A stretch of DNA of 64,000 bases from an uncultured Alphaproteobacteria bacterium (GTDB lineage Bacteria > Pseudomonadota > Alphaproteobacteria > Rhizobiales > Rhizobiaceae). How positions within the stretch are numbered: position 1 is the stretch's first letter; every line of letters begins with the position of its first letter. The stretch is from NCBI GenBank assembly GCA_963699855.1, contig CAVOVL010000006.1:68606-132605 (forward strand), written 5' to 3'. Positions 1-64,000 of the stretch are shown one piece after another. The notes below the pieces were generated by a model. That model saw only the letters and a program-made list of their open reading frames with translations. It made no database searches and was not told the origin of the DNA. The position numbers were made by a program, and so were the translations under genes.

Positions 1-241
1 CATTGTGGGTGTGGACATGTTCGCCCGCCTCGATGTCACCGGAGGCGAAGCCGATGATCTGCGCATATTTGCGGACCGCTTCGCCCTTTGCGATCTTGCG
101 GGTGGCGACCTTGTGACCGCGCGGGACGAGGCCCAGCGTCGTGACGCCGTCCACCTTTACCCCGGTTTCCAGCGCCCGCGTAACCGTCACGACATTGTCC
201 GCCTCGTGCAGGCGGACGCAAACCTGGGCAACTTCGTTCAT
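1..241 (-). CDS. altronate/galactarate dehydratase (UxaA/GarD family) N-terminal SAF domain; 5' partial gene, start ATG at 241, runs off the window
   Basis: Reverse-strand translation from ATG 241 gives MNEVAQVCVRLHEADNVVTVTRALETGVKVDGVTTLGLVPRGHKVATRKIAKGEAV..., typical UxaA N-terminus. A GGAG RBS lies 7 nt upstream. Not in the supplied ORF track because it is truncated by the window edge. Confidence 0.6.
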   Translation of the reverse strand, partial: MNEVAQVCVRLHEADNVVTVTRALETGVKVDGVTTLGLVPRGHKVATRKIAKGEAVRKYAQIIGFASGDIEAGEHVHTHN

Positions 242-264
242 TGCACTGTCTCCTGGCCCGCAAT

Positions 265-1194
265 TCAGGCGGATTTGTAAAGGACCATCGCCTCTTCAAG
301 GCTTGGCATCGCCGGCGCGGTGCCAGGTCGCGTTACTGAAATCGACGCGACGGCGCAGCCGAACCGGACCGCCTCGAGCGGGCTCATGCCCCGCGCCAAT
401 GCTGCGGCGAACCCGCCATTGAAGGCATCGCCTGCGCCTGTTGTGTCAAGCACTTTTCCAACCCTGAAAGCCGGCACGATTTCGGAAATCCCGTGGCCGT
501 GGATCAGTGCGCCCTTTTCGCCGAGCGTGATGATCGCGGTGCCGACGCCCTTTGCCAACAGGGCCTGGGCGGCTGCCCGTGCGTCGGCATCCGTGGAAAC
601 CGACATGCCGGTAAGCGCTTCCGCCTCGGTCTCGTTCGGCGTCATGTAGTCGCAAAGCTTGAAGATCTCATCGTCGAGCGGCGCGGCCGGGGCGGGATTG
701 AGGATGGTGATGACACCCGCGTCCCTGGCGATTTCCAGCGCCCGCCTTGCGGCCGGGATCGGCTGCTCCAACTGCGTGATGAACACTTTTGATCCGGCAA
801 TGAGATCGCGCCGCGTCTCGATGTCGGCCGGGCTGATCGTCGCCGCCGCGCCGGGTGCCACGATGATGGCGTTGTTGCCCGTCGCTTCCTCGATGAAGAT
901 ATAGGCCGCGCCCGTATAGCTCGACGGGTCGCGCGTCACGGCGGGCTTCACGCCCGCCTTCTCCCAGGTCGCCATCGCCATTTGTGCGAAGGCGTCCTCG
1001 CCCAGCTTGGTGACGAACGTGACATCCGCGCCGGCCCGCGCGGCCGCCACAGCCTGGTTGGAGCCCTTGCCGCCGGGCCCCAGCACGAAGGAATTGCCGA
1101 GGATCGTTTCGCCCATCTTTGGCTGGCGCTCCGCCCGGTAGGCGGTATCGGCGACGAATACGCCGAGGATTGTCACCTTCTGCGACTGGTTCAT
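265..1194 (-). CDS. rbsK: ribokinase (PfkB family carbohydrate kinase)
   Basis: Intact 309-aa ORF. Has the PfkB motifs GGKGSNQAVAAARAG and DTTGAGDAFNGGFAAAL, and ribokinase-like overall. Confidence 0.85.
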   Translation of the reverse strand: MNQSQKVTILGVFVADTAYRAERQPKMGETILGNSFVLGPGGKGSNQAVAAARAGADVTFVTKLGEDAFAQMAMATWEKAGVKPAVTRDPSSYTGAAYIFIEEATGNNAIIVAPGAAATISPADIETRRDLIAGSKVFITQLEQPIPAARRALEIARDAGVITILNPAPAAPLDDEIFKLCDYMTPNETEAEALTGMSVSTDADARAAAQALLAKGVGTAIITLGEKGALIHGHGISEIVPAFRVGKVLDTTGAGDAFNGGFAAALARGMSPLEAVRFGCAVASISVTRPGTAPAMPSLEEAMVLYKSA

Positions 1195-1201
1195 TGCGCG
1201 C

Positions 1202-1651
1202 TCAAGCCTCCGGCGGGATCACGCCCTTGCGGAAGGCGAAGCAACCGTAGAAGCGCCGCTCATGCGTCTGGATCACGCAATAGGCCTGTTTCGCCCGCTC
1301 GTAGAAGGCATAGCGCTCGATCGACACCATCGGCCATTTCCGGCCCTCGGCCCTGTCGATCACCTTCTGCACCTCCTTCTGGACAGGCGGTATTTCCTTC
1401 GGTGCACCGACGATTTCCATGCGGGCCGCAGCGTCGTCGACAAACGTGTCCAGCGGATACACCGACAGGATCGCCGCGATCGCTGTGGCTGCGTCAGCGT
1501 CGATGCGCAGTACCTCGCCGAATACGGTTTCGCGCGCGACGGAGTCGGACGGAAAATTCGTGTCGGCCACGATCAGGTCGTCGCCATGGCCCATCGCCCG
1601 AAGCGCATAAAGCACGTCGGCATTGAGCAGCGGATGAATTCCCTTGAGCAT
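1202..1651 (-). CDS. RbsD/FucU family sugar mutarotase (D-ribose pyranase / L-fucose mutarotase)
   Basis: 149 aa with MLKGIHPLLN...MGHGDDLVIADTNFP and C-terminal YGCFAFRKGV, typical of RbsD/FucU. Directly upstream of rbsK. Confidence 0.8.
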   Translation of the reverse strand: MLKGIHPLLNADVLYALRAMGHGDDLIVADTNFPSDSVARETVFGEVLRIDADAATAIAAILSVYPLDTFVDDAAARMEIVGAPKEIPPVQKEVQKVIDRAEGRKWPMVSIERYAFYERAKQAYCVIQTHERRFYGCFAFRKGVIPPEA

Positions 1652-1672
1652 TGTCCCTCCCGATATTGCTGG

Positions 1673-2737
1673 TCAGATGCGTTTGCCGCTTGCCAGGTCG
1701 AACAGATGTGCCATTTGCGGGCGCGGCTTCAGGTGCACTTGAGTGCCGGGCTTGAAGGCGTGCCGCTCGCGAAACAGCGCGGTCATGTCGGTTCCGCCAT
1801 GACGGAATATCACGACGGTTTCCGAACCGGTCGGCTCGATGACCACGACATCCGCCGCGATCCCACCGTCGTCGAGGTCAAGATGCTCTGGACGGATACC
1901 GTAGATGACTTGCTGTCCTTCGGCGACGTTCGCGCCCGGCGGAACCGGCAGATGTTCGCCGGTCGCCAGCGCGACGGCAAGTCCGGACTTATCCTTCTTG
2001 ACCGTGCCCTGGAGCATGTTCATCGCCGGCGAACCGATGAAGCCGGCGACGAAAAGATTGTCCGGCCTGTCGTAGAGTTCGAGCGGCGTTCCGATTTGCT
2101 CGACAATGCCGTCATGCATCACGACGATCCGGTCGGCCATTGTCATGGCCTCGACCTGGTCGTGCGTGACGAAGACAGTCGTCGTCTTCAGCCGCTGGTG
2201 CAATTCCTTGATTTCCACGCGCATCTGGACGCGAAGCTTGGCGTCGAGATTCGAGAGTGGCTCGTCGAAAAGGAAGACCTGCGGCTCGCGCACGATGGCG
2301 CGGCCCATGGCGACACGCTGGCGCTGGCCGCCGGAAAGCTGGCGCGGATAGCGGTCGAGGAACGGCTTAAGCCCGAGAATCTCGGAGGCGCTGTTCAGGC
2401 GTTTTTCGATTTCGCCCTTGTCCATGTTCTTGAGGCGCAGCGAGAAGGTCATGTTGTCCTTGACCTTCATGTGTGGGTAGAGCGCGTAGCTCTGGAACAC
2501 CATGGCGATGTCCCGGTCCTTGGGCGGTATGTTGTTGACGATCCGGTTGCCGATGGAGATCGTACCGGCAGTGATGCTTTCCAGCCCGGCGACCATGCGC
2601 AGGAGCGTGGACTTGCCGCAGCCCGATGGCCCGACCAGCGCAACGAATTCGCCGTCGGCTATCGCGATATCGACCCCGTGAATGACTTCAAGCTCGCCGA
2701 AAGTCTTCCGGACGGCATTGATTGAGACCTCGGCCAT
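1673..2737 (-). CDS. sugar ABC transporter ATP-binding protein (MalK/UgpC-like)
   Basis: Walker [10 protein letters not shown], signature [14 protein letters not shown], and a C-terminal TOBE-like domain. The ORF track starts at 2818, but the likely start is [13 protein letters not shown] at about 2737. Confidence 0.85.
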
Positions 2738-2888
2738 TGCTCCTCCCGCCCCGGCATAGGCGGCGAAACCTAATTGTTGCAGACGGTACTGTCCATCGCG
2801 TTTAAGGCTCTCATGCACCTCTGCCGCTTCCGTGTCGGAAAATGTCGTTTTCCTTTCGTATTGGCGTATTTACGGGCAGCCGGTTTTG

Positions 2889-2917
2889 TTGACAGTCAAT
2901 CCGGTTCAACCATACTC
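2889..2917 (+). promoter_or_regulatory. putative sigma70-like promoter (TTGACA-N17-CATACT) containing the perfect palindrome TTGACAGTCAA, in the divergent intergenic region between the ABC ATPase and the SBP gene
   Basis: Read directly from sequence 2889-2917. Lies between divergently oriented genes. No experimental support. Confidence 0.25.
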
Positions 2918-3062
2918 TCGCGACGGCCTCAGCATTCCGGGAGGAGGGTGCCGCGCGTTCTGAATTGCGGCGCCGCCGGACGAAAGCGCGAAAGCGCGAT
3001 CCATGCATGGGCGCCGTTCGGTTGCCGGCCGGATAGTCCTGCCGGGCCTTGGGAGGTTGAAG

Positions 3063-4713
3063 ATGAAAGTCGAAGTGTACGAAAAACTGATGGCCCTGCA
3101 GGCAAGCCGCCGCGCCGTGCTGCGCGGAGCTGCCGGCGTGAGCGCCATCGCAATAGGCGCCGCAACCGGCGTTCCGTTCTCCGGCAAGGCATTTGCCCAG
3201 GACAATGTGCGCGCTGAAATCCTGAAGATTCCCGGCGTCGGCAAGGGGTCGCCCACCGATGCCGACTGGCAGAAAGTCGGCGAGATGTGCCTTGGCGGCG
3301 ACCAAGGCCAGCGTTGCCGAAGGCGAGTTCGCGGGCGTCGAGCTCACCTTCATGGGCCTCAACAACCAGAACCTGCACAACTTCCTGTTCCGCGGCTTCC
3401 TGAAGCCGTGGGAGGCCTATACCGGCGCCAAGATCAACTGGATCGACCTTGCCCAGGCCGACTACAACGCCCGTCTGCAGCAGTCGATCGCGACCGGCAC
3501 CGTCGATTTCGACATCATCGAGATGGGCGCGCCTTTCGAGGGCGACACCGCCGGCAAGGGCCTGCTCGACGAGATGCCCGACTGGGTAAAGCAGCAGATC
3601 GACATGGACGACTATGTCGGCTACCTGAAGCCGCCGGTCGGCACCTGGGACGGCAAGCTCTACCGCATCACCATTGACGGCGACTGCCACACCTTCTCCT
3701 ACCGCAAGGACTACTTCACCGACGCAGCAATCACCGCGGCCACAGGGATGACCGAAGCGCCCACGACGTGGGAGCAGGTGAACGAGTTCACCAAGAAGGT
3801 GAAGGGCCAGAAGGACCCGCTGACCGGCCTCGACGCCTACGGCTTCCTTGACCCGCTCAAGGGCTGGGGCGGCTTCGGCTTCTACTTCCTCGAAGACCGC
3901 GCATCGGCCTACGCCAAGTATCCTGGCGAACCGGCATGGCTGTTCGAACCGGACACCATGAAGCCACTCGTCAACAATCCGGCCTGGGTGCAGGCGATCC
4001 AGGACGTCATGGACAGCATTCCCTCGCTGCCCGCGGACCAGATCAACGCCGACCCCGGCACGACCGCGTTCCAGCAGTTCCTTGCCGGCACCGGCTCGAT
4101 GCTGACCTGGTGGGGCGACGTCGGCTCCAACGCACGCACGTCCGATACCTCGGTCGTCGGCGACGTTGTCGGCTTCTCGATCAACCCCGGTGCAAACCGC
4201 GTCTACAACTGGCGCAAGAACGAGTGGGAAACTCCCGCCACGCCGAATTTCGCGCCAAACATGGCCTATATCGGCTGGGGCATCTACGTCACCAACCGCG
4301 TGTCGGGCGACGAGAAGAAGCGCAAGGCGGCATGGTCGGCTGCAGCCCATCTGGGCGGCAAGGACCTGTCGCTGTGGACGGCGGCCTATCCTTCGGGCTT
4401 CCAGCCATACCGCGGCTCGCACTTCGACTACGCCGAGTGGGAAGCAGCGGGCTACGACCGTGCTTTCGTCGAGGACTATCTCGGTTCGAACCTCGAAAGC
4501 TACAACCACCCCAATGCCGCGATCGAGCCGCGCATTCCGGGCATCTTCCAGTACTATTCGGTTGCGGAGGACGAACTCGCAAAGGGATTTGCGGGCCAGT
4601 ACAAGTCGGCGCAGGAAACAGCCGATGCAATCGCCGCCGCCTGGGAGAAGATCACCGACCAGATCGGTCGCGACTCCCAGATCAAGCTCTACAAGGCCTC
4701 GCTCGGCATGTAG
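3063..4713 (+). pseudogene. ABC transporter sugar-binding protein (family 1 SBP) with Tat signal, interrupted by one apparent frameshift near 3285-3295
   Basis: The N-terminus MKVEVYEKLMALQASRRAVLRGAAGVSAIAIGAATG carries an RR Tat motif and sits in the frame of ORF 3003-3677. The rest of the protein sits in the frame of ORF 3259-4713. Junction is KVGE / ALAATKASVAEGEF. A GGGAGG RBS lies before 3063. Confidence 0.75.
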
Positions 4714-4726
4714 TCCATTGATGAAA

Positions 4727-4778
4727 CCCGGCGGCGGATGTTCGCCGCCGGGACTTCCAATCTGATTTGAATTTTTCT
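4727..4778 (+). terminator. rho-independent terminator-like hairpin (CCCGGCGGCG-gatgtt-CGCCGCCGGG) followed by a T-rich tract, between the SBP and permease genes
   Basis: Perfect 10-bp stem read from sequence 4727-4752, then ...tctgatttgaatttttctcc. Typical intra-operon attenuator after an SBP gene. Confidence 0.55.
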
Positions 4779-4795
4779 CCAGCGAAAAGCCGACT

Positions 4796-5917
4796 ATGAG
4801 TTCCCAGCAAGGCGATCTCCTGCACACGGTAGCGCCTGACGATATTAGCGCCGGCGCGCAAGAGCCTTGGACAGCTGCTGGTCTTCGGCACCGGCGCGGT
4901 GCTTGTTGCGATGATCCTTTTGCAGGCGCTGCACGACAACGGCTACGTCAACTTCGGCTTCGAAGGCTGGCGGCCGATCCTCTACGCCTATATCGCCTGG
5001 GGCGCGGCGCTGTGCGCGGCGCAGGTGATGGTGCGCGGCGAGCAGGGCAAGCGCGCGCTTTTCGTGCTTCCCGCGGTGCTCTTTGTCATTTCGATGGTCG
5101 TCTTCCCGCTGATCTTCGGGCTGCTGATTTCGTTTTCCAACTGGAACCTGAGTTCGCTTTCCGGTCGGCAATTCAACGGCCTCGACAATGTCTACCAGAT
5201 GATGGGCGACCCGTTTTACTGGAACGCGCTGCGCAACATGGTGCTCTACGTCGCCGCGGTGCATCATCGAATACGCCATCGCCTTTGGGCTGGCGCTGCT
5301 GCTCAATTCGCAGATCGTGGCGCGCAAGTTCTTTCGCGTCGTCTTCCTGCTGCCGTTGATGCTGAGCCCGGTTGCGGTGAGCTGGATGATCGGCAAGTCG
5401 ATGATGGAAACCCGCTTCGGCCCGCTGGCGACGCTGGCGCGCTGGCTCGGCTGGGAGAACCCGTCCTTCTTCGGCACGCCGGAAATGGCGCGCCTCATGA
5501 TCATGGCGATGGACGCCTGGACGTTCATCCCGTTCATGATGATCATGATCCTGGCCGGGCTTCAGGCGATCCCGCGCGACGTGCTGGAAGCCGCCAAGGT
5601 CGACGGAGCGACGCGCCTGGCAGACATTCTGGAAGGTGACGTTCCCGCTGATGCTGCCGGTTTCGATCACGGCGATCATGATCCGCGTCATCTTCAAGCT
5701 GAAGCTTGCCGACATCATCATCACCGTTACCTCGGGTGGCCCGGGCGGCGCGACCGACTCGGTCACCAGCTTCATCTTCCGCGAATACCGCGACCGATCG
5801 AATGTCGGCTACGGCACGCTGCTGGCGATGTTCTACCTCGTGCTGATCGTGATCTTCATGACCGGCCTGCTGAACCTGACGGCGCGCCTGCTGCGCCGTC
5901 CGACAACGATGAGCTAG
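4796..5917 (+). pseudogene. ABC transporter permease (MalF/UgpA-like), interrupted by at least 2 apparent frameshifts (about 5262 and about 5612); start uncertain (ATG 4796 or GTG 4899)
   Basis: Three consecutive frames carry permease sequence. They are ...FPLIFGLLISFSNWNL / EYAIAFGLALLLNSQIVARKFFRVVFLLPLMLSP...EAAKVDGAT / RWQTFWKVTFPLMLPVS.... The second shift is a one-base insertion (cgcCtggcag). Confidence 0.7.
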
Positions 5918-5927
5918 GGTCAGCGAC

Positions 5928-6846
5928 ATGGCAGAGGTCGAGTATGGCGAGAGCGGGGTAAGGGGCAAGGGAACGCTCGGCTGGTGGGCGATGCGCGTGC
6001 TCGTCTACGGCCTGCTGCTTTTCTGGACGATCGTGTGCGTCTTCCCGATCTACTGGACGATCACGACCTCGTTCAAGACAGCACCGAACGTCATGCAGGG
6101 CGCAATCATTCCCTTCATCGATTACTGGCCGGACTGGCGCGGCTGGCGCTCGCTCGGCCTTTCGCCCGATACGATCGGCGAGGTCTCCACCGTGCGCGGC
6201 GAGTTCATGGCGCGCTTTGCCAATTCGGTGATCATCTCCATCTTGTCGTCGGCGTCTGGCTGTGGTTCTGGGATCGCTCGCCGCCTATGGCCTGAGCCGG
6301 TTCTCCTACCGCTTCGGCTTTATGCGGAACTCCGACATTTCCTTCTTCTTCCTGTCGCAGTTGATCCTGCCGCCGGTCGTGCTCGCACTGCCGTTCCTCG
6401 TCCTCTACAAGGGGCTGGGCCTGCTCGACTCGCGTATCGGCATGATCATGATCTACACGCTGATGGTGCTGCCCATCGTCATCTGGATCATGCGCGACCA
6501 GTTCGCCGCGATCCCGGTGGAACTGGAGGAGGCCGCGCTGGTCGACGGGCTTGGCGTATGGGGCGCGTTCTTCCGCATCATCTTCCCGCTGGCGCTGCCC
6601 GGCATGGTCGCGGCTTTCCTGCTTTCGCTGGTGCTGTGCTGGAACGAGTATTTCTTCGCGGCACTGCTGACCAGCACCGACGCCAAGACGCTGCCGGTGA
6701 TGATCGCCAGCCAGACCGGTTCACAGGGCATCAACTGGTGGTCCATGGCAGCGCTTGCTTCAGCCGGCATCTTCCCGCTGTTGCTGGTCGGCGTCTTCCT
6801 CGAGCGACACATCGTCAAGGGCATGACCGCCGGCGCGGTCAAGTAA
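5928..6846 (+). pseudogene. ABC transporter permease (MalG/UgpE-like), one apparent frameshift near 6250
   Basis: ORF 5928 carries the N-terminal TM segment. ORF 6262-6846 carries the EAA-loop region (AALVDGLGVWGAFFRIIFPLALPG) and the C-terminus. Confidence 0.75.
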
Positions 6847-7591
6847 TCAGGGCTTCAGGATCGACAACAGCCGGGCGCTGATGAGATCGCGGGCCTTCGC
6901 GCCAAGTTCGGCCGATGCGTCTGCGGCGCTCCGCGTGTACCAGGCGGTGTTGTCGCCGATCGCGCGCCGCGTCCACGGCCTGCGGGCATATCGCCAGCAT
7001 CAGGGACGTTTCGCCTGCGCCGGCATGGTCGAACGGATATTGCGCAATGATGTCCGCCGACATCAGCGGGTGGATCTTGATCCAGTTGAACGGATCGGCA
7101 CCGGCCGCCTGCTTCGAGTAGTAGTCGACCATCTTTTCGTCGCCCCACCAGCCTTCGCCACGCTCCTTTTCCAGGAAGCGGAAGATCGCCTGCCGCGCGC
7201 CGAAGCGAAAGGCGAGGTCCGTCGGCATGCCGGGCGTGAAGTTTTCGGTCTGGTGATGGATGAAACCATGGATGTTGCGAAAACCGATGCGCAAAAGTCC
7301 GTGGAGCATTTCCTCGGCAAGCGGCGCGAGCTTGCCGGCGTCGACATGCACGGAGCCGTTGCCTTCGGGCCCGGCCACGGCATAGCTCGACGCGCCGTAC
7401 CAGAATGGCGGCAGGATCACGATGTCGAGTTCGGGCTCGACGATTTCCAGCATCTTCGTCACGGCAAGCGTGTCCATGCCCACCGCCATGTGCTCGCCAT
7501 GGTATTCAAGAACGCCGATCGGCAGGACGACGGGCCAGTTCAGGGCGATCGCGGTGCGGATCTGGTGGGGCAGCATCATCTCGTAGCGCAT
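6839..7591 (-). CDS. creatininase (creatinine amidohydrolase) family protein
   Basis: Starting from the internal ATG at 7591 gives MRYEMMLPHQIRTAIALNWPVVLPIGVLEYHGEHMAVGMD.... The C-terminal about 40 aa look non-homologous, so a possible frameshift at the end. Confidence 0.65.
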   Translation of the reverse strand: MRYEMMLPHQIRTAIALNWPVVLPIGVLEYHGEHMAVGMDTLAVTKMLEIVEPELDIVILPPFWYGASSYAVAGPEGNGSVHVDAGKLAPLAEEMLHGLLRIGFRNIHGFIHHQTENFTPGMPTDLAFRFGARQAIFRFLEKERGEGWWGDEKMVDYYSKQAAGADPFNWIKIHPLMSADIIAQYPFDHAGAGETSLMLAICPQAVDAARDRRQHRLVHAERRRRIGRTWREGPRSHQRPAVVDPEALIT

Positions 7592-7595
7592 CGGG

Positions 7596-8096
7596 CTACT
7601 CCATGTTGGTGTGGCGGGCGCGCATGGTATCGGCGTTTCGCCGCGCAATTCAGCTATGCGTGCGACCATCGCCTCGAACAGCAGGAACATTGACCCCTCG
7701 AAAATCGATCCCATCGGCAATGTGGTGCTGGCTTTTGCGCCTGTGTCGCTGGCCATGGTCTGCGCCGGCAACAGCAGCACGAAGTCGGCGAGCGAAGCAT
7801 CCGGACTACCGGCCTGGATGTCAGGATCATGCGCGCGCGCCGGCCTTGTTGGCTTTTCGGCATAGCGCGTTGACGGTGGACAGGTTGCCGGGGCCGGAGC
7901 TTGCGAAGAACAGGTCGCCTTCGCCGAGCGGGGGCATGTCCATTTCGCCCACAAAAGTGGCGTCAAGGCCGCAATGGTGAAGCCGCATCGCCAGCCCGCG
8001 CATCATCAACCCCTCGCGCCCGCAACCATAAAGGCCGGTGCGGGGGGCCGAGGCGATCATGCGGCAGGCCTCCTCGATCTGGACGGGATCGACCAA
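7596..8096 (-). pseudogene. SIS-domain sugar phosphate isomerase (HxlB / 6-phospho-3-hexuloisomerase-like) with two compensating frameshifts
   Basis: ORF 7827-8096 encodes the N-terminal SIS motif GCGREGLMMRGLAMRL. The middle (...SPDASLADFVLLLPAQTMASDTGAKASTTLPMGSIFEGSMFLLFEAMVARIAELRGET) lies in the frame of ORF 6839-7966. The C-terminus NADTMRARHTNME-stop is back in the original frame, with its stop at 7596-7598. Confidence 0.7.
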
Positions 8097-8144
8097 GGCC
8101 AGTGCCTTGCCGAGTTCACCCAGCGCATTGCCGAAAAATCGCGC

Positions 8145-9652
8145 TCATGGCGCAATCTTCTCGATATCTGCCATCAGGTCGCGGGTCCGGTCATAGATGG
8201 CGCGCCAGATACCGGTCTGCCGTGCATGCAGTTCCGCGAATTCCGTGCGTGGCGAGATCTCGCCTTCGACCGGGTTCCACATCGAGATATCGCCGGTCTC
8301 CACGTCGCCGACGGCAAGGGCCGCGAGGAAGGCGTTGCCGAACGACGCGCCGGTGCTGCGCTTCCTGACGGTCTGGGTCACGCCGGCAATGTCCGAAATC
8401 GCCTGAGACCACACCTTGTTGTTGACCCCACCGCCGACAGCAAAGACTTTCCGGGGCGCCTGGCCGATTTCGCGCCAGGTGTCGATGACATGGGCGGTGC
8501 CTTGCGCAATGCCTTCGAGCAACGCGCGGTAGATGTCGCCGCGCGTGTGCGTCAGGTTCAGGCCGAACAGCACGCCCTTGGCGTGGGGGTCGTTGACCGG
8601 CGTGCGCTCGCCGGAAAAATAGGGCAGCAGCAGCAGCCCGTTCGCGCCAGGCCGCGAACTTGGCCGCTTCTGCCGCAAGCGCGGGAAAGGCGTCCTTCGG
8701 GTCGAGTTCGCGCGCGAACTGGTCGCGGAACCAGTGCGTCAGCGTTCCGCTCGTCGCAAGCCCCGCCATGGATGCATGCTGGCCGGGAAACAGCCATGGC
8801 GCATACCAAAGGCGGGCATCGGCTATCCGTTCGGCCGTCAGCATGATGAAGAACATGGTCGAGCCATACATCAGCATCAATTCGCCGTCCTCGATCACGC
8901 CGACGCTGACGGCTTCCGACGCCGCGTCGATGGTGCCGCAGGTGACTGGCGTGCCCTCGGCCAGGCCGGTGGCTTGCGCGGCTTGCGCCGTGACATGCCC
9001 GGCGATCTCGCGTGGAAAACAGGATTGTCGGCAGGCGTTCCGGCTCGATGATGTCGTTCGCCAGCGAGGTGTCCCAGCCAAGCGTGTCGATGGTGTAGAG
9101 CGGCGAATAGTTCGCGGCCGTGTAGTGGTCGATCACCGTTTCGCCGGTCAGCCTGCGCACGATGAACGAAGTCGAGGTCATGACCTTGTCGGTCCTGGCG
9201 AAGATCTCCGGATGGTTGCGCCTGAGCCAAAGGATCTTCGGCCCGACCGATTGCGAAGTCAGTGCATTGCCGCAGCGTTCGACCAGCCTGTCCTCGCCGA
9301 TGCGGGTGGTCAGTTCCTCGACCTCGGCCTGCGCCCTTGTGTCCACTCCGTAGAGCACGCCGTTCATCAGCGGATCGCCGTTCGCATCCACCGGCAGCAT
9401 GCAGGGCCCGATGGCGCTCGCCGCCACGGCCCGGATCGACTTGGGATCGATGCCGCTCGTCGCCAGCATTTCGCGGGTGATGTGGACGAAATCGCCCCAC
9501 CAGTCTTCCTCGGGGCGGTGTTCGGCCCAGCCCGGACGCGGCACCAGCATCTTGTGGGGCCGGGAGGCTTGGGCAACCACCACGCCCGCCTCGTCGGTGA
9601 TCACGCCCTTCGATTCGAAAGTGCCGATGTCGACGCCGAGATAGTGCTTCAT
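8145..9652 (-). pseudogene. FGGY-family carbohydrate kinase (xylulokinase-like), at least 2 apparent frameshifts
   Basis: The N-terminus MKHYLGVDIGTFESKGV... starts at ATG 9652, inside ORF 8558-10087. The middle lies in ORF 8191-9081. The C-terminus (GGGVNNKVWSQAISDIAG...) lies in ORF 8145-8678. Confidence 0.75.
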
Positions 9653-10712
9653 GACGAATAGTCGTCCCGATCGAGGCTGAAGCCTGAATCGATGGCGCCG
9701 GCCGCCTTCTCGAGCAGAAGCGCCAAAGCCGACGAGATCGGCAAGGTCGCACACTTCCATCGCCGAATGCGAATAGCGGCACGGAAATCCGGCATCGATC
9801 ACGGCGACACCCTCTTGCGCAAGCTGCACATAGGAAGTCTCGGTGAGCGCCCCGATATGTGCGCTGCGCTGCAAGGGCAGCCCGTGCTTGCGCGCCGTGC
9901 GTTCGAACAGCGCGACGAGGGCGGGGTGCGGCAGCGTCCCGTTAAGCGTGCCGCGTCCGTGGAACGAATAGAGCGACATCGCCGGCCCGCCGCCAAGCGT
10001 CACCTCACCGCGATGGGCCATGTCCGGCGTGTCGGTCGCAAGGATGAGGTCGATCTGGATGGCGATGTCGGGCTTCAGCGCGTTCACCGCCGGTCATGGC
10101 GCCGCGAAGGTTGAATTCCTCCTGCACCGAAAAGACGAGATGCACGGTCGGCCGCACCGGCGCCTTGGCGAACCGGCGCGCAAGTTCGATCTGCACGGCG
10201 CAGCCGGCACGGTCATCGACCGAGGTGCCGGCGATGCGCCCGCCCGCCAGATCGACCACGTTCGGCATGTACACGACTGGCGTGCCGATATCGACGCCGG
10301 CCGCCCGCACCGCTTCCGCGCTGCCGAGCCCGGTATCGATGTAGATATCCTGGTAGGGAACGACCTTGTACTTTTCTTCCGGGCTGGTCGCGTGGTGGCT
10401 CTTGTTGGCGATCAGGCCGGGAATGTCGCGGCCTTCGCCGACGCACAGCAGCACCGCTTGCGCTGCCAGTGCGCGCTCCGGCACGCCGCCGAGCCGCTCG
10501 ACGCGGACGAAGCCGTCGCTTTCGATCTTGCGCACGATAAGGCCGAGCTGGTCCATGTGCGTGATGAACATCACCGACGGCGCGTCGGCGTCGCCCTCGA
10601 TGGTAGCAACAAGGTTTCCGAGCCGGTCGGTCCGGGTGGAAAGACCGATCTGCTGCAGGCTGGCAGCGATTGCCGCCCGGACGCGGCCCTCATGACCGCT
10701 GAGGCCCGGCAA
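9649..10712 (-). pseudogene. M42 family peptidase (FrvX/SgcX-like aminopeptidase/endoglucanase-like), 2 apparent frameshifts
   Basis: The N-terminus lies in ORF 10005-10712 (MPGLSGHEGRVRAAI...). The C-terminal part is the first 120 aa of ORF 8558-10087. The true C-terminal end ALALLLEKAAGAIDSGFSLDRDDYSS-stop is in a third frame. The stop TGA overlaps the FGGY ATG (ATGA). Confidence 0.7.
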
Positions 10713-10786
10713 TGCGCATCAGCCTGCGCAGATCCGCGCCGATGCGCTCAGACGCCGCTTCCAGTTCGGGCGATTGCCTCATTGTT

Positions 10787-11596
10787 TCAGCCCCGCGCCT
10801 TGCGCACGACCGCCATGAAATCGGCGGCGCGCTCGGGGTCGACCGCATTCCAGGTGTGGCCGTCGACCTTCAACGAAGAGCCGACGATGCATCCATCGGC
10901 GATGCGCAAGACGTCGGCAACGGTGGCGTGCTTGACCCCGGTATTGGCAAGCACCGGCGTGTCCGGGAGCACCTTCTTGACCGCCTCGAGGTCCGACAGC
11001 CTCGCCGCCTCGCCGGTGATCTGGCCGGAGACCAGCACCGCATCGGCAATGCTGGAAAACACGGCGCTGCGAGCCCGGTCGGGCAGGCTGCGCCGGTCGA
11101 GCGAGTCGGCAAATTCGGCCGAGACATTGTAGAGCATGGCAAGGTCGGAGCGCCCGAGCGCATTGCGATAGCGCATGGCCTTGCCGGCGTCCGGCGCCCA
11201 AAGGCCCATGTCGGAGGCATAAAGCCCGGTGAAGATCTCGCGTGCGAAAACTGCCCCTGTTGCTGCCGCAAGCGCCATCGTCGCCATCGGGTCCCACAAC
11301 ACGTTGACGCCGAACGGCACGCGGATTTCGTTGCGCAGCCGACCGATGACATAGGCCATTGTCGCGGTGGAGGCTGTATCGACGGCCAGTTCGTAGGGAC
11401 GGTCGTTCTCGTTGCCGAACATCACGGCATCGACGCCTGCCGCCTGCAGCGCTGCAAGGTCCCTGCGCGCCGTCTCGATGATCGCTTCCACCCCGCCTTT
11501 CTGATCATGCAATGGCGCGCCCGGCAGCGCTCCAAGGTGTACCATCGCGATAACCGGCTTGATGCTGCCGAATACGCGCGTGAAATTGCCTGCCAT
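10787..11596 (-). CDS. BtpA/SgcQ family protein (TIM-barrel, often in sugar operons)
   Basis: Intact 269 aa: MAGNFTRVFGSIKPVIAMVHLGALPGAP...FGNEND..., characteristic of the BtpA family. Confidence 0.75.
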   Translation of the reverse strand: MAGNFTRVFGSIKPVIAMVHLGALPGAPLHDQKGGVEAIIETARRDLAALQAAGVDAVMFGNENDRPYELAVDTASTATMAYVIGRLRNEIRVPFGVNVLWDPMATMALAAATGAVFAREIFTGLYASDMGLWAPDAGKAMRYRNALGRSDLAMLYNVSAEFADSLDRRSLPDRARSAVFSSIADAVLVSGQITGEAARLSDLEAVKKVLPDTPVLANTGVKHATVADVLRIADGCIVGSSLKVDGHTWNAVDPERAADFMAVVRKARG

Positions 11597-11718
11597 TCCT
11601 GCGATCCTCCATCCCCGGCGAGTGGTAACACCTGCCCATGCGGCTGTAAATTACGGCGCTTGCGCTTCAAAGCGCTGCCGTTGCATGATCGGGCAACCAT
11701 GAAAAGGCGGGAAGAATC

Positions 11719-12738
11719 ATGAAGAAGCGGCATTGGCAGCGCGGTGACAGATCCATCGAGTTCACCGAACTTGGCTTCGGAGCCGCGCCCCTTGGAAATC
11801 TCTATCGTGCGGTAAGCGATGAGCACGCGCAGGAAGTGCTGGAAGCCGCCTGGGCGACCGGCATGCGCTATTTCGATACCGCGCCGCTTTACGGCCTTGG
11901 GCTTTCCGAACGCCGGCTGATGCCTTTCCTGCGCACCAAGCCGCGCGACGAATACATCATCTCGACCAAGATCGGCCGGCTGCTGAAGGTTTCGACGCCG
12001 GAAGAACGAACCGGCATCGGCAAGTTCTTCGATACGCCGAGCCGCCGGGAGGTCTACGACTACACTTATGACGGGGTGATGCGCTCGCTCGAATTCTCGC
12101 TCGAGCGCCTTGGCCTCGACCATGTCGATATCCTGCTGGCGCATGACCTCGACCTCTTCACCCACAAGTCGCAGGCCGTGGTGGACGAGAAGATCACGCA
12201 GTTCATGTCCAGCGGATACTATGCGCTCCTGTCGCTGCGCGAGCAGGGGGTCATCAAGGCCTTCGGCGCCGGCGTGAACGAATGGGAAATCTGCCAACGC
12301 CTCGCCGACATGGGCGATTTCGACCTCTTTCTGCTGGCCGGGCGCTACACGCTGCTGGAGCAGGAAGCTCTGGAGACTTTCCTGCCGCATTGCGAGCGGC
12401 GACACCTCGGCATCATCCTTGGCGGGCCCTACAATTCGGGCATCCTGGCGACCGGGCCGAAGGAAGGCGCGTTCTACAACTACGATCCTGCTCCGCCGCA
12501 CATCATCAAGCGCGTCGCCGAGATCGAGGCTGTCTGCAAGAAGCACGGCGTCCGTCTCATCGAGGCGGCGCTGCAATTCCCGCTGATGCACCCCTCCGTC
12601 GTTACCGTCATTCCCGGCGGCCAGACCGTTGATGAGGTCGCTTCCAACGTGGCCAATCTCAAGGTGGAAATACCCCCCGCGTTGTGGGCCGATCTAAAGC
12701 AGCAGGGGCTGATGCGCGAGGACGCGCCGACGACGTGA
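11719..12738 (+). CDS. aldo/keto reductase (NAD(P)-dependent sugar/aldose dehydrogenase-like)
   Basis: Intact 339 aa with the AKR N-terminus IEFTELGFGAAPLGNLYRAVSDEHAQEVLEAAWATGMRYFDTAPLYGLGLSERRL. Confidence 0.8.
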   Translation: MKKRHWQRGDRSIEFTELGFGAAPLGNLYRAVSDEHAQEVLEAAWATGMRYFDTAPLYGLGLSERRLMPFLRTKPRDEYIISTKIGRLLKVSTPEERTGIGKFFDTPSRREVYDYTYDGVMRSLEFSLERLGLDHVDILLAHDLDLFTHKSQAVVDEKITQFMSSGYYALLSLREQGVIKAFGAGVNEWEICQRLADMGDFDLFLLAGRYTLLEQEALETFLPHCERRHLGIILGGPYNSGILATGPKEGAFYNYDPAPPHIIKRVAEIEAVCKKHGVRLIEAALQFPLMHPSVVTVIPGGQTVDEVASNVANLKVEIPPALWADLKQQGLMREDAPTT

Positions 12739-12744
12739 TGCGGC

Positions 12745-13189
12745 CTAGAGCACGCCCTTCTTCAAGATGAAGCAGCCGTATGGCCCCGGATCCGAGGTCT
12801 GCACGATAGCGAAGGAACGCTTCGCCGCCTCGTAGAAGGCGAAGCGTTCCAGCGATTGCATGCCGACCGGCTTTCCTTCCGCTGCGTCTGCTGCCACCTG
12901 CATGTCGCGATGCGCCTGCACGAGTTCGTCCGCCGGTCCGCCAACCACCTGCATGCGCGTGACCGGCGCGTCGACGAACGTGTCCAGCGGAAAGTGCCTG
13001 AAGGATCGCGCGCGAAAGCTCCGGCAGGGTGGCGCCCGCGATAATGATCAGCGATCCGTGCGTGGTATGTGCGGCTATGGTCGCGGCCGGATGGTTGCGG
13101 TCGCAGATCACCAGATCGTCGCCATGGCCCATGGTCTGCATGACGTCCAGCAATTCGCCCGTCAGAAGCGGGTCGATGTGTTTCAGCAT
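12745..13189 (-). pseudogene. second RbsD/FucU family mutarotase, one apparent frameshift near 12960-13020
   Basis: The N-terminus MLKHIDPLLTGELLDVMQTMGHGDDLVICDRNHP lies in ORF 12659-13189. The C-terminus ...ERFAFYEAAKRSFAIVQTSDPGPYGCFILKKGVL lies in ORF 12745-12954. Confidence 0.7.
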
Positions 13190-13198
13190 GGCTACCCC

Positions 13199-14097
13199 TC
13201 AGTTTTCCATGAATTTCATGACCGCTTCGGCAGTTAGCAGGCGTCGCTTGTCCAGCGGAGTCGAAACCAGCAAGGCTGCTGCGGCTTGCGCAAAGGGCAG
13301 GGCGGCTTCGACGCTTTCGCCTGCATCGAGCCGTGCGGCAAGCGCGCCCGCGAACATGTCGCCGGCGCCGTGGGTCGAATGAACGGCAACCCGATGCGCG
13401 GGGAAATGTCGTGCCGCGCTGGCGCCAGTTCGCAGCACCACGCCGTCTCCGCCAAGGGTGAGGACAAGCGAGGAAAACCCGCCCGCATGCGCGGCAATTT
13501 CGAGGGCATCCTGCCGGTTGTCGCAGGCCTGTCCGAACAGCACTGCCGCCTCGATGCGGTTGACGATCAGCACGTCGCAAAGCGCAAGGAACTGCGCGTC
13601 CATCGTCCGCATCGGCGCGGCATTGAGAATCAACGATTGCGCCAGCGTCCTTGGCGAGTTCCGCCACATGCCGGTTCACGCTTTCGGGAATTTCGTTCTG
13701 CAGAACCAGAACGCGCAGATCGGGCGGCAGCGTGACCGCGTTCGCATCGATCGTCTTGTTGGCCGCCGAGACCACCACTGCGCCATAGTCGCCCGAACGC
13801 TCGACGATCGCTGCGCTCATGCCGGAACGCTCGCCTATTCCCTGCTGGATGCCCGAAATGCCGACACCGGCGGATTTGAGATTCTTCAACCAGGATCGGC
13901 GCGAAGATGTCATCGCCGACCTTGCCGGCCATGTGGGTAACGGCGCCCATCCGCGCTGCTGCGACTGCCTGGTTGCCGCCCTTGCCGCCGCACACATAGT
14001 CGACGCCGTCGCCCATCAAGGTCTCGTCGGAGGCGGGAAGACGCGGCGCACGCACCACCACGTCGAGATGCAGCGATCCGGCGACCAGCACGCTCAT
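13199..14097 (-). pseudogene. PfkB family sugar kinase (ribokinase-like, second copy), apparent frameshifts in 13650-13900
   Basis: The N-terminus MSVLVAGSLHLDVV...GGKGGNQAVAAARMG starts at ATG 14097, in the frame of ORF 13630-14307. The C-terminus with HGAGDMFAGALAARL lies in ORF 13199-13669. Confidence 0.7.
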
Positions 14098-14098
14098 T

Positions 14099-15110
14099 TC
14101 AGCTTCTGCCGTAGAGCGCGGCGTTGACGATTGCCATGCTTGCCGGCGCGTCCTGCCGAGCGATGGCCGCGGCAAGGGCGGCGTCCCGCGCCAGCACATC
14201 CGCAACTTCGTCGAGCCGCAGCACGATGTCGATGTTGGTCCGGCACTCGGCCACCGGGTCGAGGCCGGAATGGTCCGGGAAGGTGTCGAAATAGATCGCG
14301 CCTTCATAGCCGATGCGCTTCAGCGTCACGAGAAGTTCCAGCGTCTGGACCGGGTGCACGCTCGCGGCCATCAGTCCGTCGTCGCGCTTGCCATAGCCGT
14401 CGTTGAGATGAACTCCCAGCAGCCGCGAATGGCGCGAAACCAGATACGCCGAATGCGCCGGCATTTCGTCGGCATAGAGCACATGGGCAAAATCGAGCGT
14501 CACGCCCAGATTGGACGCACCGCATTCGTTGATCGCGAGCAGGGTGGTCGCGATGTCCGGCATCAGCGAGTATGAGCGCGGCTCGTTCGGCTTGTATTCG
14601 ATGGCGATATCCACGGCGCGGTCATGCGCGCACACGGCTTCTAGGCACTCAAGCGTCGTCTCCCACATGCGGGCGTAGTCGGCCTGGAACGAGTAGTCGA
14701 AGCCGTCCTGGCCCATCCACAGTGTCATCAGGCTGCCGCCCATTTCGCGCAGCGTGTCGATGCCGCGCCGGGTGATGTCCACTGCCGCCCTGCGCACGGA
14801 AGCATCGGGATGCGTGAAAGCGCCGAGCTTGAAGCCGGGATCGGTGTAATACCGCATGGCAAGGCCGTTGAGCGCGACGCCGCTTGCGTCCATGGCGGAT
14901 TTGAGATCCGCCGTGCGTACGCCCTCGAAGTGATCGGGGAAATTGAGGTCGGCGGCGTTGAGCCCGTCCACCGTCGCAGCCCGTTCGATCAGGTCGATCG
15001 GTGGTGATGCGGTTCTTGCCGGGCCAGTATTTCTCCGCCCCGATCTTGAACGCGTTGAGGCGTGCGGCAAACCGCCGGTTGTGGTTCGATTCGGCCATGC
15101 GTTCCTCCAC
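14099..15110 (-). pseudogene. sugar phosphate isomerase/epimerase (xylose isomerase-like TIM barrel), one apparent frameshift near 14995
   Basis: The main body is ORF 14099-15148 (..HLNDGYGKRDDGLMAASVHPVQTLE...). The N-terminus MAESNHNRRFAARLNAFKIGAEKYWPGKNRITT lies in ORF 14649-15110. Confidence 0.65.
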
Positions 15111-15161
15111 TGGTTCGGCAAACTGATTGCCACCATTTGGCCGCGCACGGCAAGGGATGCG

Positions 15162-15437
15162 TTACACGAGCACCGGCTCGAGCAGCAACAGGGCGGCGAC
15201 GATGATCATCGGCGAGAAGGCGATGCCGAGCGTTGCGGGCGCCGGCAGGCGGTTGCGCAGGGCGAAGCCCAGCAAGGGCGCGGCGAAGCACAGCACGATC
15301 ATCGCCACGAGGAGAACCGCCTCAGGCATCTGCGGCCCGGTGTTGTTGACGCCCTGCAGGATGAAGCCCGAAACCGCAACCAGCAGGACGCCCAGCGAGA
15401 TGTCGGCAATTGCCGCGATTACCAGCGCAATTCGCAT
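15162..15437 (-). CDS. small hydrophobic hypothetical membrane protein (91 aa, 3 predicted TM segments)
   Basis: ORF with strongly hydrophobic composition. No family recognised. Confidence 0.35.
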   Translation of the reverse strand: MRIALVIAAIADISLGVLLVAVSGFILQGVNNTGPQMPEAVLLVAMIVLCFAAPLLGFALRNRLPAPATLGIAFSPMIIVAALLLLEPVLV

Positions 15438-15573
15438 CGTAGTTCCCCCCGCAGTTTCTGCAAACTAGCACGCGCCGTGACGCGCGCAACCGCGGGCATT
15501 GCCGATTGACCGCGAGGCTGCACGGTCACTAAGCTTTGGCTGGGCGCACGCTGGCGCCGCGAGGCGCGAGGAA

Positions 15574-17188
15574 ATGGCGGCATTCGAAACGAAACTGGAT
15601 ACCCGCGGCGTGGAATTTGCCGCTAACCGCGATCACATGCTGGAATTGATCGCCCGGCTTCGCGCGATCGAACAACGTGCGGTCGAACAATCAGCCCGTG
15701 CCAAGCCGCGATTTGCCGAACGCGGCCAATTGCTGCCGCGCGAAAGGGTAGCGCTGCTGTCCGATCCCGGTTCGCCGTTTCTTGAACTGTCCACGCTTGC
15801 GGGCTGGGGCCTCGACACGCGGGACGAGGAGAAATCGGTTCCCGGGGCCGGGGTGATCTGCGGTATCGGTTTCGTCTCGGGAATCCGCTGCATGATCAGC
15901 GCCAGCGACAGCGGCATCGCGGCCGGCGCGCTGCAGCCCATGGGCCTCGACAAGCAGTTGCGCATCCAGGAGATCGCGTTGCAAAACCGCCTGCCTTACG
16001 TGCAGCTCGTGGAAAGCGCGGGCGCCAATCTGATGGAATACCGTGTCGAGGATTTCGTTCGCGGCGGCGAGATTTTCCGCAATCTCGCGCTGCTTTCCGC
16101 CGCCGGCCTCCCCGTAATCACGGTCACGCATGGCTCGTCGACCGCGGGCGGGGCGTACCAGACGGGCCTTTCCGACTACATCGTCATGGTGCGCGGGCGC
16201 ACGCGCGCATTCCTTGCCGGGCCGCCGCTGTTGAAGGCTGCAACCGGCGAAATCGCCACGGAGGAAGAACTCGGCGGCGCGCAGATGCATACGTCGATCT
16301 CGGGGCTAGGCGATTATCTTGCTGAGGACGACCGTCACGCGCTCGGCATCGCCCGGCGGATCGTCGCCAATCTGGGTTGGGAAGGACACAGGCGAGCCGG
16401 ATGTGCCGTTCGAGGAGCCGCGATACCCGGCAGAAGACCTGCTCGGCATCATGCCGGAAGACCACCGCCAGCCCGTCGACATGCGCGAGGTGATCGCGCG
16501 GCTCGTCGATGCCTCCTGTTCGACGAGATCGGCAGCGACTACGGCAGCGCTACGGTTTGCGGATTTGCCCGCATACGCGGCCGGTCAGTGGGCTTCATCA
16601 CCAACAACGGTCCGATCAGATTCGCCGGGCGCGAACAAGGCGACGCATTTCATCCAGCTTTGCTGCCAGTCAGGCACGCCGATCGTCTACCTCCACAACA
16701 CCACGGGCTACATGGTTGGCCGCACCCATGAGGAAGCCGGCATGATCAAGCACGGCTCCAAGATGCTGCAGGCGGTGGCGAGCGCCAACGTACCGCAAAT
16801 CGCGATCCATTGCGGCGCATCTTTCGGGGCCGGCAATTACGGCATGTGCGGGCGCGGCTTCAAACCCCGTTTCGCGTTCTCCTGGCCCAATGCGAAAACC
16901 GCCGTCATGGGCGCCGAACAGGCCGCCGGTACCATGGAGGTTGTGGCGCTGGCGGCGGCGCAGCGGCGCGGCGTTGAGCCGCGACGCGGCTGAACTGGCG
17001 GCGCAGCGCGACCGCATCACGACCTTGTTCGAGCGGCAGATGAGCGCCTTCCACACCAGCGCCCGGCTGCTCGACGATGGCATCATCGACCCGCGGGATA
17101 CGCGCAACGTGCTTGCCGAGGTCTGGCCATTTGCCGCGAGGCGGAGCAAAGGCCAGTGCGTCCGGTGCAGTTTTCCGTGGCGCGGCCA
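15574..17188 (+). pseudogene. acyl-CoA carboxylase carboxyltransferase (beta) subunit, methylcrotonyl-/propionyl-CoA carboxylase beta-like, at least 4 apparent frameshifts
   Basis: N-terminus MAAFETKLDTRGVEFAANRDHMLELIARL (ATG 15574). Conserved blocks alternate between the frames of ORFs 15499, 16319, 16890 and 17077, for example GTTLVCGFARIRGRSVGFITNNGPI, HFIQLCCQSGTPIVYLHNTTGYMVG, GAGNYGMCGR and [16 protein letters not shown]. Confidence 0.75.
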
Positions 17189-19154
17189 TGAGTGCAATGA
17201 AGACGCCGTTCCGCACGATCCTTGTCGCAAACCGGGGCGAGATCGCCTGCCGGATCATCCGCACCGCAAGGCGTCTCGGCTACCGGACCGTGGCCGTGCA
17301 CATGGGCGATGAATCGGCCGCCCTGCATGTGCGCATGGCTGACGCGGCCGTGGCCTTGACGGCGAGACGCTGTCGCAGATGCCTTTCTGAGTATCGATGC
17401 AATGCTCTGTGGCTGCGCAGGTTTCGGGAGCGGATGCCATCCATCCAGGCTACGGGTTCCTGTCTGAAAATGCCGATTTTGCGCAGGCCTGCGCCAGTGC
17501 CGGGCTTGTCTTCATCGGCCCGTCGGCAGGCTCGATCCGCCTGATGGGTGACAAGGGCGCAGCCAAGCAAGTCATGGCAGCCGCCGGCGTACCCTGCATC
17601 GCAGGTCATGACGGCGCGGATCAGTCGGACACGAGCGCTTGCGCAAGCGGCGGCGGCTATCGGCTATCCTGTGATGATCAAGGCCGCTATGGGCGGCGGC
17701 GGGCGCGGCATGCGGCTCGCCGAAAACCACGCCGTTTTCGTCGAACTGCTGCGGGCGGCGAAGGCCGAGGCGCGCACCGCCTTCGGCGATGACCGCATCA
17801 TCATCGAAAAAGCGATCCCCGATGCGCGCCACGTTGAAATCCAGGTGTTCGGCGACCGCCATGGCAACGCCATTCATCTGGGCGAACGCGATTGCTCGGT
17901 GCAGCGCCGCCACCAGAAGCTGATCGAGGAAGCGCCGTCGCCGGCCATGACGCCGCAATTGCGCGAGGTGATGGGCAAGGTTTCGTGCGACGCCGTGCGG
18001 GCAATCGGCTACGAGGGCGCGGGAACGCTGGAGTTCCTGCTCGGGCCCAACGGTGATTTCCATTTCATGGAAATGAATACGAGGTTGCAGGTGGAGCATC
18101 CGGTCACGGAGGCGATCACGGGACTCGACCTTGTCGAACTGCAATTAAAGGTCGCGGCGGGCGAACCGCTCGGCATCGCGCAATCCGATATCCGCATCGA
18201 CGGCCATGCGATCGAGGCAAGGCTCTGCGCCGAGGATCCGGCCGACGGTTTCCTGCCGCAGACCGGAAGGGTCGGCCTGTGGCGCATGCCGCACGGTTTG
18301 CGCGCCGACACGGCGATGGAGACTGGCGCCAGCGTTTCGCAGCACCATGATTCGATGATCGCCAAGCTGGTCAGCCATGGTCCCGACCGCGAAACCGCGC
18401 GCAGGCAACTCATCGCCGGACTGGAAAGGGCTGACGTTCTCGGCATACGCACCAACCGCGAATTTCTTGTAGCTGCGCTTTCCCACGGCACATTCGCGAC
18501 GGGCGAAGCGACGACCCGGTTTGTGGAAGCCAATCTCGATGCGCTGACCGCTCCCGCCGCGGACAGTACCGCTCCCTTCGTTGCTGCCGCGATCCTGCGC
18601 CTGCCGCTCTCCGGACTGCTGGCTGCGCCGGCATGCCGTTCGCCGCGCCGTTGAAGTTCCTGCTCGACGATAGGCCCGTGGAAGCGTCGGCGGCCTTTGT
18701 GGCCAAGGATATTGCTCAGGTGACCATCGAGGGTGATGCCGTGACCGTCGAGATCATTGCGATGGAAGGCCATGACATCCGCATGCGCATCGATGGCGTC
18801 GAGAGCGTCGCCACCCGCGTGTTGCAGAAGGGCGAGGGTGGATTTGCCTGGATGGGCCGCAGCCACATTCTTGTGGACAGGACGCTCGAACCTGCTGGTT
18901 CCGCGGTGGAAGGGCATGGCGACGGCGTCTTGCGCGCCAGGATGGCGGGACGGGTTGTCGCTGTCCGCGGCGCGCCTGGCCATCTCGTTGCGGCGGGTCA
19001 ATCGCTCGTCATTGTCGAGGCGATGAAATTGCAGCATGCCCACGCCCTGCCGGCTAGCGGAAGGGTGGCGCAAGTGCTGGTGCGCGAGGGCGACCAGGTC
19101 GCCTCAGGCCAGATTCTGCTGCGGCTGGAAACAGAAAAGGGCCCGACCGCATGA
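17188..19154 (+). pseudogene. acyl-CoA carboxylase biotin carboxylase + biotin carboxyl carrier (alpha) subunit, 3 apparent frameshifts
   Basis: N-terminus [32 protein letters not shown]. Pieces in ORFs 17077, 17397, 17548-18654 (ATP-grasp, EHPVTE) and 18633-19154 (biotinyl domain, VIVEAMKLQHA). The junction with the beta gene at about 17185 is approximate. Confidence 0.75.
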
Positions 19155-19173
19155 CGGTCAGGCCCTCCAAAAT

Positions 19174-19218
19174 TGGCTCCCCGGGCCGGATTCGAACCAG
19201 CGACCAACCGGTTAACAG
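19174..19218 (-). repeat. 45-bp direct repeat identical to the 3' end (incl. CCA) of the tRNA-Asn gene at 42837-42911; putative island attachment-site remnant (attR-like)
   Basis: TGGCTCCCCGGGCCGGATTCGAACCAGCGACCAACCGGTTAACAG occurs at 19174-19218 and at 42837-42881, in the same orientation. Sequence diverges immediately afterwards. Confidence 0.8.
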
Positions 19219-19567
19219 ATAATTACTTTCCTGTTTGGGAATGTGAACCGGTGTGGACGGAATTCGACCTATCCGCTCGAAGCTGGATAGTTAAGCCGAC
19301 AATAGCTGAGGCAATATCGTTATGGCAAAGATGGCTTCAATCGTCTCGCGGCGTCGTATCAAGAGGGTGTCACCGTCGTTGATCAATTGCCACCTGCTCC
19401 GTTGCCAACATGACCTTGACCGTTCCCGTCGACCCGACCACGATAGCGCTTTCAGTGCGCGGATCACCGCCGCTACCGTCCTGACGGGCTCAGTATCGTT
19501 GGAGCATAAGCTCTGAAATCTCAGCGTTGCGACCACGCGCGTTTGGCCGGTTCAATCTCATGCCAGT

Positions 19568-20979
19568 TCAGTTCATGAATGCATGTGATGGTCGGCAAGC
19601 ATGCCAGCCGGTGACCGATTGATAGGAATGGCCCGCGCGCAGCAGGAGTTCCTCATCGACGTGGCGGCCGACGAATTGCATGGCCAGCGGCATTCCGGCG
19701 CTGTCGATGCCCATCGGCAGCGTCAGCGTCGGGCTTCCGGAGAAGTCGAACGGCGCGGTGAAGCGCAAGATGCTGTTCAGTACCGTGGGGTCTTCGCCAT
19801 ATTCGCTCATTCGCTTGAGATCGGGCACCGGCATGGGCATCGCCGGCACGATCAGCATGTCGGCTTCCTCGAACATCGCCTTGAGCGCGCCGTTGAACTT
19901 CAAACGCTCCTGGAGGATTTCGGCGATTTCGACCCCTGTCATTGCGTGTCCCTGGTCGATCAGTTGCGCCAGGTCCGGACCATATTCCGACTTTCGTGAG
20001 GGGTATGTTTGAATATGCGCGGCGGCAGTCTCGACCGAGCACATGGGGATCCACATGCCGACCAGGCGTTCGTAATCCGGAAAGCGGACCTCGCGCACCT
20101 TGGCGCCAAGATCGACCAGCACGCGCTCGGCTTGCGACATGGCGGCCACGATCTGCGGATCGATGCCTTCATGCATGTAGCGCCTGTCGATGCCGATGGT
20201 CAGGCCGCGAATGCCCTTGCGGATCGACGCCAGGTAGTCGGGCACCGGATCGGCCAGACTGGTAGGGTCGTGAGGATCGATGCCCGCCATCACCGCCAGC
20301 ATGGCGGCCGCGTCGGCGGCGCTTCGCGTCATCGGACCGACGTGATCGAGCGAGTCCGCCAAGCGGAAAGATGCCATGCCTGCTGACGCGGCCCCAGGTC
20401 GGTTTCAGGCCGGTGAGGCCACAGGTGGCGGACGGAAACCGGATTGAGCCGCCGGTGTCGCTGCCGATGGAACCAAAGCACAGCCCTGCGCGAAGTCGCG
20501 ACGCCCGAGCCGGTGGAGGACGATCCGACCCAATACTCGGGATTCCAGGGGTTGCGTGGCGCCGGGTCTTCCGGATGGTGGCTGGTATAGGCGCCTTCAG
20601 TCATCTTCAGCTTGCCGAGCGTGACAGCGCCCGCAAGCTCCAGCCGGTCGACGATGGTGGCATTGTAGGTACGGCACGTAGTCCGGCGAGTATTTTCATG
20701 CCCGCCGTGGTCGGCGCGAAGGTCGTGCGGCAAAGGTCCTTGAGGCCGATCGGCACGCCGTGCAGCGGGCCGCGCCATATGCCCTTGGCCGATCTCCGCG
20801 TCGGCAATCCGTGCCTGCTCCATTGCCCTTTCCGGCAGCACCGCAAGGTATGATCGCAGCCGCCCGTCCAGCACCTCGATCCGCTCGAGAAGCGCCTTGG
20901 TAACGTCTTGCGAACTGAGCTGCCGGGTGCGGATTCGCTCGGAAACATCGACGAGATTGAGATAGTGGATTTCGCTCAT
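19568..20979 (-). pseudogene. amidase (amidase signature family, GatA-like), at least 3 apparent frameshifts
   Basis: The N-terminus MSEIHYLNLVDVSERIRTRQLSS... starts at ATG 20979. The signature region GPLHGVPIGLKDL...TTAG lies in ORF 20607-20948. The C-terminal half lies in ORF 19568-20377. Confidence 0.7.
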
Positions 20980-21162
20980 GCCGATCGCGTCCCGTTGGCT
21001 GGAGCATCGATTGGCTGCCATGACCGGGTCCTGGTCAAGCGCGTTCTGCTGAAAATCAGGACAGCGATGCAACTCCGCGATTGCCTGCGCCACATCGCTT
21101 GCTACAGTGCGGGTTCACAATTGAGGGGAGGGCAGAGCTTGGACTGGTTACGCAGCAGCTAC

Positions 21163-22122
21163 ATGGGAAGAAAGGGCGTCGCGGGCGGCAAGGCTGGCGC
21201 GCGCCACCATCTCACCGAAAAGGCGCAGGGCCAGTATCACTACGTCTATGGCCCGTACTCGGAACCGGTCATGCGGATAAAGCCCGGCGACGTGGTGGAG
21301 GTCGAGACGCTGGACGCCTTCGGCGGGGCGATCAAGTCCGAAGCGGACATGCCCTCGAAGGTTCTCAACATGCCCTTCGTCAACCCGCAGAACGGGCCGA
21401 TCGCCGTGGAGGGTGCGCAAAAGGGCGACGTGCTGGCCGTCTATGTCCACAGCCTGTTGCCGCGCGGACCGCAACCCGTGGGCACGACGGCGCTGATCCC
21501 GGACTTCGGAGGCCTCGTCGCTTCTTCGGCATTAATGCTGAACGCACCCATTCCCGAGCGCGTGAAGAAGATGGAAGTGACGCCGGACGGCGTCAAATTC
21601 TCCGACAAGATCATGCTGCCCTACGAACCCTTTGTCGGCACCATGGGCGTGAGCCCGGAGATCGAGGCGGTGAGTTCGCTGCAGCCTGACTATTGGGGCG
21701 GCAACATGGACCTTCCCGACGTGGCGCCCGGATCGGTGATGTATTTCCCGGTCCAGCGCAAGGACGCGCATTTCTTCATCGGCGACTGCCACGGGCGGCA
21801 GGGCGACGGCGAACTGTGCGGTGTCGCGGTGGAGATACCCGCGACCGTCACCGTGCAGATCGACCTCATCAAGGGATGGTCGATTCCCGGCGTTCGGCTG
21901 GAGACACAGGATTTCATCATGGCGGTCGGCAGCGCCCGCCCGATGGAGGACGCGGCGCGCATGGCCTATCGCGACCTGGTGCGCTGGCTGGTCACGGACT
22001 ACGGATTTGAGGAAAGCGAGGCGTATTTCCTTGCGACGCAGGCGGGCAAGATGCGCGTCGGCAACATGGTCGATCCCAAATACACGCTGGGTGCGTCCAT
22101 GCTGAAGAAGTATCTGGATTGA
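21163..22122 (+). CDS. acetamidase/formamidase (FmdA_AmdA) family protein
   Basis: Intact reading frame. MGRKGVAGGKAGARHHLTEKAQGQYHYVYGPYSEPVMRIKPGDVVEVETLDAFGG... is typical of the family. Start ATG 21163 chosen within ORF 20908-22122. Confidence 0.75.
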   Translation: MGRKGVAGGKAGARHHLTEKAQGQYHYVYGPYSEPVMRIKPGDVVEVETLDAFGGAIKSEADMPSKVLNMPFVNPQNGPIAVEGAQKGDVLAVYVHSLLPRGPQPVGTTALIPDFGGLVASSALMLNAPIPERVKKMEVTPDGVKFSDKIMLPYEPFVGTMGVSPEIEAVSSLQPDYWGGNMDLPDVAPGSVMYFPVQRKDAHFFIGDCHGRQGDGELCGVAVEIPATVTVQIDLIKGWSIPGVRLETQDFIMAVGSARPMEDAARMAYRDLVRWLVTDYGFEESEAYFLATQAGKMRVGNMVDPKYTLGASMLKKYLD

Positions 22123-22132
22123 GGGGAAACAC

Positions 22133-22895
22133 ATGGATCTTGGATTGAAGGGGCTGCGCGTCCTTGTGACAGGCGGCAGCAAGGGTATCGGCCGCCATTG
22201 CGCGGAAATATTCGCTTCGGAAGGCGCGCATGTCTCGATCTGCGCGCGCGATGCCGGCGGTGTGACGTCTGCGGTCGAAAGCCTGAAGTCGAAGGGTGTC
22301 ACGGTCATCGGCCGGGGCGTGAACGTGGCCGACAAGCATGCCCTGAAAGCCTGGGTGAGCGACAGTGCGGCGACCCTTGGCGGCATCGATATCGTCGTCG
22401 GCAACGTTTCCGCGCTTGTCGGTCGGAGAAGATGAATCCGACTGGGAAGCGACTTTCCAGACCGACATGATGCATTGCGTGCGGCTGGTGAACGCGGCGA
22501 TGCCATTCCTCGAGAAGTCGAAGGCCGCATCGATCACGCTCATCTCGTCGGTCTCGGGACGCGAGGTGGACTTTACCGGCTATGCCTACGGCGCCTTCAA
22601 GGCGGCGATCGTGCATTACGCACAGGGTCTAGCGTTCAAGCATGCGGCCAAGGGCATTCGCGCCAACACCGTGTCGCCGGGCAACACCTATTTCGACGGC
22701 GGTATCTGGCAGTCGATCGAGAAGAACAACCCGGCGCTGTTTGCGCAGGCGCTGGCGCTGAACCCCACGGGCCGCATGGCGAAGCCCGAGGAAATCGCGC
22801 GGGGCGTGGTGTTCCTGGCAAGCCCTGCATCGAGCTTCACCACGGGCACGAACCTCGTGATCGACGGTGCGCTGACGAGGGGCGTGCAGCTCTAG
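22133..22895 (+). pseudogene. SDR family oxidoreductase (short-chain dehydrogenase), one apparent frameshift near 22410
   Basis: N-terminus MDLGLKGLRVLVTGGSKGIGRH (Rossmann TGGSKGIG) in ORF 22133. The remainder, with the YGAFKAA catalytic region, lies in ORF 22365-22895. RBS GAGGGGAAAC before the ATG. Confidence 0.75.
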
Positions 22896-22899
22896 CGGT

Positions 22900-23196
22900 T
22901 CAGCGTTCGAACACCTCATGCGCGGTGACGACGGTCACCGCGCCGTCGAGGCTGTCGCCTGCTTCGGCGAAGAATCCCTTCGAGCCGGCGCCATTGTTGT
23001 GCCGGTCCATCGCCACCTTGTCGGTGAAACGCTCGTAGGTCGTGAACACGCAAGGATCGGACGGGTCCTGCGCCACGAAGAAGTCAACCGTGTCCGGCTC
23101 GTTGGCGCGCACGAACGCGCCAACCTTGACCAGCGCGTCGCGCACTTTCGCTTCATGGCCCGGCTTTGCCCGGATAATCGCCGTCAGGGTTTGCAT
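22900..23196 (-). CDS. antibiotic biosynthesis monooxygenase (ABM)/Dabb-like small protein
   Basis: Starts at MQTLTAIIRAKPGHEAKVRDALVKV..., with an AAGGAG RBS 7 nt upstream of ATG 23196. The ORF track begins earlier, at 23238, overlapping the upstream gene. Confidence 0.65.
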   Translation of the reverse strand: MQTLTAIIRAKPGHEAKVRDALVKVGAFVRANEPDTVDFFVAQDPSDPCVFTTYERFTDKVAMDRHNNGAGSKGFFAEAGDSLDGAVTVVTAHEVFER

Positions 23197-23215
23197 CGCT
23201 ACTCCTTGCATTCGT

Positions 23216-24961
23216 TCAGGCGGCGGGGGTAAGGCCAAGTTCGGTGATCATTGCTTCCTGCATCTTGAACTTCTGCGCCTTGCCGGTGGCGGTGAGCGGG
23301 AATTCGTCGACGATGCGCACGTGTCGGGGGATCTTGTAGTGGGCGATCTTGCCGCGGCACCACTCGCGCAATGCCTCGCCCGTGAGGCCGGAGCCCGGGC
23401 GGGCAATCACCCAGGCCGCGACTTCCTCACCCATTTTCGGGTCGGGCAGGCCGAAAACCTGAACTTGCGCGATGTCGGGATGGCTGGCGAGAAACTCCTC
23501 GACCTCGACGGGATAGACGTTTTCGCCGCCGCGGATCAGCATGTCCTTGCTGCGGCCGACGATCTTGCAATAGCCTTCGGCATCGATGGTGGCGAGATCG
23601 CCGGTATACATCCAGCCGTCGCGGATCGCCTCGGCCGTGCGCTCCGGATCGTTCCAGTAACCTTTCATCACCAGGTAGCCGCGCGTAACCAACTCGCCCT
23701 TCTGGCCGATGGGAAGCGTGTTCCCGTTCTCGTCGACAACGCGGCACTCGGCGTGCGGCTGGATGCGGCCGACGGTCGATACACGGCGCGATACATCATC
23801 GTCGGTGGATGACTGAAACGAGATCGGGCTCGTCTCGGTCATGCCATAGCCGATCGTTATTTCCCGGCAGTGCATCTCGTCGATCACGCGCCGCATCAGC
23901 GGTTCGGGGCAGGGCGAACCTGCCATGATTCCCGTGCGCAGCGACGACATATCGAAGGTGTTGAAGTCCGAGTGATCCAACATGGCGGCGAACATAGTCG
24001 GCACGCCATGCACGGCATTGCAGCGTTCCGCCTCGATCGCCGAAAGCGTTTCGCGCGGCTCGAAAGCTTCGCCCGGTATCACCATGGTGACGCCGTAGGA
24101 ACAGGCAGCGAGATTGCCCAGCACCATGCCGAAGCAATGGTAGAACGGCACGGGAATGCACAGCGCATCGCCGGGCCGCAGCTTCATGGCGCGCGCGGTC
24201 GAGATGGCGTTGTTGACGATATTCTTGTGCGTCAGCGTCGCGCCTTTCGGTGCGCCGGTGGTTCCTGACGTGAACTGGATGTTGATGGGATCGCCTGGGT
24301 TCAAGGAAGCGGAGATGGCGTCGAGGCGCGAACGCACCGCCGAGCGCCCCCGGCTCATGACCTCGTCGAAAGAGAAGCAGCCGGAACGCGGGTTCGGGCC
24401 AAGCTGGATGACCGCCTTCAAATGCGGCAGTCGTTTGCTTTGCAAATGACCCTGCGGGCAGTGCGCAAGCTCCGGGGCAATTTCCTCCACCATGGACAAG
24501 TAGTTCGAGTTCTTGAATTGCGGAGCGACGATCAGCGTCTTCACGCCTGCCTTGTTTAGCGCGTATTCAAGTTCGCTGGTGCGATAGGCCGGATTGATGT
24601 TGACCATGATCGCGCCGATGCGCGCAGTGGCGAACTGCGCCAGCAGCCATTCGGGGCGATTGGGCGACCAGATGCCGATCCGCTCGCCCTTGTAAACACC
24701 GATCGACAGCAGCCCCGCGGCCAGCCGGTCAACCAGCCGGGCAAACTCGGCGTAGCTCCAGCGATCGCCGGTCTGGCGGAACACCGCTGCCGTACGCTCG
24801 CCATGGCGGCGCACCACCTCGGCGAGGAAGGCGGGAATGGTGGCATCGAGCAGCGGACGTTCCGTGGATCCGGCGACGTGCGATATGCCGTTCATCGGGA
24901 CGATGCCCGGCCTTGCCGTAATCGTTGCTGCCATGGCCCGGGCCTCCCGTCCCGCACTCAC
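23216..24961 (-). CDS. AMP-dependent acyl-CoA synthetase/ligase
   Basis: Intact 581 aa. AMP-binding motif [18 protein letters not shown] and ...GYGMTETSP.... The start overlaps the upstream stop (ATGA). Confidence 0.85.
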
Positions 24962-27321
24962 ATCTTCCGCCAGTCACCTGCCTGTTCGAAGGCGCCGGCG
25001 GCGCGATAGATGGTGCTTTCCTCGTAGCGCCTGCCCACGAGTTGCATGCCGACCGGAAGGCCTTGCGAAAAGCCGCACGGCACATTCATGGCCGGATGGC
25101 CCGACACGTCGAACGGCGCCGTGTTGGCCAGCATCTCGAATGCGCGCTGGCACCACAATGCCAGCGAGCTGTTGGCCGGCGGCAGCGGCGTCGCCTTCAT
25201 CGGCGTCGTGGGCATCAGCAGCAGGTCGTAGGAGGAAAGCATCTTGTTGTACTCGTCGCGCAACTGCCGCGACAGGTTCTGCGCCTTTGCATAGTAGTGA
25301 CCGCGAGTGTGCTTGAGGTGGTACATGCCCACCAGCATGCTGATCTTGAGCGTGTCGGAAAGCTCGTCCGCGCGCGAGCGCCAGTGCGAATGATAGTCGA
25401 GCAGCGAGGTGGTGTAGAGGCCTTCCCAGCCGGTGCCCATGCCGTTGCCGAGCATCATCTGGTTGGTCAGGCCCTCCAGCGCTATCGGGGTCCAGATCGC
25501 CACCCCCTTGAGGTGCCATGGCACCGAAACCTCGTCGACGGGAGCGCCGAGCCGGCGGAAGAGTTCGGCTGCCGCGCGCACTTTTGCATCCACATCGGCT
25601 TCGGCGCCGACCTGTCCGAAGCCTTCCTTGACGACGCCGATACGAAGGCCCGAAACGCCGCGATTGACGGCGCTCGTATAGCGGTCGGTCTTCACGTCGT
25701 ATTGGCGCGGGTCCAGCCCGTCGGCGCCGGCTATCACTTCCAGCATCAGCGCGTTGTCGATGACGTTCTGCGTCATCGGGCCGGTGTGGTCGATGGTGGC
25801 CTCGATCGGCATGATGCCGGTATAGGGAACGAGGCCGTGCGTCGGCTTCATGCCATAGACGCCGCAAAAGGAAGCCGGCATGCGGATCGATCCGCCCTGG
25901 TCTCCGCCAATGGCCATGTCGACGAGGCCCGCGCCGACCAGCGCGCCGGAACCGGACGACGATCCACCGGCGGAATAGCCGTGCTTGTGCGGATTGTGGA
26001 CCGGTCCCGTCGCGTTGGTGTGGCTTCCGCCGGACAGGCAGAAATACTCGCAATGCGCCTTGCCGGCGATGATCGCACCGGCGTCGAGCAGGCGCGTCAC
26101 GATCGTCGCGTCAATGTCGGGCGTGTAGCCCTTCAAGGTCGCGGCGCCGTTCATCATCGGCACGCCGGCGAGGCAGACATTGTCCTTGAGCGCCACCGTG
26201 CGCCCGTGCAGGGGACCGCGCGGCGCACCCCTGATCTCGGTCTTCACGTACCAGGCGTTCATCGGGTTTTCCTCCGCCGTCGGGCGGTAGCCCGATGTGC
26301 GCGGATAGAGCACCGGCGGCAGGTAATCGGGCAGCGCATCGACGACATCGTAGGCGTCGAGGGTGCCTTGCATCACGTCAAGGAATTCCTGGACGCGGGC
26401 GTCCGACATGTGCATTCCAAGTTCTGACACCACATCCTTCATCTGGGCCAAGGTCGGGCGCTGGACCGTCATGTAGGATATCCTTTCCTGGAGCGATGCC
26501 TGGACGGGCAGGGGGGCGGAGCCGGCCCCGGCGCCTGCCGTCGATCTTGACTGTGCCGCGGGCGCGGCGAGCTTGGGAACCGTTGCTTTCGACGCGGGCT
26601 TTGCGCCGCTGCCGCCAAGGCCGGTGAACTCCTCGATCAGCGCCGGATCGGATGCTTCCGACCCCGATATCTCGCCGATGATCGCGCCCTTCTGGATCAG
26701 CAGCACGCGATCCGACAGGGCCGTGATGAAGTCGAGGCTCTGTTCCACCAGCACGATGGAAACACCCATGCGGCGGTTGAGGCCTTTGAGAAGGTCGATG
26801 ATCTCGTCGATAATGGAAGGCTGGATGCCTTCCGTGGGCTCGTCGAGAAGAATGAGATCCGGCTGCGAAATCAGGCAACGCGCCAGCGCAAGCAATTGCT
26901 GCTCGCCGCCGGAAAGCGCGCCTCCGTCCCGGTCGAGAAGCCGCTCGAGCCGGGGAAAATCGCGCAGCACCTGCTCGATCGCCTCGTCCTCGTCCAATTC
27001 ATGTGCCGCAACACCCATGCGCAGGTTGTCGCGTACCGTGAGGTTCGGGAAAATTCCGCGTCCTTGCGGGACGTAGCCGATGCCGAACTGCGCGCGCTCC
27101 GATGAGCGCATGCGCGTCAAGTCATTGCCGTCATAGCGCATGTCGCCACCGGTAACGGGAATAATGCCCATCACGGTCTTGAGCAGCGTGCTCTTGCCCA
27201 TGCCGTTATGGCCAAGGACGCCGAGGATTTCGCCTGCGTCGACGGAAAAGTCGACGCCGTGCAATACGGGCACGCGGCCATAGCCGGAACGCAATCCCTT
27301 GACCTCAAGCAGTGTGCTCAT
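24958..27321 (-). CDS. single 787-aa ORF fusing a LivF/UrtE-like ABC transporter ATP-binding domain (N-terminus, about 235 aa) through a low-complexity linker to a complete amidase-signature amidase (about 500 aa)
   Basis: N-terminus [15 protein letters not shown]...[11 protein letters not shown]...[15 protein letters not shown]. Linker [41 protein letters not shown]. Then [15 protein letters not shown]... with [11 protein letters not shown], the amidase Ser-cisSer-Lys region. No stop in this frame. Confidence 0.7.
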
Positions 27322-28064
27322 GCGCGGTGCCCCAGATAGACTTCGCGGGCGCGCTTGTCCGACGAGATGGCGTCCATCGTGTCCTCCATGAGGATGCGGC
27401 CCTCATGGAAAAGCGTCACCGTGCGCGAGATCATGCGAATGAACTGCATGTCGTGTTCCACCACGATGAGCGCCGCCGAATTGTTGATTTCGGAAATCAG
27501 TTCAGCCGTACGGGCGGTCTCTTCGTGGGTCATTCCGGCCGCCGGCTCGTCCAGCAGCACCAGCCAGGGTTCGGCCGCGATCACCATGCCCAGTTCCACC
27601 CATTGCCGCTGTCCGTGCGCTAGGCGTCCAACGGTCGAGCGGCGGATGTCGCCCAGCCGGAGGCGGTCGATCGTGTCGGATGTGAGCGAGCGGGCCTTCG
27701 CCTGTCCGTGCCAACGCCGGGCCGAAAGCCAGATGTTCTCCTCTGTCGTCAGCCCGTCGAATACGTTCGGCACCTGTGTCTTGATGCCGACGCCCATGCT
27801 GGCGACTTCGTGCGGTTCGGCGCCGGTGGTGGTGGTGCCGCGAATGCGGATTTCGCCTTCGCTTGGCACCAGCTGGCCGGTGAGGCATTTGAAGAAGGTC
27901 GACTTGCCCGCGCCGTTGGGGCCGATGAGGCAGCGCAGTTCCTTGTCGAACAGGGTGAAATCGACCTGGTCAACGGCCCGCACCCCGCCGAAATGCATGG
28001 AGAGGCCGCGCGTCTCGACAACGGCATCGCGCGTGCGGATCTTGCCTTCCACCGCCATGTTCAT
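27318..28064 (-). CDS. LivG/UrtD-like branched-chain-type ABC transporter ATP-binding protein
   Basis: MNMAVEGKIRTRDAVVETRGLSMHFGGVRAVD..GPNGAGKST. Start ATG 28064 overlaps the LivM stop. The track ORF begins earlier, at 28136. Confidence 0.8.
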   Translation of the reverse strand: MNMAVEGKIRTRDAVVETRGLSMHFGGVRAVDQVDFTLFDKELRCLIGPNGAGKSTFFKCLTGQLVPSEGEIRIRGTTTTGAEPHEVASMGVGIKTQVPNVFDGLTTEENIWLSARRWHGQAKARSLTSDTIDRLRLGDIRRSTVGRLAHGQRQWVELGMVIAAEPWLVLLDEPAAGMTHEETARTAELISEINNSAALIVVEHDMQFIRMISRTVTLFHEGRILMEDTMDAISSDKRAREVYLGHRA

Positions 28065-29105
28065 TTCACACCTTCCGGCTTGCGCACGGCCCGGCGGCGG
28101 CGGACCGGTCCGCGCCTGCGCTTGGCGTTTGCCCAATCGATCACGGTGGGCGCTATTCCCTTGGGGACCAGGAGCACGAAAACAATGAGGATGATGCCAA
28201 GCACCAGATTGTTGTTGAGCTGGCTTTGCGCGCCCAGTGACGATGTCAGGTAGAACAGCGCGAAGGTGGCGATCACCGGTCCGATCAGCGTTCCGCGCCC
28301 GCCGACGATGACCCAGATGATCGTCAGCGCCGCGTTATAGAGGCTGAATACATCGGGCGTTATGCGTCCCACGCCATTGCAGAACAGCACGCCGCCGATC
28401 GCGGCAATGCCGGCGCCTATGGTGAAGATGCCGAGCTTGTAAGCGCGCGTATCATAGCCCAGCAGTTCGGCCCGAAGTTCGTTCTCGCGGATCGAAACGC
28501 AGACCCTGCCGAAATGCGTCGTCACGAGCCAGCCGGCGAATACAAAGCACAAGATGAGCGCGGCCATCGCGACATAGAAAACGTGTTCCGGCGACAGCAG
28601 CGCCTTCGTATCCCACGGCAGGTTTATGGGCGGCGAGGTTATGCCGTTAAAGCCACCCAGCAACGATTTGCCGATCTTGAATTCCGGACCGGACGTGCGG
28701 CGCATCAGCGAGAAGAGAATCAGCGTTACGGTGAGTGTGATGACGCCGAGATAGACGTCGGAAACGCGGCCGTAGAAAATGAAATAGCCAAGCAGGGCGG
28801 CAAAGGCGCAGGCAACAGCCACCGCCAGGAGGATCGCCCAGGAGGTGCCGCCAAAATTGATGGCAGCGATCGTATAGGCATAGCCGCCAATGCCGAAAAA
28901 CGCGACCTGGCCGAAGCACAAGATGCCGCCGAATCCCCAGATCAACGCGAGGCTCAGCGCAAGCACGGCAAGGCCGATCACGGTGGTGAGGTTTATGATC
29001 GTGAAGAGCTGCAGCACATGCGGCGCTGCCAGCATGAAGACGATGCCAATCAGCCGCGAAAATCAGCGTCGCGCGCATCTCGCGAAGGGTTCCGGAACCG
29101 TTCAT
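28061..29105 (-). pseudogene. LivM/UrtC-like ABC transporter permease, probable frameshift near 29045
   Basis: The main body is intact in ORF 28061-29035. A likely N-terminus MNGSGTLREMRATLIF sits in a different frame (ORF 28647-29105) and overlaps the LivH stop. Confidence 0.65.
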
Positions 29106-29971
29106 AGTGATTTCCGGAAGAAGCGACCGGTAATGCCGGTGGGCATCAGGCGCAGGAGAATGATTGCCGTCACGAGCAGCGCAACTTCGCCGATCGTCGG
29201 ACCGGTAAGGAACGTCACGATGCCGTTGATGCCGCCAAGGAGGATCGAGCCTGCCGCGGTGCCGGCAAGTATCGAGGCGCCGCCCGAGATGACCGTGATG
29301 AAGGCCTTGGCGATATAGGTTGCGCCCATGGTGGGCAGTACGCCGGTGACCGGCGCCAGGAGGCCGCCGGCAAGGCCGCTAACTGCCGCGCCGAGGCCGA
29401 ACGTGATCATGTAGATGCGGCTGGTCGAGACGCCGAGCGAGGAAGCCATCTGCGCGTTCTGCATGGTGCCGCGCGCCAGGAGCCCCAGTTTCGTCAGCTT
29501 GAGCGTTGCGTAGACCGCAAGCAGGAGCAGCGCGGTCACGAAGATCAGAAACAGGTCGTAGCCCGAAATCGTGTAGCCGCCGATCGGGAGTGCCCCGATC
29601 GGCGGCGAGATCGTGGTGGTGGTTTGCGCGCCGAAGATCGACGTCACGATACCGATGAGAAGGAGGGAGAGCCCCCAGGTGGCCAACAGCGTGTCGACCA
29701 TGCGGCCATACAGCCAGCGGATCAGCAGCCTTTCGACGATGACACCGATGATTCCCACGACCAGCGGCGCGAGAATCAGCATGGCGATCCAGATGTTGAC
29801 CCCGTTGTTGGTCGCGACGACGACCGTATAGCCGCCGAGCATCAGGAACTCGCCATGCGCGAGGTTGATCACCCGCATCATGCCGAAGATGATCGCGAGC
29901 CCGAGGCTTATCAGCGCCAGGTTCGCGATGCCGTAGATCAGCTGCAGACCGATCGCGATGACCTGGTCCAA
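29102..29971 (-). CDS. LivH/UrtB-like ABC transporter permease
   Basis: Intact 289 aa, hydrophobic, LivH-like (MDQVIAIGLQLIYGIANLALISLGLAIIFG...). Confidence 0.8.
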   Translation of the reverse strand: MDQVIAIGLQLIYGIANLALISLGLAIIFGMMRVINLAHGEFLMLGGYTVVVATNNGVNIWIAMLILAPLVVGIIGVIVERLLIRWLYGRMVDTLLATWGLSLLLIGIVTSIFGAQTTTTISPPIGALPIGGYTISGYDLFLIFVTALLLLAVYATLKLTKLGLLARGTMQNAQMASSLGVSTSRIYMITFGLGAAVSGLAGGLLAPVTGVLPTMGATYIAKAFITVISGGASILAGTAAGSILLGGINGIVTFLTGPTIGEVALLVTAIILLRLMPTGITGRFFRKSL

Positions 29972-30008
29972 TGGGCTCTCCCGTATTGTGTTCCGGCGAG
30001 TGCCGGCG

Positions 30009-31257
30009 TTACTTGATGCCTGCCGCCTCGAGTCCGTTCTCGAAGAAGAAGACGGACTGGTTCGGATTGGCGACGAGGTCGCAGACGAGCTGGGTGTCCG
30101 AGGGCGGCTGCGCTTCGTAGGTCTCGACGATCTGGAAAACTTGGTCTTTCAGCTCGCCCAGAACGACGTTCTGGATGCAGTGATTGGTCTTCGGATCCAC
30201 GGTTATCACGCCCGACGGTCCATCGTAGCTCAGCGGGGTCCGTAGCGCTTCGGCGACCGCATTGCGCTCGATCGAACCGGCCTTCTTCACCGCCTCTGCC
30301 CACAGCATCGCGCCTTCATAGGAACGTGTCGAAAGCTCGTTCATGACGGGGCGCTTGTCGCCCAGCTTGGCCGTCAGCTTTTCGAGGAATGCCTTGTTAG
30401 CCGGACGGTCGACTGCCTCGAAATAGGAGTAGGCAGCAAGCAGGCCGTTGCCTTCCTCGGCGGAGATCAATGTCTGCTCGTTGCCGACGCCGAAGGTTGT
30501 CGAGGCGATCGGGATGCTCTTGTTCATGCCGGCCGCGGCATACTGCTTGTAGAACGACACGTGTGCGCCGCCTACCAGAGCCGAGATCACCATGTCGGGC
30601 TTTGCAGCCTGGATTTTCTGTGATGGTCGGTCCGAAGTTGGTGACGTCGAGCGGGAAGAATTCAACCGCAACCGTTTCGCCGCCATTGTCCTTGACGAAA
30701 CGCTGCATCCACTGTGCCGTGATCTGGCCGTAATTGTAGTCGGCTGCGACGATGTAGACCTTCTTGCCCCATTTGTTCATCGCATAGGGAACAACCTTGG
30801 CGACGGTCTGGGCGGGCGTGGAGCCGGTATTGAAGTTGTTGTAGTCGCACACGCCGCCTTCATACTGCGTATTGTAGAAATAGAGCGTGTTGTAGCGGGC
30901 CAGCGTCGGGCGGATCGCCTCGCGGCTGGCCGATGTGATGCCGCCATGCACCGTCGCGGCCTTTTCGCCGGCTGCCGCCTCGGTGGCGAACTGGGTATAG
31001 AGCTGGATGTTCGACTGTGCGTCGTACATCTTCAGCTCGACTTCGCTGCCGAGCAGGCCGCCCGCGGCGTTGATATCCTCGATTGCAAGCTTGGTCGCCT
31101 CGGCCATGGGCGTGCCGTAGATGTCGAGGCCGCCGGAAAGGTCGAGAATCGATGCGAAGATGATCTTGTCCGCGGCATGCGAGCGGCGGATGAGTGCGGG
31201 CATTGCTAGCGTGAAGGCGGTGGTGCCGACGAGGAAATTTCGACGCGAGATGGACAT
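30009..31257 (-). pseudogene. Liv-family (UrtA/FmdD/AmiC-like amide/urea-type) periplasmic substrate-binding protein with Tat signal, one apparent frameshift near 30620
   Basis: N-terminus MSISRRNFLVGTTAFTLAMPALIRRSHAADK in ORF 30397-31257. The C-terminal half lies in ORF 30009-30686. Confidence 0.7.
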
Positions 31258-31315
31258 TGCAGGCTCTCCTGTCTTGAGTTCAGGCTGGCGCGTGAAGGCG
31301 TGCTTGGCCGGTGCG

Positions 31316-32946
31316 TCAGTCCTCTTTGGCGGGCTTCGACTTGCCCGTTTTCCTTGCGGGGCGAGCCCCGTTTCCGCGCCGGTCCAGCTGGGCCGTCAGC
31401 CCGCGAACGCCGTCGCCGATATTCATTCCGACTTCCTCGCCAAGCCGCTGGACGGCAGGCAATTGCAGCGCCATTGACAACACGCCGTCCACCAACTGGT
31501 TGACCGTGCTTCCCTCGCCGCCGCCCTCGCCATTGGAGGAATGGCCGTTGAGGCCATTGATCTGGTTGATGCGGATGCTTTCGATCTTTTCCGCCGGCTT
31601 CATGATGCGCTCGACAACTTCTGGCAGCGCACGCAGGCGCGCCTCGTCCAGCTTCATCGACATCAATTCCGGTGTCTGCGCGTTTTCCGCCGATATGACA
31701 CGCGGCGCGGCCTTCGGCTTCGGCCAGCAGCCTGTCGCGGGCGGCATGGGCCCGCTCCAGCGTCGCCTTCGCTTCCGCCTCGGCCATTGAAATGAGCGTG
31801 CCGACCTCGGAGCGCACACGCGTGTCGTCGACTTCGGCCTGCTCGGCGGCGCGCACAAGGGCAAGCGCCTTGTCGCGCTCCGCTGCCGCCATTTCACGCG
31901 TGGTGCGGACCTGTTCCTCGGCTTCGACTTCCTTGACCTTGGCCCCGATCGCGGCGGCTTCCGCCTTCGCTTCCTCGACCTTCTTCGCGGCAAGCGTCAC
32001 GACATTTTGCGAACGGGCAAGAGCCGTCGATAGCTCGGCTGCGAGGGTCTGCCGGCGAAGTTCGAGATCCTTCTCAATTTCGGTGAGGCGCGTCTGGCGT
32101 TCCCGTGCAATGCGCGCGGTTTCGCGCCGCTTTTCCGATTCGGCCTGTTCCTCGGCGGTGTCCGCAACACTGCGCGAGCGGGCAATCTCGATCTCGCGCT
32201 GCTGGGCGATCATCGCCTCTTCCTCTTCGCGCGCGATGGTCAGCTTGCGCTTGGTCGCATCTAGCTGGCTTTGGCGTACCGAAACCTCGGCGTCGGCCTC
32301 GATGGCTGCGCGCTCCTTCTTGTTGACAGTAATGATCTCCGCGAGGCGGCGCATGCCGAGGGCGTTGAACGCGTTGTTTTCGTCGAGCGCGCTGAAGGGC
32401 GTCTGGTCGATGCGGGTGAGCGACACCGATTCCAGCATCAGCCCGTTCTGCGCGAGGTTATCCTTGAGGACTGCCGAGACTTCTCCCGCGTAACCCGCAC
32501 GATTGTCCTGCAGTTCGTCCATCGTGTAGCGCGCCGCGACCGACAGCATGGCATCGACCAGCTTTCCTTCGAGCGTTTCGGCGAGTTCGGCGGCACGGAA
32601 AGTCTTTCCGGCAAGCGCCTGCGCGGCGGTAGCGACACCTTGTACGGTCGCATGGACGCGCACGTAGAACTCCGCGCCGACATCGACACGCAGGCGGTCC
32701 TTGGTGATGATCGACTTGCGCGCCGAGCCGCTCGATTTCGAGCTTCGTCGTGCGCATGTTGACTTCAGACACCTTGTGCAGGAATGGCAGCGCAATGCAG
32801 CCTCCGTCGAGCACGACCTTTTGCCCACCCGCACCTGTCCGCACCACGCTGATCTCGCGCGTCGCCTTGCGATAGTATCGGCTGAGAAAGAGGATGATGA
32901 GGATTGCCGCGACAAGCAGGACTACGAGACTGACAAACCACGTCAT
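31316..32946 (-). pseudogene. flotillin / SPFH (band 7) family protein (YqiK-like), at least 2 apparent frameshifts
   Basis: N-terminal TM + SPFH start MTWFVSLVVLLVAAILIILFLSRYYRKATREISVVRTGAGGQKVV in ORF 32458-32946. A long coiled-coil region lies in ORF 31206-32915. The C-terminus (ARVISAENAQTPELMSMKLDEARLRALPEV...) lies in ORF 31316-31993. Confidence 0.7.
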
Positions 32947-33162
32947 CGGCGCTGGCTTTCGAACAACAGAAATCGGTTAGCCGGCGAGTTCCCTCACCGG
33001 GCATTTGGTCGTGCCGGAGTTCTGAATTTCCCCTGGATGTGACGCTATAAGCGGCAGCGCCGGAGTCAAGGTGAAAAAAGAGACAAATGCAGAATTGTGA
33101 CGAAATCCGCATCGTCGGCGTTCATAAAGCAAGCAACGCAACTTATTGATTTAAAAGCAGGC

Positions 33163-33747
33163 CTAACGAAGCCCGTCCTTGCCTTCCGCAGCGTCGTGCG
33201 TCAGCCCGCCGACGCGGGCCAACGGACGGCCACTGTCAGTCACGGCGACGGCAACCATGATTTCCCCTGCGCGCGGGGCATCATTGAGGCGCACTTCAAT
33301 GCCGTCGAAATGGCTGCGCACATAGGCCGCGTCCTTGTGGCCAAGCGGAACGTCCAGCACCTGGCCAGGTCCGCCCATCTTCTTCGAGGATGGCACGAGC
33401 GCCGCGCCTTTTTCGACGGCCTTTCGCAGGGGTGCGCCGAGCTTTGGATGAAGGATCGCGGCTGCGTGTTCCAGTTCGCCGGCTTCCCCGACCATGGCGG
33501 CCTTGCCATAGCTTTGCGCCTGTGACGGCTCGATGCCCAGCGCCTCCACGCAGCGCTTGCCAAGCAGGCCGCCAAGTTCCTCGCCGATGTCGATCAGCGG
33601 CGTCAGGTCATCTTCGAAGCGCCCGGCAAACGGGTTGGCGATCACGGCGATTGCGACCGCCTTGCGCGTCGGATTTTCGAGAACTTGGCCTGCCTCGCGC
33701 CGCGTCTCCTCGACCCACACGGCCAGTTTGCGAATATCGGCGCTCAT
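33163..33747 (-). CDS. amino acid synthesis family protein (DUF1185 / PF06684), copy 2
   Basis: MSADIRKLAVWVEETRREAGQVLENPTRKAVAIAVIANPFAGRFEDD..., from the internal ATG 33747 of ORF 33163-34035. Paralogous to the upstream gene. Confidence 0.65.
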   Translation of the reverse strand: MSADIRKLAVWVEETRREAGQVLENPTRKAVAIAVIANPFAGRFEDDLTPLIDIGEELGGLLGKRCVEALGIEPSQAQSYGKAAMVGEAGELEHAAAILHPKLGAPLRKAVEKGAALVPSSKKMGGPGQVLDVPLGHKDAAYVRSHFDGIEVRLNDAPRAGEIMVAVAVTDSGRPLARVGGLTHDAAEGKDGLR

Positions 33748-34328
33748 CTCAATCCGTCCTCTCCGGCTATATCCTTCGCGGCAAGTCCTCCGGCGCGGTC
33801 GTGAATGCGTGGGCCTGTCGTCATGACCAGCACCAGCGCCATTTCGTCGGCGCGCGGCGAATCGTTCAGCCCGACTTCCATCGAGTCGAAATGGCTGCGC
33901 ACGTATGAAGCATTGATGTGCGTTACCGGTACGTCGAGCCGGGTGCCGACCGTTCCCACCTTCTTGGTGGAAGGAACGATCGCCTTTGCTCCACCCAGCA
34001 CTTCGCGCATCGCATAGCCTCCGGGCGCATGCCAAAGCGCTCCGTGTTCCAGTTCGCCCGCCGAACCGATGATCGCGCCCTTGCCATAGCCCTCCACGAC
34101 GGACGGATCGCCGCCCAGCAGCGCCACAAGCCGGCGCGCCATTTCGAGGCCGAGCGGCTTCAGGTCTTCCATGAAAGGCTGGATGTTTTCGACGTAACGG
34201 CCTGCGAATGGATTTCGGATCACCGCGATGATGGCGGCCCGGCGCAACGGCTTTTGCGCCCTCGGCCCGCCTTCGTGGTGGATTTCCTCCAGTGCGGTCG
34301 CGATCTTCCGGATCTCGACTTGCGACAT
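33744..34328 (-). CDS. amino acid synthesis family protein (DUF1185 / PF06684), copy 1
   Basis: MSQVEIRKIATALEEIHHEGGPRAQKPLRRAAIIAVIRNPFAGRYVENIQPF.... The stop overlaps the start of copy 2 (ATGA), suggesting translational coupling. Confidence 0.65.
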   Translation of the reverse strand: MSQVEIRKIATALEEIHHEGGPRAQKPLRRAAIIAVIRNPFAGRYVENIQPFMEDLKPLGLEMARRLVALLGGDPSVVEGYGKGAIIGSAGELEHGALWHAPGGYAMREVLGGAKAIVPSTKKVGTVGTRLDVPVTHINASYVRSHFDSMEVGLNDSPRADEMALVLVMTTGPRIHDRAGGLAAKDIAGEDGLR

Positions 34329-34341
34329 TGCTACTTCTCCC

Positions 34342-35193
34342 TCAACAAACACCGGCAAGGCAATGGGTGCGGCCTACGGCGGCAGCCCTGCCTTGCAGAA
34401 AAAGGGCCGCGGCGGCGATTTGGCCGCGCCCGACGAGTTCGCGCGACCTGACCGCGCCCGCGTTCAAGGCGGCGTCGCATTCGTCCGGCATCAGTGGTCC
34501 GACGCCGACCGTCACCAGGCGCCCGCCAAGATCGCTGTCCGGCTGAAGCCTGCTCGCAGGCTCGCGCGCGACAGCCGGGTGTCCCGGTATGTCCACGGCG
34601 TTGCCGATCACGGTCGCGGCAGCATCCGCCCTTGATGAAGTGCCCGCAAGCACCGTAACGGCATCGGCTATGCCAAGCGAGAAACTGCGTCCGACCCTGC
34701 CGCTTGTCGCGATGCCGCGGACAGGATCGGCCGCATTGATCTCGATGGCGCCCAGCGACACGTTGGCAAGGTCTGCAATCGCGATGCGGAACGACTGGCC
34801 GTCATCAAGATGCAAGGCGATGTCGCCGCCATTGTTGACGTAGGCGCGAACGAGCTTTGCCGAAGACACCATGGCTTCCAGGATTTCTTCGGCCACGGAC
34901 CCGGCAACTGCGGCCATGGGGGTAATGAAACCGGTGTCGCCATGCGGCAGCACCGCCTCGAACATGCGCTGAGCAATGCGCCCCCGCGGCCTCGCGCCAA
35001 CCGGGCTGCGCAGCAGCGGCAATTCCGCGACGAGTTCGTCCAGTACCGTGGCGAAACGCTGGCGCGCAGCTTCGAAAGCAATTGTGCGTTCGCCATCTGC
35101 GCCGATGATAAGGTCTATCGGTCCGTGCTGCAGATGCAACCGCTCGGCCCCTGGTGTGCGTCCTGGTAAAATCGCCGAGACAGCGCCGGTCAT
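34342..35193 (-). CDS. UPF0280 family protein (conserved partner of DUF1185 genes)
   Basis: Intact 283 aa ORF, MTGAVSAILPGRTPGAERLHLQHGPIDLIIGADGE.... The family assignment rests on recalled similarity and is moderately confident. Confidence 0.5.
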   Translation of the reverse strand: MTGAVSAILPGRTPGAERLHLQHGPIDLIIGADGERTIAFEAARQRFATVLDELVAELPLLRSPVGARPRGRIAQRMFEAVLPHGDTGFITPMAAVAGSVAEEILEAMVSSAKLVRAYVNNGGDIALHLDDGQSFRIAIADLANVSLGAIEINAADPVRGIATSGRVGRSFSLGIADAVTVLAGTSSRADAAATVIGNAVDIPGHPAVAREPASRLQPDSDLGGRLVTVGVGPLMPDECDAALNAGAVRSRELVGRGQIAAAALFLQGRAAAVGRTHCLAGVC

Positions 35194-36678
35194 CGCGGCC
35201 TGCTCCGCGATTTTCCCCAGCGGTAATTCTGCTTGTCCGTGGGGTCGGGCTCGCGCTCATGTGCGGCGACGGAACGGATGCCCGGCGCAAGCACGCTTTC
35301 GACAGGCTGGATGCGGTCGAGATAACCCCCGAGCGCCGCATAGTCCTCCCTGCGAAGCGTGAACTCGATGGGCGCGACCAAGGCTGGCGTCGGCACATAG
35401 CCGAAGGAATTGGAGGGCATCTTTGTCACGTCGACCATGACGGTTATGCCGCCGCCGGGCCAGACATAAGCTTGTGCGCCGCCACAAGAAACATAGGTCA
35501 GCGCGTCCTTCACCGAACGCGTCAAGCGGACGGGATTCGTCGTCACTCCGGCCCGCAATGATCCGCCAGCGCCGCCCATGAACAGCACCGAGCACATCGC
35601 GGGCTCGCAATTTTCAGCGATGATTTCCGCAGATGCTCGCAGGGCAGGCGGGGCTTGCGCCAGAACCGGGACGAGATTTGCGTCGAGTTCGTAGTAGGCC
35701 CATTGCTCGCCGGTCGTGGAAATCATCAGCATGCGCAGCCCCGGCCAGGCGATCTTCGGATTGAAGGGATCCGAGGATCGTCAGCGGATCGTCTATGCTG
35801 GTGCCGCCCCATCCGGTGCCCGGTTCGGCAACCTGAAAATAGCGTCCGGGCGTGGAGCGCCGGCCTTTCATTCTTATTCCTGTCGGCGGAATGTCGAGCA
35901 GCTTGCCCGCCTGGTGTTCGGAAAGGACGCCGGTGATGTGGTCATCGACGACAACCACCTCGTCGGCATTGCCCAGCCACTGCGTCGCGAACATGCCGAT
36001 GGTTGCCGAACCGCATCCCACGCGCATCAGTTTTTCGGGGACGCCATCGATGACGGGTGCCTTGCCGGCCTCGATCACGACGGTCGCGCCTTCGTCGATG
36101 GTCACTTCAACCGGCTCGCGGTTGCACAGCTTGAGCAACGCCTCGCAAGTGATGCGGCCTTCCTTCTTGGAGCCGCCGGTGAGGTGATCGACGCCGCCGA
36201 GCGACAGCATCTTCGATCCGTATTCGGCGGTCATGACATGACCGACCGGTTCGCCGTCCACCCTCACGATGGCGCGCTCATGGCCGATATGGCGGTCGGT
36301 GTCGATTTTCACCTTCACGCCGCAATAGCTGAAAATGCCCTCGGTAACGACAGTCACCATGTCGACGCCGTCGACTTCCTGGCTGACGATGAAGGGTGCG
36401 GGCTTGTAGTCGGGGTAGGTGGTGCCCGCGCCGACAGCTGTCACGAAGGGACGGTCGCCCTTGATCATATCCCCGTCCCAGTCCTGGCCGCCATTCCCGG
36501 CTTCAAGGAACGGAACCGCTTCCTCGCGGGCGGCGATGACGGTCAGCGGATCGAGCCGGACCAGTTCGCCGCCATGGTTGGCGTATCGGTCACAGGCGCC
36601 GGAGCGGCCTTCGGCGATATAGCAAAGCACCGGGCAGGCGTCGCAGCGGATCTTGTCCGCCGCAAGAACCTCATTCAT
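35190..36678 (-). pseudogene. Cys-rich N-terminal (putative Fe-S) protein of the family sometimes annotated 6-hydroxynicotinate reductase-like, one apparent frameshift near 35740
   Basis: N-terminus MNEVLAADKIRCDACPVLCYIAEGRSGACDRYAN in ORF 35614-36678. The C-terminal about 180 aa lie in ORF 35190-35732. Confidence 0.45.
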
Positions 36679-39366
36679 GGCCGGCCTCCTTCAACGCGGC
36701 GCGTACGAGCGCTGGCGTTGCCGGTACGCGGTGGAGGAGAACGCCAGTTGCATTGCGGATCGCATTGACGATCGCGGGAGCGGTGGGAATGAGCGCGTGC
36801 TCGCCCAGCCCCTTGGCGCCGTAAGGGCCGTGCGCATCGGTCTCTTCGATGATGATCGTCTCTATCGGCGGCACGTCGCCGATCGTGGGGATCAGATAGT
36901 CGTGCAGGTTTTCGGTCCGGCCCGGAATGAACTCCTCCATTAGGGCCATGCCTAGGCCCTGTGCGACGCCGCCATGCACTTGGCCCTCGACCAGCAGCGG
37001 GTTGATCGCCTTGCCGACATCATGCGCAGCGACAATCCGGATCGGGCGCACATTCCCAAGCTTCATGTCGACCTCGACAACCGCCAGGTGCGCCGCATAG
37101 CCGAACTGCGCATAAGGTTCGCCCTGGCCGTTTGCGTCGAGCGGTTTCGTGGGCGGATCGTAGCTTTCCACGGCGACGAGCACATAGCCTTCGTCATCGG
37201 CTTCCATGCGCGCCGGATCGAGCAGGTGGACACCGCTCGCATCGGCGATGCGAAGCGATCCCGACTGCGAAGCGTGATCACGGCATCTTCCGCGGCATTG
37301 CATTGGCGCAGGATCTGCCGGCGCAGCGCTTCGCCAGACAGGCGCGCTGCATTGCCGGTGACGAAGGTCTGGCGAGAGGCGGAGGTCTTGCCCGCATCGG
37401 GCGTGTTGTCGGTATCGGAAGACGCAAGTGTGATGGCGTCGAACGGAACGCCGAGCGCCTGCGCGAAGATTTGCGCAATGACCGTGTTGGAGCCCTGGCC
37501 GATATCGACTGCGCCCTGGTGCAGGACGATCGTGCCGTCACGCGCCGATCGCGGACTTGATCGTCGAGGGATTTGGCATGGAAGTATTGCCGCAGCCATA
37601 CCAACCTGCCGCCACGCCCACGCCACGCTTCACGGCAGCATTCTCCGCATTGAAACTCGCGCAATCCGCGAGCGCGGATGCGTAGGCCGGGCGAAGCGCC
37701 TCCAGACACGCCCTGATGCCGACGCCCTGCGCGAATACCTGCCCGCACACCGTGGGTACGCCGTTTTCCAGCGCGTTGAGAATGCGCAATTCCAGCGGAT
37801 CGACTTGAAGCGTCAAGGCAAGCGTGTCGATCGCCGTTTCCTGCGCAAGCGCCGATTGCGGCACGCCGAAACCGCGAAATGCGCCCGAGGGGGCGCAGTG
37901 CGTATAAACCCCGCGGGAGCGGGCCGTGTAGTTTTCGATGCGGTAGGGCCCCGAAGCGTGGATCGGCACGCGGGTCGCGACCGTCGGCCCCCAGGAGGAA
38001 TAGGCGCCGGTGTTGAAGTCACCCTCGAACGTCATTGCACAAAGCTTGCCTTCGCGCGTCGCGCCAAGCCGGATGCGGATGGAGGAGGGGTGCCGCTTGG
38101 TCGTCGCCTGCATGGTTTCGGTACGCGTGTAGGCCATGCGCACGGGCTTGCCGGTCTTCAGCGGCGGCCAGCGCCAGATAGGGTTGCACAGAGACATCGA
38201 GTTTGGAGCCGAAGCCGCCGCCAACGGCCGTGGGGACGATGCGAATGTCCTTGCGGTCCATGGCGAGGATGTCGGCAACGGTCTCAAGGTCCATCACCGG
38301 CGCTTGCGTGCAGGCGTGGATTTCCAGCCTGCCGTCGCGCATCTGCGCAAAGCCCGCCTCCGGCTCGATATAGCCGTGCTCCACGAAACCGGTTTCGAAT
38401 GCATTCTCGACAACGATCTCCGCGCCGGCCAGGGCGGCATCCGCATCACCGCATTTAACGAAACCCCGGCACATGACGTTTCCGGGACGGTTTGCATGGA
38501 GCTGCGGCGCGCCTTCCGCCAGCGATGCCGGCGGCTCCAGCACCGAGGGAAGCTCGGTCCAGCGCACGGGGAAAGCCTGCGGATCGAAACGCGCCATCGT
38601 CTCGGCCTGCCCGACAACCGCTGCAACCGCATCGCCGCGGTAAAGCGTTTCCCTTTCGGCAAAAACAGGCTGGTCGATGAAGCCGGGGATGACGCCAAAC
38701 AGATTGCGCCCCGGCACGTCGCGGACGGTCAGTACCGCCTCTATGCCCGGATTTTCCGCCATGAATGCGTCGATATCGCCTAGCTCGAACAGCGCATGGG
38801 CAAATGGCGAGCGCACCACCTTGACCACCAACGTATCCGGCGGCGCGATGTCATCGCCATAGCGCTCGGTGCCTTCGACACGGGTGCGACCGTCGATCCG
38901 CCGGATCGATGTTCCAAGGCTGCCGTCGCCGTCCAGCCTCGCGCCATCGGAACCTGCGGCGAGCACTGCGTCGATGATCTTGCGATATCCGGTGCAGCGG
39001 CACAGCACGCCGCCAAGGGCGTCGCATACCTCTTCTTCGCCCGGATGCGGGTTCGTACGAAGCAGGGCCGTTGCGGAAACGATCATGCCCGGCGTGCAGA
39101 TGCCGCACTGCGCCGCCTGGTGATCCTCGAAACTGGCCATCAAGGCCGAACCCGCCGGGTCGGAAACGAGGCCGCGGACGGTCTCGACGCTGCGGCCCTG
39201 CGGCTTGATGCGCCGGCATCAGGCAGGCGCAAACGGGTTCGCCGTCGACAAGCACCGTGCATGCGCCGCAATCGCCCGCATTGCAGCCGATCTTCACTTC
39301 GCGCGCGCCGAGCCTTTCGCGCAGGAAGTGAGAAAGCCGTTCGCCGGCGTCAGCCGTTGCGGCCAC
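36671..39366 (-). pseudogene. molybdopterin-dependent hydroxylase (xanthine dehydrogenase/CoxSL family) with N-terminal [2Fe-2S] domain fused to the MoCo-binding large subunit, at least 5 apparent frameshifts
   Basis: [2Fe-2S] motifs CNAGDCGACTV and QCGICTPGM...LCRCTGY. MoCo-domain pieces lie in ORFs 38019-39143, 37538-38287, 37063-37626 and 36671-37303. Confidence 0.75.
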
Positions 39367-39414
39367 GCGCTTCGCCGTTCAGCATGATGGCGATCCGGTT
39401 TGAAAGCTGAACGT

Positions 39415-40255
39415 TCATGCGGGCATTGCCTTTGCCATTGCGGCTGCAAGCGCACGCGAAATCATTTCCGCAGCGGCCTCCCTGCGATACGTGCTGCTGC
39501 CGCGCACGTCGGATATCGGGGATAGGGGCGCCAAGTGCCCGGCCGCGATTTGCGGCAGGTCGTCCGTCCGGCGGCCGACTAAGTCTGCTTCCAGCGCCGG
39601 AAGCCGTTGCGCAACCGGCGAACATGCGCCGACCGCGATGCGGGTTTCGCCGATGCGGCCGTCGCGGACATTTAGGGCAACCGCGACCATGGCAATGGAA
39701 ATGACGAGATAGCGGCGAGCGCCCGCCTTGATGAAGCTGGAATGAAGGTCTTGCGCTAGTTCCGGCAAAAGTACCGCCGAGACAAGTTCTCCCGGCCGCA
39801 GGTCCGTACGCCGCACGCCAGCAATAAACCGGTCGAGCGGCAGCACCCGTACTGCGCCGCGTGACACGAGTTCAATGGAAGCGTTGAGTGTCAGCAGCGG
39901 CGGTACGCCGTCGGCTGCGGGGGAGGCATTGCAGATATTGCCGCCAATGGTTCCCGCATTCTGGATTTGAACTGAACCGACTTCGCGTGCAGCGGCCTTC
40001 AGACCGTCGAATGCAGGCGGCAGCTTTGCGCGAACGATGTCGCTCCAGCGGGTCGCGGCGCCGATGCGCCAGCCTGACGCTGTCTTTTCGATTCCCCTGA
40101 AACCCGGCAGGCGCGCCGACATCGAGAAGCGAGCGTGCGCCAATCCGTTCGCCCTGTGCGGGAAACCAGTCGGTGCCGCCGGCTACGGGCGCGGCGTCCA
40201 GCTTCTCGAGGGCGTCGAATGCCTCGTCCAGGGCCTTTGCAGACAGATATGCCAT
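39415..40255 (-). pseudogene. molybdenum hydroxylase FAD-binding subunit (CoxM/XdhB-like), one apparent frameshift near 40140
   Basis: N-terminus MAYLSAKALDEAFDALEKLDAAPVAGGTDWFPA in ORF 39872-40285. The remainder (QNAGTIGGNICNASPAADG...) lies in ORF 39415-40143. Confidence 0.7.
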
Positions 40256-40448
40256 TACCAGACCCGCATCTACGTTAAGCGACAAATAGAGAATGAGGCG
40301 TACAGGGCTGTCAAATGGATTCCGGCTTTTTCTTCAATGGTTGAAGCCGCAGGAATGTACAATTCAAGACGGCGCGCCGCCGCTTGCGGCCCGGTCAAAT
40401 TGCTGGTTCACTCCCGCCGTGGGGCGAAAAGGCAGGCGGGAGTGAACG

Positions 40449-41696
40449 ATGGCGCATGAACCGGCAGACCCAAGCGGTGGCGGCCCGACCAGGTTGGTGA
40501 TCCGCAACATCGGAATGCTGTTGTCGGGTCGTCTGGAGGAGCCGATCCTCGACGCGGATTGCCTTGTCGCCGACAATGGCAAGATCACCGCATGGGGCAA
40601 GGAAAGGGATCTCGAAACTGACGGCGCCACGACGCTGATCGACGCGAACGGCACGACGCTGTGCCCCGGCCTTATCGACAGCCATGTGCACCCCGTGGTG
40701 GGCGACTACACGCCACGCCAGCAGCAATTGAACTGGATCGACTCCACCCTGCATGGCGGCGTTACGACGATGATTTCCGCCGGCGAGGTGCACATGCCGG
40801 GGCGTCCGCGCGACGTGGTCGGCCTCAAGGCGATGTCGATCGCGACGCAGCGCTTCTACCAGAATTTTCGCCCGTCCGGGGTCAAGGTTCATGCCGGAGC
40901 GCCGGTTATCGAGCACGGCATGGTCGAGGACGACTTCAAGGAACTGGCCGCTGCCGGCGTGAAGCTGCTTGGCGAAGTGGGCCTTGGCAGCGTCAAGGAC
41001 GGCAAGACCGCAAAGCAGATGGTGGGTTGGGCCCGCAAATATGGAATTCAAAGCACGATCCACACCGGAGGTCCTTCAATTCCCGGCTCCGGGCTGATCG
41101 ACGCCGACATGGTGCTGGAAACGGGGACGGACGTCATCGGACACGTCAATGGCGGGCATTCGGCATTGCCTGACGACCAGATCATCTGCTTGTGCGAGCG
41201 CTGCGGAGCCGGGCTTGAGATCGTCCACAACGGCAATGAACGCGCCGCGCTGCTGACGCTCAACACGGCGCGCGAGTTGAAGCAGCTTGACCGGATCATC
41301 CTTGGTACCGACGGCCCGGCCGGCTCGGGCGTCCAGCCGCTCGGCATCCTGCGGATGATCGCGATGCTATCGAGCCTTGGAAATGTCCCGGCGGAAATCG
41401 CGTTCTGCTTTGGCACCGGCAACACGACGCGCCAGCGCAAGCTTGACACGGGCATCATCGAAAAAGGCATGTGCGCCGATTTCGTATTCCTGGACCAGGC
41501 GCAACATTCGCCGGGAAAGACCATGCTGGAATCGGTAGGGCAGGGCAACTTGCCGGGCGTCGGCATGACCGTCATCGACGGCGTCGTGCGCAGCGAGCGC
41601 AGCCGCAACACGCCACCCGCCGGACGCATTCCCGATCGTGGTGCCGGTAAGGCACTGATAAACATCACCCTGCCAGGATGTCGCTGCTCAGTATGA
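40449..41696 (+). CDS. metal-dependent amidohydrolase (enamidase-like / cyclic amidohydrolase family)
   Basis: Intact 415 aa with the HxH motif GLIDSHVHP. Amidohydrolase-fold family. The enamidase-like assignment is an inference from gene context. Confidence 0.6.
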   Translation: MAHEPADPSGGGPTRLVIRNIGMLLSGRLEEPILDADCLVADNGKITAWGKERDLETDGATTLIDANGTTLCPGLIDSHVHPVVGDYTPRQQQLNWIDSTLHGGVTTMISAGEVHMPGRPRDVVGLKAMSIATQRFYQNFRPSGVKVHAGAPVIEHGMVEDDFKELAAAGVKLLGEVGLGSVKDGKTAKQMVGWARKYGIQSTIHTGGPSIPGSGLIDADMVLETGTDVIGHVNGGHSALPDDQIICLCERCGAGLEIVHNGNERAALLTLNTARELKQLDRIILGTDGPAGSGVQPLGILRMIAMLSSLGNVPAEIAFCFGTGNTTRQRKLDTGIIEKGMCADFVFLDQAQHSPGKTMLESVGQGNLPGVGMTVIDGVVRSERSRNTPPAGRIPDRGAGKALINITLPGCRCSV

Positions 41697-42299
41697 GTTC
41701 GATGCCGGCCGCCCGCATCATTTCCAGTGCCGCCGGTCCGGTTGTCTGCGGATCGACGGCCGCCGATGCATCGGTGATGACGAGCGTTTTGAAGCCGAGG
41801 GCATGCGCGTCCATCGCAAGGCCGCTGACGCAATAATCGGTCGCGATGCCCGGTCACGAAAATCCGCTCGATGTTTCTTTCGCGCGCATAGCCTGCCAGC
41901 CCGGTCATGGTCTGGCCGTCGACCATTCGGAACGCCGAATAGCTGTCGACATGCGGCAGATATCCCTTGCGGATGACCAGTTGCGCGTGGGGAATGTCGA
42001 GGTCGGGGTGAAATTCGGCGCCTGGCGTTCCCTGTACAACATGATCGGGCCACAGCACTTGCGTGCCATAGGGCATTTCGACGGTGTCGAAAGGCTGCTT
42101 TCTGTCATGCGACGATGCAAAGGAAACATGCCCGCGCGGATGCCAGTCCTGCGTCAGCACGACATTTTCGAAACGCCGCGGCCACCTGGTTGATGACCGG
42201 CACGATCTCATGCCCGCTGGCAGTCGCGAGCGCCCCGCCAATGCAGAAATCGTTCTGTACATCGACCACGACAAGAAGGTCGTTCGGGCCAGGCGTCAT
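41660..42299 (-). pseudogene. pncA: nicotinamidase/pyrazinamidase (PncA, isochorismatase family), at least 2 apparent frameshifts
   Basis: N-terminus MTPGPNDLLVVVDVQNDFCIGGALATASGHEIVPVINQ in ORF 42105-42305. Middle FENVVLTQDWHPRGHVSFASSH... lies in the frame of ORF 41048-42274. After IERIFVTG there is a one-base insertion (accgGgcatc). The C-terminus IATDYCVSGLAMDAHALGFKTLVITDASAAVDP...ELILSSDILAG lies in a third frame. Confidence 0.7.
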
Positions 42300-42836
42300 G
42301 TTCAAGTAGTTTCTCGGATTACGTTTCTAGCCCCAAAACTCACACGAAAAGAACTTTCCGTAAAGCATCTACAAATGCGATTCCCAAGACAGCCTCAGTC
42401 CATCGGCAAACCATTTTGTTGGCGGAGAATGCGCAGGCGCTCTAGGAGGTTGCCGACAGCTGAAGTCTTCCGATGTCAATAGCAGTGCTGGCTGGCATCG
42501 CAATCGCGTCGCACTCGCGTGTGACGCACGAAGGTGGCGCTGGCAGTTTAGTACTTCAACGAGCCTGAATTAGTAACTTCAGGCATAGAATTAAAAAACT
42601 AGCTTAACATGCTGCAAAAAAAATAAAATCATTTGAAATACGTGAAAGTCTCGAAGGGAAATGCGGCGGCCGGGGCTCGAAGGGGCAACCGTCCCCCGTA
42701 CCCAGGCAAATCGATTTCTGGCATCAGATCTCAAGAATCCAACTCAAGAAAGAGCAAACAAAATCGCATTTCGTAGATATACCGTAGATCACGAAAAAGG
42801 GGTTAGCGCCAAAAATCGCTAACCCCTTGTTAAATT

Positions 42837-42911
42837 TGGCTCCCCGGGCCGGATTCGAACCAGCGACCAACCGGTTAACAGCCGGTTGCTCTACCGCTGA
42901 GCTACCGAGGA
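42837..42911 (-). tRNA. tRNA-Asn (anticodon GTT), with encoded CCA
   Basis: The reverse complement TCCTCGGTAGCTCAGCGGTAGAGCAACCGGCTGTTAACCGGTTGGTCGCTGGTTCGAATCCGGCCCGGGGAGCCA folds as a cloverleaf (acceptor stem UCCUCGG/CCGGGGA, anticodon loop CUGUUAA). Confidence 0.9.
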
Positions 42912-43023
42912 TCAGTGCTCTGTGGAAGGCGCATATAGCAAAGCGCCTAACGAATTGCCAACCCCAAAGCGGACAAATATTCACCGCGCCCAATCGTTGC
43001 ACCCGGGTGAAGCCGCCAGTTGG

Positions 43024-43236
43024 TCATTTGCTGGCTATGCCTTCCTGGCGCGCCACTGCCAGCGGGTCCTCGTCGTCGAGCTTGCAGCAGATGCGGTAGA
43101 TCTCCAGAAGCCGCTCGTCCATGGCGCCGGTGCGCCAGAAATACATCGCCGCCGCATAGCGGGTGCGGCCCGATCCGGGCAAACCTGTCGGCGTTTCCAG
43201 CAAGCGGCGCTGTCTTTCGTCCTCGCGCTCGTCCAT
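43024..43236 (-). CDS. small hypothetical protein (70 aa)
   Basis: ORF only. No family recognised. Confidence 0.25.
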   Translation of the reverse strand: MDEREDERQRRLLETPTGLPGSGRTRYAAAMYFWRTGAMDERLLEIYRICCKLDDEDPLAVARQEGIASK

Positions 43237-43240
43237 GGCG

Positions 43241-44476
43241 TCAGAAATCCGAGGGCGGGGTGGCCGTCCGCCGCGCCAGCTTCAGGAAAGGCCGCTCGAC
43301 GATGCGGGCGCGTACCATCATCTTGTGATAGCGCAGCTCGCGAAGGGCGTAGATTTCAGCCCAAAGCTCTCCATTTGCCGTATCGGCGTATTTGCGTTCG
43401 ATACTGGCGATAGCGATGTTGCGCTTGGTTGTGGGCGACCAGGTCGCCGCAGTGATGATTCCCGCCTCGCGGGTCTTGCGGTGGTACAGCAGTGCCATGC
43501 TGGCCGGTTCGTTGCCCTCAAGCTCCATGCCCACGAGTGCAAAACGCATCGCGCCCTTTGCCCTTGCGGCGGTGATGGCACGCTTGCCGTTGAAATGCGA
43601 CTTGGCCATGTCGACCATCCATTCGAGGCCGGTTTCGTCCGGAAAGCGCGTCCTGTCCGTCCGCAACGCCTTCTCGCTCGTGACGAAATCGGCGTTTGCA
43701 ACGATGAAGCCCGCTTCGATTCGCGCGCGGTTCAGTGCCGAATAGCCGATGGCGGCGATGCCGCGCAGCCGACCGGCTTCCCACAGGCGATCCCAAAGCG
43801 AAAGCGCCTTGGCTCGGTCGGCGAATAATTCGTAGCCAAGGTCGCCGGTGAAGCCGGTTCGCGAGATTAGCACCTCGCCGTTTTCATGCGGGAATGCTGC
43901 GATGTCGAACGGCTTCATCGAGGAAATCGCAAAGCCGGCATCGCGCAGGATTGCCGCCGAGGTCGGTCCCTGCAGCGCAAGGCCGGCGATGTCGTCGGTC
44001 TCTTCCGCAATTGCCACATCGAAGCCGTCCGCGCTGTCGAGCAGCCACGGCAAATGCCGCTCCTGGCAACAAAGCCGGAACCGGTTCTCCGCCAGCCGGA
44101 ACAGCGTGCCGTCATCCAGCAACTGGCCCTCGTCGTCGCACCAGGCGGTGTAATGCACCCGCCGCAGGCCGAGCTTGCGCACGTCTCGCAACGTCAGGCG
44201 GTTGAGGAAATCCACCGCGCCGTGGCCCTCGATCCGGTATTTGACCATGGGCGAGATGTCGAACAGCGCCGCGGTCGAGCGGATGGCGAAATACTCCAGT
44301 TCCTCGTCGCGGATCTTCGAAGGTGCGGCGTAGCCGGCCCAGTCATACCAGTCGGCTCCGGTCATCAATGCCGCAAGGCGCGAATGGAAGGGCGACTGGC
44401 GTTGTGGCGTCCGGAAATGGTCCTGCTGTGCAAGACGGGCAAGGCTATCGGCGGCGATTGCTGCGTTGGTGTTCAT
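43241..44476 (-). CDS. aminomethyltransferase family protein (GcvT-like; glycine-cleavage T / N-methyl demethylase-like)
   Basis: Intact 411 aa with the GcvT fold: ...FDISPMVKYRIEGHGAVDFLNRLTLRDV..., GYSALNRARIEAGFI. Confidence 0.7.
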   Translation of the reverse strand: MNTNAAIAADSLARLAQQDHFRTPQRQSPFHSRLAALMTGADWYDWAGYAAPSKIRDEELEYFAIRSTAALFDISPMVKYRIEGHGAVDFLNRLTLRDVRKLGLRRVHYTAWCDDEGQLLDDGTLFRLAENRFRLCCQERHLPWLLDSADGFDVAIAEETDDIAGLALQGPTSAAILRDAGFAISSMKPFDIAAFPHENGEVLISRTGFTGDLGYELFADRAKALSLWDRLWEAGRLRGIAAIGYSALNRARIEAGFIVANADFVTSEKALRTDRTRFPDETGLEWMVDMAKSHFNGKRAITAARAKGAMRFALVGMELEGNEPASMALLYHRKTREAGIITAATWSPTTKRNIAIASIERKYADTANGELWAEIYALRELRYHKMMVRARIVERPFLKLARRTATPPSDF

Positions 44477-46023
44477 TGGCCTCGCTCCGATGCCATGATT
44501 TCACGTGCCGCGTTGACTCCGGAAATTCCGGAAATGCCGCCGCCCGGATGCGCACCCGCGCCGCAATGCCAAAGGCCGCCGACCGGCGCACGGTAATTGG
44601 CAGTGCCGAAGACGGGGCGCAGCGCATAAAGCCGGTCGGCCTGCAATTCGTGGTGGTGCCAGTGCCCGCCGGGAGAGCCGAAAGTATCGCCGATCTCGAC
44701 GGGCGAAAGCAGGGCTGCGGCGAGCACGTGATTGCCGATTCCCGGGCTCGCAGCTTCCAGCCGCGCAATGACGGCGCGCGTCAGCGCGTGTCGCCCCTTG
44801 TCCCAGCCTTCCTTCAGATCGTGCGGGGTGTTGGCGATTGAAATCGAAAGAATTGCCGCCGCACCTTGCTTCGCCGATTGAGTGTCCGGCTGCTCGACAA
44901 TGAGTTCGAACGGCGGGTCCGCCGGCAGTTCGCCGTATTTCTGGGGGTTGAAGCTGTCCTCGATAGCGCGGATCGATGGCGCATGAACATGGCGCGCCGG
45001 AATATCGCCGTGGAATTGCGGAGGCCGGTCCAGCGCAATGAAGAGCTTGGAAACATTTCCCTTGCTGCGCAGCGATTTGATCGCGCTTGCAAAACCTGTG
45101 TCGAGTTCACGGCCCGGAAGCAGCCGCCCGAAAGTCTGCAGCGGCGAGGTTGCAGAAAGTACAGTACGGCAGACAATGGTTTCGCCGGCCACGAGCGTCA
45201 CGCCGGTGACCGTGCCTGCCTCCACGTCGATCCGCGCAACCGGGCTGGCGGTCCTGACTTCAGCTCCAGCCACGCGTGCAGCGCTTGCGAACGCCTCCAT
45301 CACCGCCGCCATGCCGCCAACCGGTATCGTCATGCCGCCCTGGCGCCCGCCCGATTCGCCGGACAGGCGGTGGTATAGACCCAGCAGCGAGGTCGGCGAT
45401 CGCGGCCCCAGCCGGATGCCGAGCGTTGCGTCGAAGGCCGTCAGCCCCTTGAGACGGTCATCGTCCAGCACCTCGTCCGCTACATCGGCAACGCACATCA
45501 GCGCCATGCGCAGGAACTGCCGGAACTCGTCCGCGCCGCTCATGCGCATACCCATCGCCACCCGCGCGATCTTCGCCTTTGCGCCAAGATCAGCGGTTTG
45601 CGGTCCGATGGGTGGTTCACCGTCAAATGCGCCCAGAACGGAAGCCTGCTTGAGGAGACGCTTGCGCAGCTGGGCAAACGCCTCCGCCTCGCCGGCGGGC
45701 ACGCCGGAAACCTGCTCGCCCCAAGCACCTGACAGGGTAATGGCGGGGGCATCGGCGCTAAGCGTCACCGTGGAAGCAAGGCCGCCATGTTTGAAGCCGT
45801 GCCTTTCAAGCTCGAGTGCCTTTTCCACGGATGCCGGCAGTCGATAAAGGGCAGGGGAGAGCGAGCCCGAAAAACCGGGCGCGAACTCCACCGCTCCGCC
45901 CAAGCCGCCGATGCGCGCAGATGCCTCAAGCACGACGACGCGCCTGCCCGATTTTGCCAGCATCGCCGCCGCTGCAAGGCCGTTATGGCCCGCGCCGATG
46001 ACCGCAACGTCAAAAGACTTCAT
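44473..46023 (-). CDS. FAD-dependent oxidoreductase (phytoene desaturase / amine oxidase-like family)
   Basis: Intact 516 aa, N-terminal FAD fold MKSFDVAVIGAGHNGLAAAAMLAKSGRRVVVLEA. Confidence 0.7.
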   Translation of the reverse strand: MKSFDVAVIGAGHNGLAAAAMLAKSGRRVVVLEASARIGGLGGAVEFAPGFSGSLSPALYRLPASVEKALELERHGFKHGGLASTVTLSADAPAITLSGAWGEQVSGVPAGEAEAFAQLRKRLLKQASVLGAFDGEPPIGPQTADLGAKAKIARVAMGMRMSGADEFRQFLRMALMCVADVADEVLDDDRLKGLTAFDATLGIRLGPRSPTSLLGLYHRLSGESGGRQGGMTIPVGGMAAVMEAFASAARVAGAEVRTASPVARIDVEAGTVTGVTLVAGETIVCRTVLSATSPLQTFGRLLPGRELDTGFASAIKSLRSKGNVSKLFIALDRPPQFHGDIPARHVHAPSIRAIEDSFNPQKYGELPADPPFELIVEQPDTQSAKQGAAAILSISIANTPHDLKEGWDKGRHALTRAVIARLEAASPGIGNHVLAAALLSPVEIGDTFGSPGGHWHHHELQADRLYALRPVFGTANYRAPVGGLWHCGAGAHPGGGISGISGVNAAREIMASERGQ

Positions 46024-47689
46024 GGGCAGGGCTCATGTGGCCGGAACGGCTTGGCCAGGTCGCGAAGGATCTCGAATGCAGCGTTTCTGCCCGGAGCGCC
46101 CATGACGCCGCCGCCCGGATGGGTCGAGGAGCCGCACATGTAGAGGCCGGGTACGGGACTGCGATATTGCGCATAGGCGGGAATGGGCCGGTTGAACAGC
46201 AACTGGTCGAAGGTCAGTTCGCCCTGGAAGATATTGCCTTCCGTCAGGCCGACTTCCTCCTCGATTTCGCGCGGCGTGCGCACTTCCATGTGAAGGATAC
46301 GCTCGCGAAAACCCGGCGAATATTCGGATATCTGGTCTACGACCGTTTTGGCGAAACCGTCGCGGTCGGCGGGCGTCCAGTCGCGTCCCTCGACCTTGGG
46401 CGGGCAGTATTGCACGAAGCAACTGACGAAATGCTTGCCCGGCGGCGCCATGGTGGGATCGAGCGTCGTCGGGATCATCATGTCGACGAAGGGGTCGGCG
46501 GACCAGCGCCTGGCCTTCCAGTCGTCATAGGCGCGCTCCATGCGCTCGACGCTGTCGGTGAAGTGAAGGTCGCCGCGGATCGACGGGACAATCGGCCGGC
46601 ATGGCCGGAAATTCGGGCAGGCTGTCGAGCGCGATGTTGAGCTTGCCGGAGGAGCCGCGCATCTTGAAATTGCTGACCTGCGAAACGAAGGTTTCCGGCA
46701 GGTCGTCGCGGTTGACCAGCTTGAGGAAGGTCCGCTTCACATCGGCATTGGAAACGATGGTTCGCGCCCGTAAGTCGTCGCCGTTGGCAAGGGCGACGCC
46801 GGTCGCGCGACCGCGTTCGACGATTACCTTGCTGACCTCGGCCTCGGTGAGGATGGTGCCGCCGCTGGCCCGCAGCGATGAAGCGAGCGCCTTGGTGATT
46901 GCGCCCATGCCGCCGCGCGCATAGCCCCAGGCGCCGACATTGCCGTCCACTTCGCCCATGTAGTGGTGCAGCAGCACATAGGCCGTTCCCGGCGACATCG
47001 GGCCGAGCGCGGTGCCGATGATGCCGGAGATCGCCAGATAGGCCTTGATGACGTCGTTCTCGAAATATTCGTCGAGGAAGTCCGAGATCGACATGGTCCA
47101 GAAACGCGCGGTCTGGGCCATTTCGGCAGGCGTCAGATTCCCGAACTTGCGCGCCAGATAGATGAGTTCGCCCACGTCGCGCGGCTTGAAGCTGGCCGGA
47201 TCGGGCGCCGTGCGCATCAGCAGCGGCTGCACGAAACGGCATTGCCGCGTTACGTCGCGCGAATAGCGTTCATAGGTCTCCGCGTCGCGCGGGCTGAAGC
47301 GGGCGAATTCGCGCCGGTGGGCGTGATGGTTGCGGTAACTGGCGAGGTAGTCGCCGTCGCGCGTGAACACCGCGCCGCCTTCATAGGCGATGACTTGCAG
47401 GCCGTGTCGCGGCAATTCCAGATCGCGCATGATCTCGGGCCGGAACAGGCTGCAGACATAGGAGCAGTTGGAATAGATGAATCCCCGGATGCAGTTCGCG
47501 GCTCACCGCCGCGCCGCCGATCCAGTCGTTCTTTTCGACCACGGCGACGTTCAGGCCGGCCCGCTGCATGTAGCAGGCCGCGACCAGCCCGTTGTGCCCG
47601 GCGCCGATGACAATTACGTCGAAACCGGTGGCGGACTTGGCGTCCCGCGTTGCCAGGTTTGCCGTTTCGGACACGTTGTAATGCCTCAT
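46020..47689 (-). pseudogene. second FAD-dependent oxidoreductase of the same family, 2 apparent frameshifts (about 47400 and about 46530)
   Basis: N-terminus FDVIVIGAGHNGLVAACYMQRAGLNVAVVE in ORF 47381-47689. The middle lies in ORF 46525-47430. The C-terminus lies in ORF 46020-46541. Confidence 0.65.
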
Positions 47690-47772
47690 TTTCGCTTGCG
47701 CCGATGAGTGACTTTGCCATGGGCCGGTCCCGCCTGTCCAGAGTTACTGAATGAATGTTCAGCAAATAAGGA

Positions 47773-48669
47773 TTGCATCCGCGTCTCCGTGGCGTATTGT
47801 CAATGGTGCTGAACCACGGAGGAGGCATGCACCGGGAGTCCGCCAAGGCCGGCGCGCAAGCGCCCGCAGGAGAAGATGTCGGCGCACAGGCGCGCGCTGA
47901 CGAGTATGACGATGCCGCGATCCGCTTTCTGGAGACGCTGTGGGGCGACGGCTTCCTGTCGCCGGGCGGACCGGAGGAAGTCGAAGAGATCGTGCGGGGC
48001 ATCGCGTTCGAGGGCAGGGAGGTTCTCGACATCGGATGCGGATCGGGTGGCATCACCGTGCTCCTGGCCAAAACAAAGCCGCTTTCCAGGATCACCGGTT
48101 TTGATGTCGAGGCGACAGTTATCGAAAACGCGGTTCGCAGGGCAAGCAGGGACGAACTCTCGGACAAGGCTGAATTCGTGCTCGGCGCGCCCGGCCCGCT
48201 GCCCTTTGCCGATGAAGCTTTTGACGTGGTGTTTTCCAAGGACGCGCTGATCCACGTTCCGGACAAGGACGCGCTTTTTGCCGACATTTTCAGGATGTTG
48301 CGACCGGGCGGCGTGTTTGCCGCCAGTGACTGGTTGATCGGGCATGACGGACCGCCCTCGCAACAGATGCGCGACTACATCGCGGCTGAGGGCCTCAGTT
48401 TTGCGATGGCATCGCCCACACGATATCGCGTCGCGATGGAGAGCGCGGGGTTCGTCGACATTGCCACGAGGAGCCGCAATGAATGGTATGCCAAGCGCGC
48501 TCGCGAGGAATTGGCGCTGATGGCCGGCCCACTCAACGCGGAACTTTGCCGTGTGGTCGGCAAGGCCTATGTGGACAAGAATATCAAGACGTGGACGATG
48601 ATGCTCAAGGTGCTGGAAAGTGGCGAGCATTGCCCGACGCATCTTTACGCGCGCAAGCCGCCCGGCTGA
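47773..48669 (+). CDS. class I SAM-dependent methyltransferase (start uncertain: 47773, 47800 or 47827)
   Basis: Motif I VLDIGCGSGGITVLLA. Acidic post-motif DVEATVIENA. Motif LRPGGVFAASDW. Confidence 0.7.
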   Translation: MHPRLRGVLSMVLNHGGGMHRESAKAGAQAPAGEDVGAQARADEYDDAAIRFLETLWGDGFLSPGGPEEVEEIVRGIAFEGREVLDIGCGSGGITVLLAKTKPLSRITGFDVEATVIENAVRRASRDELSDKAEFVLGAPGPLPFADEAFDVVFSKDALIHVPDKDALFADIFRMLRPGGVFAASDWLIGHDGPPSQQMRDYIAAEGLSFAMASPTRYRVAMESAGFVDIATRSRNEWYAKRAREELALMAGPLNAELCRVVGKAYVDKNIKTWTMMLKVLESGEHCPTHLYARKPPG

Positions 48670-48724
48670 CTTGCGTCCCGAATTAACGGCTGCTCCGTAC
48701 AGCCAAAGGCAGGAATGAACGGCA

Positions 48725-49393
48725 TTGACAGAGACTGTCACCGACAAGCTACCGAGACGGGCGCCGAAGTCCCTGAGGCGCGAACAGTTGATCAACGCGA
48801 CGATCGATTCCCTTGCGCGGCGCGGTTATGCCGCCACGACGCTCGCAGACGTGGCCGATGGCGCTGGTCTGTCGCGCGGCATCGTGAACTTCCATTTCGA
48901 GAGCAAGGACAAGTTGCTGATCGAGACGCTGCAGTTCCTCGCCGACGAATACAGCGCGAACTGGCGCGAAGCGGTAGCCAAGGCAGTCGACAGCCCCGCG
49001 CAACAGATGTTCGCGATCATTGTTGCCGATCTCGACGAACGGGTCTGCAATCCGCGCAAGGTTGCCGCCTGGTTTGCGTTTTTCGCCGAAGCCAAGTCGC
49101 GCCCGTCCTACCAGAAACTGAGTTGGGCGCGCGACGGCGACTATATGGATTTGCTGGCAAACGTGTGCCGCGATTTGAAGCATGAAGGCAAATATGGCTT
49201 TGATTCCAATCGTATGGCGGATGCCGTTTATGCGATGCAGGAAGGCCTGTGGCTGCGCCTGATGCTTGAATCGGACGAATTCTCACGCGAACTTGCGCTC
49301 GAGACCGCCTTGACGACGATCGGAACGCTGTTTCCGCGGCATTTCGATCAACAGGGACGACTTATCCGCAACATGAAAGGACACGTGGAATGA
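48725..49393 (+). CDS. TetR/AcrR family transcriptional regulator
   Basis: N-terminal HTH ...REQLINATIDSLARRGYAATTLADVADGAGLSRGIVNFHFESKDKLL. TTG start. The stop overlaps the next gene's ATG. Confidence 0.75.
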   Translation: MTETVTDKLPRRAPKSLRREQLINATIDSLARRGYAATTLADVADGAGLSRGIVNFHFESKDKLLIETLQFLADEYSANWREAVAKAVDSPAQQMFAIIVADLDERVCNPRKVAAWFAFFAEAKSRPSYQKLSWARDGDYMDLLANVCRDLKHEGKYGFDSNRMADAVYAMQEGLWLRLMLESDEFSRELALETALTTIGTLFPRHFDQQGRLIRNMKGHVE

Positions 49394-50476
49394 CGCATCG
49401 GACAATGAGAAGCGGCATTGCCGCAATCGCCGCGATCGCAATGCTGGGCGTCGCGGCAATCGCGCCTGCATCTGCCGAGGACAGCGAACTGACCGTATTC
49501 GACTGGTCGGGCTATGAGGATCCGGGGTTCCACCCCTCTTATGTCGAGAAGCACAAGGACTCGCCGGTCTTCGCCTTCTTTGCGGACGAGGAAGAGGCGT
49601 TCCAGAAGCTTCGTGCCGGCTTCAAGGCGGATGTCGCCCATCCCTGCTCGCAAAGCGTGGTGAAGTGGCGCGAGGCCGGCATTCTTGAACCCATCGATAC
49701 CAGCAGGATAGCCGAATGGGACAATGTCATGCCCGGCATCAAGGCGATGAAGAATCTGCTCACTTCCGAGGATGGCAAGGCGTGGCTGATCCCGTTCGAA
49801 TGGGGCAACACGGCGCTACTTTACCGCACCGACAAGGTCGATGCCAACGACGTCAAGTCGCTGAAGGCCTTCGCCGACCCGAAATTCGCCGGGCGCGTGT
49901 CGATCGGCGACAATGTCGATGACGCCTATGCGCTTGCGAGCCTCGTCATCGGCGTCAAGGACTGGACGACGATGACAGACGAGCAGTTTGCCGCTGCCTC
50001 GCAGTTCCTGCGTGATGTCCACAAGAATGTACGCCTTTACTGGACCGACAACACCGAACTCGTACAGGCGATAGCGAGCGGCGAAGTGGATCTCGCCTGG
50101 GCATGGAACGAGAGCAAGACAACGCTTGAGGGCGACGGCGTGCCCGTCGCGATGACCACGGACACTGCAGAGGGCATTTCGACCTGGGTCTGCGGCTATG
50201 GCCTGCTCGCGGGCGGCGAGGGCAACAAGGACAAGGCGTATGACTATCTCAACGCTGTTTTCGACCCGAAGGTGTCGTCGTACCTCGTGGGCGAGTGGGG
50301 CTATGGCCATGGCAATGCCAAGGGCATGGCAGATGGTCGATCCGGCTACACTGGCCGACAGCGGATACGGCGATGTGGCCGCGTTCGTGGACAAGACGCT
50401 GTTCCAGTCACCGGTGCCTGAGACCTTGCGCCAGAAAATGATCGCCGAGTTCGAGAAGATCAAGGCAGGCTACTAG
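49390..50476 (+). pseudogene. PotD/PotF-family periplasmic substrate-binding protein (polyamine/amine-type ABC SBP), one apparent frameshift near 50325
   Basis: Signal peptide MTHRTMRSGIAAIAAIAMLGVAAIAPASA. Body in ORF 49390-50421. The C-terminus ...MQMVDPATLADSGYGDVAAFVDKTLFQSPVPE...KIKAGY lies in ORF 50198-50476. Confidence 0.7.
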
Positions 50477-50516
50477 AACTCCGGGCGCGAGCCGCTTTGA
50501 TGGTGGCTCGCGCTCC

Positions 50517-51610
50517 TCATTCCTGCTTCAGCATGGCGACGAATGCTGCGTCGTCGTAGTCTATGCGGACCGGCGCGCCTTCCGGCAGATCGTCGGCGCC
50601 GAAATTGTTTGCCTCGACAAGTGTCAGTTCGTTTTCCTGGCCCTCCACGCGAACGACGAGGTGCGTGACGTCGCCGAAATAGTGGCGGTTCACCACCCGC
50701 GCAGCCAGTTTTGCCGGTTCGGCGCTTTCCCACACGAGCCGCAACCGTTCGGGGCGTATCCCGAATACGATGTTGTCGTTTGCCCCTCCAGCGCCTGCCG
50801 GGACCGCGCAAGAAATCTGCCCGAAACCTGGCGCCGTTGCCGACACAGTTCCCCCGTTCATGGTCGGGCCGGTCGTGGTTAGGAAGTTCATCCCGCCGAG
50901 AAAGTCGGCGACCTTCGTGCTGGCCGGCCGTCTGATAGATGTCTTGCGGCGCGGCGATCTGGGCGATCTTGCCGTCGAACATCACGGCTATGCGGTCGGA
51001 CATCGCAAGCGCCTCGTACTGGTCATGGGTGACCAGCACGAAAGTGATGCCGATGGCGCGCTGCAGCTTGCGCAGTTCCACCTGCATCTGCTCGCGCAGC
51101 TTCTTGTCGAGCGCGGAAAGCGGCTCGTCCAGCAACAGCACCTTTGGCCGCAGGACCAGCGCTCGGGCAAGTGCGACCCGCTGGCGCTGGCCGCCCGACA
51201 ATTCGCTGCCGTTGCGCGTACCCAGCCCGCCCAGTTCCACCAGCGACAGGGCTTCGCTGACACGCCGTTTCTCCTCCTCGCGCCCAAGTCGAAGGCGCTT
51301 CAGGCCATAGGCGACGTTCTCGTTGACATTGAGATGTGGAAAGATGGCGTAGCTCTGGAACACCATGTTGGTAGGCCGCAGATTGGGCGGAATGCCGGCC
51401 ATGGACGCTCCGGCGATGCTGATCGAGCCTTCGCTCGGTTCGTCGAAAGCCGGCGATCATCCGCAGCAAGGTTGTCTTGCCGCAGCCGGACGGGCCGAGC
51501 AGCGAAAAGAACTCCCCCTTGTGTATCTGTGCGGTCACGGCGTCGAGCGCGGTGAAATTGCCGTAGCGCTTGGTTACCCGGTCTATGCTGATGATGACTT
51601 CGGCTTCCAT
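50517..51610 (-). pseudogene. PotA-like ABC transporter ATP-binding protein, at least 2 apparent frameshifts
   Basis: N-terminus [23 protein letters not shown]...[17 protein letters not shown] in ORF 51023-51610. [15 protein letters not shown]...[11 protein letters not shown] in ORF 50473-51402. The C-terminal TOBE domain lies in ORF 50517-50891. Confidence 0.7.
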
Positions 51611-51626
51611 GGCGGCGGCGTCGCTT

Positions 51627-52443
51627 TCAGTTGGCGCTGGTAGAAATGTTGCGGGCGGCCCTGCGGCGGACGACTTCGGCCAGTGTCAGCAGCAGCAGCG
51701 ATCCCAGCAGCATGATGGAACCGAGCGCCAGCACCGCCGGCAGTTTCGCGGCGAAGCGGAGTTGGCCCCAGATGTATACCGGCAGCGTCGGCTCGTTGCC
51801 GCCGAGGAAAAACGCCAGCATGAACTCGTCGATCGAGATGGTGAAGGAGACCAGGATGCTGGAAAGGATGGCAGGAAAGAGCACCGGTATGGTGATGCGG
51901 CGCAGAGTCTGGAACGCCGTATCGCCGAGGTCGCGCCCCGCCTCTTCGAGGCTAGGGTCGAAGCCCTCGAAGCCGGAGACCAGCACTGAAATGGCATAGG
52001 GCGTGCAGAACAGGACGTGCCCGAGCGTGATCGTCACCAGCGACAGCGGCAGCCCAATCGCCAGCAGCACTATGAGCAGCGAAACCGCAATGATAATTTC
52101 CGGCAGGATCAGCGGTGCCATGATCAGTCCGCTGGCGATCGCCTTGCCGCGGAACTTGTACCGCGTCATTGCCCGGGCGGCGCACATGCCCAGGATCGTG
52201 CTGATGACGGCGGTAGCAGATCGCAACGATGAGGCTGTTCCACGCGGCGCGGTGGAGCGTCGCGTTGCTGCCCAGGCTCTTGTACCAATCGAGCGTGAAG
52301 CCCGATAGCGGCAGGCTGGGCGTTGCCGAGGCGTTGAAGGAAAACAACGGCAGCAGCAATACCGGCAAATAGAGGAACACGAGAAACGCGATCGCATAGG
52401 CGAAGAGCGGGTAGCTCCCGGCGCGGGCCAGCCTCATCGCATG
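51627..52443 (-). pseudogene. PotC-like ABC transporter permease, one apparent frameshift near 52200
   Basis: The N-terminus MRLARAGSYPLFAYAIAFLVFLYLPVLLLPLFSFNAS lies in the frame of ORF 51952-53484. The C-terminal part with the EAA loop (SLEEAGRDLGDTAFQTLRRITIPV) lies in ORF 51627-52397. Confidence 0.65.
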
Positions 52444-53366
52444 GCGCTCCTGAACATGCGTAGCGCAAGAACGAATGCGCCGGCCATGATCGACACCGCC
52501 ACCATCGTGACGATGGACAGCGCTGCGCCGAGCGGCCAGTTCGCCGCGCGCCCGAATTGCACCTGGATCGCATTGGCGATCATGATGCCATCCGTTCCGC
52601 CCACGATGCGCGGCGTGACGAAATCGCCGACGGTCGGGATCATCACGATCAGCAGCGCTGCGGTGACGCCGGGCAGGGACAGCGGCAGCGTGATGCGCAG
52701 GAAACGGCGCAGGGCGTTGTCGCCCAGATCGGCGGCCGCTTCGAGCAGTGTCCGGTCCATCTTCTCCAGCGAAACGTAGATCGGCAGGATCGCGAAAACC
52801 ACCCAGGTATGCGCAAGCGTGATGATGACCGCATTGATGTTGTAGAGGAGCGAGGCGATCGGTTCGGTGATCACCCCGGTCCAGATCAGGCCAGTGTTCA
52901 GCACGCCGCCATAGCCAAGGATCACCTTCCACGACAGGATCCGCAGCAGGTAGCCGGACCAGAATGGCACGGTGATCACGAAAAGCCACAGCCCCTTGTT
53001 CCGTCCGCCATGGAACGAGATGAAATAGGCGATGGGGTAGGCCAGCACCACCGTGACGACGCTCACCACCGCCGACACGAAAAGCGAGCGGCCGAGGAGG
53101 TCCAGATAGAGCGGTTCGGTCAGCGCGGTGCGGTAGTTCGCGAGCGTGAACGTGCGGTCGATCGTGAGGTAGTCCTGCGTCCAGAAGCTGTGCGCGATGA
53201 CGACGAGGATCGGTCCGGCAAGCAGCAGCAGCGCATAGAGGAAAGGCGGGGAGATCGTCAGCCAGCCGCGAAGACCGGGATTGGAAAGCAGCCGGGCGGC
53301 GGAGGAAATCTTCACCGTCGGCCATCCTCCGCCTGCCGCATGCCCGCAAGGTATCCGGTTCATCTG
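52434..53366 (-). CDS. PotB-like ABC transporter permease
   Basis: Body of ORF 52434-53459, with the EAA loop LLEAAADLGDNALRRFLRITLPLSLPG. Start uncertain; ATG at 53366 chosen. Confidence 0.7.
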   Translation of the reverse strand, partial: QMNRIPCGHAAGGGWPTVKISSAARLLSNPGLRGWLTISPPFLYALLLLAGPILVVIAHSFWTQDYLTIDRTFTLANYRTALTEPLYLDLLGRSLFVSAVVSVVTVVLAYPIAYFISFHGGRNKGLWLFVITVPFWSGYLLRILSWKVILGYGGVLNTGLIWTGVITEPIASLLYNINAVIITLAHTWVVFAILPIYVSLEKMDRTLLEAAADLGDNALRRFLRITLPLSLPGVTAALLIVMIPTVGDFVTPRIVGGTDGIMIANAIQVQFGRAANWPLGAALSIVTMVAVSIMAGAFVLALRMFRSAMR

Positions 53367-53572
53367 CTTGCACCCCTTTGCGGCCCCTAGGCCAGCCCCT
53401 GCGGATGGTGAACACATCGGAAGTTGAGCGCATCGCGCAGTTGAAATCAAGCAGGCCATCTGTCATTATTGATTGAACGGCCATTCAATAACGGCTTTTT
53501 CACCAGTTTGCGGGTCCGGGCCGTTGTAAGCCGGCAGCCGTCCGCCTGTCCAGTCGGAATCGGGGAGATCGC

Positions 53573-54968
53573 ATGAACGCCGAAGCACGCACGCGCCCGA
53601 TTGTTGCCGGAAGGCAAGACCGCTTGCCGCTGATCGCGCCCTGGTCCTACGCCGGTACCATCGGTACGGTCGCCAAGGAAGCGATCGTCGCGGGCGACGG
53701 CGTCTATGTCTGGGATGAGCATGGCAGGCGGCTGATCGACGGGCCGGCGGGCATGTGGTGCACCAATGCCGGTCACCGCAACGCCATGCTTGCCGACGCG
53801 ATGCGCGAGCAGGCGATGGCGCTTTCCTACAATACGCCCTGGTACACCTCGAACACGATTTCCGCCGACCTTGCCGCGCGGCTGGCGGAACATGCGCCCG
53901 GCGATCTCGATCATGTGTTTTTCACCACCGGCGGATCGACCGCCGTCGAGACGGCGCTGCGTTTCGCGCAGTTCTACAACAATGTCCGCGGACGCCGGGA
54001 GAAGAAGAAGTTCATCTGCCGCGAAGGCGGCTACCATGGAAGCACCTTCCTCAGCGCTTCGCTGAATGGCAGGCCGCGCACGCGCGAATGGATGGACCAA
54101 GCCGAAGACCATGTCATTCGCCTGTCGAGCCCAGATCCTTTCCGCCGGCCGTCAAGCATGAGCATCTCGGCGTTTACCGACCATCTCGTCGACGAGTTCG
54201 AGGCAGCGGTCGAAGAGCATGGCGCGGACACGATCGCGGCATTTGTCGGAGAACCGGTGATGGCTTCGGGCGGCGTTATCGTGCCGCCGCCGGGCTATCT
54301 GGAGCGGATTCGCGCGCTGTGCGAGCGCCACGATATTCTGTTCATCGCCGACGAGGTTGTGACCGCATTCGGCCGTCTGGGACACGTCTTTGCGTCCGAG
54401 AGAGGTGTTCGGCATCGTTCCCGACATGATCACCTTCGCAAAGGGCGTCACTTCCGGCTATTTCCCGCTGGGCGGCGTCATGATTTCACGCCGGCTGATG
54501 GAGGAACTGCGCGCGTCCAACCATCCTGAGGCCATGTTCGGTCATGGCTTCACCTATACCAGCCATCCGATCGGCTGTGCCGTCGCACACCGCAATCTCG
54601 ACATCCTCGAAGGCGGGCTGGCAGAGCATGCACGCGCGGTTGCGCCGTACTTCCTCGAAAGGCTCGAAACCCTTTCCGACTTGCCGCTGGTGGGGGAGGT
54701 GAGGGGGATCGGCCTGATGGCCTGCGTGGAATGCGTGGCCGACAAGGAGGTCAACAATCCGATCGCGCTCGACACCGATGTCGGCGTGCGCATCGACCGC
54801 CATACCCAGGCGCTCGGCCTGCTGGTGCGGCCCATCATCCACATGTGCGTGATGTCGCCGCCACTGATCATCGGCGAGGAGCAGATCGACGACATGGTGG
54901 CTATCCTGCGCGAAGGGATTTCGCGGACGCAGGACGATCTTCGCGCCGAAGGTATCTGGAACGGCTAG
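53573..54968 (+). pseudogene. class III (omega) aminotransferase, PLP-dependent, one apparent frameshift near 54400
   Basis: N-terminal part in ORF 53573-54529 (...YHGSTFLSASL..., DEVVTAFGRLG). The C-terminal part, containing the lysine-bearing region ...ITFAKGVTSGYFPLGGV..., lies in ORF 54390-54968. Confidence 0.75.
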
Positions 54969-56171
54969 GCGGTTCCGGCACTCGCCAGTTCGCGGTTTGC
55001 GGCGGTCAGATCCGTCGGCTCTTCTTCCAGCCGCGTGACCGGCAGGATCGCCCGGATATGGTCGTGATGCGACCGCAAGCCGTATTCGAGATCCGACAGG
55101 TAGAAGCCCGGGAAGAACTTCGACGCCATCGATTCGTTCGACCAGATCGTAAGCTGCACGTCCTCTTCCGTGGTTTCGCGATCGATGCGCATGGCAAGAT
55201 AACGCGCCAGCCGCTGCTCGCGCGTTTCCTGGCGGTAGCGGTATGTCGCGCCGCGCAGGATCGTCTTGCCGACCGAGAGCGGAAACTCCTGGTAGAACTG
55301 CATGGTCTCCGGCGTCACGGCGATCACCGTGTTCGGGAACAAGCCGTAGTAGATCCAGGCGCGCCGCAATTCCTTCGGCAAGTGCGCGGGTGGCGTTGTC
55401 AGCTTGACATAGTGGCGCACGCTCCACCGGCGGCCGCCCGTTTCCGTCACGTCCGCGAAGGAACGGCAGACCCCGCCGACAAACGGTTCGTCGAAATAGG
55501 TGCGGCCGTAAAGATCCTGCAAGGCGGGATGCGCCAGCGCCACATGGTAGCCTTCGTTGTCGACGTCGCGCACGGACTTCCAGTTGACCGGCGAAATCTG
55601 CGACCAACTGCGCCCGGACGGGATCATGTCGGGCATCTTGTAGTGCGCGATTTCCGCGGCAAAGGGCTGCATCAGCTCGGCGACCGAAGGCTGCGGCCCC
55701 GGAAGGAAGCGGACGAAGACCAGGCCGTTCCAGATTTCCATTTCCACAGGCTTCAGGCCGAACTTCTCCCGGTCGAGGCGCGGGAAGGTTTCAGGCCGCG
55801 CCGCGCCGCGCAACTTGCCGTCAAGCTGGTAGACCCAGCCGTGGAACGGGCAAACGATGGCGCCTTTGCAAACTCCGCTCTTGGGCAGAGACGACGCGCG
55901 AACCGCGATGGCGGCAAATGTTCAGGAATGCACGCACTTCGCCATCGTCGCCGCGGATGACGAGAACGCGTTCGCCGACGATGTCGAGCGTAACGAATGC
56001 GCCGTGCTCGGTGAGATCGCTGACATGGCAAACAAGCTGCCAGTGCCGGCGGAACAACTCTTCCTTTTCCAGTTCGAGCAGGGTTTCGCTATGGTAGCAC
56101 CATGCGGGCAGGCCGCGACGGTCCCAATTGGCAGGGATCGATATGTCCCGGTTCGAAAGCGGTGATTGCAT
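54965..56171 (-). pseudogene. Rieske [2Fe-2S] non-haem iron oxygenase alpha subunit (GbcA/Stc2/CntA-like N-demethylase candidate), one apparent frameshift near 55840
   Basis: N-terminus MQSPLSNRD... with the Rieske motif CRHRGSRV in ORF 55821-56294. The catalytic domain lies in ORF 54965-55813. RBS GGAGAGGAAAGGG before ATG 56171. Confidence 0.7.
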
Positions 56172-56578
56172 CGCGGCAGGCCCTTTCCTCTCCTCGAAAC
56201 TTGCTGAACGTTCATTCAATAGTACGACAGTTGCCGCGATTTGGGAAGGATGTAGACGCCGCTTTGCAGGGGTAAAGCGGAGGGGGCGCCGCAAAGAAGG
56301 CGCAACGCGGGCGAGTTAGAACAAGCAGGCAAGCCGTTCCAGCGGGGATTGGCAGTCACGTGAAAAGTGCTGGGCGCTGTTGGCGAAAGTTGCTTGCCCC
56401 ACGCCGTTTGCGCTATCGGGCAACCGCTCCACGAAAGCTGGCGGCCTCGCCCGCCGGCCTGACGGCGACTGAACCGTCCCGATTGGCCGAACTCTTGCTT
56501 GTCGTGAACATGCGGGCCGATTTCGCCCCCGCGCGATGCCATTGCCGGCAATGTGCCCAAAAAACAGGCTGAGATTGA

Positions 56579-58324
56579 ATGTCCGTAAACCCGAGAGCCA
56601 GATCGTTTCAAGCATGGCGGGCAATGTCGCCCGTCGAGGCTGTCGAAACCGCCTACGCCACGATCGCCTTGCATGGCGACGATGCAATTTTCATAACACT
56701 GCGCGATCGTGAAGATGCGCTCATGGCTGCGCGCAAGCTCCAAGGGGAGGGCGCTGCGGGCAAGTCGCTTTTCGGCCTGCCTTTCGCGGTCAAGGACAAT
56801 ATCGATGTTGCCGGTATGCCGACGACGGCCGCGTGCCCGCAATTTGCCTACACGCCGGAAGTTTCGGCGCACGTGGTGGCATTGCTGGAAAAGGCCGGTG
56901 CGATCGTCATCGGCAAGACCAATCTCGACCAGTTTGCCACCGGCCTTGTCGGCGTGCGCTCGCCCTATGGCGTTCCGAAGAACACGCTGAGTCCGGACTT
57001 GGTGCCAGGCGGCTCCAGTTCCGGATCGGCAGTTGCCGTGGGTGCCGGTATCGCAGCGTTTTCGCTCGGCACTGACACGGCAGGCTCGGGGCGCGTGCCG
57101 GCAGCGCTGAACGGAATTGCCGGCCTGAAACCCAGCCTTGGCCTGCTTTCGGCAACGGGCGTGGTTCCAGCCTGCCGCACGCTCGACACCATATCTGTTT
57201 TCGCCTCGAACGCCGCCGATGCCGCAGAAGTCGCGGCAGCAGCTTCCGGTTTCGACGCCGCCGATTTCATGTCCCGTAGATTGCCGCCAGCGGGCATTGC
57301 AGCCGTGCCGCCAGTGTTCCGTATCGGTGTTCCTCGCAAGGTCGACCGGCAGTTCTTTGGAGATGCCATCGCCGAAAATGCATATGAGGCGGATCTGGAA
57401 CGGCTGGCCGCGTCGGGTGGCGACATCCGCGAGATCGACTTCACGCCGTTCTACGATGTGGCGCGCCTCCTGTACGAGGGTCCATGGGTGGCGGAGCGCT
57501 ATCATGCCGTGCGAGGCATCATCGAACAAAACCCGGATGCAATTCACCCGGTCACGCGCGCGATCATTTCCGGCGCATCGAAGTTCAACGCGGTAGATGC
57601 ATTCGACGCAATGTACCGGCTGGCCGCGCTGCGCCGTGCCGTCGAGCCGGTTTTGAACTCGATAGACGTGCTGGCGGTGCCGTCGATCCCGACCGTCTAT
57701 ACTGTCGCCGAAGTTCTGGCCGATCCGGTGCGGCTAAATTCGAACCTCGGGACATACACAAATTTCGTCAACCTGCTCGACCTTGCGGCTTTCTCGGTTC
57801 CCGCTGGCTTGCGCGAAGACGGTCTGCCGTCATCCCTTACGCTGATCGGCAAGGCCGGGTCCGACGCACTGCTCGCGGGCCTTGCAAGCCTCGTCGAAAC
57901 CGGGATCGCTACTCCCGCGACAATACCGGCCCAGGAGATACGGCTCGCGGTCGTTGGTGCGCATTTGTCGGGAATGCCGCTCAACCATGAACTCACCAGC
58001 CGAAACGCAAGTTTCATCGAAGCGACGTCAACGACGTCCGACTATCGCCTGTATGCCTTGGCGGGAACCGTGCCGCCCAAACCGGGTCTGTTGCGTGTTG
58101 AAGACGGAACCGGCGCGGAAATCGCGTTGGAAGTCTGGTCTATGTCGCGGGAAGCCTATGGCAGTTTCGTTGCCGGAATACCGGCGCCGCTGGGCATCGG
58201 CACATTGCGCCTGAAGGGCGGAGCAGCAGTCCAGGGCTTTCTCGTCGAGGCGCAAGCCATCCGTGGAGCGCAAGACATTTCGGCCTATAAGTCCTGGCGA
58301 GTCTTTGTCTCGGCATCTGCCTGA
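56579..58324 (+). CDS. atzF: allophanate hydrolase (amidase-signature domain + C-terminal allophanate hydrolase domain)
   Basis: Intact 581 aa. FAVKDNIDVAGMPTTAACP, GGSSSGSAVAVG, and a C-terminal about 120-aa domain typical of AtzF/DUR1,2-type allophanate hydrolases. Confidence 0.8.
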   Translation: MSVNPRARSFQAWRAMSPVEAVETAYATIALHGDDAIFITLRDREDALMAARKLQGEGAAGKSLFGLPFAVKDNIDVAGMPTTAACPQFAYTPEVSAHVVALLEKAGAIVIGKTNLDQFATGLVGVRSPYGVPKNTLSPDLVPGGSSSGSAVAVGAGIAAFSLGTDTAGSGRVPAALNGIAGLKPSLGLLSATGVVPACRTLDTISVFASNAADAAEVAAAASGFDAADFMSRRLPPAGIAAVPPVFRIGVPRKVDRQFFGDAIAENAYEADLERLAASGGDIREIDFTPFYDVARLLYEGPWVAERYHAVRGIIEQNPDAIHPVTRAIISGASKFNAVDAFDAMYRLAALRRAVEPVLNSIDVLAVPSIPTVYTVAEVLADPVRLNSNLGTYTNFVNLLDLAAFSVPAGLREDGLPSSLTLIGKAGSDALLAGLASLVETGIATPATIPAQEIRLAVVGAHLSGMPLNHELTSRNASFIEATSTTSDYRLYALAGTVPPKPGLLRVEDGTGAEIALEVWSMSREAYGSFVAGIPAPLGIGTLRLKGGAAVQGFLVEAQAIRGAQDISAYKSWRVFVSASA

Positions 58325-58959
58325 AGCATTCCGGAGACGTGCTGCCAAGCATCTTCCACGCGCCCGATATGGGCAAGCATGGCCGATTGGGCAACGGTTC
58401 GCTCACCGCGCAGTATCGCTTCGACGATCATGCCGTGCTCGCAATGCGATGATGCTATGCGCCCCATCGCGGCAAATTGCGCCCGCCGGAACGCCTGCAG
58501 GCGCAGACGCGTGTTGGTCGTGATCTCAGCCAGATAGGCATTCTTCGTACCCTCGTAGATGGCCGAATGAAAAGCCTCGTTGGCAATGGCGTAGCCTTCC
58601 GCGTCGCCGGCGCGCACCATCGCGCCCATCCGCTCATGCATCTGTTCCAGGCGGCTGCGCTCGGCCGGGCTCATCTTCACCGCGCTCAGTCCGGCGCACA
58701 GCATTTCCAGATGCGCCATCACTGCGAACATTCCCACTAGCATTTCCGGATCGGGCTTGCTGACGGTAGTCTTTCTATGGGCGCGATGCTCGACCAGACC
58801 AAGTGTCGCCAGCTTTCGCAGCGCCTCACGTACCGGCGTGCGCGAGACGGAAAACTCTGCGGCGAGTTGTGTCTCGTCCAGGACGCTTCCCGGTTCTATC
58901 CGGCGGGTTACGATCCGGCGCGCCAGTTCATGGCGTATGGCTTCAGCGGAGGTTAGCAT
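58285..58959 (-). CDS. GntR family transcriptional regulator (FadR/FCD C-terminal domain)
   Basis: N-terminal wHTH ...ETQLAAEFSVSRTPVREALRKLATLGLV. Intact 224 aa. The 3' end overlaps atzF by about 40 bp (convergent). Confidence 0.75.
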   Translation of the reverse strand: MLTSAEAIRHELARRIVTRRIEPGSVLDETQLAAEFSVSRTPVREALRKLATLGLVEHRAHRKTTVSKPDPEMLVGMFAVMAHLEMLCAGLSAVKMSPAERSRLEQMHERMGAMVRAGDAEGYAIANEAFHSAIYEGTKNAYLAEITTNTRLRLQAFRRAQFAAMGRIASSHCEHGMIVEAILRGERTVAQSAMLAHIGRVEDAWQHVSGMLQADAETKTRQDL

Positions 58960-58981
58960 CAGGTTTCAATAGCAAGGGCGC

Positions 58982-59392
58982 CTATGGCGCGCCAGCGTCT
59001 GGCGCCTCGATGATGCTCACATGTGCGGCCACCACCTTCCAGCCGGCCTCCATGCGCACCCAGGTCTGCATCTGCCGGCCCACCTTTCCCGGTGTATTGT
59101 CGCGGTGAAACAGCGTCGATGCCGTAGCGAAATCGGAACCGAAAGTGGTGATCACGGTCCTGGACAAATCCCGCGCCAACCCCGCCAATGGCCGCGCCTT
59201 TCGAAAGGCGAGGATCTCGCCGATCCCGTAAAGATTCTCGCCGATGCCGTATCGCACTACGCGCTCGTCCTGCCAGAACAATTCGTCGAGAACGGCAATA
59301 TCGTTTGCGACCAGCGCCTTTTCGTAGCGCTCGAACACGGCACATACCTCGGCATGAACAACCGGATCGTTGACGACCATGTCAGCCTTCAC
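58982..59392 (-). CDS. NTF2-like/SnoaL-like small protein (DUF3225/DUF4440-like; AtzH-like candidate)
   Basis: 136-aa ORF, MKADMVVNDPVVHAEVCAVFERYEKALVANDIAVLDELFWQDERVVRYG.... NTF2-like fold inferred. Sits between atzE-like and atzF. Confidence 0.5.
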   Translation of the reverse strand: MKADMVVNDPVVHAEVCAVFERYEKALVANDIAVLDELFWQDERVVRYGIGENLYGIGEILAFRKARPLAGLARDLSRTVITTFGSDFATASTLFHRDNTPGKVGRQMQTWVRMEAGWKVVAAHVSIIEAPDAGAP

Positions 59393-60161
59393 CGCGTTGC
59401 AGCATCCGTTCGCGCAATGCTTTCAGGAACGGAATACTTTCGTACTGGTCCTGCTGCACGTATTCCCACGCGACCCCGCGTGGGCGCGGCGCGGTGTTTC
59501 CGGTGACGATCAGTTCTTCTTCTGTTGCAATGAAATCCAGCGGCGAGTCGTGCTTCATCATGAACACGCGGGAATTGTCGACGATTTGCGAAGAGTGGAC
59601 TGTCGTCGCGATGGGGGTTCCATCGGTGATGATGCCGAGTTCACGGAATATGCCGGTTTCAAGGTCGGCAAAGCCCGCGCCCTTGCCGGTGCGGCCACTC
59701 TCGCGGCTCACCGCGACCGAGCCGACAACGCAAAAATCGAGCGGCTCGACTTCCTCGAACTCGATCCGTTCGCCATGCGTCATGTATCCCTCCGATGTTG
59801 CCGCCAGTTCAAAGGAGATGCCGTTTGCCTTCAGCCGCTCCGGGTCGATGCGCAGATACGGAAAGTCCTTCGTGAGGTAGGGCACGGGCGCATAGAGCAC
59901 TTTGCCTTCGTAAAGCGCGCGGAGGCGTAACGGAATTTGCGGCGGATCGGGATTGCACTTCACCGTGCGCGCGCGCTTCCACGCCTTGGTCTGCGCAAGA
60001 CGCCAGGCAGCCATGTCGGCGCCGATGAAGTTGGGAATGTGGCTCCAGACCGGCCCCAGCGCCATGCCGCCATTTTCCAGCGCACCCCAGACCGCATCGC
60101 GGACATTGTCCTTGTCGTTGTTTCGCCCCGCCCAGCGGCCCTTGGGTTCCATGTCATGCAT
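59382..60161 (-). CDS. 5-formyltetrahydrofolate cyclo-ligase-like (5-FCL family) domain protein, encoded in-frame downstream of the AtzE-like amidase C-terminus with no intervening stop
   Basis: C-terminal about 260 aa of ORF 59382-60980: ...LYAPVPYLTKDFPYLRIDPERL...GRTGKGAGFADLETGIFRELG.... Possible starts MHDMEPKG at about 60161 or 60152. Confidence 0.45.
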   Translation of the reverse strand: MHDMEPKGRWAGRNNDKDNVRDAVWGALENGGMALGPVWSHIPNFIGADMAAWRLAQTKAWKRARTVKCNPDPPQIPLRLRALYEGKVLYAPVPYLTKDFPYLRIDPERLKANGISFELAATSEGYMTHGERIEFEEVEPLDFCVVGSVAVSRESGRTGKGAGFADLETGIFRELGIITDGTPIATTVHSSQIVDNSRVFMMKHDSPLDFIATEEELIVTGNTAPRPRGVAWEYVQQDQYESIPFLKALRERMLQRGEG

Positions 60162-60190
60162 CCTTTGCGATCGGAGCGCGAACCACGCCG

Positions 60191-61557
60191 GCTGCTCAAG
60201 CTGATGGGCGATGCGAAGGGCGATGTCCTCGCGCCATGGGGCTGCGATGATCTGGACGCCGATCGGCAATTGCTCGCCTTCGGTCCAGACCGGAACGCTG
60301 ACCACCGGAAGTCCGATGAACGAAACAGGCTGAGTGAAGAGACCAAGGTTGGGCCGCACCGGCATTTCCACGCCGTCGATCGTCATCAGCCTTTGGCCGA
60401 TACGGGGCGCGCGGCAAGGCGTTGCCGGCGCGATCAGGGCGTCAACATTCTTGAAAATATCGAGCATCTGCGCGCGAAAGGCGCGGCGCAGTTTCTGTGC
60501 CTTCGCCACCCACGCCCCGGGGACCATGGCGCCGGCGATCAGCCGGTCGCGTACGTCCGGGTCGAAATCGGCATGGCGCGAACGCAGGCGTTCCAAGTGC
60601 AGCGATGCACCCTCGGACATGGTGATGAGATAGGCTGCCCCGCGCGCGGCCTTCGCGTCGATTGCGACCGTGCCGTACGCATCGAGCGCCGCCGCAATGC
60701 GGTCGACCGCATCGAACGCCTCCGCATGGCCGCCGGTCGAGAAATAGCCGCCGGCTCTCGCGATCCGTAGTCCGGCGATGCCGGTCTTCAAATGCGGCGT
60801 TACTGGCTCGAATGGCTCCTGCGAGCATGTCGGGTCGGCCTCGTCCACGCCGGTCATCGCGTCGAGGGAAAGTGCGAGGTCTTCCGTGCTGCGTGCAAAC
60901 GGGCCGAGATGATCGAGGCTGTCGACAAATGGAAACGTGCCGGTTCGGGGCAGCCGTCCATAGGTCGGTTTAGAGTCCAAAAATTCCGCAAAGCGAGGAA
61001 GGCACCCGGATAGACCCGTTGGTGTCGGACCCCAGCGCCAGTGGGACCATCCCCGCGCCTACGGCCGTTCCGCATCCGCCGGAGGAGCCGCCGGACATGT
61101 GATGTGTGGAGTGCGGGTTTCGCGACGGCCCGTAATGTATGTTATCGCCCGTGAAATCATAGGCATACTCGCCCATGTTCAACGCGCCTGTGAGGATTGC
61201 TCCTGCTCTCTCCATTCGGGCGACGAGCGTTGCGTCCGCCGATGCGGGGCTGTTGTCGCGGTTGATTTTCGAGCCGGCAAGAGTGACGAGGCCTTCAATG
61301 TCGAAAAGGTTCTTCGCCGCGAAGGGCACGCCGGCCAGCGGGCCGGGGTCTTTGCCAGCGGCAACCAGGGCATCCACTTCGGCGGCCCTCGCCGTCGCGG
61401 CGCGTTCCGCCGTGACCGCCGTGAATGCGTTGAGCCTTGGGTCAATCCTGGCGATCCGCTCAAGGGTCTGCAATGTCACATCGGATGCGCTGAACTTGCG
61501 GCCTCGAACGCCTGCTGCTCGAATCTCAGCCGCTGTGAAGGATGCCAGACCGGTCAT
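60191..61557 (-). pseudogene. atzE: amidase-signature amidase, AtzE (1-carboxybiuret hydrolase)-like, about 457 aa, one apparent frameshift near 60975
   Basis: N-terminus [28 protein letters not shown]...[14 protein letters not shown]...SLCGIFGL in ORF 60970-61749 (ATG 61557). The C-terminal 263 aa are the first part of ORF 59382-60980. Confidence 0.6.
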
Positions 61558-61742
61558 GGATGGTAGACCGGCGCCTGTTCGGCCTCGTCTTCGAGATCGA
61601 CACCCAGCACATCCTGCGCGATACGGTGGGCTGCGGAGAGGTGAGCGGCAACCCCTGGCCTGTATTCGGCGGGTATTTTGAGATCCACGAATGGAGCCAT
61701 CGCATCGATCAATTGTTCTGGATCGAAAGGCTCGCTGCTCAT
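61554..61742 (-). CDS. atzG: small AtzG-like protein (DUF4089, GatC-like partner of AtzE), 62 aa
   Basis: [62 protein letters not shown] from the internal ATG 61742 of ORF 61554-61886. Directly upstream of, and overlapping, the amidase start. Confidence 0.5.
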
Positions 61743-62417
61743 TTGGCATCCCCCGCCAATGCTGCCTTCAAGGCGGAAAGCGCCGCCGCCCAACCGACGA
61801 TACCGCCCTGCGCCGTGATCATTCTGATCGTATACGCCTTGAACTCCGGGAAATAGCTCTCCGTGGCGTCTGTGACCAGCAGGCATTCATAGCCGCGGTC
61901 ATTGGCCTCGCGCATCGATGTCTGCGACGCAGACTTCCGTCGTGACACCGGCAAAGACCAGGTGGGTGATGCCGGCGGATTGCAATTTCTCGTGCAGTCC
62001 GGTGGCAAAGAACATGCCCTTGCCGGGCTTGTCCACGACCATCTCGCCAGGCAGTGGCGCAAGGTCGGCGACGATCTGGTTTCCCGGTTCGCCCGCGACG
62101 AGGAGCCTGCCCATTGGACCCTCTTCGCCGATGCGCGGAGATGCATTGCCGCGCGCGATCTTGGATGGCGGACAATCAGACAGGTCCGGTCGGTGTGCCT
62201 CACGGGTGTGGATGACCGGCCAATCCCGTGTCCTGAAAAGTGACAGAAGCTCGCCCACCACGGGCACGATCGCCGTCAGGCGCGAAACGTCGTTGCCGAG
62301 CGCCGCGCCGAAGCCGCCCGGTTCGACGAAGTCGCGCTGCATGTCGATAACGACCAGCGCCGTGGCATCTTCGGGCATCGTGAACGGGTAGGGTTCGGCA
62401 GCTACCGTGATCATCAA
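61739..62417 (-). pseudogene. isochorismatase-family cysteine hydrolase (BiuH/RutB-like biuret hydrolase candidate), copy 1, one apparent frameshift near 62200
   Basis: N-terminus [30 protein letters not shown]...[14 protein letters not shown] in ORF 61899-62417. The C-terminus ...[20 protein letters not shown]... lies in ORF 61739-62203. Confidence 0.65.
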
Positions 62418-62557
62418 TGTCCCGCCATGTGTTTGCCGATGGTGTTGCGGTCCGCCTCCGCTACCGGTGCGACATAGGTGATGCTGCCGCCAGACATGAC
62501 AGCGACCCGGTCGGACAGTTCAAGGATCTCGTCCAGATCCTCCGATATCAGCAGCAC
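62414..62557 (-). pseudogene. remnant: C-terminal about 47 aa of a CUT2/BMP-type sugar ABC transporter ATP-binding protein
   Basis: [48 protein letters not shown]-stop. No upstream ATPase body. The frame joins the isochorismatase copy 2 sequence at ...ECLLLEDCCGAT. Confidence 0.45.
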
Positions 62558-63188
62558 CGCCGCGGATTGTGCTGGAAGGTCTGCGCGTCGCGCCGCAGCA
62601 ATCCTCCAGCAACAGGCACTCGAAGCCGCGGTCGTTTGCCTCGCGCATGGTGGTGTGGACGCAGACATCGGTGGTGATGCCGGCCAGGACGAGGTTGCGC
62701 ACGCCGAGTGTATGCAGGAGCATTTCAAGATCGGTGGCGCAGAACGATCCCTTGCCCGGTTTGTCGATCACCGGTTCGCCGGGGAGGGGGAGAGTTCCGG
62801 AATGATTTCCCAGCCCGGTTCGCCGCGCACGAGGATTTGTCCGCACGGCCCCGTATCGCCAATTCCCGGCGCCGATCTGCTGCGAACGCCAGCGTTTGTT
62901 GGCAGGCAGGTCCGAAAGGTCGGGCCTGTGTCCCTCGCGGGTATGGATGATTTGGAACCCGAGGCCCCGCATCGCCGCCAGCACGGATCTTGTCGGCGCA
63001 ATCGGCGCGCGGGTCAGCGATATGTCGTAACCCATGCTGTCGACATAGCCGCCCTTGCCGCAGAAATCCGTCTGCATGTCGATGATGACGAGCGCGGTGT
63101 TGCGTGCCCGCAGATCGCCGTCGAACGGCCAGGCATAGGGTTCCGCATTCACCGGACCGGCTCTTGTCTCCCGTGCGAAAGCGTTCAT
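62520..63188 (-). pseudogene. isochorismatase-family cysteine hydrolase (BiuH-like), copy 2, internal compensating frameshifts and a disrupted C-terminus
   Basis: MNAFARETRAGPVNAEPYAWPFDGDLRARNTALVIIDMQTDF...[16 protein letters not shown]...[27 protein letters not shown]. The middle segment [26 protein letters not shown] lies in another frame (ORF 62768-63001). Confidence 0.6.
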
Positions 63189-63196
63189 CGAGGCTC

Positions 63197-64000
63197 CTAC
63201 TTGACGATTGAGAGTTCGCCCGGCGCCTCGCGCGCGGAGGATGACGAACGTGCCGAGGTGATCATGATGAAAAGCGTGAGGATGTAGGGGGCGGCGTTGA
63301 AGAAGTAGTAGCCCTGGCTGATACCGACCGACTGGAGCGCAGGCCCGATCGCCCCCGCCGCGCCGAAAAGCAGCGCGGCGAGAATGCAGCGCAATGGATT
63401 CCAGCGCGCGAAGATGACAAGTGCAACGGCCATCAAGCCCTGGCCGGAGGAAAGGCCTTCATTCCAGCTTCCCGGGTACGAGAGCGAGAGGAACGCGCCG
63501 CCGACGCCGGCAAGGAAGCCGCCCATGGCCGTCGCGATAACGCGGACCATGATCGGATTGACGCCCATGGCCCGAGCGGCGGGTTCGGAGTCTCCGGTCA
63601 TGCGAACGACAAGGCCGGCCCGCGTGTTGGCGAAGGCCCACCACATGATGCCTGCTGCAAGAATGCCGGCGAAGAAGAGTGGATTGATCTCCAGCGCCTG
63701 GCGCAGTGCCGGCGTGGAAGCCCATTCGCCGAGCGGCAGCGATCGCAGCCGGGGAGCGGAAGGCTGGATGTATGGTTTTCCGAAAAAGAATGCGAGGCCG
63801 ACGCCGAGCGACATCATGGCTAGACCGACTGCGATGTCGTTGACGCGCGGCAGGCTGCAAATGACGCCATGCATCAGCCCTAGCAGCACGCCGGAAAACC
63901 CGGCGGCAAGCACGCCAAGCCAGGGCGAGCCGGTTTCGTAGGAAACGCCGTAGGCCACCATGGCGCCAAGTACGAGATTGCCTTCAAGGCCGAGATTGAT
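63197..64000 (-). CDS. ABC transporter permease (sugar/nucleoside BMP-type), 3' portion; gene continues beyond the window end
   Basis: Hydrophobic C-terminal 254 aa (ORF 63197-63961), ...GVNPIMVRVIATAMGGFLAGVGGAFLS.... Confidence 0.65.
   Translation of the reverse strand: MNLGLEGNLVLGAMVAYGVSYETGSPWLGVLAAGFSGVLLGLMHGVICSLPRVNDIAVGLAMMSLGVGLAFFFGKPYIQPSAPRLRSLPLGEWASTPALRQALEINPLFFAGILAAGIMWWAFANTRAGLVVRMTGDSEPAARAMGVNPIMVRVIATAMGGFLAGVGGAFLSLSYPGSWNEGLSSGQGLMAVALVIFARWNPLRCILAALLFGAAGAIGPALQSVGISQGYYFFNAAPYILTLFIMITSARSSSSAREAPGELSIVK

Follow-up and report, generated by a model that had tools for sequence, protein, structure and literature searches.

Frame-breaking lesions in the window

The window analyzed here is a 64,000-nt stretch of DNA from an uncultured alphaproteobacterium. 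It carries ~60 genes, including those for ABC transporters, kinases, amidases, isochorismatase-family proteins and molybdopterin dehydrogenase subunits, and a 23.6-kb island was noted at tRNA-Asn. Using frameshift-aware protein-to-DNA alignment to intact homologues, we mapped 59 frame-breaking lesions (0.92 per kb), comprising 47 insertions, 8 deletions and 4 unpolarised events, and found that about 31 genes are hit. These counts agree with the original prediction of 55-60 frame jumps that break about half of the genes. The evidence for individual lesions came from alignments to intact homologues, 3-way and 4-way DNA alignments, codon-usage Viterbi switches and Pfam domains across stitched junctions. 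L002 and L007 belong to the NCBI MAG GCA_041742235.1, L001, L003 and L004 are Logan contigs, and L005, L006, L008, L049 and L055 are sibling 'contig_N' assemblies. The lesions are as follows (position, strand, event, evidence).

248 (-) 1-bp insertion (G on + strand), GD_AH dehydratase gene running off the window start; DNA and protein alignment to L002
3291..3303 (+) 1-bp insertion, sugar ABC solute-binding protein (SBP) gene, aa 78; frameshift-aware alignment to R. sophoriradicis SBP
4853 (+) 1-bp insertion, permease A; homologue alignment
5262 (+) 1-bp insertion, permease A; alignment, Viterbi switch at 5262
5617 (+) 1-bp insertion, permease A (cgCCtggcag junction), extra base C in gcgaCgcg; alignment
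6255 (+) 1-bp insertion, permease B; alignment
6955..6970 (-) frameshift, creatininase gene, unpolarised; Viterbi switch 6963, L005 bridging net +1, one Pfam Creatininase domain across junction
7632..7644 (-) 1-bp deletion restoring frame, SIS gene; alignment to Skermanella SIS protein
7817..7828 (-) net 2-bp loss, SIS gene; Skermanella SIS alignment, Viterbi switch 7865
8643..8655 (-) 1-bp insertion, FGGY kinase gene; alignment to Brucella FGGY, Viterbi switch 8648
9007..9019 (-) 1-bp insertion, FGGY kinase gene; Brucella FGGY alignment, Viterbi
10080..10096 (-) frameshift, M42 peptidase gene, unpolarised; one Pfam Peptidase_M42 domain (profile 1-286 of 292) across stitched junction 10088
12999 (-) 1-bp insertion (T on + strand), RbsD/FucU copy 2; alignment to Logan contig L001, 91% identical
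13625..13637 (-) 1-bp insertion, PfkB kinase copy 2; Viterbi, alignment
13884..13896 (-) 1-bp insertion, PfkB kinase copy 2; Viterbi, alignment
14998..15023 (-) 1-bp insertion, sugar-phosphate isomerase gene; Viterbi, alignment
16390 (+) 1-bp insertion (A), carboxyltransferase gene; L002, L003
16516..16518 (+) 1-bp deletion, carboxyltransferase gene; relative alignment
16618 (+) 1-bp insertion (A), carboxyltransferase gene; relative alignment
16982 (+) 1-bp insertion (C), carboxyltransferase gene; relative alignment
17121..17122 (+) 1-bp deletion, carboxyltransferase gene; relative alignment
17353..17374 (+) net +1, biotin carboxylase gene; relative alignment
17412 (+) 1-bp insertion (G), biotin carboxylase gene; relative alignment
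17633 (+) 1-bp insertion (G), biotin carboxylase gene; relative alignment
18618..18632 (+) 1-bp deletion, biotin carboxylase gene; relative alignment
20361..20369 (-) 1-bp insertion, amidase gene 3; 14/14 spanning genomes, private to window in 3-way alignment
20490 (-) 1-bp insertion, amidase gene 3; 14/14 genomes
20670 (-) 1-bp insertion, amidase gene 3; private to window vs L055 and L049, Viterbi switch 11 nt away
20682 (-) 1-bp insertion, amidase gene 3; 3-way alignment
20787 (-) 1-bp insertion, amidase gene 3; 3-way alignment
22409..22421 (+) 1-bp insertion, short-chain dehydrogenase gene; 41/41 genomes, Pfam adh_short_C2 domain across junction
23211 (-) 1-bp insertion near start of ABM monooxygenase gene; 3-way alignment only
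29050..29054 (-) 1-bp insertion, ABC permease gene; 72/73 genomes
30621 (-) 1-bp insertion, gene at 30012-31272; 73/73 genomes
about 31701 (-) 1-bp insertion, Band_7/SPFH-domain gene; 71/72 genomes
about 32719 (-) 1-bp insertion, Band_7/SPFH-domain gene; 64/64 genomes
35757..35769 (-) 1-bp insertion, 6-hydroxynicotinate reductase gene; L090, L091 agree
37265..37274 (-) 1-bp deletion, molybdopterin dehydrogenase large subunit gene; L090, L091
37534..37546 (-) 1-bp insertion, molybdopterin subunit gene; L090, L091
38163 (-) 1-bp insertion (G), molybdopterin subunit gene; L090, L091, 3-way alignment
39192..39204 (-) 1-bp insertion, molybdopterin subunit gene; L090, L091, L013, L026
39361..39373 (-) 1-bp insertion near N-terminus, molybdopterin subunit gene; L091, L013
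40111..40123 (-) 1-bp insertion, xanthine-dehydrogenase family subunit M gene; L090, L091, L013, L026, L070
41845..41857 (-) frameshift of either type, isochorismatase-family gene 3 (accGGGcatc junction); Viterbi, Pfam
42166..42178 (-) frameshift of either type, isochorismatase-family gene 3; Viterbi, Pfam (one Isochorismatase domain, profile 2-172 of 175, across both stitched junctions)
46045 (-) 1-bp insertion, FAD amine oxidase gene 2; L002
46588 (-) 1-bp insertion, FAD amine oxidase gene 2; L002, L089
47478..47485 (-) 1-bp insertion, FAD amine oxidase gene 2; L002, L089, L093
50326..50338 (+) 1-bp insertion, ABC substrate-binding protein gene; L089, L093, 343-aa truncated product on public contig vs 361 aa in relatives
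50925..50937 (-) 1-bp insertion, ABC ATPase gene; L089, L093, L018
51442..51454 (-) 1-bp insertion, ABC ATPase gene; L089, L093, L018
52212..52224 (-) 1-bp insertion, ABC permease gene; L089, L093, L018
54392..54404 (+) 1-bp insertion, aminotransferase gene; L089, L093, 318-aa and 162-aa halves on public contig vs 464-466 aa in relatives
55871..55883 (-) 1-bp insertion, ring-hydroxylating dioxygenase alpha subunit gene; L089, L093
60193..60201 (-) 1-bp deletion near amidase C-terminus; base present in L006, L007, L008
60972 (-) 1-bp insertion (A), amidase gene; private to window vs L006, L007, L008
61925 (-) 1-bp insertion (C), isochorismatase gene 1; alignment to relatives
62786..62790 (-) 1-bp deletion in G-rich tract, isochorismatase gene 2; alignment to relatives
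about 62868 (-) 1-bp insertion (G), isochorismatase gene 2, restoring frame with the 62786-62790 deletion; alignment to relatives

A codon-usage Viterbi analysis revealed 76 direct same-strand frame switches in the window (1.19 per kb), compared to 0.35-0.60 per kb in L002, L007 and L052, relatives whose genes are intact, indicating that the frame jumps far exceed those from gene boundaries alone. When the junctions were compared with orthologues of related genomes, relatives were found without the lesions, and individual junctions were bridged by a single ORF in up to 76 other genomes. Seven lesions are set against essentially every spanning genome: 20369 and 20490 (14/14 each), 22415 (41/41), 29054 (72/73), 30621 (73/73), 31700 (71/72) and 32718 (64/64). 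Overall, the lesions are distributed in a mildly patchy way (index of dispersion 1.62, p = 0.06). Five of them fall in each of the carboxyltransferase, biotin carboxylase, amidase 3 and molybdopterin subunit genes, and the stretches at 23.2-29.0 kb (5.8 kb without a lesion) and 55.9-60.2 kb are clean.

Nearly all events are of 1 bp. They are not strictly +/-1 as had been claimed, since the SIS gene has lost 2 bp net at 7817-7828, and the event at 17353-17374 consists of a 1-bp deletion together with a 2-bp insertion. We confirmed that two genes leave their frame and return to it, the SIS gene through a net -3 over 7828/7817/7638 and isochorismatase copy 2 through the insertion at ~62867 and the deletion at 62790. 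The claim that large deletions are absent holds except at ~62587, where ~1.48 kb kept in three relatives is missing, a real-looking structural loss. The statement that long ORFs remain intact stands only in part: ORF 59382-60980 is a chimera, because the 1-bp deletion at 60193 fuses the frame of the amidase C-terminus to a 5-FTHF cyclo-ligase-family gene.

Lesion spectrum and selection

Insertions exceed deletions about 6:1 (47:8, p = 8e-8). None of the 24 base-resolved insertions lies inside a homopolymer run of at least 3, and in 17/24 the inserted base differs from both neighbours and creates no run. The short-homopolymer insertions and the homopolymer-indel mechanism proposed originally are therefore not supported. 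At cgCCtggcag (5614), which had been taken as a CC insertion, the alignment puts the extra base upstream of CC; accGGGcatc (41845) lies at a real junction, whose frameshift is placed only to within 41845-41857. We found no shared motif around the 24 insertions (maximum 0.36 bits vs a null 95th percentile of 0.45) and no slippery heptamer at any of them. Substitutions are overrepresented at distances of up to 2 nt from window insertions (20% vs 7.7%, p = 0.006). The indel spectrum is unlike the signature classically left by 454, Ion Torrent or Nanopore R9 and fits Nanopore R10.4.1. With R10.4.1, homopolymers of up to about 10 bp are resolved in the consensus, and R10.4 assemblies with less than about 40-fold coverage still require polishing with Illumina reads (PMC9262707).

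The genes carry no signature of decay. As predicted, aligning about 16,000 codons with those of intact homologues revealed no in-frame stop (12,564 against true CDSs and ~3,500 against a complete genome), and frame-corrected proteins are 80-97% identical to those of relatives. The dN/dS was 0.116 for lesioned and 0.092 for intact genes, and 0.104 upstream and 0.119 downstream of the first lesion, as measured at a dS of about 0.5, a level at which very recent inactivation would go unnoticed. No IS element was observed in the window.

Relatives, sibling assemblies and the public record

GCA_041742235.1 and the three Logan contigs show 84-92% DNA identity to the window and have none of its lesions, and the 4-way alignment shows no indel that is private to L007. 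These closest relatives are 8-16% divergent in DNA, and none is the same strain. Five lesion-truncated and three intact window products were found verbatim on one 172,788-bp contig in NCBI and ENA, as was the second half of the split aminotransferase. The verbatim truncated products indicate that the errors sit in the deposited record. Cluster mates of the truncated products in other assemblies (at least 90% identity) are full length (464-466, 361 and 553 aa).

The sibling assemblies bear the same kind of damage elsewhere. On the same protein yardstick, their lesion rates per kb were 0.55 (L008), 3.4 (L005), 5.7 (L006 and L049) and 9.1 (L055). All are insertion-biased, mostly at positions other than those of the window, and error density shifts abruptly along L006. 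Several of the siblings are named as Microflora Danica Nanopore MAGs, among them L055 and L049, which come from two samples and match the window at only ~81% identity. Some insertions of L055 and L049 occur at identical sites despite their being two different species, which points to systematic consensus error. Two window lesions are seemingly common to a sibling, 3297 with L005 (at the same residue, with no window-L005 gap there) and about 35763 with L055, and these could be inherited. The Microflora Danica long-read MAGs were produced with Nanopore R10.4.1, Flye and one Medaka round without short-read polishing, and the authors themselves searched low-coverage MAGs for Nanopore-associated errors (PMC12313526).

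Origin of the frameshifts

All tests run (stops, dN/dS, spectrum, relatives, siblings) support the original suggestion that the frameshifts are indels from sequencing or assembly, left uncorrected in a long-read assembly. We consider it highly probable, judging from these comparisons, that the lesions are single-base consensus errors of a Nanopore-only metagenome contig and that the genes are really intact. The window is an excerpt of the 172,788-bp contig (NCBI, ENA) of an uncultured Rhizobiaceae-like alphaproteobacterium, very probably from a Microflora Danica-type Nanopore-only assembly (R10.4.1, Flye --meta --nano-hq, one Medaka round, no short-read polishing). This assignment rests on the NCBI and ENA origin and on the sibling contigs, from which we infer platform and pipeline. 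The consensus would carry about 0.9 single-base errors per kb, mostly spurious extra bases at ordinary non-repetitive positions and fewer missing bases. Each error would shift the frame, so that gene callers report about half of the genes as split or truncated, while the true genes of the organism are most probably intact and functional. The proximate cause is most likely low read depth. Merging of reads from diverged co-occurring strains into one consensus possibly contributes, as hinted by the modest substitution excess beside insertions and the patchy lesion density.

Artefacts of unpolished Nanopore assemblies (truncated or split calls, IDEEL test) resemble the window in that consensus single-base indels fragment conserved genes, and in that the damage differs by assembly and is absent from relatives with intact calls. 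Metagenome bins of low coverage are known to suffer more from them (PMC9262707; PMC12313526). Classical Nanopore artefacts, however, are indels in homopolymers, unlike the untemplated, insertion-rich lesions of the window, and some sites are found again in independent sibling assemblies. Counting against Nanopore consensus errors, insertions outside homopolymers depart from the textbook error of the platform, and patchy density could also arise from a mix of dead and live genes.

Genuine, very recent pseudogenisation, in which a catabolic replicon or region was freed from selection and about half of the genes are truly dead, is improbable. Comparison alone may leave room for a very recent burst of real frameshifts, to which dN/dS is blind, and the four genes with five lesions each beside two clean stretches, the loss at 62587 and the two lesions seemingly common to a sibling would fit it. 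Mass pseudogenisation in the genome decay of recently host-restricted bacteria (Mycobacterium leprae, Sodalis glossinidius) likewise leaves many frameshifted genes with gene order and homology kept. But real decay also brings nonsense mutations, multi-base or large deletions, IS expansion, deletion bias and relaxed dN/dS, and the window shows none of these except the one 1.48-kb gap. In bacterial mutation spectra, substitutions are roughly ten-fold above indels and stops arise from a few percent of the substitutions in coding sequence. On the order of 10-20 stops would thus be expected beside 59 frameshifts, whereas none was found. Indels that arise naturally in bacteria are biased towards deletions and gather in runs; those of the window are mainly insertions, untemplated and outside repeats. 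Selection is also alike upstream and downstream of the lesions, and siblings of other species carry similar damage elsewhere, reaching 9 per kb, a load unsustainable for a living lineage. The claim that nearly every catabolic operon is dead is unsupported.

Less probable still is an artefact of other origin, be it a chimeric consensus of co-assembled strains as sole cause, another long-read platform or post-assembly damage. The substitutions close to insertions, the patchy density in the window and the abrupt changes along L006 are consistent with it, as is the fact that the platform was deduced from siblings and not from the contig's own record. Damage after deposition is opposed by the truncated products already in the public protein collection. 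In addition, siblings with the same error style bear Microflora Danica names and Flye-style contig numbering, and Microflora Danica is a Nanopore-only project (PMC12313526).

Recoding by programmed ribosomal frameshifting or transcriptional slippage, with the genes functional as written, has a negligible probability: the frame-corrected proteins are highly conserved and under purifying selection before as well as after each shift, but the sites are unconserved in orthologues from 14-76 genomes, lack a slippery heptamer or shared motif (24 resolved sites), and include shifts in either direction (+1 and -1), with as many as five in one gene. Programmed frameshifting (prfB, dnaX, IS3-family transposases) similarly joins two overlapping frames into a functional protein by a +1/-1 shift. 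It requires a conserved slippery site and stimulators, is restricted to a few specific genes and is kept in orthologues, none of which applies to the window. To our knowledge, there is no system in which half of the ordinary metabolic genes of a genome are recoded.

The frameshifts are almost certainly consensus errors of an unpolished Nanopore contig and not gene decay. They would represent a data-quality problem of the contig rather than a real biological feature of the organism.

Frameshifts in the window and in its relatives

We called same-strand frame switches in the window with a six-frame codon-usage Viterbi model, and found 76 direct switches (1.19 per kb). The same model gave 0.35-0.60 switches per kb in related loci with intact genes. 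In these relatives, the switches simply reflect normal gene boundaries within operons, so the excess in the window is large.

To tell gene boundaries from intragenic shifts, we gathered relatives of three kinds: contigs with intact genes from the NCBI MAG GCA_041742235.1 (L002, L007) and from Logan assemblies (L001, L003, L004); 80 genomes for the window centre; and finished isolate plasmids of Shinella, Ensifer, Sulfitobacter, Rhizobium, Brucella, Mesorhizobium and Skermanella. The alignments were made with a purpose-written, frameshift-aware protein-to-DNA aligner, which permits 1-nt skips and 2-nt codons and recovered the lesions already known from DNA alignment. Bridging of two tblastn HSPs was dropped, being too strict at closely spaced lesions and also noisy, since in GC-rich relatives ORFs in the wrong frame align too. 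Low-penalty pairwise blastn was too noisy for polarising indels and was not used.

Alignment of the whole window revealed 59 frame-breaking lesions (47 insertions, 8 deletions and 4 unpolarised), a count that leaves out the M42 junctions 9658/9721 and 10707. The lesion density is 0.92 per kb, and about 31 of about 60 genes are hit. This agrees with the original prediction of 55-60 frame jumps in about half of the genes. The SIS gene and the second isochorismatase copy were indeed seen to leave and regain their frame. Contrary to what had been supposed, the events are not all of one base: in the SIS gene, a net two bases are lost at 7817-7828, and at 17353-17374 a 1-bp deletion goes together with an insertion of 2 bp. 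One of the long ORFs described as intact, 59382-60980, is a chimera that arose through the deletion at 60193.

Comparison of the junctions with orthologues, which had been proposed as a check, found one intact ORF across them in L001-L004 and L007 (84-92% DNA identity) and in 14-76 other genomes, none of them the same strain. The frame-corrected proteins of the window are 80-97% identical to those of relatives whose DNA is only 84-92% identical. At deeply covered sites, the genomes agreed almost without exception on individual lesions, as follows.

Lesions of the window and the genomes supporting them
20369: 14 of 14 spanning genomes
20490: 14 of 14 spanning genomes
22415: 41 of 41 genomes
29054: 72 of 73 genomes
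30621: 73 of 73 genomes
31700: 71 of 72 genomes
32718: 64 of 64 genomes

A further 19 apparent window-private deletions at 33-39 kb, from a three-way MAFFT alignment, were rejected. Intact isolate proteins aligned to all three sequences showed that they are really insertions common to two sibling assemblies, L055 and L049.

The lesions are already present in the deposited record. Five lesion-truncated products (385, 318, 343, 354 and 301 aa), each starting at the natural or first ATG and ending at a lesion-induced stop, occur verbatim in a public protein collection. All five sit on one 172,788-bp NCBI+ENA contig, which also carries the 162-aa second half of a split aminotransferase and three intact genes. 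Among the products encoded on it are a 581-aa allophanate hydrolase and, as the 385-aa product, a truncated carboxyltransferase. Their cluster mates in other assemblies (at least 90% identity) are full length, at 464-466, 361 and 553 aa.

Sequencing error, decay or recoding

Four independent lines point to error rather than decay of these genes. The predicted lack of premature in-frame stops was confirmed, with none in 12,564 codons aligned to the true CDSs of relatives and none in about 3,500 further codons aligned to a complete genome. In-frame stops first given by the aligner came from wrong-frame queries or from the 5' leaders of stop-to-stop ORFs, and none was left with true CDS queries. 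In bacterial mutation spectra, substitutions are about ten-fold commoner than indels and a few percent of coding substitutions create stops, so roughly 10-20 nonsense codons would be expected beside 59 real frameshifts.

Furthermore, selection is unchanged in the lesioned genes. Compared with L002 and L007, dN/dS was 0.116 in lesioned and 0.092 in intact genes, and on the upstream and downstream sides of the first lesion it was 0.104 and 0.119, respectively. At the dS of about 0.5 in this test, genes inactivated very recently would escape notice.

Insertions outnumber deletions by 47 to 8 (p = 8e-8), and nearly every event is 1 bp. Natural indels are biased towards deletion and arise by slippage at repeats; the spectrum of the window is not of this kind. 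Among the 24 base-resolved insertions, 17 differ from both neighbours, 7 match a neighbour to give a run of two, and runs of at least three bases contain none. The window contains 408 runs of at least four bases and 60 of at least five, and these hold none of the 24. The only large deletion found alongside the frameshifts in the window is one gap of 1.48 kb. The marks of true pseudogenes, namely nonsense codons with large deletions, relaxed dN/dS and a natural indel spectrum, are not those of these genes.

Programmed frameshifting or recoding would involve a slippery site or motif and a conserved position. Around the window insertions, we found neither a slippery XXXYYYZ heptamer nor a shared motif (no position above the null information content), and at the frameshift sites 14-76 genomes have single ORFs. 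Homopolymer-type error (454, Ion Torrent, Nanopore R9), the mechanism originally put forward, is refuted by the placement of the 24 resolved insertions.

That the frameshifts as a whole, or even a sizeable share, are real is very improbable, whether they came from a very recent and unusual insertion-biased, non-slippage mutagenesis of the catabolic region of this Rhizobiaceae-like bacterium or are lesions tolerated through recoding. If they were, dozens of still-conserved genes would have been freshly broken without any nonsense mutation. The small residual chance that some lesions are genuine arises because the nearest intact relatives are 8-16% diverged, because two lesions are apparently shared with siblings (3297 with L005, about 35763 with L055), and because the 1.48-kb gap may be real. 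The reading of the frameshifts as assembly errors is supported, and they are not a biological feature.

Sibling assemblies and likely source

Lesion densities were scored on the same protein yardstick in sibling contigs with Flye-style 'contig_N' names.

Lesion densities in sibling assemblies
L008: 0.55 lesions per kb
L005: 3.4 lesions per kb
L006: 5.7 lesions per kb
L049: 5.7 lesions per kb
L055: 9.1 lesions per kb

The sibling lesions are insertion-biased in every case and lie mostly elsewhere than those of the window, and the MAG contig L007 has no lesion on this yardstick. Specifically, the 6-hydroxynicotinate reductase gene (495 aa) has 13 shifts in L055, 11 in L049 and one in the window. 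Several 1-bp insertions are common to L055 and L049, at identical sites with identical flanks, in different species from different samples. In this gene, the region of shared insertions lies at 2748-2978 in L055 and 2748-2967 in L049, and also at window positions 36102, 36133 and 36258; the insertions themselves are absent from the window and from isolates. No motif was identified for the insertions shared by L055 and L049, and their recurrence at the same sites indicates a context-dependent, systematic consensus error. Intact relatives, the lack of stops, unchanged dN/dS, the odd indel spectrum and these damaged siblings bear out the prediction of sequencing or assembly error rather than decay.

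L048, L049, L055, L078 and L084 carry the names of Microflora Danica (MFD) MAGs. The source of the window is an NCBI+ENA contig, and its siblings bear MFD names and contig_N numbering, which suggests that it belongs to the MFD data set. The MFD pipeline used Nanopore R10.4.1 only, with Flye --meta --nano-hq, one Medaka round and no short-read polishing, and its authors checked low-coverage MAGs for Nanopore-associated errors (PMC12313526). The R10.4 consensus resolves homopolymers to about 10 bp, and Illumina polishing remains necessary for bins with less than about 40-fold coverage (PMC9262707). Errors that spare homopolymers fit R10.4 for this reason. The MFD reads are public under PRJEB58634.

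The proximate cause is probably low read depth, possibly together with the merging of diverged strains. This is hinted at by an excess of substitutions within 2 nt of the window insertions (20% versus 7.7%, p = 0.006) and by a mildly patchy lesion density (dispersion 1.62, p = 0.06), with one clean stretch of 5.8 kb.

Gene content and meaning of the frameshifts

The window has a G+C content of 62-65%, and its gene content resembles Rhizobiaceae replicons. In a near-identity search of a plasmid collection, the best match to the window was just 79% identical. The approximately 60 genes are chiefly for sugar and amide/amine catabolism and ABC transporters, with one tRNA-Asn. An Rfam search of the window found this single tRNA and no other RNA gene, so that no RNA gene was usable as an indel test.

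Features of the window
1694-11545 and 12739-15126: two blocks extra in the window compared with the MAG contig L002, holding a sugar ABC transporter with SIS, FGGY, M42 and BtpA genes, and a second RbsD, PfkB and isomerase set
19219-42835 (about 23.6 kb): apparent genomic island
24958-27321, minus strand: 787-aa ABC_tran+Amidase ORF
33166-41696: nicotinate-degradation-like cluster (two 'amino acid synthesis family' genes, UPF0280, 6-hydroxynicotinate reductase, molybdopterin dehydrogenase and its subunit M, enamidase-like amidohydrolase)
42837-42911, minus strand: tRNA-Asn
56579-64000: cluster resembling cyanuric-acid/biuret-type catabolism (allophanate hydrolase, GntR regulator, AtzH-like, 5-FTHF cyclo-ligase family, amidase, AtzG-like, two isochorismatase-like hydrolases, Bmp-type ABC transporter)

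The island appears to be integrated at the tRNA-Asn. On either side lies a 46-bp perfect direct repeat (19173-19218 and 42836-42881) equal to the 3' half of the tRNA-Asn, and in L002 the site is empty and has one tRNA-Asn only (8571-8645). We saw no integrase in the island; in L005, a phage-type integrase gene is called directly downstream of the same biotin carboxylase gene. The ancestry is mosaic. The genes of the island are closest to Rhodobacteraceae, with 70-85% protein identity to genomes of this family in its left half (19600-33000), and the best matches outside the island are Rhizobiaceae (Rhizobium, Shinella, Ensifer). The nearest finished relatives of the nicotinate-like cluster lie on Sulfitobacter plasmids and Rhizobium chromids. 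The cyanuric-acid/biuret-like cluster is kept in L006, L007 and L008. Owing to the extra set relative to L002, the RbsD/FucU and PfkB genes are each present in two copies.

The 787-aa ORF was considered as a lesion-made chimera and this was rejected, as an 832-aa ORF of the complete genome locus L034 aligns to it end to end at 84% identity without a frameshift; it is a natural fusion of an ABC-transporter ATPase with a full amidase domain. The claim that large deletions are lacking did not hold at about 62587, where about 1.48 kb of L006, L007 and L008 is absent from the window. The missing part is most of a two-domain ABC ATPase gene and the 3' end of the second isochorismatase gene. The breakpoints lack a long repeat, and the gap may be either a true deletion or a collapse made by the assembly.

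The sole importance of the frameshifts is as a warning on frameshift-laden long-read MAG records in public databases. Roughly one frameshift per kb is present in this public contig, whose split products have already entered protein collections. Unpolished long-read MAGs of this kind distort pseudogene counts, gene-length statistics, protein clustering and metabolic reconstructions. Homopolymer-aware filters miss such errors because they are insertion-biased, lie outside homopolymers and sometimes recur at one site across independent assemblies. Such records require short-read polishing or frameshift-aware annotation before they are read biologically, and the catabolic operons in the window should be treated as intact.

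Follow-up and report, generated by a model that had tools for sequence, protein, structure and literature searches.

A 23.7-kb metabolic island between a tRNA-Asn gene and a 46-bp repeat of its 3′ part, probably a relic of tyrosine-integrase integration

How did a large set of metabolic genes come to lie between an intact tRNA gene and a displaced copy of the 3′ part of that gene, in a segment that carries no integrase? We address this question in a 64,000-nucleotide stretch of DNA from an uncultured Salaquimonas-like bacterium (hereafter, the window). It contains a single intact tRNA-Asn(GTT) gene (ARAGORN and the Rfam tRNA model, 68.3 bits), identical to the tRNA-Asn of Salaquimonas sp. JTS-AC146 (L001). 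A 45-mer of this gene occurs exactly twice, at 19174–19218 and 42837–42881 in the same orientation, and no such pair is expected by chance (100 shuffles, up to three mismatches allowed). The original prediction of a 45-nucleotide repeat, one copy within the tRNA gene and one an isolated fragment, was right that both copies are exact, but the repeat is 46 bp long: read directly from the sequence, identity runs one base further (19173–19218 and 42836–42881), and the two cores agree at all 46 of 46 positions. The copies start 23,663 bp apart, with 23,618 bp (19219–42836) between the 45-mers. The repeat opens exactly at C32, in the anticodon loop (CTGTTAA), and closes one base beyond CCA. With these limits it belongs to the ‘anticodon loop to CCA end’ class, a known class of tDNA attachment sites in the descriptions cited here (bioRxiv 10.1101/2020.11.02.365908; Islander, PMC4383910). 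The boundary features are as follows.

42837–42911, minus strand: intact tRNA-Asn(GTT) gene, whose 3′ 45 nucleotides plus one flanking base form the proximal repeat (attL core, 42836–42881)
19173–19218, minus strand: displaced tRNA-Asn 3′ fragment, a 46-bp exact direct repeat from C32 (attR core)
19130–19165, minus strand: native tRNA terminator hairpin (GGGCCTGACCG...CGGTCGGGCCC, then a T run), as read from the sequence
42797–42828, minus strand: island-borne terminator-like hairpin (stem of 12–15 bp) that today immediately follows the regenerated tRNA

The nearest genome, the metagenome-assembled genome (MAG) of JTS-AC146 (~87% DNA identity), has the empty site. There, the match to window positions 42833–54529 is contiguous with the match to 19218 down to 15127, the join falls at the tRNA 3′ end, and tRNA-Asn and its native terminator run straight into the left flank of the window, as an island at this position had been predicted to show. 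The segment of 23,663 bp was thus inserted precisely, as seen against one comparator genome that is itself a MAG. The outer flank of the displaced fragment is the native sequence downstream of tRNA-Asn in JTS-AC146: the hairpin at 19130–19165 aligns with the one that immediately follows tRNA-Asn in that genome and is here stranded behind the displaced fragment. The hairpin at 42797–42828 is missing from JTS-AC146.

The island holds 19 genes, all metabolic, in a nicotinamide/nicotinate module, a flotillin gene and an amide-uptake/amidase module; none of the 19 is a mobility gene. The segment had been described as entirely catabolic apart from a flotillin, and its catabolic and transport genes, with the flotillin and without a recombinase, agree with that description. 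Assignments rest on Pfam, with names for the first module from plasmid annotations and JGI and its gene limits transferred from contig L094, which is free of frameshifts; the amide module is collinear with L092 and L094–L096.

33163–42305: nicotinamide/nicotinate module, comprising the next seven lines
41665–42305, minus strand: nicotinamidase-like isochorismatase
40449–41658, plus strand: enamidase
39415–40255, minus strand: Mo-hydroxylase FAD subunit
36671–39418, minus strand: fused Fe-S/MoCo subunit
35190–36678, minus strand: 6-hydroxynicotinate reductase-like protein
34342–35193, minus strand: AbpE/UPF0280
33163–34328, minus strand: two AA_synth genes
31316–32946, minus strand: flotillin (Band_7 and Flot)
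19568–31257: amide uptake and hydrolysis module, comprising the next nine lines
30009–31257, minus strand: periplasmic binding protein
28061–29971, minus strand: permeases
27318–28064, minus strand: ABC ATPase
24958–27321, minus strand: ABC-ATPase-amidase fusion
23216–24934, minus strand: acyl-CoA synthetase
22900–23196, minus strand: ABM monooxygenase
22133–22895, plus strand: SDR
21139–22122, plus strand: formamidase/acetamidase
19568–20979, minus strand: amidase

A compositional deviation of the segment from its flanks, raised with the original prediction, did not materialize: GC content is 0.631 in the block and 0.626–0.638 in the flanks, the tetranucleotide correlation is 0.988–0.993, and only the two short island ends are AT-richer. 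A plasmid origin of the island as a whole was rejected, as the similarity is at gene level only (71–80%, to scattered plasmids).

Pfam searches of all ORFs revealed no tyrosine integrase inside the island, and six-frame Pfam searches of both ends (E ≤ 1) revealed no remnant of one. In tblastn searches of the whole window with the integrases of two elements described below (L083 and L086), the sole match lay in the tRNA portion of an over-extended ORF; neither end holds an integrase fragment at the protein or DNA level. An integrase gene is also missing from the collinear, cleanly called contigs that carry the block. No island gene has Pfam domains of a relaxase, a type IV secretion system or an own integrase, by which an integrative and conjugative (ICE) or mobilizable (IME) element would be recognized, nor does Pfam identify capsid, terminase, replication or other phage genes, and at the DNA level phages match nothing but the tRNA. 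The reported absence of integrase, excisionase and transfer genes thus extends to their remnants. Many apparent frameshifts split genes, and we rejected the reading of these genes as decaying pseudogenes. The splits are 1-bp errors at about one per kilobase; such indels also break core genes whose proteins are 96–98% identical to those of JTS-AC146 and are not found in the short-read contigs L094–L096, and they therefore represent assembly errors. The window is an error-prone assembly, with many 1-bp consensus errors typical of long-read metagenome assembly.

The same attachment core is found with an integrase elsewhere. A 9.8-kb IMG/VR element (IMGVR_UViG_3300048577_000200; L083) has this 46-bp core on its flanks, with identical limits, and sits at tRNA-Asn in the orientation of the window island. 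It encodes an integrase (Arm-DNA-bind_3/Phage_int_M/Phage_integrase), AAA_25, an HK97 capsid protein and SRAP; it differs from the window island in having its own integrase and phage-like genes, and the two share no sequence outside the core. In L086, the same core adjoins an integrase gene. The original prediction placed the expected integrase gene beside the tRNA, but in L083, one element at the same att site, the gene adjoins the displaced fragment instead, and at the matching end the window carries an IS66 scar. Exact junction patterns for other island copies or a circular form gave no matches in IMG/VR, both junctions gave none in JGI metagenomes, and neither an attP (circular) nor a second attR junction was found in either resource.

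Each island end has a short segment of its own, AT-richer than the genome and absent from those copies of the block that lack the repeats.

42351–42835: tRNA-proximal island-specific end, ~485 bp, 48% GC, non-coding (no ORF)
19219–19569: distal island-specific end, 351 bp, 54% GC, non-coding (no Pfam match in six frames)
19391–19482, minus strand: IS66-family scar of ~100 bp, with 14 codons from the end of orf1/tnpA and 17 from the start of tnpB

The proximal end begins where homology to the L093/L094 block stops, at 42350. As first noted, it is a 0.5-kb AT-rich non-coding stretch abutting the tRNA (42351–42836, 48% GC versus 63% elsewhere); it has no Pfam (six frames) or Rfam match and, apart from the tRNA, no match in phages, plasmids or the 97 loci compared, and it could represent either an old attP arm or the scar of a deletion. 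At the distal end, homologous sequence in L092 extends only to the amidase stop codon, at 19570. Rfam identifies no known RNA in either end, and arm-type repeats common to both are no more frequent than in shuffled sequence. The IS66 scar is truncated on both sides; it is 77–85% identical to plasmid IS66 copies (blastn, E down to 1e-19), has an annotated context in CP050294, and yields RTVAAVIRALKALS and VVGSTGTVKVMLATEQV in tblastn. With one fragment at one end only, it does not make the island an IS66 composite transposon, which has IS copies at both ends.

The inner 22.8 kb also occur in other genomes, at 91.5–95% identity, just downstream of tRNA-Val and without the repeats. Beside tRNA-Val, the block is gene-tight and has no att ends in at least two diverged genomes, L093 and L094, which share 95.5% identity with one another and 91.5–93% with the window; no tRNA-Val direct repeat lies next to it in the other genome. 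Given such copies, the cargo and the att ends of the window island may have arrived separately.

We consider the island to be probably the relic of site-specific integration by a phage-type tyrosine integrase, with the recombination module subsequently deleted. A circular element whose attP matched the 3′ part of tRNA-Asn over 46 bp would have been recombined with the chromosomal tRNA gene by a tyrosine integrase, presumably through an exchange of strands in the anticodon loop. The tRNA would have been regenerated by the 3′ part from the element, which also brought a new terminator; the original 3′ part and terminator were displaced and now lie 23.7 kb away. The inserted DNA contains the 22.8-kb block, with its genes for breaking down nicotinamide/nicotinate, for taking up and hydrolyzing amides and for a flotillin, which the element would have delivered. 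Its integrase, along with any genes for excision or transfer, would later have been lost, probably through IS66-associated rearrangements at the distal end, leaving a metabolic island that is passive and fixed in the chromosome and retains the two core att sites. In favor of this reading are the exact 46-bp repeat with none expected by chance and its limits at C32 and just past CCA, the empty site joined exactly at the repeat with the native terminator behind the displaced fragment, the core shared with L083 and the integrase-adjoining core of L086, the position of the doubly truncated IS66 scar where L083 has its integrase, the AT-richer ends, and the 19 of 19 genes accounted for without a mobility gene. 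Against it stand the lack of an integrase fragment at either end and of shared arm-type motifs, a cargo composition indistinguishable from that of the flanks (tetranucleotide r = 0.99), the copies of the block elsewhere that have no att ends, and an empty site in a single MAG comparator combined with an error-prone window assembly.

The prediction had left open whether a degenerate tRNA island had lost its integrase or is mobilized in trans; the empty site supports the island itself, and the IS66 scar favors loss. A still-mobile island is unlikely, though the likeliest of the alternatives. Such an island would have functional attL and attR but no recombinase, and an L083- or L086-like element of the same tRNA-Asn specificity, resident elsewhere or newly arrived, would excise it, or would integrate beside it and carry it along (cis-mobilization by accretion). 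The cores are 46/46 identical even though no selection acts on the displaced copy, and precisely this core occurs in elements that do carry an integrase. A cis-mobilizable element (CIME) is defined as having lost integration and transfer genes but kept attL and attR (PMC6323972), a definition that the island fits as far as its missing genes and identical att cores show, and the same block beside a different tRNA in other genomes hints at repeated movement. However, no attP or second attR junction appears in IMG/VR or JGI metagenomes, Pfam on the ORFs of both flanks and tblastn reveal no helper element within the 64-kb window, and no arm-type repeats were detected; the distal arm, whose rearrangement is evident from the IS66 scar, may be non-functional. 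More doubtful is the broader proposal that the 22.8-kb block is a recombinase-less module repeatedly placed downstream of different tRNAs by helper integrative elements, as CIME-like hitchhiking of big sets of catabolic genes in Hyphomicrobiales.

We regard it as similarly improbable that the repeats stem from a small element with an integrase, like the 9.8-kb L083, and that the block, native beside tRNA-Val in the lineage, was moved or copied in later by IS66-mediated rearrangement, replacing the interior of the element, integrase included. The gene-tight copies beside tRNA-Val, the host-like composition of the block and an IS66 scar exactly at one block boundary would all fit. Against this route, it requires two precise replacement junctions, and only a single IS66 fragment exists, the other boundary showing neither a further copy nor a target duplication. 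Finally, the consensus errors could suggest a contig that is a chimera joined at the repeated tRNA sequence, but we find this hardly credible: both outer flanks are syntenic with one JTS-AC146 contig on either side of its single tRNA, and two false joins would both have to fall exactly at the boundaries of a 46-bp repeat, which is far shorter than a long read.

On the favored reading, the island is a decayed genomic island, of a real but ordinary kind, and it reveals no new mechanism. New here are L083 with the same site, the IS66 scar and the block copies downstream of tRNA-Val. The locus provides a base-pair record of an uncultured Salaquimonas-like bacterium gaining a full nicotinamide/nicotinate and amide catabolic set in one insertion. 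It shows that repeat-flanked, integrase-less tRNA islands, which integrase-based finders miss, are also present in environmental Hyphomicrobiales. The occurrence of the block beside another tRNA in other genomes offers a modest clue to the movement of large metabolic modules.

Among known systems, Islander, as its description outlines, catalogs tyrosine-integrase islands in tRNA and tmRNA genes (PMC4383910). The window island resembles the islands so outlined in having a regenerated tRNA at one end and, at the other, a direct repeat formed by the displaced 3′ fragment, in its insertion downstream of a tRNA and its absence from a related genome; it differs in lacking an integrase gene, the defining feature for Islander, and compositional deviation. 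CIME(L3catR3) of Streptococcus thermophilus, mobilized by ICESt3, likewise lies between attL and attR, of which the window island keeps the cores, and has no integration or transfer genes, whereas the window island has an IS66 scar in one arm, no known cognate ICE in its host, which is a Hyphomicrobiales bacterium and not a Firmicute, and a mobility that is putative. The asn tDNA islands of Enterobacteriaceae belong to a different phylum-level lineage and carry different cargo, and those of the P4-like asn1 clade start in the T-loop, whereas the window island starts in the anticodon loop. They nonetheless include a counterpart at tRNA-Asn that keeps direct repeats without an integrase: in that survey, 1 of 32 islands has repeats only, and 6 of 32 have neither feature (bioRxiv 10.1101/2020.11.02.365908).

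ARAGORN finds a single tRNA gene in the window, tRNA-Asn(GTT), and Rfam backs this call at 68.3 bits. The original prediction of a 45-bp direct repeat of the tRNA 3′ end holds for both copies, their positions and their orientation but not for size. Exactly two copies of the 45-mer lie in the window (19174-19218 and 42837-42881), oriented alike, and inspection of the sequence adds one identical base on the low-coordinate side, which makes the repeat 46 bp (19173-19218 and 42836-42881). No match to the 45-mer arose across 100 shuffles, with three mismatches permitted. The repeat reaches from C32, which opens the anticodon loop CTGTTAA, to the base just past the encoded CCA.

Features of the island and its borders, in window coordinates
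42837-42911 (-), intact tRNA-Asn(GTT) gene
42797-42828, island-borne hairpin
42351-42836, tRNA-proximal end, 486 bp, 48% GC
33163-42305, nicotinamide/nicotinate module: isochorismatase-type nicotinamidase, enamidase, two-subunit Mo-hydroxylase, 6-hydroxynicotinate-reductase-like protein, AbpE/UPF0280, two AA_synth proteins
31316-32946, flotillin
19568-31257, amide module: binding protein, two permeases, ATPase, ATPase-amidase fusion, acyl-CoA synthetase, ABM, SDR, formamidase, amidase
19219-19569, distal end, 351 bp, 54% GC
19390-19491, IS66-family match
19130-19165, counterpart of the hairpin that follows tRNA-Asn in L001

Comparison loci were collected from one genome per species by searching for the GcvT-like gene beside the tRNA; of the resulting 80 loci, 40 were scanned for tRNA genes. 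Only the closest of these, from Salaquimonas sp. MAG JTS-AC146 (L001; 89% protein and ~87% DNA identity to the window), has a tRNA-Asn adjoining the GcvT-like gene. L001 1-11638 aligns with window 54529-42833 and L001 11590-15694 with window 19218-15127, beyond which synteny runs on to window position 1; L001 is thus contiguous across the tRNA-Asn join, a comparison that the original prediction had called for and that favors an island. In a three-way alignment, a hairpin and T run lie directly 3′ of tRNA-Asn in L001; the counterpart of this hairpin in the window sits just outside the displaced fragment, and a different, island-borne hairpin directly follows the intact tRNA-Asn. The site is therefore empty in the sister genome, and the window gained 23,663 bp by an insertion placed exactly at the repeat. 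The insertion, precise at the 3′ part of the tRNA gene, regenerated the tRNA with a new terminator and displaced the old 3′ part together with its terminator.

The tRNA-Asn is missing at this place in the 39 other Hyphomicrobiales loci of the scanned set (L001-L040), so its position is lineage-specific; its association with the GcvT-like gene and a conserved 70-aa ORF (window 42837-43240) is found in the window and L001 only. Two further window segments, 1694-11545 (9.85 kb; sugar ABC transporter, creatininase, FGGY kinase, M42 peptidase and BtpA genes) and 12739-15126 (2.4 kb), are missing from the otherwise syntenic L001 stretch.

The exact 45-mer is present in nine IMG/VR contigs, seven of which hold an intact tRNA-Asn, with one further contig ending within the gene. 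In IMGVR_UViG_3300048577_000200 (L083), a displaced copy (79-123) and an intact tRNA (9911-9985) enclose a 9.8-kb element whose boundaries are those in the window. It encodes a P4-type integrase (Arm-DNA-bind_3, Phage_int_M and Phage_integrase), which adjoins the displaced fragment and is directed inward, as well as an AAA_25 protein, an HK97 capsid protein and SRAP; the sequence (1-10008) has the appearance of a small capsid-encoding satellite or remnant prophage. In another IMG/VR contig (L086), an integrase gene is directed into the core, with non-tRNA sequence beyond it, an attP-like arrangement. This exact identity block therefore serves integrases of two or more arrangements, and the 46-bp repeat is, judged by sequence, a bona fide att site. 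The empty site in L001 and the att use in L083 and L086 together support the predicted tRNA-integrated island.

Island-specific DNA is confined to the two ends, in which we detected neither Pfam domains (six frames, E ≤ 1) nor Rfam families. tblastn of two integrases that use this att site found nothing in the full 64 kb, and Pfam searches of the ORFs of both flanks gave metabolic genes only and no mobility genes. The predicted lack of an integrase in the segment is thus borne out, and no remnant was detected either. The IS66-family match in the distal end (77-85% identity to elements on rhizobial plasmids, E down to 1e-19) corresponds in CP050294 to the 3′ end of orf1/tnpA plus the 5′ end of tnpB; all that tblastn recovered of the element, on the minus strand, were the C-terminal 14 residues of orf1 and the N-terminal 17 of TnpB. 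Truncation on both sides implies two or more rearrangements here, at the end that corresponds to the integrase end of L083.

All 19 island genes could be accounted for from Pfam, plasmid annotations, source names and collinear, cleanly called contigs. As predicted, the cargo is wholly catabolic apart from the flotillin. There are no recombinase, relaxase, T4SS or phage genes among the 19; besides this purely metabolic content, the island carries the IS66 scar. The nicotinamide/nicotinate module has the gene order of clusters in Rhodobacterales plasmids and L082. In a 787-aa protein (24958-27321, -), the ATPase domain of an ABC transporter is joined to a complete amidase domain; because this fusion is intact in short-read Logan contigs (L094-96), it is not an assembly artifact. 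Amide and N-heterocycle catabolism is abundant throughout the neighborhood: window 54965-63961 encodes a Rieske oxygenase, an allophanate hydrolase (Amidase + AH_C), a GntR/FCD regulator, an AtzH-like protein, a split amidase, an isochorismatase and a permease, akin to cyanuric-acid/biuret mineralization genes.

Many island genes are broken across frames, and core genes outside the island are broken likewise; one 553-aa L001 protein is spread over three window frames at 95-98% identity. Against the short-read contig L094, the window shows 23 indels in 19.4 kb, all single-base. Such indels, at ~1 per kb window-wide, split genes, conserved core ones included, into two or three frames (for example, at 46047-47674, 50526-51610, 36671-39418 and 30009-31257). 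This pattern is the consensus error of an unpolished long-read assembly rather than pseudogenization, so the cargo is to be treated as intact; ORF-based annotation of the window would under-call genes.

One 367-kb contig, contig_36236 of ERZ25039527, holds the closest homologs of both the flotillin (99% identity) and the terminal amidase (95%). Window 42350-19570 is collinear with this contig (L093 and L092; 91.5-95.3% DNA identity) and with L094-96 (93-94%); L093 and L094 are 95.5% identical. There, the block starts 58 bp past a tRNA-Val(TAC), itself after a tRNA-Asp (L093 251-531; L094 1-130), and ends 22 bp short of a convergent GPAT gene (L092 11405-11430), beyond which lie PGM, hupB, lon, clpX and clpP. 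This placement of the 22.8-kb block is seen in at least two genomes, and the block is surrounded by neither a repeated tRNA-Val fragment nor a direct repeat in them. That this block immediately follows one tRNA gene in the window and another in these genomes is a lead worth keeping. The compositional deviation proposed as a check in the original prediction did not materialize: the block is indistinguishable from its flanks (tetranucleotide r = 0.988-0.993; dinucleotide delta* 0.0135-0.0177, versus 0.0226 between flanks). Either the donor therefore had a similar composition or the block came from the same lineage; flanks of the contig_36236/Logan genomes resemble the window at r = 0.977, versus 0.991 for L001.

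We propose that a tyrosine integrase inserted the element, with crossover probably within the anticodon loop, and that the integrase module would have been deleted afterwards. A misassembly is very unlikely given synteny with L001 on both sides. The att ends could instead have been left by a small element whose interior was swapped for a chromosomal block, which we consider improbable. Somewhat less doubtful, though still unlikely, is that a helper element can still mobilize the island, as with cis-mobilizable elements (CIMEs), a class defined by loss of integration and transfer genes with retention of attL and attR (PMC6323972); neither junctions of a circular form nor those of a second copy were found in IMG/VR or JGI metagenomes.

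Regenerated tRNA genes and displaced fragments as marks of island ends are described as the basis of Islander (PMC4383910). The island matches a CIME in gene content, with att function and helper only putative, and has the structure of a tDNA island in all respects but two, an integrase and compositional deviation. Among asn tDNA islands in Enterobacteriaceae, 1 of 32 has repeats only and 6 of 32 have neither repeats nor integrase (bioRxiv 10.1101/2020.11.02.365908). Integrase-less asn tDNA islands have thus been counted before, and the island described here therefore belongs to a known kind.

Follow-up and report, generated by a model that had tools for sequence, protein, structure and literature searches.

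A UrtE-like transporter ATPase fused to a complete amidase in a conserved flotillin and acyl-CoA ligase operon

Is a reading frame that joins the ATPase of an ABC importer to a whole amidase a genuine gene, or two neighboring genes run together by an error, and what could its product do? The question arises from a 64,000-nucleotide stretch of DNA (the window), in which a sequence-only reading had pointed to a 787-aa ORF combining a full ATPase with a full amidase. That ORF was borne out. It runs uninterrupted from ATG to TGA over 787 codons at 24958-27321, and it lies on the minus strand, which had not been stated. An ORF of identical 787-aa length, with no indel in the gene, is found at loci L161 and L162 (independent short-read assemblies, 94% nucleotide identity). 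We consider it probable that the gene is a genuine, selectively maintained fusion in a seven-gene operon, whose tethered amidase acts on an imported amide, with CoA trapping to follow. The features discussed below are listed in the order of transcription, with the basis of each assignment in brackets.

31316-32946, minus strand: flotillin, first gene of the operon, with N-terminal TM helix, SPFH/Band_7 and Flot (Pfam, orthologues)
30009-31257, minus strand: periplasmic SBP of the urea/short-chain-amide (Peripla_BP_5/6) type (orthologue models, PDB)
29102-29971, minus strand: UrtB/LivH-like permease (NCBIfam; BPD_transp_2 in L161 and L162 by Pfam)
28061-29105, minus strand: UrtC/LivM-like permease, carrying a single-nt insertion (29051) in the window (NCBIfam, relatives)
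27318-28064, minus strand: UrtD/LivG-like ATPase, the first NBD (TIGR03411, 239 bits, cut-off 304; 248 aa in L161 and L162)
24958-27321, minus strand: fused gene, UrtE/LivF-type NBD plus linker plus amidase, 787 aa (Pfam, NCBIfam, relatives)
26647-27321, minus strand: NBD of the fused gene, residues 1-225 (Walker A G37-S44, Q86, LSGGEQ 136-141, Walker B 158-161, VEQ 192-194)
26473-26646, minus strand: linker, residues 226-283, low-complexity and predicted to be disordered (composition, pLDDT, variability)
26481-26489, minus strand: Shine-Dalgarno-like AGGAAAGGA, last base 8 nt upstream of the internal ATG (SD-like core)
26470-26472, minus strand: M284 (MTVQRPTL), ancestral amidase start codon and candidate internal initiation site (alignment)
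24958-26472, minus strand: amidase-signature domain, residues 284-787, of the RhAmidase/PRK07235 type (NF005565, 3A1K)
23216-24934, minus strand: acyl-CoA ligase (AMP-binding, PRK12583 family), last gene of the operon (profile matches, relatives)

Two full-length domains and a variable linker

Both domains are full length, since the TIGR03410 and NF005565 models are covered nearly end to end. In the N-terminal part, ABC_tran (PF00005) matches residues 20-163 at 117.5 bits against a cut-off of 25, and the UrtE model TIGR03410 (230 positions) matches residues 5-225 at 262.4 bits, short of its equivalog cut-off of 285.8 bits. By these profile matches the NBD is UrtE-like, and we do not file it as a urea transporter subunit. 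The Walker A, signature and Walker B motifs recognized from the letters alone are all present. They stand in canonical order (Walker A G37-H-N-G-M-G-K43-S44; Q86; L136-S-G-G-E-Q141; Walker B L158-L-D160-E161), and their residues are invariant in two homologue alignments. The H-loop His is absent; the position is occupied by V192-E193-Q194, invariant in all fused homologues. Gln in place of this His is normal in the LivF/UrtE subfamily and is therefore no argument against ATPase activity.

In the C-terminal part, Amidase (PF01425) matches residues 359-771 of the fused protein at 338 bits. The PRK07235 model (NF005565) aligns residues 284-786 with its positions 1-505 of 506 at 812.4 bits (cut-off 545), a match that includes the N-terminal helical domain. 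The amidase signature GGSS[GS]GS is present as G452-G-S454-S-S-G-S458. In an alignment to 3A1K (E = 5.5e-145), K379, the cis-Ser S454 and the nucleophile S478 correspond to K96, S171 and S195, the Lys96/cisSer171/Ser195 catalytic triad of RhAmidase (PMC11732141). Judged by this match and these residues, the amidase domain is complete and predicted to be catalytically competent. Four other long PRK07235-type proteins (L023, P0151, P0243 and P0270) contain no ABC domain, and P0151 alone among them has an extra domain, which is Myb/SANT-like.

The stretch between the two domains, previously put at about 50 Ala/Gly/Pro/Ser-rich residues, measures 58 (13 Ala, 7 Gly, 7 Ser and 6 Pro). Whether it is conserved among relatives had also been raised, and it proved not to be: linker lengths range from 36 to 105 aa among 66 fused genes, with no conservation of sequence. 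Estimates of dN/dS are 0.017 for the NBD, 0.041 for the amidase and 0.78 for the linker; on these ratios both domains are under strong purifying selection and the linker sequence is nearly neutral. The reading frame through the linker is nonetheless kept open, with in-frame stops in 0/63 linkers as compared to 39/63 and 25/63 for the other two frames. Consensus scans for promoters and terminators in or near the linker found sites no more numerous than in shuffled sequence. A structure prediction of the whole fusion (AF2, 81-sequence alignment) gave a mean pLDDT of 55 and a pTM of 0.39. Its pLDDT is about 80-90 over the NBD and 21-36 in the linker; confidence is confined to the NBD, and neither the amidase half nor the position of one domain relative to the other is usable.

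Distribution of the fusion and its operon

Orthologous fused proteins, suggested earlier as a matter for database searches, are numerous. Searches in three clades returned at least 360 protein clusters (90% identity), at least 120 in each search, and among the matches listed all are two-domain proteins of 780-850 aa. Isolates that carry the fusion include members of Seohaeicola, Lacimonas, Lutimaribacter, Ruegeria, Phaeobacter, Sneathiella and Albibacillus, and the fetched loci hold 66 unique fused genes from Alpha-, Beta- and Gammaproteobacteria. Fused forms group together in neighbor-joining trees of the NBD and of the amidase alike, which suggests a single old fusion event. The fusion persists even where its flanking domains share no more than about 50-60% identity, and no case of a split back into separate genes was seen within the fused operon type. 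The database label of the fused proteins is plain “amidase”, which hides the transporter half.

The operon comprises seven genes: flotillin, SBP, two permeases, UrtD-like ATPase, UrtE-like ATPase::amidase and acyl-CoA ligase. The earlier description of a urtABCD-like operon holds for the transporter genes and is to be extended by a flotillin gene upstream and an acyl-CoA ligase gene downstream. Of the start/stop overlaps, the one at the fused gene is real, the stop of the UrtD/LivG-like ATPase overlapping its start by 4 nt (ATGA), but the fused gene does not end the operon, as the ligase gene starts 23 nt past its stop with a GGGAGG SD of its own. No further UrtE gene is found in the operon. 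Transporter and enzyme are linked covalently within a single ORF, and this link is kept in 66/66 operons of the fused type. The conserved operon encodes no amidase besides the fused one, and divergent fused loci share no neighbor beyond the seven genes (e.g. a regulator or NfeD). Neighboring regulators gave no clue to the substrate.

Each of the five transporter components falls short of its curated cut-off for urea transporters. The UrtB/LivH-like permease reaches 243.9 bits with TIGR03622 (cut-off 374) and 212.9 bits with TIGR03409 (cut-off 250). An intact SBP orthologue reaches 323 bits with the archaeal-type urea SBP model TIGR03669 (cut-off 494.8), and the nearest PDB entries to the SBP are 8TG1, the urea-binding 7S6E, 7S6F and 8HIC, and AmiC 1PEA. 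The flotillin is anchored by an N-terminal hydrophobic helix followed by RYYRK; its L001 orthologue matches Band_7 at 71.5 bits and Flot at 117.7 bits (Pfam), and the intact orthologue in L161 and L162 has 542 aa. Compared with L161 and L162, the window carries single-base insertions in the flotillin gene (32719 and 31701), in the SBP gene, which is broken at 30621, and in the UrtC gene. Should these insertions be genuine, this strain has an inactive system. Single-base insertions also break a second amidase gene and a carboxyltransferase gene in the window. Carboxylase genes near 15.5-18.7 kb might have pointed to a branched-chain substrate (a leucine/isovalerate link), an idea we dropped, as they are not conserved beside the operon in other fused loci.

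The unfused state of the pair, with a urtE-like gene and an amidase gene side by side but apart, occurs in Rhizobium rhizogenes, Bradyrhizobium sp. SSBR45G, Roseicella frigidaeris, Pseudomonas morbosilactucae and others, in which a transporter of the same family is followed directly by an amidase of the same subfamily (55-70% identity). Here a stop codon is followed by a spacer or overlap and the amidase has its own start. A stop after the ATPase and a separate amidase start (MTVQRPTL in the window), which the sequence-only reading held would speak against a fusion, are seen in more distant relatives (e.g. Rhizobium, Bradyrhizobium, Pseudomonas and Roseicella), but in a different operon type that has neither flotillin nor ligase. 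An acyl-CoA ligase gene lies directly downstream in 54/55 testable fused loci versus 0/38 unfused ones, and a flotillin gene adjoins the SBP gene in 39/39 testable fused loci versus 0/26. Across the testable loci, the fusion co-occurs strictly with the flotillin/ligase operon type.

A candidate internal amidase start and competing explanations

M284 aligns with position 1 of the PRK07235 model and with the starts of separate amidase genes. An ATG/Met is found at this point in 66/66 unique fused genes and an SD-like core at -16 to -5 in 51/66 (77%), as compared to a background of 10.7% at other internal ATGs and 7% in linker bodies, all counts taking genes singly, without correction for shared ancestry. 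The strict motif is missing from about 15/66 fused genes. In the window, AGGAAAGGA contains a rare AGG Arg codon. The motif is coded via different amino acids in different clades (ER, GG or VT), which suggests selection at the nucleotide level. Since both the amidase ATG and the SD-like motif are retained inside the ORF, the fused gene may yield additional free amidase; such a conserved internal start suggests one gene with two products at different locations.

The simplest objection to the fusion is a sequencing or assembly artefact, in which a single-base indel removed the UrtE stop and joined two genes. The sequence-only reading had raised this possibility, and the insertions that break the flotillin, SBP, UrtC, second amidase and carboxyltransferase genes of the window speak for it, as do the more distant relatives with separate genes. 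The window's neighboring genes do carry insertions, but the fused gene itself shows no indel against its 94%-identity relative, with the same 787-aa ORF in the independent L161 and L162 assemblies; hundreds of fused homologues from many sources are known, and unfused relatives have spacers of 20-80 nt, which the fused linker exceeds by about 150 nt. Taken together, we regard an artefact as almost certainly the wrong explanation. A subtler reading accepts the ORF and treats it as tolerated read-through, the amidase being made mainly from the internal SD and ATG, the products remaining effectively separate and the tether conferring no advantage. The universal internal ATG, the SD-like motif in 77% of genes, the nearly neutral linker and the fact that unfused relatives manage with separate genes are all in line with such a scheme. 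It does not readily account for a frame that stays open in 63/63 independent linkers despite changes in length while the other frames gain stops, for the persistence of the fusion over the divergence of its flanking domains, or for its strict co-occurrence with one operon type, where no reversion is seen. We judge tolerated read-through to be unlikely, while still worth keeping in mind.

The SD-like motif could alternatively be a translational pause element or a relic, giving the NBD time to fold or dock ahead of amidase synthesis. The same enrichment would fit, and published work has suggested that ribosomes pause at SD-like sequences inside genes, although this is disputed; a pause element would not, however, need a strictly conserved ATG 5-10 nt downstream, as found in 66/66 genes, and we hold this reading to be quite improbable. 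Less probable again is that the amidase domain serves mainly as a C-terminal regulatory or sensor module gating transport by the cytoplasmic level of amide or product. Extra domains in the same C-terminal position are known to regulate transport on importer NBDs such as MalK, MetN and ModC. Against this stand the triad and whole amidase domain, conserved under strong purifying selection, and the long disordered linker, which would make for poor allosteric coupling. In addition, the conserved operon has no other amidase, so the catalysis on which the co-conserved ligase depends must come from the fused domain.

A proposed route from import to CoA trapping

The system probably serves to import a small amide, hydrolyze it at once and trap the product with CoA. 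We infer a small neutral amide as the substrate class, which a binding-protein-dependent importer of the Urt/Fmd kind would pump in. At the cytoplasmic mouth of the transporter, where its disordered tether of 36-105 residues would keep it, the amidase would meet the incoming amide and hydrolyze it to ammonium and carboxylate, and the acyl-CoA ligase would convert the carboxylate to its CoA thioester. As small uncharged amides are able to escape again through the membrane, converting them at once would retain the substrate in the cell and spare ATP from being wasted. Free amidase from the internal start could form a dimer with the tethered one, given that the nearest characterized homologue is dimeric and that a transporter contains a single UrtE. 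All the evidence fits the earlier idea of an ATPase joined covalently to the enzyme acting on the amide brought in: the fusion is conserved in frame and under purifying selection in hundreds of relatives, with channelling as its putative consequence.

The UrtABCDE urea transporter and the FmdDEF short-chain amide/urea transporter are ABC importers of the HAAT family. The present system resembles both in gene order (SBP, two permeases, two ATPases) and in an SBP from the urea/amide-binding Peripla_BP_5/6 group, related to AmiC; the best NCBIfam matches of all five components are Urt models. It differs in that the second ATPase is extended by a 560-aa linker-plus-amidase and in the added flotillin and acyl-CoA ligase. 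Importer ATPases with small C-terminal regulatory or ligand-binding domains are known in MalK, MetN, ModC and OpuAA, which likewise carry their extra domain on the C-terminus of the NBD, whereas here a catabolic enzyme of 500 aa is attached in full through a long disordered tether. A whole catabolic enzyme fixed to an importer motor subunit is unusual. RhAmidase of Rhodococcus sp. N-771 (3A1K, 3A1I) is matched over its full length, including the N-terminal helical domain special to the subfamily; it is a free-standing soluble dimer of 521-aa chains linked to nitrile metabolism, while its counterpart here forms the C-terminal half of a transporter subunit. Our literature search found no description of an ATPase-amidase fusion or of this operon, nor any experimental study of them; one apparent match to “UrtE” was an author surname.

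The constant presence of flotillin invites a bolder proposal. SPFH/flotillin proteins form membrane cages, as described for the flotillin complex and HflK/C-FtsH (PMC11260169, PMC11348225). The operon flotillin shares with them SPFH, Flot and an N-terminal anchor, its bulk being predicted to lie in the cytoplasm, on the side of the NBD and amidase; the difference is that its link to the importer-enzyme fusion is one of genomic association. The literature yielded no flotillin that shares an operon with an ABC importer-enzyme fusion or scaffolds one. One may picture a membrane-attached catabolic compartment, in which a flotillin dome covers the importer on its cytoplasmic face, tethered and free amidase dimerize and the ligase completes the trapping. 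We put this forward as a rather unlikely arrangement of considerable reach: if true, a permeant amide would be imported, hydrolyzed and CoA-activated inside a flotillin-bounded space, a proteobacterial flotillin would have its first defined client and function, and the fusion would be the first ABC importer with a built-in catabolic enzyme and two products from one gene.

The all-or-none link to flotillin and acyl-CoA ligase defines a compact seven-gene module, which could supply a concrete partner for bacterial flotillins, a group with poorly defined clients. The fusion is also well suited to asking whether an enzyme anchored to a transporter helps to capture a leaky substrate. As the module is found in cultivable marine Ruegeria, Phaeobacter, Seohaeicola and Sneathiella, these ideas are directly testable.

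The fused protein and its operon

The reading frame comprises 787 codons and runs uninterrupted from ATG to TGA. In Pfam, ABC_tran spans residues 20-163 and Amidase spans residues 359-771, and the NCBIfam UrtE model TIGR03410 (230 positions) covers residues 5-225. Positions 1-505 of the 506 in the amidase subfamily model PRK07235 (NF005565) match residues 284-786 with a score of 812 bits (cut-off 545). The ATPase motifs (Walker A, G37-S44; Q86; LSGGEQ, 136-141; Walker B, 158-161) are accompanied by an amidase triad of K379, S454 and S478; in the alignment with the Rhodococcus N-771 amidase 3A1K (E = 5.5e-145), these residues correspond to K96, S171 and S195. Both halves are complete, and the 58 residues between them form an Ala/Gly/Ser/Pro-rich stretch. 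The sequence-only reading of this frame as two full domains joined by such a linker was thus confirmed by translation, Pfam and NCBIfam; the strand, which it left unstated, is minus. Structure prediction is confident for the ATPase domain only, with linker pLDDT of 21-36, a poorly modelled amidase and a pTM of 0.39.

The fused gene had also been taken for the last of its operon, which is incorrect, as an acyl-CoA ligase gene comes after it. The genes, in 5' to 3' order, are as follows.

31316-32946 (-), flotillin gene
30009-31257 (-), binding-protein gene
29102-29971 (-), permease gene 1
28061-29105 (-), permease gene 2 (UrtC-like)
27318-28064 (-), UrtD-like ATPase gene
24958-27321 (-), fused gene, UrtE-like ATPase::amidase
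23216-24934 (-), acyl-CoA ligase gene

Among loci with enough flanking DNA, and with genes assigned by domain, the ligase (AMP-binding, PRK12583 family) lies directly 3' in 54/55 fused loci as compared to 0/38 separate-gene loci. Likewise, flotillin lies immediately 5' of the binding-protein gene in 39/39 fused and 0/26 separate-gene loci. No other neighbor is conserved across divergent fused loci. The fused state is tied to one operon type, and the association of flotillin and ligase defines the unit as the seven genes listed. No promoter or terminator signals above chance were found inside the operon. At the sole fused locus failing the downstream-ligase count (L133:9483-10934), an AMP-binding ORF lies ~200 nt 3' of the fused gene; it shares 41% identity with the window's ligase and seems to be shorter.

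None of the five transporter components reaches its curated urea-transporter cut-off, and the solved structures closest to the binding protein are those of an unassigned receptor (8TG1), of urea-binding proteins and of the acetamide sensor AmiC. Together these point to a substrate that is probably a small amide other than urea.

Authenticity, breadth and history of the fusion

The sequence-only reading offered, as an alternative, that an indel had deleted the LivF stop codon in a frameshift-rich window. The window was compared with its close relative L162, a contig of 12.3 kb assembled independently from short reads and 94% identical in nucleotide sequence, and eight single-base indels were found over 12.3 kb. 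The four insertions that break genes do not lie in obvious homopolymers.

32719 and 31701, single-base insertions, flotillin gene broken
30621, single-base insertion, binding-protein gene broken
29051, single-base insertion, UrtC-like permease gene broken
35081-35084, 34331 and 33132, further single-base indels

The frameshifts are therefore present as claimed. The fused gene and its two neighbors, the ATPase gene on its 5' side and the ligase gene on its 3' side, are free of them, and L162 encodes the same 787-aa fused protein with 10 substitutions. The indel-free gene, the database clusters of fused homologues and 66 distinct fused genes exclude an artefactual origin. The insertions could be assembly errors or true pseudogenization of the transporter in the source strain; if real, they leave the system defective in this strain and the fused gene intact.

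Orthologous fused proteins, for which a search had been suggested, were recovered by database search with three queries, namely the window protein and two divergent fused proteins. Every query gave at least 120 clusters at 90% identity; among the matches listed, all carry both Pfam domains in 780-850 aa. Isolates among these matches include Seohaeicola, Lacimonas, Lutimaribacter, Phycobacter, Ruegeria, Phaeobacter, Nioella, Albibacillus and Sneathiella, and the proteins, where named, are labelled merely "amidase". The 66 fused genes, recovered from loci in genome and metagenome collections, belong to Rhodobacterales, Aquibium, Sneathiellales, unclassified soil Alphaproteobacteria, a betaproteobacterial MAG and an Acidiferrobacteraceae MAG. 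The fusion is real and conserved; the literature yielded no published description of the protein or its operon and no experimental characterization. The part families are all known, and what is new is the arrangement: an importer ATPase bearing a catabolic enzyme, a strict association with flotillin and ligase, and a probable second product begun at an internal ATG. Interest in the module rises if the flotillin link and dual products prove functional.

Separate genes in relatives, which the sequence-only reading named as a result that would count against the fusion, do occur outside the fused group; the close relative L162 keeps the fusion. The separate genes are adjacent, with spacers of 20-80 nt or short overlaps, in Rhizobium rhizogenes, Rhizobium sp. 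SL86, Bradyrhizobium sp. SSBR45G, Roseicella, Pseudomonas morbosilactucae, one Solirubrobacterales genome and many MAGs. In neighbor-joining trees, which are plain distance trees lacking support values, the fused genes make up one group by ATPase domain and nearly one group by amidase domain, where the stand-alone amidase of locus L012 is nested within. This grouping by both domains suggests that the fusion arose once, long ago. The L012 gene (L012:9950-11533) is of PRK07235 type, 75% identical to the window's amidase domain, and its locus has none of the transporter, flotillin and ligase genes. The amidase half may have been split off secondarily there, or duplicated. A separate, unrelated fusion involving the same enzyme family is the database protein P0151 (674 aa), a PRK07235-like amidase (41% identity) whose N-terminus carries a Myb/SANT-like DNA-binding domain.

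Linker, probable internal start and proposed function

Comparison of the window with L162 gives a dN/dS of 0.017 in the ATPase domain and 0.041 in the amidase domain; the linker's value, 0.78, comes from small counts (2 synonymous and 4 non-synonymous changes). Family-wide, the linker (19% Ala, 16% Pro, 11% Ser, 9% Gly) spans 36-105 residues, median 60, with no conserved sequence, so neither its length nor its sequence is conserved in relatives, a point the sequence-only reading had left to be checked. In-frame stops occur in 0/63 distinct linkers as compared to 39/63 and 25/63 in the other two frames, and every length change keeps the frame. By these patterns, the tether's amino-acid sequence is free to vary and tethering as such is maintained. 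A rival reading is that read-through is neutral and the products are functionally separate.

An ATG at the start position of separate amidase genes is kept in 66/66 fused genes. A Shine-Dalgarno-like core lies 5-16 nt 5' of it in 51/66 (77%), against 10.7% of these genes' other in-frame ATGs and 7% of 12-nt linker windows elsewhere, statistics uncorrected for shared ancestry. Most of the remaining genes have GGTGA(C) there, also complementary to the 16S rRNA 3' end. The residues through which the motif is encoded vary by clade: Glu-Arg, the Arg being the rare codon AGG (3/45 Arg codons in the window's fused ORF), Gly-Gly or Val-Thr. In the window it reads as follows.

26481-26489, Shine-Dalgarno-like motif AGGAAAGGA in the fused gene

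We infer that free amidase is probably made besides the fusion, the rival being that the motif is a pause site. The homologous Rhodococcus N-771 amidase is a dimer and there is one UrtE-type subunit per transporter; by analogy, we conjecture that a free copy could partner the tethered one.

Under the proposed mechanism, the periplasmic binding protein would capture the amide for pumping inward, the tethered amidase would hydrolyze it at once, and the ligase would turn the resulting acid into a CoA ester. Since small neutral amides pass readily through membranes, their rapid conversion at the pump exit would prevent back-leak and wasted ATP. The amidase domain might alternatively have a regulatory role. 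In the flotillin, a hydrophobic N-terminal helix precedes RYYRK, an arrangement that should place most of the protein in the cytoplasm, where the ATPases also lie. Membrane-attached cages are built by eukaryotic flotillins and by HflK/C (PMC11260169, PMC11348225), and this suggests that the operon flotillin, whose link to the transporter is a genomic one, encloses or clusters other components.

Other genes near the operon

Further genes were seen on either side of the operon.

19568-21093 (-), second amidase-signature gene, which a frameshift divides into overlapping ORFs of 254 and 269 aa
20908-22122 (+), acetamidase/formamidase-family (FmdA_AmdA) gene and short-chain dehydrogenase, just 3' of the operon on the opposite strand
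15499-16993 (+) and 17548-18654 (+), methylcrotonyl-CoA/acyl-CoA carboxylase-like genes
33163-34358 (-) and 34342-35193 (-), two tandem AA_synth (PF06684) genes and an AbpE-like gene, 5' of the flotillin gene

The second amidase best matches PRK06169 and AtzE-like amidases and is unrelated to the fused amidase subfamily. The FmdA_AmdA gene, a third amide-hydrolase type within 8 kb, has an orthologue at L001:15944-17014 (-), and both it and the dehydrogenase are conserved within a Rhodobacterales subgroup only (6 loci). The carboxylase-like genes, assigned by eye as a frameshift-split carboxyltransferase (ORFs of 410 and 224 aa) and a biotin carboxylase, are not conserved beside the operon in other fused loci. 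The AA_synth/AbpE-like region recurs in the close relatives (L161:518-1683, L162:133-2162), and the overlap of the AA_synth ORFs in the window is probably due to the indels relative to L162.

Follow-up and report, generated by a model that had tools for sequence, protein, structure and literature searches.

A gene cluster of the known nicotinate/nicotinamide breakdown type with probable sequence errors in an uncultured alphaproteobacterium, and the linkage of UPF0280 and DUF1185 genes to 6-hydroxynicotinate reductase genes

Does a compact gene cluster of an uncultured alphaproteobacterium encode a working reductive pathway for nicotinate and nicotinamide, and which part do its accessory genes of the families UPF0280 and DUF1185 take in it? 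The window, i.e., the whole stretch of DNA that was analysed, has a length of 64,000 nucleotides. Between positions 33163 and 42305, all nine genes named in a sequence-only reading of this DNA were present in the reported order and with stop/start overlaps (Table 1). Gene content, order and coordinates of that reading were thus correct, but it had overlooked frameshifts and the genes do not encode intact proteins as written. Overlaps were seen at the four junctions XDH_M/XDH_L, XDH_L/Hnr (8 nt), Hnr/UPF0280 (ATGA) and DUF1185_b/DUF1185_a (ATGA), as the reading had claimed. The genes for PncA and enamidase are convergent. A Liv-type ABC transporter lies beyond the range given in that reading and has the gene order of the related locus L003; a flotillin gene sits between transporter and pathway genes. 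In 39-41 of the 80 surveyed loci, related permease and ATPase genes lay no more than 10 kb away from Hnr.

Table 1 Features of the cluster and its surroundings, and positions of extra bases relative to locus L003
Feature	Position	Strand	Remarks
Liv-type ABC transporter	27321..31257	-	binding protein 30012-31257, permeases 28064-29971, ATPase 27321-28064
DUF1185_a (PF06684 'amino acid synthesis')	33163..33747	-	194 aa, intact; Pfam AA_synth E 6.7e-72
DUF1185_b	33744..34328	-	194 aa, intact; Pfam AA_synth E 6.8e-73; start set by L003 homology
UPF0280 / COG2122, divergent ApbE superfamily member	34342..35193	-	283 aa, intact; NCBIfam NF003322
Hnr, 6-hydroxynicotinate reductase-family protein	35190..36678	-	495 aa after removal of extra base 35769
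XDH_L, XDH-family Mo hydroxylase large subunit, fused 2x[2Fe-2S] + MoCo	36671..39418	-	913 aa, six extra bases removed (37269, 37273, 37545, 38162, 39194, 39369)
XDH_M, XDH-family FAD subunit	39415..40255	-	~279 aa; FAD_binding_5 + CO_deh_flav_C; extra base 40113
Enamidase ortholog	40449..41696	+	true length 402 aa, end near 41658; Amidohydro_1/3
PncA nicotinamidase	41665..42305	-	212 aa after removal of extra bases 41849 and 42180
Extra bases, first nine of 17	29050, 30621, 31700, 32719, 34331, 35769, 37269, 37273, 37545		blastn gaps
Extra bases, remaining eight of 17	38162, 39194, 39369, 40113, 40267, 41627, 41849, 42180		blastn gaps

The amidohydrolase aligned end to end with the enamidase of Eubacterium barkeri (PDB 2VUN; 359.6 bits, E 2e-106, query 15-393 on chain 3-381 of 386). 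The second-best PDB match had an E value of only 5.6e-06, which sets the protein apart from purine or hydantoin amidohydrolases. After correction it is 98.8 % identical to the L003 protein. The Cys-rich protein, Hnr, has no Pfam domain and 11 Cys, with C12, C15, C19 and C29 invariant across the family. Proteins from 80 genomes share 66-81 % identity with it; the identity is 72-73 % to homologues in Bradyrhizobium and Afipia and 96 % to an intact protein (P0001). At least 595 matches were obtained in species genomes; NCBI assigns the name 6-hydroxynicotinate reductase to hundreds of homologues, many of which are ~77 % identical to Hnr. A Bradyrhizobiaceae member of its clade is reported to share 42 % identity with the purified E. 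barkeri enzyme (PMC3511419). The NCBI names and this published value for a clade member support the assignment to the 6-hydroxynicotinate reductase family. An alignment that included ferredoxin-type members had 24 shared invariant columns, four Cys among them.

The Pfam domains of the hydroxylase (Fer2_2, Ald_Xan_dh_C, MoCoBD_1/2, FAD_binding_5, CO_deh_flav_C) are spread over fragments; the reconstructed XDH_L is 94.5 % identical to that of L003 and free of stops. Matches to three chains of the E. barkeri nicotinate dehydrogenase (268.5, 207.9 and 125.2 bits) sum up to ~602 bits, and it is this sum, not a single Ndh score, that exceeds the best single-chain PDB match of 408 bits. The hydroxylase stayed below the NCBIfam cut-offs for xanthine dehydrogenase, aldehyde oxidoreductase, 4-hydroxybenzoyl-CoA reductase and CO dehydrogenase. 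Sequence cannot reveal the substrate specificity in the XDH family; nicotinate is the substrate that we infer for this putative nicotinate hydroxylase. The reconstructed PncA matched the nicotinamidase PDB 2WT9 with an E value of 1.7e-74, and its L003 ortholog (95 % identical) scored 179.5 bits with NCBIfam NF008623 (cut-off 174), so that PncA is by sequence a canonical nicotinamidase. The homology of these four enzymes supports the reductive nicotinate/nicotinamide module proposed earlier. Two findings named beforehand as speaking against it did not appear: amidohydrolase and hydroxylase did not group with enzymes for purines or other N-heterocycles, given the 2VUN match and the summed Ndh scores, and the Cys-rich protein has close homologues named 6-hydroxynicotinate reductase.

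Homology was seen for each enzyme, the genes have an operon structure, and their arrangement is conserved. In the proposed route, PncA would deamidate nicotinamide to nicotinate, as an optional step whose gene few relatives possess. The nicotinamidase adjoins the cluster in both the window and L003, but only a minority of the surveyed loci (3 of 80) have a nicotinamidase gene beside the cluster. The FAD/2Fe-2S/MoCo hydroxylase would convert nicotinate to 6-hydroxynicotinate, which Hnr, an Fe-S protein with the four invariant N-terminal Cys, would reduce to 1,4,5,6-tetrahydro-6-oxonicotinate. Enamidase would open the ring to 2-formylglutarate and ammonia, and the neighbouring Liv-type transporter probably imports the substrate. 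The electron donor of Hnr, the substrate specificity and the roles of the accessory families are what we infer. Genes for an aldehyde dehydrogenase, a MarR/NicR-type regulator, a ferredoxin-NADP reductase or glutarate-CoA conversion were not found in the window, thus the downstream pathway and the reductant of Hnr are not accounted for locally.

The module might degrade another N-heterocyclic carboxylate, such as a chlorinated nicotinate or a different acid of the pyridine or pyridone type. The hydroxylase reaches no curated equivalog cut-off, with 573.8 bits against 830 for the top NCBIfam model, a selenium-dependent xanthine dehydrogenase. Relatives exchange parts: Pleomorphomonas has hydantoinase A/B instead of the enamidase, and the hydroxylase is immediately upstream of Hnr in 55 of 76 loci and missing from this place in 21. 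Strain SG-6C channels 6-chloronicotinate into the same cluster (PMC3511419). However, enamidase and Hnr are the two pathway-specific enzymes, both present as close family members, and a nicotinamidase stands alongside them in the window and in L003. SG-6C, a published carrier of the cluster, grows on nicotinate (PMC3511419), and nicotinate catabolism via this route has been reported for Azorhizobium caulinodans (PMC3511419, PMC9304392). A substrate other than nicotinate is very unlikely in view of these points.

In the sequence as it stands, 1-nt insertions disrupt the reading frames of PncA, enamidase, XDH_M, XDH_L and Hnr, i.e., of five among nine genes. The coding sequence of XDH_L falls into four or more frames, those of XDH_M, Hnr and PncA each into two or more; in the enamidase, the extra base at 41627 exchanges the last 9 residues, lengthens the ORF and shifts the C-terminus. 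The reference for these events was L003, in which all genes are intact and which is 92.55 % identical over 25186-42350 of the window. The blastn alignment contained 23 gaps, each of 1 nt, and at 17 of them the window has one base more than L003. Of these extra bases, 15 lie within coding sequence, and 34331 (before DUF1185_b) and 40267 just upstream of start codons. Removal of the extra bases restored every ORF with 91-100 % amino acid identity to L003 and without nonsense codons. The dN/dS ratio was ~0.05 overall and 0.018-0.117 per gene, at a dS of 0.31.

These insertions could be biological, the cluster being a recently inactivated set of pseudogenes in an organism that has lost nicotinate catabolism. 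Besides the five cluster genes, frame-breaking insertions affect flotillin, the binding protein and one permease gene, and their spread is uneven: none in 25186-29050, but 17 in the following 13 kb (29050-42180). Homopolymers are not the sole sites, and most insertions are outside of such runs. Against decay stands the uniformity of the events, all of them +1, without in-gene deletions, longer indels or stops after correction. Neither is selection relaxed downstream of any shift, as the dN/dS value documents. Split reading frames also occur in unrelated genes well away from the cluster, namely in an SDR at ~22400, an amidase at 19571-20975, an FAD oxidase at ~47400 and a PfkB at ~13650. A technical error mode is a far likelier source than seventeen independent, very recent insertions of the same type. 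We consider inactivation improbable. As genes elsewhere in the window are split too, the insertions are most likely errors of sequencing or assembly rather than decay, and the source organism thus probably has a working pathway. With high probability, the locus is a copy of the published cluster type for nicotinate/nicotinamide breakdown and its frameshifts are most likely errors.

UPF0280 reached 354.5 bits with NF003322 (cut-off 290) and missed the gathering score of the Pfam family ApbE (PF02424) with 21.5 against 25.6 bits. Foldseek searches with an AF2 model (pLDDT 95.2) yielded DVU1097 (PDB 2O34) first, followed by 31 chains of ApbE, Ftp or FmnB (E 1e-05 to 1.4e-03, probability 1.00, TM 0.33-0.52). 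The modelled fold is ApbE-like. Homology of COG2122 to ApbE stops short of the flavin-binding region (Price et al., PMC5764234). In hhalign, only residues 94-194 aligned with Escherichia coli Ftp (184-303), and the segment HVIDPQTGRP of Ftp had no counterpart. UPF0280 therefore lacks the His-containing HxIDPxTG segment as well as the N-terminal flavin-binding region of ApbE; the His of this segment, H257 in Vibrio cholerae ApbE, is presumably the catalytic one. GIATSG and RADAAAT align with GISTSG and EADAWDT of Ftp, and the residues T163, S164, G165, D190 and T194 do not vary among 41 sequences. We take the TSG and D..T motifs to be the metal/diphosphate site. The COG2122 proteins MA1715 of Methanosarcina acetivorans and DvMF_0044/DVU1097 of Desulfovibrio are required for homocysteine synthesis together with DUF39 and NIL/ferredoxin proteins (PMC5764234). 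They belong to the same family and are likewise found beside a reductive enzyme of Fe-S/ferredoxin type, but the partner is Hnr here. UPF0280 is most likely an ApbE-derived maturation or accessory factor of Hnr.

The two DUF1185 proteins are ~45 % identical to each other and scored 241 and 244 bits with Pfam AA_synth (cut-off 27). DUF1185_a matched PDB 2QTP (SPO0826) with an E value of 1e-102; a match to a second solved family member, 3BYQ, had 2.7e-34. The amino acid identity of DUF1185_a is 97 % to L003 and 63 % to its only counterpart in the anaerobe-type cluster L091. Family membership, not sequence alignment, relates the pair to TgnF and HcdD. TgnF of the trigonelline pathway in Acinetobacter baylyi is reported to stimulate the aldehyde oxidation after ring opening, and HcdD of the 7-hydroxycoumarin pathway in Pseudomonas mandelii had no demonstrable effect (PMC7913881). 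Their operons serve the breakdown of a pyridine-3-carboxylate or an unsaturated cyclic lactone, pathways in which Hnr takes no part. A RidA gene is present in one distant cluster. By analogy with TgnF and this RidA gene, the most likely target of DUF1185 is an unstable intermediate near ring reduction or opening, such as an enamine/imine or the beta-formyl acid.

Hnr loci were surveyed in 80 genomes, and 74 had enough downstream DNA for counts of the accessory genes. UPF0280 started within 400 nt downstream of Hnr in 64 of these 74 loci and DUF1185 followed in 66; the linkage of the three families is far above chance. Where no hydroxylase was directly upstream of Hnr, UPF0280 was retained in 19 and DUF1185 in 20 of 21 loci. 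The module also accompanies ferredoxin-type Hnr of ~44 % identity (L084, L091, L092). New is the observation across the 80 genomes that both families follow Hnr with or without the Mo hydroxylase, also in distant clusters of anaerobe type. Perhaps they are obligate partners of Hnr rather than general nicotinate-cluster genes, a reading that, together with the roles it implies, we put forward as tentative and rather doubtful. UPF0280 would then install or maintain a cofactor of Hnr, either the covalent flavin or a sulfur-based group, which parallels the way homocysteine synthesis genetically depends on this family beside DUF39 and NIL/ferredoxin. DUF1185, with a chorismate-mutase/RidA-like fold, would process the enamine/imine or beta-formyl-acid intermediate. 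Hnr without ferredoxin domain, translationally coupled to the hydroxylase, may take the electrons of the latter; if true, the conversion of nicotinate to tetrahydro-6-oxonicotinate is a redox-neutral couple.

The E. barkeri cluster comprises NdhFSLM, Hnr and Ena, then Hgd and a B12-dependent branch, and its first three reactions match the window. The enamidase is orthologous and the hydroxylase closest to the Ndh chains when these are summed, but the latter consists of two polypeptides (FAD; fused FeS+MoCo) instead of four. The E. barkeri Hnr reportedly contains two [4Fe-4S] clusters and one [2Fe-2S] cluster besides a flavin in covalent linkage (Alhapel 2006). Hnr here, unlike anaerobe-type members, has no N-terminal 2x[4Fe-4S] domain. 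Genes for the downstream fermentation, e.g., 2-(hydroxymethyl)glutarate dehydrogenase and B12 mutase, were not evident among the scanned ORFs of the window. The proteobacterial nicotinate-degradation cluster is reported in Alhapel 2006 and Shettigar 2012. Its carriers are A. caulinodans ORS571 (AZC_2790-2804), Bradyrhizobium japonicum (blr3818-3830), Rhodopseudomonas palustris HaA2 and Bradyrhizobiaceae SG-6C. This cluster type is published for these organisms, including a 'putative nicotinate ABC transporter' (PMC3511419), with a summary of the pathway in PMC9304392, and is hence known. Relative to it, the window adds PncA, has two DUF1185 paralogs and the interposed flotillin gene, and lacks a nearby MarR regulator, which 43 of the 80 loci have. 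A plasmid of Sulfitobacter pontiacus (K3755_RS15150-RS15190, NZ_CP081117.1) additionally carries a ferredoxin-NADP reductase, a MarR regulator, an ABC transporter and adjacent acyl-CoA genes with glutaryl-CoA-type beta-oxidation genes, but no PncA. Its matched segments are 73 % identical on the DNA level and cover 46 % of the query. The order of two DUF1185 genes, UPF0280, Hnr, fused Mo subunit, FAD subunit and divergent amidohydrolase is identical in both loci, and NCBI already uses these names for the Sulfitobacter genes.

The gene list and coordinates that the sequence-only reading had given for the proposed nicotinate/nicotinamide module were correct, the families being confirmed with Pfam and NCBIfam (table). 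Its account of the gene content stood, but the broken reading frames were overlooked. Six minus-strand genes span 33163-40255, every start overlapping or abutting the stop of the preceding gene; the listing from low to high coordinates is the reverse of transcription.

Coordinates of the cluster genes and of further features in the window (Hnr, 6-hydroxynicotinate reductase-family protein)
Feature	Position	Strand	Remark	Family confirmed with
PfkB kinase	13200-15200		about 13650	
Amidase	19571-20975			
Short-chain dehydrogenase	22106-22892		about 22400	
AMP-binding acyl-CoA ligase	23216-24973		after the ATPase/amidase-signature fusion	
ABC-transporter ATPase + amidase-signature fusion	24958-27402	-	814 aa	
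Flotillin/Band_7	31319-32946	-	between ABC transporter and DUF1185 genes	
DUF1185_a	33163-33747	-		Pfam/NCBIfam
DUF1185_b	33744-34328	-		Pfam/NCBIfam
UPF0280	34342-35193	-		Pfam/NCBIfam
Hnr	35190-36678	-	Cys-rich, 495 aa	
Mo subunit	36671-39418	-	fused 2Fe-2S/MoCo, xanthine-dehydrogenase family	Pfam/NCBIfam
FAD subunit of Mo hydroxylase	39415-40255	-		Pfam/NCBIfam
Amidohydrolase (enamidase)	40449-41696	+	divergent from minus-strand genes	Pfam/NCBIfam
PncA	41665-42305		convergent with amidohydrolase gene	Pfam/NCBIfam
tRNA-Asn (GTT)	42837-42911	-	about 530 bp past PncA start	
GcvT-like aminomethyltransferase, two FAD amine-oxidase-type genes	43241-47743	-	adjoin tRNA	
FAD amine oxidase	46023-47743		about 47400	

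Comparison with Sulfitobacter plasmid proteins (tblastn) revealed that the genes for Hnr, the Mo subunit, the FAD subunit and PncA are each split over several frames. An intact reference contig (L003, Logan) codes for an uninterrupted Hnr of 495 aa, 96 % identical to that of the window, and aligned to 25186-42350 with 92.55 % identity and 23 gaps, all of a single base. Seventeen of these gaps were extra bases in the window, located from 29050 to 42180; 15 of them interrupt coding sequence, and the other two (34331, 40267) lie shortly before start codons. After their deletion, all 12 genes tested presented full-length ORFs without stops and amino acid identities to L003 of 91-100 %. With dS at about 0.31, the comparison with L003 gave an overall dN/dS ratio of 0.05, the values of the pathway genes being 0.018-0.117. 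Pfam domains were also split over adjacent frames in the genes for the PfkB kinase, the amidase, the short-chain dehydrogenase and the FAD amine oxidase; since these are unrelated genes, the single-base frame errors are window-wide and not specific to the nicotinate cluster. One type of event, the lack of nonsense codons, the lack of relaxed selection and the window-wide spread point to a sequencing or assembly error. A true pseudogenization of the cluster has to be kept as a minor rival, because the extra bases are unevenly distributed and lie mostly outside homopolymers, but the restored ORFs and the dN/dS of 0.05 speak against real decay. Programmed frameshifting was ruled out by the same event type in unrelated transporter, flotillin, SDR and amidase genes. 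Selenocysteine insertion or readthrough at an apparent in-frame stop of the Mo subunit (37538-37540) was rejected, as the triplet is out of frame once the adjacent extra bases are removed. The window thus contains in places roughly one spurious extra base per kb, and readings of a 'pseudogene' or a 'novel short ORF' from it are therefore unsafe.

The amidohydrolase matched the E. barkeri enamidase (2VUN) over the whole length with an E value of 2e-106, while the second-best solved structure in the PDB reached only 6e-06; a grouping with purine or hydantoin amidohydrolases was not observed. PncA aligned to the nicotinamidase of A. baumannii (E 1.7e-74), and its ortholog on L003 passes the curated nicotinamidase model of NCBIfam. 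Both assignments support the interpretation as a nicotinate module. For the Mo subunit, the top single PDB chain was the D. gigas aldehyde oxidoreductase of the same fused architecture (408 bits), and the three chains of the E. barkeri nicotinate dehydrogenase, each covering a part, summed up to about 602 bits. The intact ortholog scored below every NCBIfam equivalog cut-off, so that the Mo subunit does not count among the recognised xanthine, aldehyde, 4-hydroxybenzoyl-CoA or CO enzymes. Hnr lacks a Pfam model as well as any structural relative among the PDB entries, and a profile search of ferredoxin-type members did not bring up the E. barkeri Hnr. A direct electron coupling between the Mo hydroxylase and the Hnr, which lacks a ferredoxin domain, is possible, since hydroxylation yields two electrons and reduction uses two. 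Some Hnr homologues (P0127, P0130; locus L086) carry an N-terminal ferredoxin and a GltD-like NAD(P)H-flavin module (Fer4_20 + Pyr_redox_2), a fusion suggesting that the reductant of these lineages is NAD(P)H. Genes for an aldehyde dehydrogenase, a MarR-type regulator, a ferredoxin-NADP reductase or RidA were not found within the 64-kb window.

A scan of species genomes revealed at least 595 Hnr matches, the closest being 81 % identical, and the best 80 were surveyed. These loci were affiliated to Rhodobacterales, Hyphomicrobiales, Granulosicoccus and Acidobacteriota. The tight linkage of UPF0280 and DUF1185 seen in the sequence-only reading recurred: in the 74 loci with enough sequence, UPF0280 started no more than 400 nt downstream of Hnr in 64 and DUF1185 followed downstream in 66 (54 loci with two copies, 11 with one). 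The Mo subunit was directly upstream of Hnr in 55 of 76 loci. In the 21 loci lacking it there, UPF0280 was kept in 19 and DUF1185 in 20, hence both track the reductase rather than the hydroxylase. Of the 80 loci, 48 had an enamidase, 43 a MarR regulator and 19 a ferredoxin-NADP reductase within 10 kb of Hnr; PncA was this close in only three. Two widespread families of unknown function, UPF0280 (COG2122) and DUF1185, thus track Hnr in Alphaproteobacteria, Granulosicoccus, Acidobacteriota and anaerobe-type clusters, and their functions are therefore directly testable in tractable hosts.

The AlphaFold model of UPF0280, of high confidence (pLDDT 95.2), retrieved DVU1097 as top structure, followed by 31 ApbE/Ftp/FmnB flavin transferases, and JGI labels the family 'ApbE superfamily'. 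The alignment to E. coli Ftp was limited to residues 94-194, with the TSG and D..T motifs retained; neither the N-terminal region of Ftp nor its HVIDPQTGRP segment had a counterpart. Together with a Pfam ApbE score under threshold, this places UPF0280 outside the strict ApbE transferase family. COG2122 proteins are needed, with DUF39 and NIL/ferredoxin proteins, for homocysteine synthesis; their homology stops short of the ApbE flavin site, and a persulfide role was proposed (Price et al. 2018, PMC5764234). A canonical ApbE flavin transferase was rejected on these grounds, flavin transfer being one possible way in which the protein could work. That UPF0280 serves the hydroxylase in Moco sulfuration is disfavoured by the 19 of 21 loci in which it follows Hnr without this hydroxylase directly upstream of the reductase. 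We infer a putative accessory or maturation factor for Hnr. For DUF1185, two crystal structures are on record, one of which (2QTP, SPO0826) is close to DUF1185_a; the protein, a hexamer, has a fold resembling that of Bacillus chorismate mutase. The family owes its 'amino-acid' label to adjacent Liv-type transporter genes. Among the homologs, TgnF was reported to stimulate aldehyde oxidation after the ring opening of trigonelline, and for HcdD no effect was found (PMC7913881). By analogy, DUF1185 may act on an unstable intermediate that forms when the ring is reduced or opened; this is the weakest part of our account.

Distant clusters presented a ferredoxin-type Hnr of about 44 % identity with the same module. 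Loci L084/85 comprised XDH, enamidase, Hnr and UPF0280; L091 had a TRAP transporter, an aldehyde dehydrogenase, XDH S/M/L, enamidase, Hnr, UPF0280 and DUF1185, and L092 the same order without UPF0280. The single DUF1185 of L091 was 63 % identical to DUF1185_a, above the enamidase (49 %), UPF0280 (33 %) and the ferredoxin-type Hnr. In L089 (7217-11560), RidA (PF01042), two enamidases and Hnr were arranged without UPF0280 or DUF1185 nearby; this RidA, of a related fold class, may substitute for DUF1185. The Pleomorphomonas plasmid pSM30-1 (L002, 3873-11340) has two hypothetical genes (306 and 194 aa) after Hnr in the places of UPF0280 and DUF1185, matched by position. Next come, instead of an enamidase, hydantoinase A/B-type genes, and a NicR-like regulator is also present; this looks like a variant of the ring-opening step.

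The Liv-type transporter genes in the window belong to the nicotinate cluster. Their operon ends with the ATPase/amidase-signature fusion, which is also present on L003, as is the flotillin gene, which in the window carries two extra bases. On the other side, the similarity to L003 stops at 42350, the end of that contig itself. Between 42 and 44 kb, near the tRNA-Asn, the GC content falls to 0.58, a possible sign of an island boundary; an Rfam search found nothing except this one tRNA. The aminomethyltransferase and amine-oxidase-type genes may form a separate amine-demethylation module.

A Sulfitobacter pontiacus plasmid has the same gene order as the window and is already annotated with these names. 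Alhapel reportedly described the genes of the first three enzymes for nine Proteobacteria in 2006. The cluster is present in A. caulinodans, B. japonicum, R. palustris and strain SG-6C, which uses nicotinate for growth and has a reductase 42 % identical to that of E. barkeri (Shettigar et al. 2012, PMC3511419); a summary of the pathway chemistry is given in PMC9304392. With its attached nicotinamidase, the window adds one more carrier to a cluster type that was described in 2006 and 2012 and for which the NCBI annotation pipeline already has names.
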